Below the pieces are notes generated by a model. The model saw nothing but the letters and a program-made list of their open reading frames with translations. It was not told the DNA's origin and ran no database searches. Positions 1-49,162 of a DNA stretch of 49,162 bases are shown here, in pieces. Position 1 is the stretch's first letter, and every line of letters begins with the position of its first letter. Source of the stretch: Reclinomonas americana ATCC 50394 (taxonomy: Eukaryota). The stretch is from NCBI GenBank assembly GCA_048213135.1, contig PS015512.1, positions 18,043 to 67,204 of the forward strand, in the 5' to 3' direction. The translations under genes and the position numbers were made by a program.

Positions 1-1648
1 CCCGCAGGCGGCCGACTGCAACAAGCACCAGTGGGGCGAGTATCAGCTGACCGTGAGCAACGGTCGCGCGTACGAGGCGCTGTACACGAATGCCACGCTG
101 CGTGGCGATTTTGCGGCCATGTGGCAGAAGATTGCCTCCACGTTTGTCGACGCCCCCAGTGTGTTTTACGAGATCCTCAACGGTGTGTTTCTGTGCTCGC
201 CTGTGGTTTTTCTCCCTCTCTCTCACTCACTTTAATTGTTGTGCAGAGCCGTGGGCCGGCGATGTGTTTGCTCATCCCACCCTGCTGGTGCCTGGAGTGG
301 CCGACCGTGAGCGACTGGCGCCGTTCTACGATGTCGTCGTCAAGGCCATTCGCGAGGTGGGGAGTGAAAGAGCAGTAGTTCTTGTGCTCACTCGTGTGCT
401 GACCGTGCTGTTCAGGTCGACGAGCATCACTTGGTGCAGATTGAGGTGTGTAATTCAAATCGCTCGTTCAGATCTTTTCTGTTCCCTCACTGCGAATGCA
501 CACAGGCTGGTCTGCAAGTGGGACCTCGCTGACTACGTGATCGTCCAGTTCGTTGCCTTACATTGCGTGTGCCACACAGTCACCTGGGACGACATTACTG
601 TTGGCTTCGAGCACGTTCCCGTCAGCAACGACTATGCCAACCGCACGTGCGTGTACAAACCTCTTTTCCCCCGTCAATCTATCTGCTCACCGTCGCCGTG
701 GCTGCAGGGCGCTGTCCATCCATTTCTACATTCCGCCGCAATTCTCACTGGAGGAGCAACTCAGCTCGCACTACCGAGTTGCGTTCCAGTTTTGTTTGCG
801 AATCCCACCATGCACTTTCCTGCGGCTAACGTGGTGGGTAACCATGGTCAGGATGTCGAGCGCATTGGCGGCGGATGGATGCTCACCGAGTTCAGCATCC
901 CGTCGCCAGCCGATGCCAAGTCTCTGGCCGAGTTCGACAAGGTGCGCCCGCCATTCCACCGTCACTCCCTTCTAGGTCACCGATGAATATTTCCCAGACG
1001 TGCAACGCTGCCGACGCGCGCGCGCTGAGCTGGATTGGCTGGGAGTTGTGTTCCTCGTTGCTCGCCTGCAGCAAGGAAGGAGAGTTCTCACTCCCCTCTC
1101 CCTCTCGCTCCCGCCAGGTACAAGCGATTCCGCAACAACAAGACCGGCTGGGCGGATCCGTTCTGGAACGCCGACGGCTCGCGTAACGAGGTGATGATCA
1201 AGGCCGCATCGCGCACCTACGCTCGTGCAGTGGCCGGCCACATCGAGGACATGCGCTTTGACTCGTTGCGTGAAACAGGGAGTACATCGCGCCGAGTCGC
1301 CTGAATTCACGTTCTCCTCTTCCTTTCTCGCAGGAAAACCGGCGACTTTGTGCTCAAGTTGTGTCGTTCTGCAGCAGTCAGCTCCAGTCGCAGGCACTCA
1401 CCCACTCTACCCTTCTCTTCTCCCCCGCCAGGTTCACCGTGCAGCCGCCCAACGAGTGTCGCTCGTCGGTCACCGAGATCTTCGCGTCGGTCCGCCACTG
1501 GTACACCTCCGGCATGCCGAAGGTCACCGTGTCGCCGACCAACGCCGCCACCATCACCCAGTCGGCCTTCAGCGACTCCATTATGCTGACCACGAGCTCG
1601 TCGGTCAAGCCAGGCACCCTCATCACGGTGACCATCAAGGCGGCATAA
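1..1648 (+). CDS. Glycoside hydrolase family 5, endoglycoceramidase-like (5' end outside window, 10 introns visible)
   Basis: Spliced translation gives YEILN-EPWAGD (acid/base NEP motif, split by intron 183-246), VQIEAVTWDD, GGWMLTEF (nucleophile), LSWIGWEYK and SRTYARAVAG. These motifs are typical of eukaryotic endoglycoceramidases. Stop TAA at 1646-1648. Confidence 0.85.
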
Positions 1649-1696
1649 AAGCACAGTTTGGTTGTCCTTTGTCTTCCCTTTCTTCATTGTCTATCG

Positions 1697-4600
1697 ATGG
1701 ATGACTACCTCGCGGAGATCCAACGCGGCCTCCAACAAGCCGTGTTCGCCCAGGCCAACGCCTCCGATCGCGACGCACAGTCATCCGCGTCGTCGTCGTC
1801 GCCATTCCCGCGCAATCCCTTCTTTGCACTCGCCAAGTATCTCCTCAGTGCCGATGCCGCGTTGCGTGTTCACACGCACACACACACACACACACACACT
1901 CACTCGAGAGTGACTACGGTGTGTAGCTTGACACTCCAGCTCGCCAACGCAGTGCCCTGATGCGCCAACACTCGCAAAACAACCCGTGGGAACCCGATCG
2001 CAACCGCCAATCCACGCGCCTCAATCCCACCTCCGACTTGTCGCACTTCCCAGGTCTCTCTCTCACACACACAGACACACCCCACGCCCACTCTCCTCAT
2101 GTCGCTGATCAAGTCGCTTTTGTGAAGACTCGGATGCGTGTGGGTTCGCACCACTGAATGCTCTCCTCAGTCGCATGGTGTGTCTTCCACGGGCTCAGTG
2201 AGGGCGAGGGAGTGTGGCGTGAGCCTGATCGTTGACCGCACAGCATGTGCGATGCTTGAAAACGGTGCTGGGCGACCTGCTTCCGGCGGACCTTGTCACG
2301 GAGACGCTCGATGGATCGCTCTCCGCAGTTCTGCACAGTTGTTCCTGTTGTCGGTCGTTTGTGGTCACCCTTCCCACTCAGGATCCTGTAGAACGTACGG
2401 CGAGTGGTGGTTCCGGCCGGCGATATTCTGCTCGGCAACAGCGTGCTGCCAGTGGTGTCGACAGTGGACGTGCATGTGGTGCGTCGTGGTTGGCGATGTG
2501 AGCTTGCTGGTGGACCATGTGCTCATCATGATCGTGCAGTTGTATCGGGTGGAGACGGCCGATGTTGGTACAGCAGTGGAGGTGTTTGCGCTCAACGTGG
2601 CGGCCGATCTGACCGCCATCAGCGCCGAGATGTTGTTGCACGGTATTGCCTCACTCGTCGAATGATTGCCACCGTGACGCTGCGGTTTCTCACTATTGTG
2701 CGCAAAGGTCTTTTCCTCACCGACAGCTCTGGTTCGGTCCTGCACTGGGGTCGCATCGCCGTCACCGCAGCCAGTGACGAAGAGATGGTGGCGGCCATTG
2801 AGACCGCACTGCAGAGCACGGAGGCGCGCCGCATTGATGCCGAGGTGAGGTCGATCGTGATTGCTCATGTGTGTGCATTGCCATTCGTTGCTCACTTGCC
2901 GTGCCACAGTTCATGGGCCGGCTGCCGGTGACGGGGCGTGCAAAGCTCGCTGCGAGTGACTGTCGACTGCGGCTGCATTTCGCGCTGGTGCACGCTGAGC
3001 GTGGCAATCGGTTCGTGTGTTGACGGCGACGCGACGCACTGTTGAGCCATTCAGTCTCACTTTGTAATGCAGCGAGACGAGCTACGAGGCGCAGCCGTGC
3101 TTGCCGCTGCGAGAGGGCATGTTTTTGAGTGCAAACGATGCGTCGTGGTACGAGCGTTTGCATGCCGGCAGATCGGATCGCACCAAGACAAGCGCCGTGT
3201 TGCGTGTGCTGTCGCAGCGGAGAAAGCGTGCACTTCTCATTTGATGTTCTCGCACAGTGTCATGCATCGCGCCGCGGTGATTCAGGAGGCCGAAGTGCAC
3301 GTGAATGTGTTTGGAACGCTCGTGCACGCGTTGATGGTGGCCGCCTACAGCGAGAGCTGGAACGCCGTGCGTACACTGCAGCGAGTGCTCTCCTCGGCGG
3401 CCGCCGGATTGCATCACTGTCAGCAGTTGGCCTCTGCGATTGCAGACTTGCTGCAGGATGTGCAGGTTGGGCACTGGTAGCCACCATGCGCCACTTAAGT
3501 CTTCATGTAGTGCTGACCGCAGTGGTTGCAAAAACAGGATGAGCTGACCGACTTTGACGACATTGTGGGAACGGCACACTCGCTGTTGCGTCAGTGTGGC
3601 GAATCGCTGGAGATCATTGGTCGACAGGCACTGCTGCCATTCGAGTGCAATCAGCAGGTGATCCCACTGCTGTTGGCACGGCATGCGGCTGTGGACCTGG
3701 CCTCGGCCGGGCGAGACACTGCCTCGGTGTTGGTGAGAGAGTCTTCACATGCAACGCATGCCACCGTTACTTTCCCCTTTCCTTATGCATCTCGATGAGC
3801 AGCTGGCACTTGGCGATTTCATCGGGTGTTTGCACGCCGCAACAAACTCAACTCTGCTGTCGCAAATCTACGCTGTTCCCACTGTGCGTACGTGGTTGGG
3901 GTCACTCTTGAATCCCACAGCCTCGGTGACTTCGCCAGTGGCGTCGACGGTCGACGGCCTATTTGCGGCGTGGTCGTCGTTGAGCGTGGACATGCCGGAG
4001 GATGTTGAGTACGAGGGTGGTGGAGACGTGAGCGAGGATGCTCGAAGGCGCGACGAAATGTCGGAGCATTTGGTCGGCGTTGTGTCCCCGGCCGCTCTCA
4101 GTTGCATGCACTACGCCATCGAGACGCGTCTGGAGGAGACACTGGCCGCGGTGATGGAGGAGGCGGCTGAGAGTCGCGTGCAGCGCAACAGCTTCAACGT
4201 GACGTGCGAGCTGCTGGTGCATCGCGGCATCCGGTTAGTTGCTGCTGCGGTAGTGCTCTCCGACCTCGGCGTGCTTCTCACGTTATTGCTCTGCATCGTG
4301 GGCAGGCTGGCAGCAGAAAAGGTCGGGCTGAATCGGGTGCACGGGCGAGTGGACGGAACCACGAACCTGTGGTTCTCGCAGGCCGGTGGCGAGGATAGCA
4401 CAAGGTGCAGCGTTAATGTTGCGATGCTTGTGCCTCCCTCGGTCAACTGATTTGCATCAACGCAGGTTGTACGGTCGATGGAGTGTGCTCTCGCAGGTGG
4501 ACACGGCGAGTTTTGTTGGTACGCTAGCCAAGTTGGGGCTTGTGGTCACGTCACTGGATGTGTCGTCTATTCCGGAGGTGTGTGCCACGATGTTATCCAT

Positions 4601-6068
4601 TAGCGTGGGATCGCTCATGTGATGTGATGCTTTCGTGGTGGGGTGCAACAGTGCGTCTCGGTGTGCGGCATTCCGATTTCTAGCGCACTGCAACTGTCGC
4701 GCTCCGCCGCTTGCGTACAAGTGCGCGAGGACTGCTTTGGTATGCACGTCTGCTTACGATAGCAAGGCTGTACTCTCTCATGCTCACTTGTACGACCACG
4801 CGCAGTTGACGAGTTTGAATGGTCGGCCGTCGCCGCAGTTCTCGTGTCCTTTGTCAGAGTATTGCAACAACAGTCGACACAGTACGCCGTGACAGGTAAC
4901 TGATCATCCCTCTCGCAGTCCCTTGTGCCGCACGCAGCTCAGCAGGCAATGCTTGTGTGCAGATGTGACGGCTGGCGATCGTGAATTTGAGTGGGAGAGT
5001 GCAGATGACGACAGTCTTGCCGCCGACGTGCAGGCCGGCCTCGAAGAATTCGGTCACGTCTGCATTGTGGTTCGCAGTCTCAGTTCCATGCTTGTGCGTC
5101 TCCTGCTGCTACAGGTGCATCGCACTCACCTTCTACATTATGTCTGGCAGGGCGTGGTGCTGCTGGATGGGCAGTTGGTGGTGCCCTTTGAACGACGCCT
5201 GTACATTCACAACACGGCCGAGTCGGCACCCGCTGAGATGCCGATGCGTGGACACGAGCTGTGGTCGACTGGCCTGGTGCACTGGACACCCGAAGCCAGT
5301 GTGGTGGTGCATCAGCGGACGCCTGTTGACAGTGCTCGTTTGCTCTCTCCGTTGCGTGCCGATTGTCAATAGCCGTGACTGGCAGAGATTGTCCTCACTT
5401 CCTCCTCCGTACGCAGGCTGCGCTCGCTGCTGGCGCGCAGCATGGAACGCGACGGCGCACAACGGATGGCCGCAGTAGCCTCGGTGGCCATTGGCTGTTG
5501 CGCCGAGGAGTCAGGCAATGAGAGCGATAACGCGACATTAGCGTTGGCTCTGCGCCGCTTCTTCAAGTCGCCAGCCGGTGCCTTTCTGCGACTCGAGACA
5601 CAGTGTCAGTCCCTCGTCGCTGCTTTGCGACAGCACAGTATCTTGTCGTCGGTAAGGCATACGAACACGGAGAGGGAGATAAGTTTCTACTTTGATGACA
5701 CTGATCGACGGTCGCAGAAAACCACACGACAGCAATTTCTCGATCACTGCGTCCAGCAGCTGGCGCCGCTTCGCCGTGGCGAGGCGGTGTCTGGCCTGTT
5801 CATGCGCAGTGCTTGGTCGGCATTGCACAGTTGCGTTCCCGCGTCTTTTGAGTTTGGAGCTGCACGCGTGGCTCATCCGCACACAACAGCGAGCTGCGCG
5901 ACGCTGCGCAGCATGCACAAGGATGGTCGCGTGAAACACGCGAGATCAGCGGAACTCACAGAGGCTCTAACGCGCCTCGCCTCCGCACTGACGCTGCAGC
6001 GACTGTTGTGGGATCGACTGGCGTACGAGGTGCTGGTGGAGCAGCCGAATCGCGGACTGCTCTCATAG
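1697..6068 (+). CDS. Large multi-exon hypothetical protein with an N-terminal Dpy-30/RIIa-like docking motif
   Basis: ATG at 1697 gives MDDYLAEIQRGLQQAVF...PRNPFFALAKYLL, resembling a D/D-type motif. Coding-like blocks separated by short GT-AG introns continue to a last exon ending LLWDRLAYEVLVEQPNRGLLS* at 6068. The exon chain is not fully resolved and this could be more than one gene. Confidence 0.55.
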
Positions 6069-6141
6069 TAAACAACTACTGACTATGCTCGCGGTTAGTG
6101 GTAAACCTAGTGTTCTGCGTATGCGCCTCTTATTGTGTGCC

Positions 6142-8354
6142 TCACACGGAGAACAGTCGCACGCTCTGCTGCGGTAGCGCCAGGAACTTGGCCTGCAGCT
6201 CCTTGCCGTTCACGAGCAGCGTGGTAGGATTCTGCACGCGGACCGACGGGAATTCGAAATGCTGCGCATGGAATGAGTGAGCAGCGCTGGCGCGAACCAC
6301 TGCGACGCAAGCAAGCAATCGCAACTTGTTCCCGGGCCTCGAAGTTCTGCAGAAACAAGTGCGGCTGGCGAATCACCAAAACATCTCCGTCGTGGATGGC
6401 CCGCGGCGCAATGTTGTAAATGGAGAGCGCAAATCGTTGCCCCGTTGAGTCCGCCGCCACATACGTCCTGCAAAAAACAGTCTGTCAGTCACACACACAC
6501 ACACATTGATACACTGCACGTTATTCTTGCGCAACAGAGGAGCCGACGTCTCGTCCGACGCCAACCGCACAATTCCACACGCCAAAATGCCGTCGGCAGC
6601 TGCCGCACTCCTGCTGCTGCTCCCGTCGGCACCACCGGCGAGGAGCGTCTCGACAGTCACGGCTGCAGCGCCACCGTCGCGATGCGCCTTCTCCACTGCT
6701 TCCCGGGCCTTCCGAGGCTTGAGGTGACCCTGCATGAGCACCAACACGTCAGTGCACTCTCATCACTGCCACAGCACCCGACATCACGACGACGGCTGAA
6801 CCTTTTTCAAAACCAGCTCCTTTAGTGCGCTGAGAAACGCGCCCGTCCGCTCCAGCTCGTGCGCCGCCTCAGTGAACAGAGGATCCAATTCGAGAGCGCG
6901 CGAGAAATGGCGAATGGCATCGGCGTAGTTCTCCATGTGCCGACACACCTCGGCGCAGTTGAAGTACACGTCTGGATCGCTGTCGGTGGGAGGTTTCGAT
7001 AGCTGGCGGCGCACGAGTGAGCTCGTGGAAGCAGAACGTACTCTGTGTGTGTGTGTGTGCCGCTGACTCACCGCCTGACCAAACGCCTTGAGTGCCGTCA
7101 CCAGGTCCTTCAGATCGTGCGACACCACCATGTAGTACGACAGCGAGGCGGTTCCCAGTGCGGCCCATGAGGGTCCATCATCCACGTTGACTGCGATGGC
7201 CTTGCGAGCCAGCTGCACACTCTCGGCGACGGCATCGTTCTCCCGCGGAGTCCCTGCACGCACGCCGACGTGCGTGAGAGCGATGCACATCGCATGCTGT
7301 CTGGGTCGCGGTCACCTCACCTCTCGCGGCGATGCGCATCACTCGTGACAGTTCGCGCTGTGCGGTCTGGTTCGCGGCATCCTGTGTGAAAAGCAAGCTG
7401 TTTAGCACACCGCATGGAAGCAAGAAAGAATCACGCGACAAGCGATCGACCTTTTCCAGCGCGGTGCGAAAGCACGTTTGCGCCGACTCCAAGTCGCCCT
7501 TTTTCCACATGCAGTGCCCCAGTGTGTTCCACGCCGCCACCAGTTCCGGATCCAGTCGCACCTGTGGTGGAGAAAGCAATGAGCAAGAGGGAGAGAGAGA
7601 CACGAGGGGAGAGAGAGAGAGAGAGCGTTTCATGCACACAACTGCCTTGGACAGGTGCGCCAGGCATGGNNNNNNNNNNNNNNNNNNNNNNNNNNNNNNN
7701 NNNNNNNNNNNNNNNNNNNNNNNNNNNNNNNNNNNNNNNNNNNNNNNNNNNNNNNNNNNNNNNNNNNNNNNNNNNNNNNNNNNNNNNNNNNNNNNNNNNN
7801 NNNNNNNNNNNNNNNNNNNNNNNNNNNNNNNNNNNNNNNNNNNNNNNNNNNNNNNNNNNNNNNNNNNNNNNNNNNNNNNNNNNNNNNNNNNNNNNNNNNN
7901 NNNNNNNNNNNNNNNNNNNNNNNNNNNNNNNNNNNNNNNNNNNNNNNNNNNNNNNNNNNNNNNNNNNNNNNNNNNNNNNNNNNNNNNNNNNNNNNNNNNN
8001 NNNNNNNNNNNNNNNNNNNNNNNNNNNNNNNNNNNNNNNNNNNNNNNNNNNNNNNNNNNNNNNNNNNNNNNNNNNNNNNNNNNNNNNNNNNNNNNNNNNN
8101 NNNNNNNNNNNNNNNNNNNNNNNNNNNNNNNNNNNNNNNNNNNNNNNNNNNNNNNNNNNNNNNNNNNNNNNNNNNNNNNNNNNNNNNNNNNNNNNNNNNN
8201 NNNNNNNNNNNNNNNNNNNNNNNNNNNNNNNNNCGTGCGCGACATGCTGCTGCCGCCGCCACTCGCCCTCCAACGCATACCGCTCAAGCTCGTCCACCAG
8301 CTGCGTCTCTGCAACCCACGTCGATGTCGACGAAGACGACGCCGATGATGCCAT
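6142..8354 (-). CDS. TTC5: Tetratricopeptide repeat protein 5 (TPR repeats plus C-terminal OB fold), interrupted by an N-gap
   Basis: Spliced peptides [97 protein letters not shown] and C-terminal FPSVRVQNPTTLLVNGK all match TTC5/STRAP. Confidence 0.9.
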
Positions 8355-8393
8355 CCGCTCACACTACAACACCCGCGCAAAACAAAGAAAAGC

Positions 8394-8406
8394 GCGCGAA
8401 AATTTG
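8394..8406. promoter_or_regulatory. E2F-like element GCGCGAAAATTTG in the 85-nt divergent promoter between TTC5 and the HEAT gene
   Basis: The reverse complement contains TTTCGCGC (E2F consensus TTTSSCGC). The same 11-mer GCGCGAAAATT recurs at 15766-15776. Confidence 0.35.
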
Positions 8407-8439
8407 TGTAAACTCCATCTTTGTTTCCGTTCGTGTGTG

Positions 8440-8786
8440 ATGGCCACGAGCGTTTCTGCCGGTGCGAACAGCGATGGAGGGTGTGAGTGGATGGAGCAGC
8501 TTACACATCGCAATCGGATTGTGCGAGAGGCGGCACTGGGCAAGCTGCAGCGACATGTGACTGCAGCTGCGCAGGAGAGACAAGTCGGTGTGTGCGCACG
8601 TGTTGTTACATGTACAAGCCTGTCACTGAGCTGTGTTGGGTGATGTAGATACGCTGGTGCGTCTGGAGGAGCACATCTTGTCGCTGATTCGATCGCATTC
8701 GGTGTGGGAGGCCATGAGCTCGGGGTTTTATGCCGCACAGGTCTCGTTCCAGTCCGTCTCTCTTGTCTTCGTGTGTGCTGTTGTCT

Positions 8787-8869
<83 letters not shown>

Positions 8870-8889
8870 NNNNNNNNNNNNNNNNNNNN

Positions 8890-8976
<87 letters not shown>

Positions 8977-11763
8977 GAGGTAGGCGCTCATTGAGACGCG
9001 GCTGTCGTCGAGCGAGTTCCGCGCGGCAGTGTTGGAGGCGTGTCTCGGCGATTTGGAGCACCCCGAGGTGCGCGTCAGGTGCGATGTTCGCGACTGTGAG
9101 GGAGGGAGAGGAGGAGGTCGCTGATCGCTCACCGCAACTACACACGTGTAGGCTGTCGATCGCCGAGGCCCTGTACGCGCTGACTCTTGTCGATGGGCTC
9201 TCCGTGTTTCTTCCCGTGCGAGAGTTGCGTGTCGTCCGTCGCCGAGGAGAAAGCTCACACACAGTGATCGCGACCGACTCTCACGTGCCGCGCCACAACG
9301 CAGAGTGCTGGAGGAGTGCATCATGAGCAACTATCACCGGTCGGTGGGGACGGTGAGTGGCGACGCAGAGGATTCGGTCGGTGATTCGGGTCGTGTGTCG
9401 CCGTCGGTGAGTCTTCTGTGCGCCCTGCCCCCACTCCCCACTCTCTGACTTACCGTGGTGATGTGCGTGATAAAGGCTCCGCCATTGTCGCCGCGCAGCA
9501 CGGCACTGGGAGTGAAGCGTGTGGATGTGCTGGTGGGTCGCCGACGTGCGCTGTGTATCTCCCGCATCGTTCTTGCTGTCTCACGAGAATCGTCGTGGTG
9601 TCGCAGCATGACACAGAGGGCTGGAAGTCGTTGGAGACGTGCATGAAGGCCCTGCAGCGCATCTGCGAAGCTCTCGGCCCGGAGCTGTTTGCCGAAATCG
9701 CCAACCCCGAGTTCGTGCAGTTTGTGTTGGACACCCTGACGCACACCAATCGGTTTGTGCGCGAGACGGGCTTCTTCACGTGCGCCTCGTTTGCGCGACT
9801 GGCCAGCGTCGAGTTTCTGGAGAGGTGTGTTGCGCGCTTGTTCTTTTTCTCTCTCCTCGACCGCTGATTGTATGTGTGTGTGTCTGCGTGCAGCATTGCT
9901 GAACAGTTGTCCAAGTCGCTGGCGCGTGGCTTGGCCGACAACTGGAGTCAAGTGCGCTTTGGTTTGTTTGCGTACGCCGGTGGCTCGTTGCATCGCATGG
10001 GAGGGGTGTTGACGGCCCGCATACTGCAGCGTCCAGTGTGGCCACACGCGAATTCTTCACCAAGATTGTCGACGATCGCGAGCCGTACCTGCCGACTCTG
10101 GTGCCACCAATGTGTCTCAATCGGTACTATGTGGCGGAGGGAGTGCGGCGATACTCGCAGGAGACATGGCAGCGAGTCATGGGAGACACCGGGCGCACCA
10201 TCGTGGCCCGCTTCATCTCGCAGGTGGTCGACTTTTACATTGCACAGACAGAGGCCGAGAATCATGCCGTCCGCGAGGTACTTGGCTCCAAGAAACGTTG
10301 TTCGTTGCGCTTTCGTTGACTGTGAATGTGCGTGTGTAGGCAGCGTGCCAGTGCATCGCCGAGTTGGCTCGCCGTGTGGATCGGGAGGTGTGCGCTCTGT
10401 ATCTTTTGCCTGCGTGATCGTCGAGCTGCTGACACGCGGTTGGCGCTGCGAGTAGGCAGTCAGTCCGTATGTGCCGCGTCTACTCGACGCCTTGATTGTG
10501 TGTTTCCGTGACGACAGCTGGCCCGTGCGAGATGCGGCTTGTCTCGGTGAGCGCGCGTGCAATGTTCTTCCCTGCACGAGCTCTGATTTATGATTAACTG
10601 TCTCGCGCAGCGTGTGGATATTTTGTGGAGTCGTTCCCGGAGGAGTCGCGCGGTGAGTTGGACGGACTCTTTGAGGACTGGTTCAGCCAGCTGTCGGACA
10701 GTTGCGTCGCACAAATAAGACGTGCAAGAGGGAGAAGAGGGAGTACTGAGGTCCGTGCGACAGACATTTGGAGTGTGCGCGAAGACAGTGCGATTGCGCT
10801 GGGACGAGTGATGCGTGCGTACGGCAGCGAGGCCGTAACGCGCGTGGTGGAGTATCTGCGGGCGAACTTTGATCGCGTGCGTGAGCAACCGGATGACTCG
10901 GTGAGGTATCGCGGTCTGGCCAACACGACGACATTCGGCGTGGCCTCCACCAAGACTCTGCGTGACAATGATCCACACATTCACACGGATCAGCAGGTGA
11001 GATGCAGCAGCAGCGTGTGTCACACAGCGTGGTGCTTGCTCATGGCATCGATGGGCAGGCCTTTTCGTGTGGCTCGTTGGCTCCGCGTATGCGAAAAGGC
11101 AGCAAGACCAAGTCGTCGTGCGGCTGCATGAACTCGTTGTTCACCCGCGAGCGTGAGCCGTGGGAGTACACCGACGGCTGTGTGTACCTGCTGCGGTGCG
11201 TGTGTATTCCTCTCTATGTGTGTGTGTCGAGTGCTCACCGGCACGACGTGCAGCGAGTTGGCGGCGCAGGATGTCGACGCTGCGATCGAGTTCATCCCCA
11301 AGCTGTTTGCTGCAGTTGCGTTCATCGCACGTTGTTCTTTTTTCCTGGTTACAGCGGTCTCACGCAGCGACGCACTCCACATGCAGGCACGAGCGAACAG
11401 CTTCACGCACTATTACAACCTGTGGGAGACGGTGTGGAAACAGCTGCCGACAATCGCCTCAGTGAGTCTGCTGCACCCAATGGCCACTGCTATCGCGCAC
11501 CACGCAACTCACTCGTGCGGCGCACGCAGCACATTGGCAAGCGACGATTCAAGAACGAGTTCTTTGACGAGACCGTACAGGTGGCCTGCGAGTGCCTCGA
11601 GCGCAGCGACAACCCGCTGGCGCTCTCGGCCACCGGCGAAGCTCTCGAGCGTCTGAGCCACCTGATCGGCGCCCGCGTGTTCTGCAGTCGCCTCGACGAT
11701 CGCCACCGCGACTGCATCTCCCGTCACGCCGATGTCTGTCACCTCAACGTCGAAACTCGGTAA
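8440..11763 (+). CDS. HEAT/ARM-repeat protein (about 15 introns)
   Basis: Spliced frame is open from MATSVSAG to NVETR*. It contains HEAT-like motifs HTNRFVRETGF, GLADNWSQVRFASSVATREF, AENHAVREAACQCIAEL, CFRDDSWPVRDAACLA and LSDNIWSVREDSAIALG. Confidence 0.8.
8789..8975. repeat. (TG)n microsatellite inside a HEAT-gene intron, contains an N-gap
   Basis: Directly visible TG dinucleotide run on both sides of the gap at 8870-8889. Confidence 0.95.
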
Positions 11764-11812
11764 AAAGCAATCTTGAAGAAGAGTTGTCCTCTCTCCACGA
11801 CGATCAGTCATC

Positions 11813-13199
11813 ATGGGCGCGCAAGGGAGCAAAGTGCAGCCGCTCGTCAACCCTGCTCTCGTGTCTCGCGAGCTGACAGAGGAACAACGAGCAAGGTCAC
11901 CACTTGCGCTCGCATGTGAGTTGGAGAAGGAGGCTTACTTGCTTCACATGCAGATTTAATGAGCTCTTCACAACGCTGGCGGGCAAGTCAAACAAATCAG
12001 TTGCGCCTTCTGTCTCTTGAGAGAGTGCGGGAGACTCCCACACTTACACACACAGGCACACACAGATCACAAAACAAGCATTCCTTGATCATGTGGCCGA
12101 GATCTCAACATCTGACTCACTTGCCGCGTTTCGTCTTCTCTCACTCACTCACATTCACGCAGTTACACTCACTCGACTGTGTGTGTTGCGCACATAGGTG
12201 GGAGAACCTGTTCCGAGTTCTCGATGTTGGTCTGTTGTTGTTGGTGTGTCCTTTCTTTGTGTCGAGCTCTCAACTGCGCACACAGATGGCAATGGATCGC
12301 TTGATCGAGACGAGTTCCTGTGCGGGTGAGCTAACAGTGAGAGCCATGTTGCGTGCGCATGGATGTGTTGACGCGCGATCGCGCACAGGTGCATTGTAAC
12401 GTCGGCGAATGGACTGCAAGAGGAGAAACTCCGAGCGCTCTTCAAGGTTATCTTGCTGGCGAGTGTTCTCTGCACGCGTGCGACTCATATGTGCGTGGTA
12501 GATGGTGGACTTGAATGGCGACGGGCATGTGACGCGAGAAGAGGCGACCACGGTGTGGCGATCGATTATCGTCACGACGCAGGTGTGCGGCGTTTTGCTG
12601 TGCCTCACTTGTCTCACGCGTTCTTTTCATCTCTCTCTCTGTGCAAATGCAGTTTGCAGGGTTGATGGTCCTCGCCAAGCAATACGAGCAGCACGATGCC
12701 GAGGAGCTGCTGGAACTCGGACGCCAGTATCTACGCACCAACGAGGTGAGTCCGATCTCGTCTCTTTGCTGGTGCAGCAGTAGTAGGTGGTGAAAGCAAT
12801 CGCCGTCATGCAGCTCAAGCTCGAATGCTACGTGGCCGAGGTGGTGAATGCGTGCTTTGAGGAGCTGGACGAGGATGGCGACAATGAGGTAGCACGCTGC
12901 GCGCCTGTTCGTTTCTCGACTCTGCGCGCTCATCGCTTCGTCGACACCAGATTTCAGAATGCGAGTGGATGTCGCAGCTGCACTCACCGAAAGCGTCGTC
13001 GGCACCGCAAGTGTGGCTCTCCATCTTGCAGGTCTTGTGTAGCAGCCTTCCTTTTCCACAGCCTCGCTGTCTCTCACACTGCTAGCACGCGCAGCCCGGA
13101 GCCGACGTTATCAATCCCGAAGCACTGGTCGATTTCGCACAGGGTTTCTTCGAGGGCGCCTTCGGTCGTGCTCAAGCTGTCGAGTGTGGACTGCAGTAA
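11813..13199 (+). CDS. EF-hand calcium sensor (calcineurin-B/NCS-like) with N-myristoylation motif and C-terminal CaaX-like motif
   Basis: Starts MGAQGSK. EF loops are DVDGNGSLDRDE, DLNGDGHVTREE and DEDGDNEISECE, with EEKLRALFKMVD between loops as in CnB/NCS proteins. The last exon ends VECGLQ* (TAA 13197-13199). Confidence 0.8.
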
Positions 13200-13357
13200 T
13201 AAGGAGTGTACACAAATGCCGTCAAGTGCACCGGTGAAACATGGCCACAAATTCGACTTTATCTGATGCATGAGCGCGTGAAGTTGAGCGACAAGCTCAA
13301 AGGACGACTCGCGCACGCAGACACCGGATTTACCACAGACAAACAGCGAGAGAAGAG

Positions 13358-15666
13358 ATGGCGGTCTGTGCGAGTGGTGCCCACTGGCCTCACACTCAAC
13401 GCGCTCACTCACTCACTGCTGTCATTCTTGTGTGTGCGTGTGTGTGTGTTCGTGTGTGGAGCAGGATAAACGCTCTCCGTATCCCGCGGGCACCTACGCG
13501 CCCTCTGCGCCCTCTGCGCCTCCGCCTTACTCGGCGTATCCCAGCGCATCCACGCATCCAGTGGCACCGCCGCCACCCTATGCTGTTGCGTGAGATGTGA
13601 TGACGTGTGAGAAACAAGCACAGAGACACACAGACACACACATTGAGAGCGAGAGTTAGAGAGAGAGAGAGAGAGAGAGGAGGTGTGTGCGTCACTGTGC
13701 GTGTGAGAATCCATCTTTTATTGTCTGCTCATCATCACATGTCCGCGCGCAGGATGCTCCTCCGCCTTACAGCAAGGGCGCAGCCTCGGCTCCTCCACCG
13801 CCAGCCTACTACGGTGCTGGTGCGGCCTTTGCTCATCGCTCAGCGTCTGTGTTGCTCTTCTCTCGTGCGGCTCATTTACATGATAGTAGGCAAGGGTGGC
13901 GAGTATGGAGGTGGCTACGGTGGTGGCCCAGGTGGTCCGGGTGGTGCTGGTGGTGGTGGTGGTGGATATGGCGGGTCGCACAGTGACGACATGCGCTTCA
14001 CCGACGTCAGGGCGCAGGAGAACTATGATCCTGAGATGGCGCGCAACCAGTACGTCGGGGCACATTTGACGCGCGCCAAGAACCGTTGCGTGTGTGCCTC
14101 GGGCCACGAGCTGTGTTTATATATCACGGCTCATCGGTGATCGCAGGCTTCATTTTCCGTGTCTATGCGGTGCTGGTGCTGATGCTCACCATTACGACGT
14201 CGCTCACCGCCCTGCTCGTCTTCAACGACAGCGCGCGCCAGTGGGCGCAGAGGAGCGTGCGTCACTCTTTTATGGTGTCGATTGTCGCCGCGTGTGTGTG
14301 ACTCTGTTGCTCATTCGTGTTGTCGTCGCCGCCGCAGCTGTGGATGCTCATCACGTCGTGGGTCGTCAGCATGGTGATCATGTTTGTGCTGTTCTGTGTG
14401 CGCAAGAAGGCGCCAATCAACGCCATTCTGCTCTTTGTCTGGGTTGCGTCGCCGCTCTTGTACAGTGCTGTCTACCGCGCTGGCTGTTGTTATCTCATCT
14501 CACCGCGCTGCATTTCGCGCAGACCACTTTGATGTCGTGGTCGGTGGCAGTGACGTGCAGCTTCTACAATCAGCGCGTCGTGTTTGAGGTGCGCCACGGT
14601 TGTGCCTGCTCTCATATGCGTCGGCAAGTGCACTCAGGCTCACACGCGCATATTGCAGGCCTTTGGTATCACGGCCGGCATCTTCATCACGCTCACCATT
14701 TACGTGCTCGTGACCAAGGCGGTGCGTGCTCGACCCTTCTTCGTCGCAATTCAGTCGGCCTCGTCTCACAGGAAAGTTTCGCAGGATTTCCGCTTCCTTG
14801 GCGGCTTCCTCTTTGCGGCGCTGTTTGCGCTGGTCTTTGCCTCGTTGATCCAGGCATGTTGTCTTGCGCGTGTGCGTATATGCGTATGTCACCCTCACTC
14901 AACTTGCCCGATACACGCACACACAGTGGCTGTTCCCGCCGGCTCCTGGATGGCTCAATATGGTGTTTGCCGTCATTGGTGCCCTCGTGTTCACTGGGTG
15001 TGTTTCCCTGATCCTGTCAGGTCGATGTGCTGCGTCGAACCTGTCGCTGACTTTCAATGTGTGTGCGTGTGTGCGTACAGCTACATGTTGCGTCTCGTGG
15101 ACAGTCGCACGATGAAATCCCACACTCACGACTCACTCCTATTCGTATACCCTTGTTGTCAACGACGCCAGTCTGTACGATACTTCGTGAGTCTGTTTTT
15201 GCTTCTCATGTACCATTCTGTGTCTCCTTTTGACTCACTGCTCCTCTCTTGTGGCTCAACAGGATGCTGTTGCGCCGCGACTCCCCACCGGTGTGCTTGA
15301 CCACTTTGCTTCTCCTACTCATCCGCCCTCTTTGCAGGTTGCACACCTTCTCCAACGATCTGGACGAGTGGGTTCGTGTTCTTTTGCGCCCTATTTCATT
15401 CGCACTCTCCTGCTCACCGCTCATGTACCGCCGTGCAGGTTCTGCCAGGTCTCTATTGTCGCCCCCGAATCTCTGTCCCTCTCACTTTGCCCATCGCTCA
15501 CCTCTAGTCTCTCTGTGTGTATTCCCATGGCACAGCCATCAGCTTGTTCCTGGACGTTGCGTAATCACGCCGCCGCGTCATTTCGCTCTGCAATATCGAT
15601 CGCTGACTCGCTTCACAGTTCATCAACCTTCTCCTCTTCATCCTGCGCATCTTTGGTCGCAAGTAA
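13358..15666 (+). CDS. TMBIM/Lifeguard (Bax inhibitor-1 family) membrane protein, 17 exons
   Basis: Pro/Tyr/Gly-rich N-terminus with PPPY motifs, then FIFRVYAVL, PINAILLFVWT, AFGITAGIFITLT, DFRFLGGFLF and, through microexons, FTGYILYDTSMLLHTFSNDLDEWVLPAISLFLDFINLLLFILRIFGRK*, which carries the family di-aspartyl motifs. Confidence 0.92.
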
Positions 15667-15761
15667 CCGGCTCCCTTTGCATACGTTTGCGCTGCGACAA
15701 CTGTTCCGCCACCACCGCAGCCGCAGAGCCTTGGCGATGTACATGAATGAAAACCGTCACA

Positions 15762-15779
15762 TTTGGCGCGAAAATTGAA
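15762..15779. promoter_or_regulatory. E2F-like site TTTGGCGCGAAA followed by a CHR-like TTGAA, upstream of the LRR-CCHCR1 gene
   Basis: TTTGGCGCGAAAATTGAA lies about 90 nt before the ATG at 15867 and matches TTTSSCGC on both strands. Confidence 0.4.
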
Positions 15780-15866
15780 GAGCTGCTTAGTCGGTGGCCA
15801 AAAACGATCGATCGCCGAGCAGAGTGAGCAGTGGACGTGTGTGTGTGTGCGCGTGCGTAAACATCG

Positions 15867-18800
15867 ATGCCGATCCACAAGATCAGCGTGGAGCTCGTCG
15901 ATGAGATCCTCGGGTGCGGTGAACCGGTTCGCGTGTTGAACCTGTCGCGCAATCAGATTACGCGCATCGAGAACCTGGAGCCACTCGGCCCCGCACTGCG
16001 CGAACTCGATCTGTCGCTGAACGCCATTGATCGCATCGACAACGTGTCGCGATTGACGCATTTGCGTGTGCTGCGGCTCGCTGGCAATCGACTGTTACGA
16101 TCACTCTCTCGCTCTCTCTCTCCTTCATGCGTGTCGACATTCTCTCGCCCCGTGCTCACTGGCGACCACAGATCGACTNNNNNNNNNNNNNNNNNNNNNN
16201 NNNNNNNNNNNNNNNNNNNNNNNNNNNNNNNNNNNNNNNNNNNNNNNNNNNNNNNNNNNNNNNNNNNNNNNNNNNNNNNNNNNNNNNNNNNNNNNNNNNN
16301 NNNNNNNNNNNNNNNNNNNNNNNNNNNNNNNNNNNNNNNNNNNNNNNNNNNNNNNNNNNNNNNNNNNNNNNNNNNNNNNNNNNNNNNNNNNNNNNNNNNN
16401 NNNNNNNNNNNNNNNNNNNNNNNNNNNNNNNNNNNNNNNNNNNNNNNNNNNNNNNNNNNNNNNNNNNNNNNNNNNNNNNNNNNNNNNNNNNNNNNNNNNN
16501 NNNNNNNNNNNNNNNNNNNNNNNNNNNNNNNNNNNNNNNNNNNNNNNNNNNNNNNNNNNNNNNNNNNNNNNNNNNNNNNNNNNNNNNNNNNNNNNNNNNN
16601 NNNNNNNNNNNNNNNNNNNNNNNNNNNNNNNNNNNNNNNNNNNNNNNNNNNNNNNNNNNNNNNNNNNNNNNNNNNNNNNNNNNNNNNNNNNNNNNNNNNN
16701 NNNNNNNNNNNNNNNNNNNNNNNNNNNNNNNNNNNNNNNNNNNNNNNNNNNNNNNNNNNNNNNNNNNNNNNNNNNNNNNNNNNNNNNNNNNNNNNNNNNN
16801 NNNNNNNNNNNNNNNNNNNNNNNNNNNNNNNNNNNNNNNNNNNNNNNNNNNNNNNNNNNNNNNNNNNNNNNNNNNNNNNNNGCGTCTGCGCATGCGAGTG
16901 GAGGCGCTCGAATCGGCGTCGCGGCAAGCTGACATGCGCTGCGAGGGTCTGGAGTCCATGGTCAGGCGCGCAGAGCATCATCAGCGAAATCTGGAGGCGC
17001 GAGTGGCCGAAGAAGGGGAGCGATGTCTGCAGGCCGAGAAGGGCGCACGGGCGGCCGAGGAACGTCAGCGGCTGGCGGAGCAGAATGCGCAGCGCACGCA
17101 ACAGCTGTGCGCCAGTCTGCAGTCAGAACTCGAGATCTACAAGCGCCAGATGGAGCAGGCGTCGTCGACTGCCACCCATCTCGAGGGTGCCTTGCAGGAG
17201 CGCTTGCGCGATGTGGTACGTCTTGGATAGAGTGCGAGTGCATGTGCAGCTTGTTTCGCGTCGCTGACAAGCCAGCTGCAGAATCTGCGCTGGGAAGAGC
17301 GGTTACGGGAGACAGAGGTTCAGTACGAGCACAAGCTCGATCGACTTCGTGACGAGCTGGCCGAGGAACAAAAGACGGTGTGTCGAGCGGTGCTCGCTCA
17401 TGCGCAGGATAAACAGTCACCGCTCACGCGTCACTTGCTTGCAGGTGAAGCACCTGCGGGCGTACTTTGCCAGCCCCGAATCGGAGATTGAGGCAGCCAG
17501 ACGGCGAGTGGCTCCGCGTGTTTCCTTTGCTTCGGCCTCTTCGGTTTGTTCTTCACACTCGCGCTTGTCGTGGAGAGGCGAGTCATGCTCATCGTGGATG
17601 GGTAATTGTGCCACAGCCCACGTCCAACAAGACACTGGCACTGGAGAACGAGTGTGCTCGATTGCGGGAAGAGGTGCAGCTGCTGGAGGTGCAACTGCAC
17701 GCACTGCAGCACATTGTGCAGACACAGGAGCGGCAGTTGGTGCACTCGGAGGCGCAACAAATGGACGACGATCGCAGTGTGGTGCATCTGCTGGAAAAGT
17801 GAGTGCTCTTCTCTCAGTGTGGAAAGGAAGGCCAGTCTCTCACGCTGCACTGCGGCGCGCTAGGTGGAGAGAAAAGGTCTACGCGCTGCTGGTGCAATTG
17901 AAGTCAAAGGAGTTGCTGCTGGGCGACAGTCAGCGATCGCACGGAGACGAGGTGCGGTGGATTTGACACAGGTTGCTCACTCGCCCCCACATACCGACTG
18001 TGATGATCACAGGTGACGCGGTTGCGTGAGCGAGTCATCGACTTGCAAACGGAGCTGGAGGTGGAGGTCAAGAAGCGAGTGTCGCTGGAGGCGCAAGTCA
18101 AGCGCGATTCACAGGCGCTGCAATCGGCTCGCGAGACCGTCACTCGTGCCGAGTTCCGCGAGCAGAAGATGCTGAAGGATGTGGAGCGAAATGCGGTCGC
18201 ACTCGCCGAACTGCGTGCGCAACTCGAGCACGCCGGTCAAGTGATGACACAGATGTTGGACTTTATTGGCATGGCACACACCAAACTCAATGTGCACGCC
18301 AAGCGCATCGACTATGCGGATAGCAGGATGCAGATGCTTCGAGGTAAGGCGTCAGGCGCAACTTCCCCCAGTGGTGATTGATTCTCAATCACGAACGCCA
18401 CTGCATCATCAGACATGTTCCGGAGGCGTGGACTCGGTGCTGTGCCGAGTCGCGAAGGAGCGGGAGCGGGAAGTAGTGGTGGGAGCCGCAGTCCCCCGGG
18501 AGCGGCCCATACTCGGGACTTGGAGCGAGAAGTGGAGCGACTGACACGCGAACGCGACATGCTGCTGAAACGCGTACAGCGCGATGAATCCGGTGACGAT
18601 GTGCGTGCCGCCGCCGCACGAGCTGACCATATCCTTCTTGATCACCCCATCCTTATGTGCATGTTTGTGTCTCGCTGCTGGCGTCCTTGACTCCTCTCTC
18701 GTGCACAGCAAAACGAGCTGACACTTCTGCAGCGCGAACTCGTCGGTGTCACCACCGAACTGCAGCAAGTCACGCGTGAGCGTGACCTGGCGCAGCGAAC

Positions 18801-19596
18801 CGTGGACGAGCGTGAAGAGGAGATTGTGCGACTGCGCACGGCGCTGCAGGTGGAGCGCGCACGAGTGGAGCAATTGCAGTCTCTGTCGGACGATGACACA
18901 GAGAGGCAGGTGCGACACGCTGTCGCAGCCTACGAGGCCAGCCAGTCGCAGCTGCAGCACGAGCACGACGAATTGAAGCGCGAACACACGCGTGTGTGTA
19001 TCGAATTGCGGCAACTCGAACGCGAGTTGGCCAAGGAGAAGAGCCGTGCCATCTCCGAGGAGCGGTGAGTGATGATTGCTGTAGTGTGTATTCGTGACCT
19101 GATGCTGACATGGGCGCAGAACTCGACACGAGTATTTTGAGGAGAAGCTGGCGCGCAACGAGGAGGAGATTCGCGCCCTGCGGCGTGAGCGCAATGCGCT
19201 TGTGGTGCGTCACTCGGTCGTCAGTTGTTTTGTCGCATGAGACTTACGTGCGCGCTTCCACGCAGTCCACGATTCGCGAGATGGAAAAGGCGCAACAACT
19301 TGGGCGCAATATCAACACGAGTGCCTCGTCGTCCTCCTCACTCGGCAGCATTGGCAGTGGTGAGTTTGCACACACCCCAGTGACTGACTCTGTGCGTGGA
19401 CGACTTATGCCTTCTTGTCGTAGGTTCACGACGGCGGCGCGACGATAGTGGGCAGTCGGCGGCCAGTCTCGGTGCGTGCCATCCATTTGTTGCATGTTTC
19501 CCAACTGCAGACTGATAGTCTCTCGCAGCCATGAAGGAGAAGCTGGACGAGCTGTCGGAGATCACATCGGCTCTGTTGCGTGGCGACAGCAGATGA
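15867..19596 (+). CDS. CCHCR1: CCHCR1-like coiled-coil alpha-helical rod protein with apparent N-terminal leucine-rich repeats (gap between the two parts)
   Basis: Exon 1 has SDS22-like LRRs (VRVLNLSRNQITRIENL, LRELDLSLNAIDRIDNV). After the gap come LLEKWREKVYALLVQLKSKE, LKREHTRVCIELRQLER, RRERNALVSTIRE and KLDELSEITSALL, matching motifs I recall from CCHCR1/HCR. Stop TGA at 19594-19596. Confidence 0.75.
18629..18706 (+). other. U12-type (minor spliceosome) AT-AC intron
   Basis: 5' end ATATCCTT, branch site TCCTTGAC at 18684-18691, 3' end CAC. Removal restores the frame: RADQQNELTLLQREL. Confidence 0.85.
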
Positions 19597-19748
19597 CCAA
19601 CTGGCGAAGTGTAAACAATGTGTGCTTCATGTTTCATTTGTACTTGCTTTGTACTCCTGCGTTAAACCACGGCGTGCACAGCGCCAGCACCCCCTGTGCG
19701 CGTACACCCCCACACCATAAACAAAAAATGGGGCGAAACAGAGAACTA

Positions 19749-20432
19749 CTACAAGAGTCGGAGGTTGCGAGCACGGTCTACACGGGCGCGAGTAAACAGC
19801 GCCCGATCGTACTCGCCATTGTTGAAGTCGCTGTCGTCGAACATCGTATCGACAATGGTACACCCGTCAAAAGCACACCCGAACGACGACGCCAATCCAA
19901 ACGCTTGGAATGACGAGAACTGCACGCACGCAAGTCAGCGCAACGACCTATGTGTGGCGCAGCATACTCTCTCTCTCCCTCGCGCACCTTGGCTCCCGAG
20001 AAGCGCACCGAGGTGAGGTTGCTGTGCAAGAATGCCACCCGGCTGTCGCTGGAGGCGTTGAAAAGAATGGTGCACTCAAAGGTGGCACCAGTGAGGTCGC
20101 ACCGCAGGAACGTGGAGGCTCCGAGACTGGCGCCATTGAACGTCGATCGTGTGAGCAGCGAGTCGGCAAACTCGCCCTACCACGCACAGCCATTAGCTAC
20201 TCGCCGTATGGGAAGGNNNNNNNNNNNNNNNNNNNNGCCGATCGCACAGCTTGCGTGTGTGTGTGTGTGTGCGAGAGAGAGACATGCCTTGAAACATCTT
20301 GCCGAGGAGACTGTCGGCGTAGCGGCGGACGGTGGAGAGAGTGACGGTGAAACGAGTTCCGCTCACATCCAACACCACTCGCTTATCAGCGGCGGTCTCC
20401 CGTGGTGACACACTACTCTCCATCGTCTCCAT
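19749..20432 (-). CDS. BTB/POZ (T1-type) plus pentapeptide-repeat protein, KCTD9-like; middle lost in an N-gap
   Basis: N-terminus VVLDVSGTRFTVTLSTVRRYADSLLGKMF is a KCTD BTB start. C-terminal pentapeptide repeats include STFNGASLGASTFLRCDLTGATFE and SNLTSVRFSGAK. Stop TAG at 19749-19751. Confidence 0.8.
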
Positions 20433-20583
20433 GTAGGGAGGGAGGGAAGAGACGGATGGCGGTGTGCTCTCCGTCGTACGGCAGATAATAATGATCCGAC
20501 GATCTTGCTATTTCCGCACTCGGGCCCGCTGCACTGCTCACTTAACAAGCACGTTATTTCTTTCATTGCCCTATTCACGTCCA

Positions 20584-23468
20584 TCACCAATGCAGCAACG
20601 AGAAGTGCTGCGTGGTCCACTTCGGGAACACGCGCTTGTACAGCGGCATGCACACCGTGTCGCTCGGTCGCAGAGGTGCATCAAAGACGCACTTCATGTA
20701 GCCGTGCGTGCCTGCAAACACAAAGAATGATCAGTACAAAGATGGAGTGGCGGGTCACCATAGAGACAACGGGCGCCGCACCAACAGACTCGACAATGTT
20801 GCCGATACGACCGCTCTTTGTGTACAACTCCACCGGTTTGAAATACTGCACGGTGCAATGGCGAGTCAGGAAGCAGTTCCTCGGTACAGCCAGCCATCTG
20901 CCGACTACACATACCTTGACGTCCTCGGGGTTGAAGAACATGTATCGTACGACAACGCGCTCGTTGCGGAACTTGACCGGGAAGCCGGTGAGAACGATGC
21001 GTTTGAGCACAATGCGGTCTGGATCCACATTCTTCAGCGAGCCCGTGCCCACCAGTGTCACGGCACCTGCATGCGAGCACAGACGTGTGAGGCGATGCAA
21101 AGTGTGTGTGTGTGTGAGAGAGAGAGATGGGAGGTGAATAAGCACGCACCACCCTCCAGCTCCTTGAACAGGAGCAGCGGGGCTGGCGGGTACGCGGTTG
21201 GCCCATAGATGGTGGCAATCGTCGGCCGCTTGTTGTGCAGGAAGCGCTCGAACTTGAACTTGTTGGCGTTGGCGGCGTCGAACGAGTACAGTGGCTGGAA
21301 TCAACAAATGAGAAAACAACAACATGATAAAGAACAGCAGACACTGCCGCAATCGCACCTCGGCACGGAAGGTGCGGAAGCCGCAGTGGAAGAGCAGCGG
21401 CTCCTTGGAGCGAATCGGCGCCTCGTAGGTGGTGTGCTTGAGCACCGAGTAGTTCAGCACCGATGTCTTGTTCTCGTGTCTCGCCAGGCCGGCAACCATC
21501 AGCAGCGACTGTCCGTCGTACACCTCCGTAATGGAACTCTCCACGTTGCGAATGAGAAGACGCACGTACGTGCCGACCTGCACCGACACCATCCACAGAG
21601 TCAGAGAGAGAGAAAGAGAAAGAGAGCGTGTGAGACGTACCGGCACACGTCCGTGTTGCACCTCCGCTTGCGCGGCCTTGGCAGTCTGCGCAAAGCGCTC
21701 ATACTGGAACAGGCGGGCGTAGTCGAGCGGCAGACTCAACTTTGGATCCCACGGTGAGTGCCTCATCGACTTGACGGCGCAGTACTTGGCAAAGCGCGTC
21801 TGCGCCAACTGATCTTGCGGTGTGTCCACCTCATCCGGCCAGTCAATGTCGGCCGCCACTTCCGCATCCTCGTCCGCACGCGATCGGCCACGCTGTGCAT
21901 GCAGGTCGGCATGTGAGCAACACACGATGCACCAACAGTTACTGCTTCACAGGAAACGACATACCATGCGCTCTTTTTTCCTCCTGGCCATGGCCTCCAC
22001 CGACTTGTCAGCTGCATCGTCCTCCTCCATGTCCTCCTCTCCATCAATGCCCTCCTCCTCCGTCTCGTAGCGCACACCCGAGCCACTGGCTCCTCCACGC
22101 GCTGCTGCCGCCTCCTGAATCGCCTCTAACCGATCCATGTCCTCCTCTCCCGCACCCTCGTCCACACCCATGTCGGCCAGCAACTCGTCCTCGTCGTACT
22201 CGGAGCCTTCATCGTCGTCGTCGTCATCATCGTCATCATCGTCATCATCATCATCACCAAACTCCTCGTCGCTGGCGCCGTCCGCAAACTCGGGCAGCAC
22301 ATTGCCGTCGGCGTCCATCATCCACCGTGCCTGATACTCACTGGTGCCCTTGGGCAGGCGGAGCACACGCTTGCCTGCACTCGCCACCGACCGCGCACAC
22401 GCGCTCTTGCCCGCAGCCGACGAGCCGACACCATCCGCCGCCATCAGCTCCTCCTCTGTCGGCCACGTCTGCTCACCGGTCAGCGGATCCGGGGTGATTT
22501 CACTGACCAAGGTGTCGCACTCCTCCGACGGAACGTCGAGCACCACACCCGCTTGCGGCTGCCGACGGTGTGATGCGTCAGTCGCGGAGCGCACATACAC
22601 AAACAAAAAAACAGGGGGTACAAACAGACGCACCGCGACCACCGCCGACTTGTGACTCATTGTCACTGGCTCGACACCGAGTTCGATCTGTGGCAATCAC
22701 ACATACGCGTCAGCTTTCACCAGACGGAAGCAGCGCGCGTCTGCCACTACGCACCCTCTCCAACTGGTACGTGCCGTAGTTGACCACCTGACACAGCAAA
22801 TCGGCCGACATGGGCGCCCCGNNNNNNNNNNNNNNNNNNNNTTCTGCGATTTGATGTGTTTGAGCATGCATGCACCGACAAGCGGGAGCATAGGGTGTAC
22901 GCAACACAAAAGTGTGCACGCCGCATCGACTCTCACACGCAGACTGATCCGCGGCGGCCAACAACTGCTGCAACACCTCGTGCGGATCGGCCGACGAGCT
23001 CAACGAGATCACACCCTGAGAGCTCTTTTGTGTCAGCATTCCCTCCGCACACACACACACAGCACGAGAGAGACAGGAAGCACCATTGACTTGGGTGGTC
23101 CGTCACTTGTGCCTGCACGCCGCGCCTCCACAAACTCCGCCTTCTTCTTCTCTCGTCGCACACGACTCTGATTGCGACGCTCCTCCTTGCTCATCGACGA
23201 CGTCGACGCATTCTTCAACGAGCGCAGATTGGTTGTCGGAGTCACACGCTTCTCCACACGACCTCCGGTCTTCTCTGTGTACACGCACACACACAAAAAG
23301 AGGGTGAGTGGGTGCGTCTGTGCATGTGAATGTGCACATGGCCGAAAACAGCCGCCCACACACGAAACTAAGCTTCACCGGATCGCCGCCACCGGCCGCG
23401 CGTCGTCGTCGCAGCTTGTCCGACGCAGAGCCCTTGAACGGGCGGTTCTTCTGGCGCCCTCCCGACAT
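20584..23468 (-). CDS. TSR1: Pre-rRNA-processing protein TSR1 (40S biogenesis); part lost in an N-gap
   Basis: [83 protein letters not shown] and [11 protein letters not shown]...LYKRVFPKW are all TSR1 signatures. Confidence 0.95.
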
Positions 23469-23829
23469 TGAGAAAAAGAAAGTGTAGGACAAGTGTCGAC
23501 GTTGTGGTGCCGAAGAAGGAGGAGGAAGCAGATCTCGTTCTGTTTCACAAGTACATGATGTAAGCGGTTGGTCAGAGAGATCCGAGGCAGAACAGCGTGC
23601 AGCAGCAAGTCTGCGGAGATTAAAGAGGTTATTTGACAGCTTTTTCTTGCGCGCGCGATCGAGCTCTGGAGGGCACGAGTCGGACCATTCCGCACCTCAT
23701 TCTGCTGCCCCGCGCGTGCACTACACAAGGCTATGACTTTGATGCGAAAGACAAGTGGGAGTGAGCTTGTGGGACGTCGACGTCCACTCATTTTTCCTCG
23801 TCATACAGTCATATCAATCGAGCACAAGA

Positions 23830-24730
23830 ATGCCACTGATTGTGTTTGTGGGCATTCCATGCGCAGGCAAGACCCGTCGCGCAGAGACACTAGCAGCCTT
23901 TCTGCGAGAGAAGCACAGCAGCAGCATTGGTGGAGGAGGTTCTTCTGACAGTCTCTCTTCTCTCTCTCCTTCTCGCACTGATCTGTGTTGTGCAGGTGAC
24001 ATCGAGGGAGAGGGCAGCAGTCAGCCAACCTCCGAAAAGTACGTGTGTGTAATCAACGAAGAATCGCTGCTGTTGCGCCGCAATGAGGCATACGCAGGTG
24101 CTTTATGATCGCACTCTCTCTCTCTCTGTCTTGTCATCAGTCTCATGGGTGTGTACGTGAGAGAGTAGAACCAATGTTGGAGAAGGAGACGCGAGGGAAG
24201 ATCAAGTCTGCAGTGGAAAAGTGCTTGACTCGGGAGTGCATGGTGATTGTGGACTCGTTGAACTATATCAAGGGCTATCGGTATGAGTTGTACTGTGTGG
24301 CGCGCGAGGTCGGGACGCCTTGTTTGACGGTGAGGGGTGAGAGGGGAAGAGAAGGAGGAGAGGCAGAAGAGGGAGGAGAAGGAGGATCATGGCGAGAAGA
24401 AGAGGAAGGATAGAAGGAAAGAGAAGGGGGGCGCGAAGAAGGAGACAACGAAGAAGAAGATGTAGGAGACGATGGAGAAGAATGTAGAGGAAGAAGCAAT
24501 CGCGATTGCTTTCAGCCTTGGTTTCTCTTCATCTCTCTTATTCCACCTTTACCTCTTTCCTCCTCTTCCTCCTCTTCTTCTTCTCCTCCTCCTCATTCTC
24601 TTTTTCTTCTTGTTCTTTTTCTTCTTATCCTTCCTGTTCTTCATCTTCTTCTTCTTCTTCTTCTTCTTCTCCCTCTTCTTCTTCCCCTCTCCTCCTATTC
24701 TTCTTCTTCTTCTTCTCCTCCTCCTCGCTG

Positions 24731-24807
<77 letters not shown>

Positions 24808-25685
24808 NNNNNNNNNNNNNNNNNNNNNNNNNNNNNNNNNNNNNNNNNNNNNNNNNNNNNNNNNNNNNNNNNNNNNNNNNNNNNNNNNNNNNNNNNNNNN
24901 NNNNNNNCTCTCTTTCTCTCTTCTTCTTCTGTCTTCTTCTTCTTCTTCATCATCATCTTTCTCCTCCTCCTTCTTCCTCTTTGTGCTCCCTTCCTCCTCC
25001 TTCTCCCTCTTCTCCTCCTTCTCCCTCTTCTCCTCCTCCTCCACGAACCTCACACGCATCTCTGATCAGGTATTCTGCGACACGCCGATGGAGGTGGCGC
25101 GCGAGTGGAACATGGAGAGAAGAGCACACGATCCACCATGCGACTCGTTCTCCGACGAGCTGTTCGAGGACTATGCTGGGCGCATGGAGGTGCCGGTGGA
25201 TTCGCGACGGTGGGAGAGCCCGCTGTTTACGGTGACGCCCGACGACGAGACACCGTTGCAGTTGATTTACGAGGCCGCTGTGCCTCCAGCCGACAAGGTC
25301 AAGCACTCTAAGCGCAGCTTGTCCACCAAGCCAACGCCGCTCTCCGACACCAACTTTCGTCACGAGCTGGATCGGGCCACCACGGCCATTGTCAATGCGG
25401 TGGCGGCGGCGCAGGATCAGGGCAGTCTGCCGGGTGAATATGTTGTTGTTCCCGGAGCCACCGAGCGGGTCTGTCCACACACACTCGTCGCTGACTCGTA
25501 TCCGCACGTGAGCTTGACTCCCTCTTTCCCTCCCGTAGGTACGACTCGGTGCGCCCGTGACGGTGGCGCATCTGCGACGACTGCGAGGCCAGTTCATCAA
25601 CCTGGCACAAATCAAGTCGCTCGATTCCACCGACAGTCTCGGTGACGCTTTTGTCGGCTACCTGAACGCACAGCTCGTACTGTAG
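23830..25685 (+). CDS. KTI12: KTI12 (Elongator-associated P-loop ATPase)
   Basis: MPLIVFVGIPCAGKTRRA, VIVDSLNYIKGYRYELYC, RMEVPVDSRRWESPLF, TNFRHELDRAT and LRRLRGQFI. Stop TAG at 25683-25685. Confidence 0.95.
24330..25045. repeat. Low-complexity GA-rich then TC-rich tract with a (CT)n microsatellite, inside KTI12 intron 3
   Basis: Purine-rich from 24330 to about 24495 and pyrimidine-rich from about 24510 to 25045, within intron 24330-25069. Confidence 0.9.
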
Positions 25686-25730
25686 AGTGGAGCAGCAGCA
25701 GCAGCAGCAGCAGCATAATAGACGCGGAAT

Positions 25731-26809
25731 TCATAGTTTTGCTTGCAAACCTCCCGTCGAGGATGATGGCGATGGTTGTGGTCTCTTCTCCTCCGCTTCT
25801 TCGTCCTCCACCGGTGGTGGTCTCGGATGCTGGTCCCACACCGATTCCTTGATACCCTGCGGAGGGAGCGTTGAGGGAGTTTGTACGTATGTGGAAGTGC
25901 AGAAGTGCAGACACACAACTTGCGGCAGCGACATTGCGATCGACAACAGCGTGCCTGCATCGACCGCCGACAGGTTCTCCAAGGCCAGCACCGGCACGCC
26001 AAAGACGCGTATTCTGGCCAGGCTCGACTGCCCCGACTGTCGATTGCCGGCGAGGATGCGAACGCGCACCACACGCGTGGGTCCGAGCGACTTGTCCGAG
26101 AGGTTCAGCTCAAAGGGCACACACTGCAGGCGCGCATGTCAGGCCACGCCACACACACGCATTCATGTGGGGTGCGCACCGGCTGCACGTTCTGCGCCAC
26201 TTGCAGCACAATCCACTTGGTGCCGTCCTCGCTGCGCAGCGAAATGTCGAGCTCGTACGGCGCATGCTGTGCGGGCGCCACCACCTCTATTCTTCGCACG
26301 TGCACCAGAAAGCGCAGACGGACCTGTACACACTCGACACACTCAACACACATACACACGCGCGCGCACAAGGCAGGCGAGGCAGCGAGACCTGCAATGA
26401 GATCGGGTACTCTGGCGAGGCCGACGACAACCAGAAGTCTTTGAGGCCGTATCGCAACACGTTTTCCAGCGGATGCCCCGGGTGTGTGCGAGTGGAGGCA
26501 CCCACAATGGTGGCCCCTGCTGACTCGTGTGCAAAGTCAAACACGCGATCCTGCAGTTGCTCTACGTGTGCATGCATGCATGCATGCGAATGAGTGAGTG
26601 AGCGAGTGAGTGATTCTTCCGCCACTGAGATGCGCACCGATGATCTTGTCTGTGACACTGCGACCGAAGAAGCTCGCGAGTGCGGTCTGCGCGGTCACTG
26701 TCAGTGTGTGCATGCGGGGTCGATGTGAGGGCGATCATGTGCGCTCACCAGCATCTTTGTACAACGAAATGCCGGGTTTCTCGTCCTGCCCCGCCGGCAA
26801 TCCTGTCAT
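25731..26809 (-). CDS. Galactose-binding-like (IFT25/HSPB11- or APC10-like) domain protein
   Basis: Spliced DFAHESAGATIVGASTRTHPGHPLENVLRYGLKDFWLSSASPEYPISLQVRL...VVRVRILAG...SLARIRVFG resembles the IFT25/discoidin jelly-roll pattern. The start codon and exact family are uncertain. Confidence 0.55.
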
Positions 26810-26962
26810 TGTGATTGCTGTTGCAGAAAGTGTACATTTTTGTGTGCCAAGCAGTCGGCGACAGAGAAAGAAAGAGGAGGAGGTGCAAAAGGAAAGAAAA
26901 GGAGGCAAAATCAATGAAGGAGAGCGAGAATTAACGCCGGAACGAGCGTCGCTCGTCTTCCG

Positions 26963-29900
26963 TCAGCGAACTGCAATGGAGAGCGGGTCAGTGCCTGCAG
27001 GGGCGAGAGAGAGCGTCTGCGCGCGTGATTGTCGCAACTTTTGCCGTGTACCAGTGACCGAGCGCAGGGGAGATGTGCTGCGCAGCGGTGTGGTGACGTA
27101 GGGATTCACTTCCGCATCCTCCTTTAGCGCACGGCTGCTCTCCGACTCGTACGAGAACGAATGCGCTCTCTGCACACGCATACAACCACAAAGGTCACCA
27201 CCATCAGCACCGCACAGAGGAAAAGAACCGCAATGAAAAACGAACCCGCGAGCCCGCAAGATCGTCAGCAAAGCGCACCGAGGTGCCGTACTTGATGGGT
27301 GTCACCGGCTGCGCGCCACCGTCACCACGACGCGATGACGCGAGCGACTGAGGTACGGCATGATCGCCATCCATGGCCGCCGCCGCCGCAGCAGCAGCCG
27401 CACTCACACCTCGCGATGAGGACGACGACGATGAAGCGTAGTGCGACCGATACACGGAGGACGACGATGACGATGACATGTAGCCACCGGAGGAGACCGG
27501 TGGCACTGGTGGCGGCGGCGGTGGTGGCGGCACTGGCAGTTCGTCCGTGGAAAACGCCTCCTCGGCGTACGATGTGGGGCGCACCGCAGAGAACGCTGTC
27601 GACTCGTACGGTCGTCGCTCGGCCAGACGCTGCGGCGGTGAGTACGGATGGTACGGTCGGTGGGTGGGCGAGTGGTCGGCCGAGCGCGAGACGTGGTTTC
27701 GCGACGAGCCGCTACCAGCAGTGGGCGATGGTGATCGACTCCGGCGCGCATTGGCCAGCGACGAGAAGCCGCTGCTCAACACCTTGCTGTGGTCGGCCGC
27801 AGATGCGCGCATCGGTGGTGACGGTGATCGTGGTCTGTCGCGTCGGCTGTTTGGTGTAATCGGATGCCGTCCTGGGTAGGCAGAGATCGGTGGTGCAGCA
27901 GCCGACGCCGCAGCGCTGGCCTCCGACGCCAACTCCAGGCGCGAGCGCAGGTACGCCGAGTATGGCGAACTGTGCGGGCGGCTCGGTGGCGAGAAGTGGC
28001 GAACCAGCTGCGCATGCACACACACACACATGAGTGTTAGCGGCACGAAGCGCAAGCACATAATCACGCAGACGTACCGGGAAATCGTGACCGTCACGCA
28101 CGGGCGAGAGGCGGCGAACCTCGCCCTTCAGAATGTCGACTTCGCGAGACATGTCACGCACGGTCTCCTTCAAGTTGGCATTCTCGTGCTCCAACAACTC
28201 AGTGGAATCCATCTCACGCTTGACCGGGAACAGGGTCTGTGCTGTCCGTGTCGATCCGCTGTGCGACAGCGCATCCGACAGACTCCGATCAAAGCCGAGC
28301 GACTGCCGCGCCACAACACAACATGAGGATGTGACCTCTCTCGTTTTCTTTCTGGTACTTATGGAGTAGCACGCACCGAAGAACTGCTGAGACCGTACGT
28401 GAAGCGATCGCGCAGCGGTGTGGTGGCGCGAGCGGCAGAGAGCGGTGGAGCGACCGACACGGGCGCGCGAGAGGTAACGCGGCTCGTGCTCATCTGCGTA
28501 CACGAGGATGAGACGTCGGGCAACAGCCCCGACTGCAAAAATCAATGCGTGCGCACCCTCAAATCATCGAGGCGACGCGACACATCCTCCGACTGGCGCA
28601 GGCGATCGTTCTCAGCCTCCAGCGCCCGGATTCGAGCATTCAGCAGATCCACTTCCTCGGCCATCTGACGCACGCGTGACATGTTGTGCACATTCTCGCT
28701 GTTCGTGTGCTTCGTCTCCGCCTGCGTGAGAGTGAACGAGATGGTGAGAAGAAGTGGAACACGACGAGCCTCCAAAAGCACTCAACTTCACGCTCGGCAC
28801 GCAGCAGCACGACGCGATGCTCAGCGTCCGACAAATCGCGCTCCAGTCGCTGCTGCGTCTCACGCAGAGCGTGGTTCTCCTTGACCAGGCGATGCCTGTC
28901 ACGAACACGAAAACGTTCAGGTAAGAGATTTCACCGACGCCTCGACAATGTGCGTGCACGAAACTTGTCGTCGTCGTCCATCAGATGATTCTGTTCGAGA
29001 AGCGAATTGTGGCGTGCCAAGTTGGCCAGCTCACTCTCCAGTGCGCGAATCCGTGCATGCTTCTCTGCATTGTCATCCTTCAACAGACTCAGTTCCTTGG
29101 CGGTGGCCAGACGGTCGCTACGTTCCATCTCGACTGCACGACGGAGGCCCTCAATGGTACGCTCGCAGTCCTCCTTGGCGCGCAGCAGCGACTGGCGCAT
29201 CTCCTCCTTGGACTGTGTCGACTGTGTGGCGTCGTCCTCGTACGCCTTTAGCTGTCGATGCAGTGCGCGCAGTTGCTCGTGCAGATCAGTTCGTTCGCGA
29301 ATGAGTGCGCCGACCTCTGAGCGGCCCTCACGCTGCGCAGCAAGGTGAGCATTCACCCCCGCACATAGGCGTGATGATGCAAGCAACCAAGAGTGACAAA
29401 CCGCCCGATCATCGGCATCACGCTCCACCTTTTGCAGCATCAGCGACTGCTGCTCGTCACGCTCCTCGTACTCGGCCAGTCGGCGTTGCAACCGGCTGAC
29501 TTCATCTCTGCACGAGACAAAGTGAGCAACGCCAAAACACAAAACAAGGAATACACAACGTGACAGCGACTGACGCACCGCAACAACACAGTCTCGCGCT
29601 CCACGCGACGCTCTGCGTCCGCCACCGTTTGTGCCTGCAACACCAACAAATCACTCAGCCATGAACAGTCCATTTGCCAGAACCCCGCTGCCAACAACGC
29701 ACCGCCAGATCCGATTCCTGAGCGGCACTGCGCAGCAGGGTCACACTCTCGGCGCGCTGCTCGGCCAGCTCCTGTCGCAAGCCGTCAATCTCGTCGCCCA
29801 GACGCGCGTTTTCAACACGCATACGATCCAACGCATCCGACGGCGGATCGGAGAGACGCGCCGCTCGTGCCTCTCCTCGCAGCTCCACATTCTCTCGCAT

Positions 29901-30748
29901 CACGGCATCGATTTCCGCATCCTTCTCCGCCAGTCGGCGGTTCAGGTCGCGAATCTGCTGCACCGACGACTCCTTCAGATCGTCCAATCGCTGCGACAAG
30001 AGCAAACGATCGGCCTCCAACTCGGCCACACGATCGTCCGCTCCGTGCCTCGCTCCATCCTCCAGCACAGCAATCTGGCCCTCCAGCATGGCGACGCTGT
30101 CGCGGGAGAAAAGGTGGAGAAGTGAGTGGGAATGGAGGGGAAGGAGAGAAGAATAGGAGACATGCTGCATGCTCCTGTCTCCTATCCTCACCGATGCCGC
30201 ATCTCGTCACGCTCCAATCGCAAATCATCAATCTCCCGCTGATACAAGCGCATACGCTGCTCCAGCTCCTGCGACGCCTGCAAACGCGACGCCAACGCAC
30301 TCATCTCCTGCTCCAAGAACACATTTCGACTGCGCTGGTAGCTCAACACCCGCTCCAGTTCCTCCACCGTTCGCTCCTGCACAAAAACGCAACCAGTCAC
30401 CACGCGCGTGCATCCACATCATCAACCGCAGCGAAAGTGCACGAAACCAGCGGAGCAGCGGCAGAAGCAGCAGCGGCCGCTGATGGATCTGTATCCGACG
30501 GCTGCGGCGGCCACTGTCGCGTCACAGAAGTTGCTGACTCGCCCGCTCGACTGCGCGTACATCGTCAGGCATCCACCAAGCACACGCGCACACGGAATGC
30601 GTCTCTCTCGTTCACGTTGCGCGCGAAAGAACATGCAAAGTCGCACGAACCTGTTGTGAGGAATCGCCGCTGCCTGTTCGCTATCGGTCGCCGACGATCG
30701 CGCGCGCTGCGGCTGCTGCTGCTGCTGCTGCTCGCTCTCCGACGACAT
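26963..30748 (-). CDS. Long coiled-coil protein with a Ser/Pro-rich disordered C-terminus
   Basis: Chain of E/R/L/Q-rich heptad exons joined by GT-AG introns (e.g. RMRVENARLGDEIDGLRQELAEQR, LLEHENANLKETVRDMSREVDILKGEV). The C-terminal exons are rich in RSPSP and poly-Pro. No family recognised. Confidence 0.7.
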
Positions 30749-31553
30749 GGTGGTGAATCTGTCGCGCACAAGACATGCATGAAAAAACGCACGCACGCGC
30801 ACACATGCGACGAATACGACAACACACACACACACAAGCGCGCGTACCACGAGAAAAAACGCGCACGAGAGAGAAAGACACGCGTGTGTGGCTACGTGTC
30901 TACTGACTGTTACACCGATCAAACGGAAGAACAGCACAGAGCGCGCGGAAAGTCACAGAGAGAGAGAAGAAGAGAGGGGAAATGGCGGCGACCACACACG
31001 CGCGCTCGATCGCTCACGCCCGCGTTCGGTGCACGCACATCAAAGGAAGAGAGACAACGACAAGAGTGCAGACGCCACACACGCAGAGACACACACACAC
31101 GCATTGCAGAGCACAAGGAGGGCGGACATTGTCTCTTGCACGCAATGCACTCTCTCTTTTTCGTGCAGCTGCTGCTTGCGTACCGCAGAATGGACTCGCG
31201 ACGTGCAGCCTCACGCTCGCCAGGGAACATCTCCTCGTCATTCGCGGCCATTTTAGAGGAAACACGCGATCTGTCGATTCGTCAAGCAGTGAAAGTCGGG
31301 TGCTTGGCCGTGCTTCTGTGTGATCGTGAGTGAGCGCGCAACACACACGCGCATACACATACAGAGAGAGAGAGAGCACAGGAGAAGAGAGAAGAGAAAC
31401 TAAAAAAAGCAATCGTGTGTTTGTGTTTGCGTTGTCATCAAAGTGACCCCGTGTTGTCTCTCTTCTTGTTCTTTACACAGCTGTGTGTGTTTGTGTTGTT
31501 CCTCACTTCTTTGTTTGTGTGTGTTTTCGCAGTTGTTATTTTGACTGGGAACT

Positions 31554-34163
31554 ATGAGCGGCAAGAAGGGCGGCAACAAAAAGATGCAGGTGGAGAGAAG
31601 GCTGGATTTGAAGGCGTACTCGGAGAACCCTTCGGTTGAGTGCGGAGAGAGAGGAGGGGGGGGGTGGGGGGGTGGGAGGTGGGGGGAAGGGTGGGGAGAC
31701 TGAGAGAACAGTGTCGGAGTGTGATGGGCGCTGTTCAGAAGAGAAGGGCATTCATTCTCTTACCACGCGTCCGGAGGAAAGGAGAGTGAAGTGCCGGAGC
31801 AGTTCTCCGACGGATGAGAGAAGCCCCGCTCTCCCTTTCCTGCAGTCAGGAATCCCTTGCCAGTTTACGCGCTTCTTACATTTCTCTCTCTTTCTCTCTC
31901 GCAGTACATACGAGGCACTCTGCTGCTCGGTTCACCTACTGACGAGCAGGATGAGGGGACGGAGGCAGCGGGGATGACATCTGGTGACGAGAGTGAACGA
32001 GTGGACGAGGAGTTGGTGCGGTTGTCTGACGGAAACCCCAAGCGCACTCGTGAGAAGCAACATGAGCACGACCACAACATGCGCAAGATGTGGGCCAGTT
32101 GCGTGCACGCGGTGAGCAAGTTGCACTGCGTGCGTGTCACTCACCGTGCGCGTGCTGCAGTGTTGTTCATGACGGGCGGCTTCATGATTGTCGAGCTGAT
32201 TGTGGGGTGAGTTGTGGTAGTGGGAGGAGAGAGAGTGACGAGGAGCATAGGAGCTGACGCAAATTCCCGCAGTTTCTCAACAAATTCGCTGGCGCTGATT
32301 GCCGATGCGTTCCACATGATTAGCGACACGATTTCTCTGGTGATTGGTATGATGGCGCTGAAGGTTCGTGTGTGGTGGTGGCGGAGCATTGGCGCGTCGG
32401 GGTGCTGGTGTCTGACTTGTGTGACGGGGTGTGCGCAGGCGAGCAAGAAGGCACGCTCCGAAGCCATGACGTACGGCTACGCAAGAGCAGCAGTGCTCGG
32501 TGCACTCATCAACGGTGTCTTTTTGTTGGCATTGGTGTTTACGATTATTCTCGACACGATTGAGCGGTGCGTGGAGAGGGCGAAGGCCGGTGGGGAAGGC
32601 AGAGGGGTGGCGATTCACTCACTCTCTCCCCTGCGCACTCCCAGCTTCATCTCCATTCAAGAAATCTCGAACCCGAAGCTGTTGGTGATTGTGGCCGGCA
32701 CTGGTCTCGCAGTCAACCTGCTCGGCTTGGTGATTTTCGGTGGCCACGCTCACCACGGCCACAGCCACGGTCATGACCACGGACACAGCCACAGTCACAG
32801 CCACAGCCACGGCGAGGAACACGCTCACCACGACCACGGCCACAACCACGCTCACGGTGAAGATGTGGAGTGTGTCGCTGGTGCCGGTCACGGCGAGCCA
32901 AGCAGCGCCGGCCACGACCACGGACACGATCATGGTCCCGTTCATGGAAAGGTACGAGGGAGAGGGGTGCACGTTGCACAGAAAGCGACGACTTCTTCTC
33001 CCAACTCTCTCTTTTGTCCCTCTCACCCCCGTCATGCACACTACGCAGGACGGCCACATGAACATGCACGGCGTCTTCCTTNNNNNNNNNNNNNNNNNNN
33101 NNNNNNNNNNNNNNNNNNNNNNNNNNNNNNNNNNNNNNNNNNNNNNNNNNNNNNNNNNNNNNNNNNNNNNNNNNNNNNNNNNNNNNNNNNNNNNNNNNNN
33201 NNNNNNNNNNNNNNNNNNNNNNNNNNNNNNNNNNNNNNNNNNNNNNNNNNNNNNNNNNNNNNNNNNNNNNNNNNNNNNNNNNNNNNNNNNNNNNNNNNNN
33301 NNNNNNNNNNNNNNNNNNNNNNNNNNNNNNNNNNNNNNNNNNNNNNNNNNNNNNNNNNNNNNNNNNNNNNNNNNNNNNNNNNNNNNNNNNNNNNNNNNNN
33401 NNNNNNNNNNNNNNNNNNNNNNNNNNNNNNNNNNNNNNNNNNNNNNNNNNNNNNNNNNNNNNNNNNNNNNNNNNNNNNNNNNNNNNNNNNNNNNNNNNNN
33501 NNNNNNNNNNNNNNNNNNNNNNNNNNNNNNNNNNNNNNNNNNNNNNNNNNNNNNNNNNNNNNNNNNNNNNNNNNNNNNNNNNNNNNNNNNNNNNNNNNNN
33601 NNNNNNNNNNNNNNNNNNNNNNNNNNNNNNNNNNNNNNNNNNNNNNNNNNNNNNNNNNNNNNNNNNNNNNNNNNNNNNNNNNNNNNCACGTGCTGGTGCA
33701 CGATGCGCTGGAGGTGGATCATACCATTGAGGAGGTAGTCAGCGTGTTTGCGCGATACGGCGTCGAGTCGACCACCATTCAGCCGCTGGTGGTGCGCGAG
33801 GAGGCCGAGCAGTGCCTCACCTGCAAGCCGGGCGCTGGCGAGGGAGCCACGTCGTCGTCATCGGCGGCGACGGCGGCGGCCGGGCGGAGAAGTGGCGAAG
33901 GGTCGGCGGCCGGTGGCGGCAGTGGGGCGTCCGGCTCGATGCATCGGAGTATCGTGCTCAAGTGCCCCGACAAGTCGTGCGAAGGCATCCAGTTCCGGGC
34001 CGACGTGCCACGCAGTCGATCGGTGGCTTCGTCGGTCTCGGCCGCATCCTCCAGCTCCATGCTGCTGCTGCCACGCGGTGCCAGTGCCGGTAGTGTGGGT
34101 ACGGGGTTGACGGGGGCCGGAGGCAGCAGCACAGGCTTGAGCTCGGTGGCCGAGCGGGAATGA
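31554..34163 (+). CDS. Cation diffusion facilitator zinc transporter (ZnT1/SLC30-like) with a His-rich loop; contains an N-gap
   Basis: FMIVELIVGFSTNSLALIADAFHMISD (HxxxD metal site), MTYGYARAAVLGALINGVFL, GLAVNLLGL, a (HG/HS)n loop, NMHGVFL and C-terminal YGVESTTIQP. Start MSGKKGG is inferred from splicing. Confidence 0.92.
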
Positions 34164-34221
34164 GTGTGTGAATAAAGGATGTTCAGGAGATCGGTACCTA
34201 GATTCTTTTCAGGCGATGATC

Positions 34222-34294
34222 ATTCCTGTGGCACAGTGGTTAGTGCGTCTGCTTTACGCGCAGAAGGTCCTGGGTTCGACCCCCAGCAGGAATA
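34222..34294 (+). tRNA. tRNA-Val (anticodon TAC)
   Basis: 73-nt cloverleaf: acceptor ATTCCTG/CAGGAAT plus discriminator A, D arm GCAC/GTGC, anticodon stem TCTGC/GCAGA with loop TT-TAC-GC, T arm CTGGG-TTCGACC-CCCAG. Confidence 0.96.
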
Positions 34295-34299
34295 CCTAA

Positions 34300-34328
34300 T
34301 TTTTTCTTTTTTCTTTTTTCTTTTTTTC
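34300..34328 (+). terminator. RNA polymerase III oligo(T) terminator of the tRNA gene
   Basis: A T6 run begins 5 nt after the tRNA 3' end and is followed by further T runs. Confidence 0.8.
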
Positions 34329-34470
34329 TCACTGGCAACGAGTATCCTGCTGTTGCTGTTTGAGCTCACCGCACGCCATCATAGCTGGCGAGTGCCGTCT
34401 ATGCCTCCATCGCCTTCCTATTCTATTCGGTTTTCATTCACATCAATATCGATTTTTTCTTTTTCCCTTC

Positions 34471-36004
34471 TCACTGTCGCTCTCTCGCAACCGCCGGCGC
34501 ATGGTACTGCAGCGGGAACGGTGGCGGGTACATGGGCACGCCGGCTCCACCCTGCGCGTGCGCCATTGGCACGTACACGTACGCGCCGGTGGGTGCACGA
34601 AAGAGCGCCCACGTCACCGCAGGCTGACTGCTGGCCATCATCATCATCGGACCGGAACCAGAAGCTGCAGGCGCCGCTCGACTGCGTCCTCCAAATGGCG
34701 AACACGGCTGCGGCATGGTGTAGAACGCCGGCCCACTGCCCTCCATCAGCACCGAGATGCGACGCGAGTACGATCGCTGTTGCTGTGACGGCTCCGATTC
34801 TGCAGCTGACGCCGTGCTCGCTTGCCGGCCATCGTCGTGATCAATGGCAGGCTCGGTGGACGCGGTCCACGCGCCGCATTCGTTGTTGCGTCGCCTCTTG
34901 CGCACCTGGCACAGACTGAGCAGCAACTCGACCTCCTCCAGCTGCCGATCGTGTCGCTGCTCCGGATCCACCTCCACTGTCACACTGCGCTCGCTGTGAG
35001 CGCGCTTCGCTGCCGGATTCTTCTTCACGGCGCTGGCCCCGGCTCCGGCTCCCGAACCTCCCGCCCCGCCCTCTCGCTTCACCACACGAGCGCGGTACAC
35101 GGGAGCTGCGGCCGTCGCAGCAGTGGCAGTGGCAGCGGGTGCACGGGCACCGGTGGGCGACGCTGGCCACGGCTGCGGCTGCTGCTGTTGCATCATCATT
35201 GCCGCGCTTGCGGCAGCCGCAGCAGCCGCTCCACTTGCCACAGGTCGCCGCCTCGCTCCACCACCTCGTGCGCCTGCACCACCACCACCACCACCACCGC
35301 CACGACGCACACGGAACGTGGCACGGGCCATGGGGTTGCTTGTCGACGGCGAGCACACAAGCCGCAGACCAACACACGGCGAGTTGATGTCGGGCGCCTA
35401 AACGCGACGACGACACAGGTAAGAGACACTGGAAAGATAGAGACAGAGGCAGATGAAAAAACTCACCGACGACGACCGCGACCGCTGATGCCCACTGTGC
35501 GCACGATACTGCTGCTGCTGTGGCTGCGGCTGTGACGCATGCTGCATGGCCGCCAGCGCCTCAGCCGCCTCGTGCATCACCGGCGAGTCTTGCGCCATGG
35601 GCGTATTCGGCGGGGCCGCCGGCAACGACACCTGTGCACCTGCGGCCGCCGACAGCTGGAAGCCGGCAAACTGTCGTCGCTCGGCCAGTGAGGACGACGA
35701 CGAGGATGCCAGCGATGATCGTTGTCGAAGGAGCACAGCACGTGGAACTGACTCATCGCCGTCGCCAGAGGAGACCGCCGGCGATGATGCAGTCGCGTGG
35801 CTGTTTGGTGGAGAGAGTGTAAGTGGCGTGATCAGTGATCCTCTCTTTCCGTCGCAGTCACCTGGAGAGTGCCGGCGGTTTCCGATAGGCTCCTCCGCTC
35901 AACCGCACGCGCTCCTCGTCCTCGTCTTCACTCTCGTACACTCGCATGGAGGCCGGCGATCCGAGACCGCTCATGGGCGATGCAGGCGGAGATATCAGTG
36001 CCAT
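34471..36004 (-). CDS. Low-complexity, probably disordered protein (poly-Q/A/G, SP-rich), possibly a regulator
   Basis: At least three exons splice in frame from MALISPPASP to HAPAVARERQ*. No folded domain recognised. Short amphipathic motifs EAAEALAAM and EEVELLLSL are present. Confidence 0.6.
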
Positions 36005-36468
36005 GTTTCTTCCTTCTTTTTCTTGTGTGTTCTCTTCACTCACTCAACTCTCACTCAACTATGCGCAAAATGCAACGTGCAAAAAGGAGCGCAGCGGTCA
36101 ACATGAGCAAGCGCGGGGGTGTTTATTGAAAAAACCGCCAAATTGGAGCATTTCCGGCAGAGATTGACAGGATTCGCGCGCGCTCACTCACACTCTCTCT
36201 TTCTCACATGTACGCTTCTCTTTCTCATTATGCGTGTGTGCGGTTGTGCGTTGCTGATCATGTGTCACGGTGAAACGATCGGAAGATCTCTCATGACACA
36301 CGTGTGACACACTCGCACAAGCGAATTGTATTCACTGTCTTCTCTCTGTCTCTCTGTCTCTCTGTCTCTCTCCTTGTGTGCGCATATAAGTGCACGTGCA
36401 CCTGTGTGTGAGTTACAGTCGCTCCTGCTCTCTTATCATGCACTATCTCTCTCTCTCGCACATACGCA

Positions 36469-36499
<31 letters not shown>

Positions 36500-36742
36500 G
36501 CACACACACTCTCATTCGCATGCTGCATTGCTTGAGACCACCTGTCATCCATGCATTGATCAATCACAATTTTCATGGACAACTTGTCCACGACAAAGAC
36601 CGATCGAATCGTCGCCAGTTGGTGGAGCGAAAGCACACACACACCCTCCGCCTTTCCCGCTATCAGCCCTTTACCTGCCTTTGTCGTCTTTCTCCCTCGA
36701 TCTTCTTCGTCTTCGTGAGCCATGCGTCGATCGTCCAGCCAC

Positions 36743-39700
36743 ATGGCTGTTCCTCCGAGTCCACTGTCAGCTGGTGGCGGTGGTGGTGGTGGCAGCACGC
36801 CCGGCGGTGGCAAGCGACCCAAGCGCAACATCACGTTTGGGCCCGATTCCCACACGCTGCTCTCGGCGGTGCGACTCAACTTGCGCAAGGTACGCTTCGC
36901 TGTCGGATTGGACATGGAGAGGAGCATCTTTTCTCTCTCTTTTTTGCGGGAGCCTCTCTTTGGCTGCCACTTCTCTCTCTGTTTGTGCGTGCGTGGGTGC
37001 TGTGGAGATCGATTCCCACGAGCGAGAAAAATGCTCACGATGCTCGTTGACTTCTCATGCACCCCGCACTGTGCCTTGTCGTCTTCGTCGTTCCTGCTGC
37101 CCCGCTCGCTCATGCAGCATGCTGTGGAGTGGCTTTCCTTTGTTTGTGCGTGCGTGTGTGTGTGTGTGCTGTTGCTTCGATGTCTGTGTTCCCCTTCGCG
37201 GGAATGATTCCCTCGTGTCGTCCACTGCACCATCGGCGGTCGCGGTGTTGTGTTTTTTTGCCTTTTCGGGGCCATCAGCTGGACGTGCGCATCTTTTTTC
37301 CTTGCATTCTTGGCTGATAAGTATCCGCAGACGGGGCGGCCGCATGCCTGGGACGATGTCGCCACGTACCTGTGCCTGTGCTTGGAGGGAGCGCGCGATG
37401 AAATCGGTGAGTGCGTGCAGGGTCCAGTTTGTGTGTGCGCTCACCACGTGGACAAGTGTGGGCGGCGGGGGGGAAACTTGGCGTCTATTCGTTTCACCGC
37501 ACCAGAGCAGGGTTGTGGGAAAGTGAGAGAGTGAGCGACTGTTTTGCGCGATAGAGGGGTTGAGTGGCAGAAGAACCTTTCGCCAGTCGGAGGAACTCTT
37601 GTTGATCACACACTCGCACACACATGGTTGCCGTTCGCGTCTGAGAGGAACGTCAACTGACCCCTGCGAGGATAGATTCGGGCCGGGCGCTGTGCTACCT
37701 CCGCTGCGTGGTCTTTCTATTTTTCTTTCGTGTGCTTTGTTCGTGGACATGGCAGAGAGAAACGCTTTGTCGGGAACCATAACTTGGCGTGTGCAAGAAT
37801 GTTTCGGGGAGAATGTGCTCTACGTCGTTTCCATTCTTCACCGCACTCTTGTTTCCCGTGTGGCGATCCGAGCGGTTGCTGACCTCCACGCTAAGGAGGA
37901 GGAGATTTAAGTGCGCAATTGTTTTTGCATGTTGTGCTGCTACCTTCTCGTGGCGCATCTCCTCTGTTCATTGCACACTACTATTGCCCGTACACTTCTG
38001 GTTGCTCTCCTCCTCGCATCGCATCGTCAGTTAGAAAATCGCGACAATTTTTCTCACTGGAATCCTTGGCGCCCGCAGAGTCGGAGATGCTGCAAAAGGC
38101 GCTTCCGCGAGCCTGGGAACGATACACACTTCGCGACGGTCGGCCGCTGTATCGGAACCGTGACACGGGACGGTGCCAGCTGGAGTGGCCGTCGCACGAA
38201 CACGAGGGGGACCTGTTTCAGGATATCTCGCCACTGGTGACCGACTCGATGAGGATTCCCGTGATCGAGGAACCGGGCTTTGTGATGCTTGGCTCGTCGA
38301 CCGTGGATGTGGGGTGAGTGGTGGCGAGGGGAAGAAGAGGGAGGGAGGGAGAAAGACACGAACATGTCACCGCCACACACTTCCAGCATGCAGTTCCTTC
38401 CTTCTTGTTCTGGTTATCACTCCCCGACTTCCCTCATCATCGTGTCGCGCTGAGCATGGTTCTCTGCTCCCTGATCTACCGCCACTCTCTTCCTTCCCCT
38501 TCATTGTGTGCCTGGAGTCATTCGTGCGACTTCATTGTGCGGAGGTGGAGATTCTCCTGGTTTCCTGTCACATTGTTTCTGTTTCCGCGTCGCATCTCAT
38601 GTGGAATGCTCCGTGATCTGCAGTCCCCATCGCCCGCTGGTCCGCAGCTCAACGCGCACCTCGCCACCAGCGAATCTCCAACTGCTGCCCGTATCGCCGT
38701 CGCCATCAATTGTGCCGGCCACCTTTGCCGACCGCGGTCTGATGCTCGACTGCGGCCCAATGTCGGCCAACGCAGCCGCGCAGATGGTGACTCGCGGACC
38801 TGAGTTGCCACCACCGATGGCGGGCGGTACGAGTCGCCGCCGACTGTCGTCGCGACTCGACGAGTGTGTTGTGGATTCGGACGAGGACTCGCGTCATGCG
38901 GCGGCGGCGGCAGCAGCCGCGGCCGCCGCAGCTGCCGGGATGCCGTCTCACCTGCAGGGAGGACTGCCCATGCACTTGACGCCGCTGCCGTCGCTACTGC
39001 CGGTGGCTGGCCATGGAGTCGACGTGCCGTTGCCGCAGCTGCCGAATGTTCCCACATTGACGCCGCTGCTGACAGCGCCACTCAACTTCCCGCTGCCGCC
39101 GCAGTTTGCGAGCATGCAGATGGGCGCCGGCGTGCAGCCACCTGCTGCACACCAGTCGGGCGACATGAACGCCTTGCATCTTGCCGCTGAGATGATCGAG
39201 TGGCAGGAGATCCGGAACGCACTGGCTGCCTATCCGGACATGACCGGTCGTTGCGTACCGACACTCATCGACGATTCGTCACAAACGCACACGCACTCAC
39301 TTGTTTCGTTTTATCCGCAGAAAAAGTCACGGACTCGATGCCCATCCGCACCCTCTTTCAGCAAGTGTGCTGGCAGCTCGGGTGCACCCCGTTCCAGGTC
39401 GATCGGTGCGCTCGCTGTGTGCGCATCCTCGAGACCGAAGTTGCGCTTTCGTTCTTCTTGCGGGGCGTGTGTGCTGAACTCCACTCACTCTCATCTTTCT
39501 ACTCCAGTTTGGTGTCTCGCGACTCGCCGACCTGCGCGGCAACCAGCTCGCCATGAGCCAGATTCCGCCCGACATGCAGCCGCTGCTCGCCCCGTACCTG
39601 GTCATGGCGTTTGTTGCCTCGTCACGCAACTCGACACCCAACACGTCGGGCGCATCGTCGCCCGCATCGCAGTCGCACCTGCAACAGCTGCAACAGCAGC

Positions 39701-40152
39701 AGCAGCAACACAGTCAACATCTCCCGCAGCAGCAGCAGCAGCAACAGGCGGTGTTGCCGTCGATTGTCGGCATGCGCGGTAACAGTGACGAGAGTCTCCA
39801 CGGACAGTCGCTGCCGTCCATGCGACTACATCCAGACGGCGTCAATGCAGCAGCAGCTGGTGGTGGTGGAAGCAGCAGCCCGGTGCGCACTCGACGCAGT
39901 GCGCGAAAGCGCCTCGTGACCGACATGGACCCGAACGACGACAGCAGCGGTGTCGCCAACCAGCCGCTGGCCACACCCATCCCAGCCGGAGCCAACTCGC
40001 TGCACAGCACAGCTGCCGCAGCGGCGGCTCTGGAGGGCATGCCACTGACAGGGACCAGCCCCGACGGCGACGAACACAGCAGCACGTCGAGCCCTTCCGA
40101 CACCAGTCGCGACTCGCCACTGCGGAAGCGCGAGCGGCGTACTGCTGTATAA
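36743..40152 (+). CDS. WW-domain-containing, Q/A-rich putative nuclear protein
   Basis: WW-like segment ALPRAWERYTLRDGRPLYRNRDTGRCQLEWP (about 38099-38191), basic NLS-like KRPKR and LRKRERR, and a poly-Q tract. Exon junctions between 37400 and 38030 are unresolved. Confidence 0.6.
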
Positions 40153-40324
40153 TGCGCCTACCGAGTAGATGTTGTTACAACAACAACAATAGCGAAACGA
40201 GCAGCACGGCGAACATGAGGAAATCGCGAGATAGTAGTGTCCTCCGCGTCCTCGCAGCGCTGCGTGTGTTGTGTTCTTTAGTGTACAGCGTTCCTCATAC
40301 ACACCTCACGAGTGACAGGAGAAG

Positions 40325-42725
40325 ATGGCAGCAAAGGCGGCGGGAGAAAGCCGCGATGAGGCGGCCTTTCTGCGGCGACTGACTGCCTTTGAGACATCAC
40401 TCACCGCCAATGCGAAAGTAGTCGATGACACGGTAGGCACACACACACACACACACAAGAAGAGAGAAAGAGAGAGAGAGAGAGAGGCGCATGGAGAGAG
40501 ACAACTGATGCGACACAAAAGATCTCACACACACGCGCGCTGTGTGATAATTCATTGCAGATTACTCTGTTGGGATCGCTGGAGAGCAAGCTGAGCACGT
40601 TGGAGACGCGACTGCAGCCGTTGCACGATGCGATGAATGAGACCTCGTTGATCTATGACAACATTGATGGCGCCATTGCGGAAATCGAAAAGACACTGAC
40701 ACAGTTTGAGGAGGCGGCGATGTTGGAGAGCGAGGCCAATCGCGGGTCTGTGTTGCACGCTGTTGCTGCGATGCTTGTGTGTCGTTTGTGTTCACTCTCC
40801 GCAGCATTCAACCGGATGGCCTGTTGGACTACTTGGAGCTGGTCGATCGTATCGATGACATGCTGGCGTTCTTTAGTGATTATGCGTCGTTCCGCAGCTC
40901 GGATCGCGTGCTGGACGCCTTGGTTTGTTGCCCGCCTTCTCTGAGTGCACACTGCCACGCTTCTCGCAACCTCACTGCGTGTGCGTGTGTGTGCGCGCGC
41001 GCCNNNNNNNNNNNNNNNNNNNNNNNNNNNNNNNNNNNNNNNNNNNNNNNNNNNNNNNNNNNNNNNNNNNNNNNNNNNNNNNNNNNNNNNNNNNNNNNNN
41101 NNNNNNNNNNNNNNNNNNNNNNNNNNNNNNNNNNNNNNNNNNNNNNNNNNNNNNNNNNNNNNNNNNNNNNNNNNNNNNNNNNNNNNNNNNNNNNNNNNNN
41201 NNNNNNNNNNNNNNNNNNNNNNNNNNNNNNNNNNNNNNNNNNNNNNNNNNNNNNNNNNNNNNNNNNNNNNNNNNNNNNNNNNNNNNNNNNNNNNNNNNNN
41301 NNNNNNNNNNNNNNNNNNNNNNNNNNNNNNNNNNNNNNNNNNNNNNNNNNNNNNNNNNNNNNNNNNNNNNNNNNNNNNNNNNNNNNNNNNNNNNNNNNNN
41401 NNNNNNNNNNNNNNNNNNNNNNNNNNNNNNNNNNNNNNNNNNNNNNNNNNNNNNNNNNNNNNNNNNNNNNNNNNNNNNNNNNNNNNNNNNNNNNNNNNNN
41501 NNNNNNNNNNNNNNNNNNNNNNNNNNNNNNNNNNNNNNNNNNNNNNNNNNNNNNNNNNNNNNNNNNNNNNNNNNNNNNNNNNNNNNNNNNNNNNNNNNNN
41601 NNNNNNNNNNNNNNNNNNNNNNNNNNNNNNNNNNNNNNNNNNNNNNNNNNNNNNNNNNNNNNNNNNNNNNNNNNNNNNNNNNNNNNNNNNNNNNNNNNNN
41701 NNNNNNNNNNNNNNNNNNNNNNNNNNNNNNNNNNNNNNNNNNACGTCACATGAAAGTCGCTGGCTTGTGTGTGGCATATCTAACACATGTGCGCGCGCTC
41801 AGGTCACACAATTCCTGCGCCGTCTGTTCGACTACTACGAGATCGTGTCGGTGTTGTTGCACGACGATCCGTCGCGACCAAATCCCGCCATGCCCGACAA
41901 CATTAGCGATTTTGCAGGTGAGCTCACTGACCGGGGATGTGATGCGTGAGACATGCTATCCTCACTTTTTCCGCCTGCGATAGGGAGCCTGCTGCGGAGT
42001 TTGGAGGACGCCATTACGCAGCGCGCCAACGGCTACAAGGACGCGCCGCATCGCGTCATTTTCATCCTCAACAATCTCGAGTTTGTGCTGCGCGAGATCC
42101 ACATCGACGATCACATCTTCGAGACGGTGCCGCTGACGGTGACGGATGGCCTTGAAGACCGCGTCGAGACACTGAAGAACGAGTTCCTCGAAAAGTCGTT
42201 GCGTGCACCACGCTTGTCGTCGTCATAAGCTGTGTCGTTTCAACTCACGACGGCTGGAGCGCAGGTGGAAAAAGGTGGTCGATCACCTGGAGCGCTCCGA
42301 CAAGCTGCTGGATGTGGCGCCGACGTCACAGAAGCTGTCGTCGACTGTCGTCAAGGAGCTCAAGAGCAGCTTTGGGGTGCGTTGACTTTTCATTGCATGT
42401 TTGTTTCTCTTCCTCAAGGAGCGAGCAGGGTTTCGTGGACTCATTCGAGGAGGCCATTGCACTGCAACGCACCATCTCCATCCCACACCCGCCTCTACGC
42501 GCCGAGATCCGCGAACGCGCCGTTCGGTGGGTGGCCTCGACCTACCACGAATTCCACGAGTCGTACTCCCGCCTCCCGTTCTCCTCCAACAATCGCGCCA
42601 AGTACCTGCGCTACTCACCAGAGGAGGTGGAGGAAACGATGGCCAAGCTGTACGAGTACTTTAGCAGCCGCCCAAGACGAGCGCCCGACGCTGCCCCGCG
42701 CGATCGACGAACCACATTTGCATAA
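40325..42725 (+). CDS. EXO70: Exocyst subunit Exo70; contains an N-gap
   Basis: LGSLESKLSTLETRLQP...YDNIDGAI, IFILNNLEFVL, VKELKSSFGGFVDSFEE, ISIPHPPLRAEIR and FSSNNRAKYLRYSPEEVEETMAKLY are Exo70 signatures. Confidence 0.92.
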
Positions 42726-42733
42726 AAACAATC

Positions 42734-45691
42734 ATGTGTGCCGTGGTCGTCCGCACTCACAGCGCATCGTCGCGCAACGGTTCCGTGGTGGCCACTGAGG
42801 TACACACCACTCTCATCTTCTTCTCTCACACACGCACACAATCACTGATGACTTGGTCGCCAGTGGTGTCCACTGCGCGGTGTGTTGGCCATTGCCTGGT
42901 CGGGTGACACATCAACAGCAGCAACAGCAGGAGCAGGAGAGAGCAGTGGCGCATGTGTGCAACTTGTGCGCTTGCTGGACGGTCGTGTGCTGCACACAGT
43001 CACGCGAGAGCAAGCAGTGCGACCGTGCGCGTTGGCCTGGGCTCCCAACAGTTTCGCGCGCAAAAAAAGAATGCACACAAGACCTTTGCTGCTTCCTCAC
43101 TCACTGTGTGTCCAGGCGATCATGTGGCTGTTGTGTGGAGCGACTCGTCCTTTGCGTTGTATCGACTGGAGGATGGTCTGTGTGTGCAACTGATCAAGGA
43201 CGCAGTGCAGGTGTGGCATGCGATCATTTGCTCTCAGTCAATCGCTCTGTGATTGATCCTCCCTCTCTGTCTCCCAAGCCTCCACTGGCGATGAGTCACG
43301 GGCAGAGTGCGGTCATGGCATGGCTGTGTGTCTCACAGCGCAGTGCCGAGGAGACGATCGCCGATCATTTGCGCTTCACCAGTCTCGATCGTCACTTCCG
43401 CACGGTCTCGTGGACTGCGGGCAGGTCTTGTGTCACGCGACCCCCTTGTCTGCTGGCACTTGCGTTGACGCAGCTCTTGCGTGTATGTGTGTGTATGTGT
43501 TCCTCGTGCGCAGTGTGGTCGGGGAGAGCGTGTGGAAGCAGGAGACGCTGCGGTCTGTGCCTCTCGACGCACCACTGTCGCTGTCGGTCGTCGCCTCACC
43601 TCATGCGCCACTGCTCAACATTCGGTGCGTCTCGTCGTTGTTGGCCACGCACCGCGCTCCCTCTCGCGGCGTGCACTCACGCTGTGTCAGGCTGCATGGT
43701 ATCTTGGCTGTTGATCCGCTGAACATGGCGCCGTGGTTGGGTGTCGACGGCCGCGTGCGTGGCGTGTCACTGGCGAAGGATGCGAGCAGTTTGTTTGTCG
43801 CCGGCTCCACCTCTGGAGGCGACCTCTCCATCATTCGCATACCGCTGAACAAGGTCCGTTTCTGCCAGAGTAGACTCAGCGGCAGTGTGAGCAGCTCGTT
43901 GACGCGTGTGCGCACAACAGTTGCACCAGGCAGTTGCCAAGGTCGGTTTCGCAGCGTGGGTCTTTAGGGAACTCGAGCAGCGCATGCTGCATGCGGTGGA
44001 GAGTGCTGCGCGTGCCGCATCCGTCTACACCGAGTGGATCTCGGTGCATTTGCAACCGCATCTGGTGGCCCTCGCCCGCTCGCTCGGAGAAGACGGGCAG
44101 GCGTCGGACGAGAAGAGCATGCGAAGAGCGCTGTTGAGTTGTCTGTACACGGATCAAGTGGACGGTGCTCTTCTGCACTTTTTCGGCCGTGCATCCATGG
44201 GGCCGGTGCGTAAGTGTGCTTGTCCGAGTGCCTGTGGTTCGCCAAAAATTGACGCGGCAGGGTCTGGTGCGAGCTGAAAAACAACTCGAATCCACCATTC
44301 AGCAAATCGAACGCATGCTGGTGGTGCACGTGGGGCCGGCGTTGCAGTCATCGCACGCGCTGCTCAGCGACTGGTCGGCCGCCCTGCGCTCGGAGGAATA
44401 CTTTGCGCGCGGAGTCATACGCGCTGACGATGCGCACGAGAGCGAGGCGCGCCGGTCACAGCTGGTGCACCTGTGCACCGAGTCGCTGGCGGGCTGCGAA
44501 CGAGCAGCGTCGCTGGCACAGAGTGCGTTGCTGGTGACGCACAGCATTCATCACCAGCTGCGCAATCTGGTGGTGTGGCTACGCCGAGGTGTGTCATTTC
44601 GTAGGTCTCGCCATTTCGACCATCGGTGGCTGAATTGTTTCCTCCTCCTCTCAGTGAACGCCACAAGCACGTCGCAGACGCTGAATGAGCGGTTCCCGCA
44701 CCACCATGCGCCGGCGATCATGGAGCTGCTGCGGCACACTGGTTTCGGCACAGACCTCACGCACCCGTTCCAGAGTCTTGTGGGTGAGCAGGCTGCCTGT
44801 CTCTGTGGTTCCTGCTGCGCTTGCATGCACACGCACTCACTCACCTTGCCACATCCACCAGACGCCACCAAAGCGCTCTCGCAGGCGTGCGCACACACAT
44901 GGACGCTGGCGAGCACCAACATCACTTGCCTGCTCGATACAGTGGTGGAGGACGTACGATTGGTAGGCACAGGTGCCGTGGATCAGAGTCGACTTCACTT
45001 TGGCGCCGAAGGCCGCCTGACGCTCGTGGTATCAAGTTGCGTGTGATGTTGTCTCTGTCGGCCGATGCCGTCTGTGCAGCTGCTCACTTTCCGCTCGCCA
45101 GAGGGCGTATGGCTGTGCAAACCGGGTGACGACGAGGAGGACGACGAACAGGAGGAGGAGGAGGAGGATGAGGAAGGAGACAATGCGGAGGAGATGAGGA
45201 GAAAAACGTGGCGCATGGCCTTTGTGCGCAGCGATGACGAGGATGGCGGCGCCGTGTTTGCCGTCAATGTGCACGACGCCGATCGCGTCAATGTGCTGCG
45301 CGGTGTTGCGGGCGATGACGATGCGCAGCAACAACAACAACGTTATGAGCTATGGGATGTGAGCGAGATCGAGTGGATGTCGACGCCGCGTCGTGGTGCT
45401 GTGACGACTGTGTCACTGGAGAGTGGCACCGTGAATACACCGAGCGTGCTGCGACACCGAGCACTGCCAAAGGACAGCGGTGAGCGCAAGGCTTCCACGC
45501 CGGCACTGTTGGCCTCCAATGCCTCCCGCGGTCTGTGTGCAGTCGTGTGGGCCGGCACCGCCAACTGTGACATGATTGACGTGGACGAGGAGCCTGAGGA
45601 GGCCGACGGTGATGCAGAAGACGAGGACGGTGGCGAGGGTGGTGACAATGACGACGATGGTGACGACGGGGGCGATGAGGATGAGGAATGA
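42734..45691 (+). CDS. ANAPC4: Anaphase-promoting complex subunit 4 (divergent)
   Basis: After intron 42800-42863: TEWCPLRGVLAIAW, ALAWAPNSDHVAVVWSDSSFALYRLEDG (APC4 WD40). A helical region follows (LVVHVGPALQ, LRNLVVWL), then LASNASRGLCAVV and an acidic tail. Confidence 0.75.
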
Positions 45692-45909
45692 AAATAATGA
45701 AGGGTGTGGATGCACCGTATAGTCTGCCAACAGATGTTAAAAAAAGAGTACATACAGGATTGTACAGCAAGAGTGTTGTCGATCTCGACGGCAACAACAA
45801 CAACAACACCATAATGATACTGATATCTGTTGTGCCATCGGAACCGCGCCCACCGGCGTTTCGCACCACACGCGTGACATTTTTTCTCGTCGTCCGCACG
45901 GACAACAAC

Positions 45910-47731
45910 TCACGAACCCGAGGGTGCGCCACCAAAGCCGGGCGCGGCGGCCGCCGATCCGAGACTGACGTAGTCGTCGCCCAGGATAAACGATGACAAG
46001 CCAGTGATTTCTCCGCTGATCACGGACTGCACAAGGAGTCGCGCACTCGGCTGGTCGTCGTCATCGTCGTCGAAATCATCGTCCTCGTCCTCCAACGGCC
46101 ACAGAGCCAGCTGCTTGATTGGATTTTCGCCACTTGCCGGCGCCGGAGCATCGGCGCCCAGCGATGACTCCTCAAAGATGGTGACACTGGCAATGTAGCC
46201 GTTCTTCATCACCTCGAAGATCACGTTGCGGTAGCCATAAAAGTAAGTGCCGCCAAACGGATTGTTGGTGAGCGTGCTGATGTTCAGCAGCGGTCTGTGG
46301 GAGGGAGGGAGAGGGGAGAGGGGAGAGGGGAGAGGGAGAGGGAGAGAGGGGGAGAGAGAGAGAGTCAGCGCGCACGCGCAGCCACCATCACAACAACACA
46401 GTGGCTCGGACGCACCGTTCCGCCTTGCCAATGACAGTCTCGATCTCCGACCACTTGGTCTGCGGCGTGGCGGTGACTTCGGGGGAGAGGCGAATACGGA
46501 AGTTGCATATTGTGTACAGGTTGAAGTCGACGTTGCCGGGCAAGTTCGTGTGCAGCACGAGCTTCTTCAGGTGGTGAGTGCGTCCGTCGAACAGCACATC
46601 CAAACCACAGTCGTAGTAGTTGAAAAAATAGTCGGCCGAGTCCTTGCCGGAGTCGCTGGACGAGTGGATCACGAGATTGTCCTTGGGCCGGGTGAACACC
46701 TGCTCCGGCGGACCGAGATCCGACAGCACATCCTGCACGTGCGTGCCAAACAGCAGGCGCGCGTTGCGCTTGGTCATGGTCACACCCTTGTCCAGCGCCA
46801 CCACCATCTCTTCGTAGTACGTGGAGGTGTAGGGAAGCGGCGGTAGCGTCGGAACAGCAGGATCGTCGCCCCGATATACCTGTCCGAAGGCGGTAAGCGA
46901 TCTATATAAAGAATCGCCCGAGACAGAGGGAAACACGAAATAGATGGCCACCTTGATGGAGGCACACACGGGCGTGGTGCCGTCGGGGAACTCCAGCGGA
47001 AAGTCCTCTGTTTCGCGACATAATGACTGGTACTGCGGCGGAATCGGAAACAGGAAGCAAATGCCCTGTGTGGAGAGGAGAACACGTGTCAATCACCGCC
47101 GGCGGCACACACGATCCCCGAGGCACACATGCTTTCACGCACTCTGTAGTTCAGCGTGTAGTTTCCCTCGTCGTCGTAGGTGCCGGGGTACGTCGGCCCA
47201 AAGAGATGATTGATGGCCACAAATGTCGGTGTCTTTCCATGCCCGGAGAAAGGAGTGTGCGCGTACGACAAGGAGGTGGTTGCCGCGTCGCGAATCTCGG
47301 CACTGTCATACGCACACAAGCCAGCGAGTCAGAAGGGACGCTCTGCCTCACATGAGAGAGAACTCGAGAGAGGCTGAACCTCTTCAGTCGTTGAGAGACG
47401 CGGTCGAATCGCAACACAATGTGTTCCCTGACCAACACGAGAATCCAGTCGCGACTCAGCGGATCCTGCTCGAGGGTAGTGTGAGTGGAAGAGAAGAGAG
47501 AGAAAGAAGAGAGAAAGAAGAGAATGAGAGTCACCTGACTGTCGTACAAAAAGTCGACGTGTCGCACCAAGCGAATGTTCTTCTGGAGCACATCAATGGC
47601 CGCCTTGATCGGCATGCCTGTGAGCATCGAAACAGAGGGAGATGAGTGGAGGGACGGACCAAAAGCAGGTCTCACAAACTCGAGATCAATCATCACACAG
47701 ACACGAAGATGTCAGACGCCTAACTCTGAAA

Positions 47732-47762
<31 letters not shown>

Positions 47763-47942
47763 GGAGAGAACCGCAAAGCGCGCATGTATGTGTGTGTGTG
47801 TGTGAAAGACACAGAGAGAGGAGTGCTCATGCTCTGTGTCTGTGTTTGTGAAAGCGAGTCGCACTTCCTCGCATACACACACACACACACCGATCGAGAA
47901 GGGCCCAACTGAGACTCCAGGCACCACCTCCAGTGGGAACAT
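45910..47942 (-). CDS. PHAF1: PHAF1 / C16orf70 (UPF0183) family protein
   Basis: LEVVPGVSVGPFSIGMPI, LRFDRVSQRLK, FGPTYPG, LEFPDGTTPV, DYFFNYYDCGLDVLFD, KKLVLHTNLPGNVDFNLY and NPFGGTYFYGYRNVIFEVMKNGYIASVT. Confidence 0.93.
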
Positions 47943-48711
47943 CTTTCGACAGAGTGCGAGTGTGCGCGTCAACTCACGCGCGCGCGGTGGTTTAGTTGTT
48001 GTTTGTTGTCGTCCCACGACACCAACGTTCTCCCAAACTGAACACACACACACAGAGAGAGAGAGAAAGAGAGAAAGTGCGAGTGAGAGGCAGAGTGAGG
48101 CAGCGCCCGTTGTGGTGGAGGGAAAGACGAACCACACCACTGTCTCTCGCCCACAAACAAAAAAGAAAACGGACATGTTTTTTCGCGCCTTTTTTCACAC
48201 AAACAGGCTGCCAAGTGCGGGAAGCAGGTGGATTCGACGGGAAACAGTGCTCACTTGGTGTCCAAGGTCGTGAGTTGAGAAGCTGTCGGTGCCGAGGCAG
48301 GCGGAGGCCAAACCACGCAGCCTAGAAACTGATATCGATCTGCTTCGAATTCCCCGCGCCGCATGCGTGGCTGTTTCCGGGAAGAAGGGCTTTTGCAACT
48401 CGACACGCAGCAGGGATCGCAGCAGGAGCTCTTCCGCGAGAAGAATCGTTGTCAACGTCGTCGACGTCGCGATCGACGTCGACGTCGAATCGGATTCGAA
48501 CACAGGCCGGGCGACATCGACTGCGCCTGCGTGCTGCACTGGTCAATGAATACGTCAAGCAAGGCTTTGCTGATATTGCGGCACAACGGCACAACGGCAG
48601 GGGCAGTCGCAGCTGAAATGAGACCAATGCATGCTCGCTTGGCGCCGTTTGTTCGAGGCACGCGTGTTCATCCATTTTGCGAGAGAAGAGTGTGACTTGT
48701 CACGGCTTCGA

Positions 48712-49162
48712 ATGCGAGCGCTGTCGCTCTGTGCGATTGCCGCTTTTATTCTCGCACTGAGTGCCATTGTTGCCGGTGCCGCCGATATCGAGCTTTGTGA
48801 GCACTCACCAGGTGAAAATATACTACGACAGCATGCGCGCAGCGTGCGCAACAAGCTGCCTTCTCTCCACCCTCTCCGCTTCCTTTCCGCACGCACGAGA
48901 CAGTGCACTCCCATGCACTTCACATCTCAACTGCCTCCTCTCTCCTTCTCTCTCCGTCTTTCTCTCTCTCTCTCTCTCTTTTCTCTCTCTCCCTCCATCG
49001 CGTGTTCGGAATTTAAATTTGTGCGTATGTGTGCCACTGTGTGTGTGTGTGCATGCTTGTGGATGTGTGCGAGAGACATGCGATCTTGAATGTGTGTGTG
49101 GTGTATTGCAAGAAACCATCACCAGTTTGCTCACCCCCCTTTCGCAGATGACACTCTCGAGC
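48712..49162 (+). CDS. 5' end of a signal-peptide protein (possibly ER DnaJ-type); runs off the window
   Basis: MRALSLCAIAAFILALSAIVAGA looks like a signal peptide. Intron 48797-49147 (GTGAGC...CAG) joins ADIEL-YDTLE, which resembles the start of a J-domain. Only 5 codons of exon 2 are visible. Confidence 0.5.

Follow-up and report, generated by a model that had tools for sequence, protein, structure and literature searches.

The window, that is, the whole 49-kb stretch of DNA analysed (49,162 nucleotides of a GC-rich eukaryote, on a draft scaffold with eight N gaps), carries genes for a CDF/ZRC1-type zinc transporter, TTC5, a GH5-like protein, a HEAT-repeat (DNAAF5-like) protein, TMBIM/Bax1-I and Exo70, all of which are interrupted by short introns. 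About one fifth of the short introns start with GTTGCGT, as opposed to the usual G/GTGCGT, where the slash marks the cleavage point.

Gene models and predicted introns

All junctions are predictions from sequence, made with two gene models: a signal-trained exon-chain model, which is self-reinforcing, and a donor-agnostic exon-chain model that knows donors as GT only. The trained set comprises 61 ordinary donors with G at +5 (+5G) and 25 donors that start with GTT and have G at +6 (GTT..G+6). Among the 109 short, branch-bearing sense-strand introns of the agnostic set there are 58 and 20, respectively, and the GTT..G+6 class amounts to 18-26% of the high-confidence introns. The trained model placed one donor falsely at -47415 (GTTGCGAT; minus signs denote the reverse strand), where Pfam coordinates and sequence contradict it, and its donor at -6813 is contradicted by homology. 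Filtering of open reading frames by GC3 could not tell coding sequence from non-coding, and only four of 150 long open reading frames had Pfam matches (TTC5_OB twice, TPR repeats and Bax1-I) because the exons are short. A second Pfam scan, performed on the exon-bearing frames, was more informative.

Table 1. Predicted introns of the GTT donor class and related candidates (lower case, exon end)
Positions	Strand	Length (nt)	Donor	Gene	Models and remarks
778..851	+	74	cga/GTTGCGTT	GH5-like	both; CTAAC branch motif
1045..1117	+	73	gga/GTTGTGTT		ambiguous tandem GT: trained 1045, agnostic 1048
1265..1333	+	69	ctc/GTTGCGTG		both
1358..1431	+	74	caa/GTTGTGTC		ambiguous tandem GT: trained 1358, agnostic 1361
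3199..3257	+	59	cgt/GTTGCGTG		both
5351..5416	+	66	tcc/GTTGCGTG		both
6262..6325	-	64	caa/GTTGCGAT	TTC5	
6468..6535	-	68	tct/GTTGCGCA	TTC5	
7562..7642	-	81	gca/GTTGTGTG	TTC5	
9224..9303	+	80	aga/GTTGCGTG	HEAT-repeat (DNAAF5-like)	both
10701..10763	+	63	aca/GTTGCGTC		both
11315..11386	+	72	gca/GTTGCGTT		both
12000..12006	+		GTTGCGC (claimed donor)		neither
13585..13804	+	220	gct/GTTGCGTG	before TMBIM gene body	both; candidate
14085..14146	+	62	acc/GTTGCGTG	TMBIM/Bax1-I	both
14443..14522	+	80	tgg/GTTGCGTC		both; G at -1
15087..15171	+	85	cat/GTTGCGTC		both, agnostic with later acceptor
15269..15337	+	69	gct/GTTGCGCC		trained only
15556..15618	+	63	gac/GTTGCGTA		both; few in-frame alternatives
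23275..23368	-	94	tta/GTTTCGTG		trained
25857..25919	-	63	caa/GTTGTGTG		both
28722..28786	-	65	gaa/GTTGAGTG		both
28896..28964	-	69	caa/GTTTCGTG		trained; GT + T + TCGT form; few in-frame alternatives
30377..30447	-	71	ctg/GTTTCGTG		trained
31635..31904	+	270	tcg/GTTGAGTG		trained only, agnostic uses 31616; candidate
32098..32160	+	63	cca/GTTGCGTG	CDF/ZRC1-type zinc transporter	
39250..39320	+	71	gtc/GTTGCGTA		trained 39250, agnostic 39247
39440..39507	+	68	gaa/GTTGCGCT		both
42198..42264	+	67	gtc/GTTGCGTG	Exo70	both
43051..43115	+	65	aca/GTTTCGCG		agnostic only; candidate

A preliminary description of this DNA had listed 22 donors reading GTTG[C/T/A]G. All 22 motifs are present at the claimed coordinates and strands; the trained model uses 21 of them as donors, the exception being 12000, and the agnostic model uses 16. 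The donor at 12000 is unsupported: its phase 0 is incompatible with the acceptor at 12197 that both models use, and would call for a CAG near 12163 instead. With regard to the two related motifs mentioned there, GTTTCG is found at 43051, but GTTACG starts at 16094 rather than at 16093. Likely members that were absent from the list are the donors at 3199, 5351, 39250 and -25919, together with three GTTTCGT donors at -23368, -28964 and -30447. At 1045 and 1358, the GT chosen by the agnostic model lies three bases downstream, within GTTGTG. The candidate at 13585 is a long intron that has neither homology nor independent support, and the one at 31635 has neither upstream homology nor independent support.

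A donor class offset by one base

In the first run of the donor-agnostic model GTTGCG was the top-ranked donor hexamer (9 of 134 introns), and it ranked first again in a second run (19 of 190), the only signal given in each case being GT. GTTGCG accounts for 41 of the sense-strand GTNNNN sites, and of GTTGCGT there are 24 copies on the sense strand of genes versus four on the antisense strand. When the two strands are combined, simple k-mer enrichment is uninformative (68 GTTGCG observed versus 55 expected). Among the donor-agnostic high-confidence introns, 20 of the 28 GTT donors have G at +6 without G at +5, compared with 106 of 523 non-donor GTT sites on the sense strand (p=2.5e-8) and 19 of 98 GTT sites within introns (p=5e-7). 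The intron background had been put forward in the preliminary description as the comparison that could refute the class, and the frequency of G+6 after GTT lies clearly above it.

[quoted passage not shown] In the agnostic set G is found at -1 in 50 of 58 +5G donors versus 3 of 20 GTT..G+6 donors (p=1.3e-8), and in the trained set in 52 of 61 versus 2 of 25 (p=1.3e-11), which bears out the earlier claim that ordinary donors mostly follow G. It also holds that 20 of the 22 sites listed earlier follow a base other than G, with G only at 14443 and 31635. In the trained set, the base at -1 of the new class is A in 12 cases, C in 6, T in 5 and G in 2 (n=25), while the base at -2 of the ordinary donors is A in 17, C in 24, G in 9 and T in 11 (n=61). 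The enrichment of A at -1 is significant with respect to the exon background (12 of 25 versus 19%, p=0.001), and A precedes 17 of 36 donors versus 8 of 55 non-donor copies of the motif.

Within the intron, positions +4 to +7 of the new class mirror positions +3 to +6 of the ordinary one. In the trained set, G at +3 in 74% of ordinary donors is paralleled by G at +4 in 84% of the new ones, C at +4 (57%) by C at +5 (76%), and T at +6 (66%) by T at +7 (72%). The gene models show a class that is real and frequent, that lacks the exon-end G, and whose intron positions are the ordinary ones offset by one. It is best described as H/GUUGCGU, or in broader terms GU+U+NNGU, next to the ordinary G/GUGCGU. 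The preliminary suggestion that a second recognition register is in routine use agrees with the parallels, with the loss of the exon-end G and with the share of high-confidence introns given above.

In the remainder of the intron the two classes are alike. All members of the class are GT-AG introns, with a CT[ACGT]A[CT] branch motif whose median distance from the 3' end is 20 nt, and with GCAG or ACAG as the acceptor, as in ordinary introns. In both classes the median length is 69 nt, the branch is CTCAC, located 19-20 nt before the 3' end, and the acceptor is GCAG. Retention would break the reading frame in 21 of the 25 class introns. The best explanation of these predictions is that they are real introns of the major type, GT-AG, with the branch CT[C/G/A]AC.

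Homology at the predicted junctions

The junctions at 32098, -7642, -6535 and -6325 were compared with in-frame alternatives using HMMs of homologues; these four are the scope of the comparison, the other approximately 20 members of the class being without retrievable homologues. In all four, the GTTG donor gave the best in-frame junction, and the alternative at +3 scored 3.4 to 13.8 bits worse. For the zinc transporter (HMM of 70 homologues), 32098 was the best of five in-frame variants, with 220.1 versus 213.4 bits, a GC donor at +3 scoring 206.3, and the spliced product aligned free of gaps. For TTC5 (HMM of 18 orthologues), the predicted product scored 310.7 bits. The GTTGTG donor at -7642 was the best of four variants (304.3 for the GT at +3), that at -6535 the best of 13 (304.7, for the GC +3 variant), and that at -6325 the best of 10 (308.8 for the next variant and 307.3 for the GC +3 variant). 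The acceptor of the intron at -6535 coincides with the start of the Pfam TTC5_OB match, and across the junction at -6325 the TTC5_OB profile positions adjoin (36-86, then 80-112). The closest relatives of the TTC5 protein are from Phalansterium, Paraphysoderma, Vitis, Entosiphon and Salpingoeca, a set that does not place the organism.

Across the exons that flank the intron at 42198, the Pfam Exo70_C coordinates follow on approximately, reaching 266 and resuming at 303 beyond an exon of 37 aa. The PDB sequence search alignments of the Exo70 and KTI12 exons stop short of the junctions. The TMBIM open reading frame, with five junctions, gave no homologue at E<=10. For the PHAF1 exon there is one homologue at 30% identity, with an alignment that is weak near -47415, and the metagenome scan gave no relatives of this exon.

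These comparisons led to the rejection of a GC-AG reading, in which GTT would be a valine codon and the intron would start with GCG, given that the GC at +3 scores lower at three GTTGCG sites.

Recognition of the offset donors

The element recognised may be identical in both classes: a G, one position, followed by UGCGU. Its place in the second class would be one nucleotide deeper in the intron, counted from the site of cleavage, with the G at +1 of the intron taking the place of the exon-end G of ordinary sites, so that U1 would be bound in a +1-shifted register. The base opposite C8 of U1 would be a U, and the A at -1 would stand in for the usual -2 position. The later U6/U5/Prp8 step would then direct cleavage to the only GU and would have to tolerate one extra U between this GU and the G that is normally at +5. 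We consider this account of major-type introns with a second donor class slightly better than an even bet. The pairing scheme presupposes the universal 5' end of U1.

When the pairs that can be formed with AUACUUACCUG, the universal U1 5' end, which may differ in this organism, are counted, the means are 4.4 in the canonical, 6.5 in the shifted and 6.6 in the bulged register. With the same assumed sequence, 15 of 25 donors form more pairs in the shifted register than in any other. Pair counts do not split the shifted from the bulged register. On the assumption of the universal U1, the pairing energies of the new class are -0.26 (canonical), -0.92 (shifted) and -0.88 kcal/mol (bulged), i.e., weak in every register when compared with -6.1 kcal/mol for the ordinary donors. 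In neither register can the conserved C at +5 pair with U1. In a likelihood test of the exon side, the shifted alignment exceeds the unshifted one, which corresponds to the bulge, by 33 to 51 bits. The exon end of the new class matches the canonical -2 consensus (A or C, not G), although the shifted model is no better than one without exon preference (-1.0 and +3.0 bits). The offset copying of the intron positions and the A at -1 favour the +1-shifted register over a bulged U.

In the bulged register, the same snRNAs would act with G+1 and U+2 paired to C8 and A7 of U1, the U at +2 or +3 bulged, GCGU paired as in ordinary donors, and the same bulge formed with U6. Such a bulge is needed at the U6 step regardless, its pair count and energy equal those of the shifted register, two introns that start G/GTTCAGCC retain the exon-end G, and the bulge +2/+3 register is documented in human (PMC4856993). 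Nonetheless, the bulged register keeps the -1 base opposite C9 of U1 and G should therefore remain favoured there. This expectation fails, given the 2 of 25 (trained) and 3 of 20 (agnostic) donors with G versus 85% in ordinary donors, together with the enrichment of A and the deficit of 33 to 51 bits, which makes the bulge at U1 rather unlikely. Somewhat less likely still are snRNAs specific to the lineage, either with a U1 5' end unlike ACUUACCU, for example complementing the GCG core, or with a second U1 or U6 paralogue that is one nucleotide longer and reads GUUGCGU. Such variants would suit the G-C-G conserved in both classes where the universal U1 has two pseudouridines, the very weak pairing of the new class with the universal U1 in every register, and a frequency of 18-26%, far above tolerated noise. 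Rfam searches of the window (gathering threshold and E<=1) returned only a tRNA and chance matches, and no snRNA gene that would bear on the question. Against such variants, the 5' end of U1 is to our knowledge nearly invariant across eukaryotes, and other GC-rich genomes whose U1 is standard also have GUGCGU-type donors.

It could also be argued that the class is an artefact, made of by-products of the gene models, of assembly errors that add a T, or of sites where the GC at +4/+5 is the true donor. The junctions are purely model-based, the scaffold is a draft with gaps, the trained model has one false positive and one wrong donor, and the GTTGTG sites carry the ambiguity of tandem GTs. However, models blind to the donor recover the class, homology favours the GTTG donor in four of four cases, each time over the GC or GT at +3, and the motif is biased to the sense strand by 24:4. 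An extra T from assembly error is rejected, since the G at -1 of ordinary donors would persist, and this is not seen. On this evidence an artefact is very improbable. Even less credence is given to a separate population of introns, be they U12-type or copies of a mobile 'introner' with a built-in GTTGCGT start, in spite of the sharp conservation of the first seven nucleotides. The introns of the class do not differ from ordinary ones in branch, acceptor, length or GC content. The U12 type is rejected because the window has neither a /RTATCCTT donor nor a TCCTTAAC branch; the three copies of [AG]TATCCT in the window do not lie at called donors, and no intron of the class begins with this motif. 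An introner family is rejected because the copies are not alike along their length: an all-against-all blastn of 98 introns gave only low-complexity matches of GT/CT repeats.

U12-type (minor) introns are the classic second donor class, with their own snRNAs. They likewise have a discrete and sharply conserved donor motif beside the main one, but the class described here has an ordinary branch and acceptor and a far higher frequency. The human +1-shifted class is reportedly a handful of sites, whereas the present one, known from sequence models, is found in 18-26% of high-confidence introns. In the accounts of Roca & Krainer 2009 given in PMC4856993 and PMC9311317, human +1-shifted sites likewise have an extra pyrimidine after the GU, the consensus block one base downstream and a non-G exon end; A is found at -1 in the published test oligo ACA/GUCAAGUAU, as here, and the cut is made at the GU and not at the place predicted by the U1 register. 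The core here is GCGU instead of AAGU, and so pairing with standard U1 would be weak. Experiments in human cells have established that U1 can bind in shifted as well as bulged registers (Tan et al. 2016, PMC4856993). For the bulge +2/+3 and +3 registers, that paper gives 68 and 51 predicted sites out of 201,541, and 54 and 36 after curation. These registers (Roca et al. 2012; Tan et al. 2016, PMC4856993) likewise have an extra U between the GU and the rest of the motif, and at the U6 step a bulge would be the only way to keep the G paired in the class described here, as it is in the human sites; the exon-end G expected under a bulge is nonetheless missing from this class. According to Artemyeva-Isman & Porter 2021 (PMC8283771), -1G and +5G are the two most conserved positions of the 5' splice site outside the GU. 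The ordinary donors comply, 85% of them having G at -1 and all having +5G by definition, while the new class is without both guanines and has G+6, invariant by definition, and T at +7 in 72%. A text search of the literature for the motif and for registers outside human, which left subscription papers and supplements outside its scope, found no such class described, and searches on the motif itself, in its DNA and RNA spellings, gave primers and unrelated matches only.

So far, shifted and bulged U1 registers have been known from minigene experiments and from a very small share of human splice sites. A genome in which about one fifth of the introns have -1G and +5G both displaced one base later would constitute a natural large-sample system in which to ask how U1 binding uncouples from the choice of cleavage site by U6/U5, how far the spliceosome tolerates slippage of the register, and whether snRNAs co-evolve with donor classes. 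It is doubtful, though conceivable, that 5' splice-site recognition in this deep-branching eukaryote was re-tuned at the level of the snRNAs, either by a U1 5' end that co-evolved to the G-C-G core or by a pair of U1 (or U6) variants whose pairing regions differ in length by one nucleotide, each reading its own class within the major spliceosome. That would be a natural two-register system touching about one fifth of all introns. Gene finders with a single donor matrix would mis-call about one fifth of the introns in this lineage, and the trained model used here made such errors. Within this one 49-kb window the class is distributed unevenly across genes (permutation p=0.023).

Detection of GTT donors without donor information

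Introns were located with an exon-chain finder that uses codon log-odds, admits no in-frame stops and considers all GT...AG spans of 35-400 nt to be potential introns. When the intron penalty was flat, the top donor hexamer was GTTGCG (9 of 134 introns), and it again came first (19 of 190, with 17 for GTGCGT) when acceptor, branch and length terms were learned with donor information absent. Once the donor tables were learned too, the count was 26 of 187, a value to be taken cautiously because such learning is self-reinforcing.

The ordinary donors, of the type G/GTGCGT with G at +5 (the slash marks the exon end), are referred to as class A, and GTT donors with G at +6 and without G at +5 as class B. 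Counts were then limited to introns on the sense strand that measure 45-135 nt and carry CT[ACGT]A[CT] close to their 3' end. The donor-blind model, which knows no more of a donor than GT, gave 109 of them, with 58 in class A, 20 in class B and a remainder of 31, of which many are probably misplaced. The trained model, with learned donor tables, gave 98 (61, 25 and 12, respectively).

Three controls, namely strand bias, enrichment of G at +6 and the base at -1, stand against a chance origin of class B. Within genes, GTTGCGT is found 24 times in sense orientation and 4 times in antisense. G at +6 without G at +5 is found in 20 of the 28 GTT donors versus 106 of the 523 GTT sites on the sense strand that are not donors (p=2.5e-8). 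The preliminary description had allowed that this G might be no more frequent than in the intron background; the comparison with intron-interior GTT sites (19 of 98, p=5e-7) does not bear this out, and GTTGCG itself occupies 14 of the 28 donors versus 1 of those 98 sites. Position -1 is ignored by the donor-blind model, and in its set G is found there in 50 of 58 class A donors versus 3 of 20 class B donors (p=1.3e-8), the trained set giving 52 of 61 and 2 of 25. If class B were ordinary donors with a T inserted by the assembly, this G would still be there; it is not, and the artefact was rejected.

Class B is unevenly distributed among genes (permutation p=0.023), with none in the 8 introns of the Tsr1-type gene or the 9 of a coiled-coil gene. 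Its share is 3 of 7 introns for the GH5-like gene, 5 of 14 for the TMBIM gene and 4 of 6 for TTC5, whose four include a GTTTTG at -6813 (minus denoting the reverse strand) that was placed by the trained model and later shown to be wrong, given that homology favours aag/GTTCAGCC at -6801 (325.0 versus 310.7).

Window-wide, GTGAGT is found 36 times on the antisense strand of genes versus 17 on the sense strand because the branch motif CTCAC, whose complement contributes to it, is so frequent, and this excess could mislead donor scans run on the wrong strand.

Homology and the standing of individual sites

Homologues were fetched with contiguous ORFs, and in-frame junction variants were scored locally with HMMs of the zinc transporter (70 homologues) and of TTC5 (18 orthologues). 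The GTTG donor was upheld at all four junctions tested. At 32098, in the CDF zinc transporter gene, GTTGCGTG was the best of 5 in-frame GT/GC-AG variants, with 220.1 bits versus 213.4 for the runner-up and 206.3 when the GC lying three bases further on was used, and the spliced product is gap-free in the alignment. In TTC5 the GTTG donor scored 310.7, coming top of 4 variants at -7642 (versus 304.3), of 13 at -6535 (versus 304.7) and of 10 at -6325 (versus 308.8), where the Pfam TTC5_OB coordinates adjoin across the junction. The junctions of the TMBIM, GH5 and HEAT-repeat genes are predicted only from frame restoration and intron signals. Another donor of the trained model, GTTGCGAT at -47415, is a false positive, given that the PHAF1 profile match continues to ~47370; the donor seen in that gene is agag/GTTCAGCC at 47379.

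Each of the 22 GTTG[C/T/A]G motifs listed as donors in the preliminary description was found where it had been placed, and 20 of them follow A, C or T, in agreement with the non-G exon ends reported there; its GTTACG lies at 16094, one base past the value given. The observation of a GTTG donor class is confirmed, a few of its members being weak. The site at 12000 has a phase incompatible with the acceptor used by both models, those at 13585 and 31635 belong to long candidate introns without homology, and those at 1045 and 1358 are GTTGTG tandems at which the donor-blind model uses the second GT. The GTs of these tandems are three bases apart, as they are in the GTTGTG donors at 7642 (-) and 25919 (-). 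Homology favours the first GT at -7642; the tandems at 1045, 1358 and 25919 (-) are candidates for alternative splicing that would give one codon more or less.

Register of recognition and intron type

Class A donors have G at -1 (85%), G at +3 (74%), C at +4 (57%) and T at +6 (66%), and class B donors (H/GTTGCGT) have G at +4 (84%), C at +5 (76%) and T at +7 (72%), indicating that the intron-side motif is unchanged apart from its displacement by one base into the intron. Upstream of the cut in class B, A is found at -1 in 12 of 25 sites versus an exon background of 19% (p=0.001), and it precedes 17 of 36 donors versus 8 of 55 non-donor copies of the motif. The intron-side offset and the change of the -1 base lend statistical support to the second recognition register that had been proposed. 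Offset recognition of class B donors is well supported, and their reader is inferred.

This reader could be standard U1 in a register displaced by +1. When pairing is computed against the universal U1 5' end (ACUUACCU), which may not be the host's own, class B donors form 6.5 pairs in this shifted register versus 4.4 in the canonical one. U1 with one U (+2 or +3) looped out could also read them, with 6.6 pairs, but the exon-position likelihood of this unshifted alignment is lower than that of the shifted one, the deficit being 33 bits with the donor-blind introns and 51 bits with the trained ones. The shifted alignment is itself not superior to no exon preference, and 25 sites cannot separate these two. 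The helices predicted with the universal U1 are very weak for class B (~-0.9 kcal/mol versus -6.1 for class A), and the conserved C of the donor mismatches it in both classes. An altered or second snRNA could likewise be the reader. With the shifted register, CA/GUUGCGU would amount to CAG/GUGCGU with U for the first intron G and the cut one base further upstream, which would be the arrangement known from rare human sites. Given that the cut is fixed at GU, the later U6 step would have to take in one extra U, whatever U1 does.

Except for the donor, the introns of both classes are alike, with a median length of 69 nt, a branch motif that is mainly CTCAC and has its branch A 19-20 nt before the 3' end, an acceptor that is mainly GCAG, and a G+C of 0.56. 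No U12-type donor or branch motifs were found at class B sites, which rules out minor-spliceosome introns, and similarity among introns is limited to GT/CT repeats, which rules out a mobile intron family. Class B introns are therefore of the ordinary major type and differ in how they start.

Class B accounts for 18-26% of the confident introns here, whereas bulged and shifted sites are rare in human. The shifted register was reportedly described by Roca and Krainer in 2009 at a few dozen human sites. According to Tan et al. (2016, PMC4856993), the +1-shifted U1 register occurs at rare human sites, and the bulge +2/+3 and +3 registers are predicted at 68 and 51 of 201,541 sites, respectively. 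An oligo published for testing the +1-shifted register has A at -1, like the A enrichment in class B. Text searches by motif and register, with subscription journals and supplements outside their reach, gave no report of a similarly abundant donor class in any organism. Class B would represent a further form of noncanonical 5' splice-site registers, unusual in its frequency and in the loss of both conserved guanines.

Gene content and the G/GTTCAGCC introns

The window is a draft scaffold of 49,162 bases with ~59% G+C and eight N gaps of 20-739 bases, and its source is an intron-dense eukaryote. The gaps fall within at least the TTC5, LRR, CDF and Exo70 genes, and several gene models are therefore incomplete. 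Genes were recognised by Pfam on exon-bearing ORFs, and the HEAT-repeat protein is presumably DNAAF5-like. The top identity of the window proteins to any database protein is 30-40%, and the databases contain no protein identical to any exon of the window. For TTC5, the named proteins nearest to it belong to amoebozoans, fungi, plants, euglenids and choanoflagellates (five supergroup-level lineages).

Features of the window and their coordinates
Feature	Position	Strand	Remark
Assembly gap	7670-8233		N run
Assembly gap	16179-16881		N run
Assembly gap	33082-33686		N run
Assembly gap	41004-41742		N run
Four shorter gaps			N runs
tRNA gene	34222-34294	+	Rfam, 67.8 bits
TTC5			Pfam
HEAT-repeat protein			Pfam
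EF-hand protein	11813-12230	+	Pfam
TMBIM/Bax1-I protein			Pfam
LRR protein			Pfam
Tsr1/Bms1-type protein			Pfam
KTI12			Pfam
CDF zinc transporter			Pfam
Exo70			Pfam
ANAPC4			Pfam
PHAF1/UPF0183			Pfam
GH5-type glycosidase			weak Pfam match, E=0.036, under Pfam's cut-off
Coiled-coil gene	16886-19587
GTTCAGCC intron	6730-6801	-	TTC5
GTTCAGCC intron	47303-47379	-	PHAF1, unrelated to TTC5

Rfam gave a single tRNA and, even at E<=1, no snRNA genes within the window. The tRNA gene sits within a predicted minus-strand chain of low-complexity ORFs, in which a 287-nt 'intron' from 34491 is probably a mere skip over it, so that the minus-strand gene model there is doubtful. The EF-hand protein has the N-terminus MGAQGSK, which we take to be an N-myristoylation-type start, and the first introns of its gene have odd donors, AAG/GTCACC at first, followed by GTCAAA at 11987 or, alternatively, GTTGCGCC at 12000, the latter of which would pair with a different acceptor.

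The introns of TTC5 and PHAF1 share the 8-mer start G/GTTCAGCC, which has G at +6 and none at +5 and keeps the exon-end G, and they may be a bulged-U subtype. The TTC5 intron is the top junction by homology, and that of PHAF1 agrees with the Pfam coordinates and the family motif.
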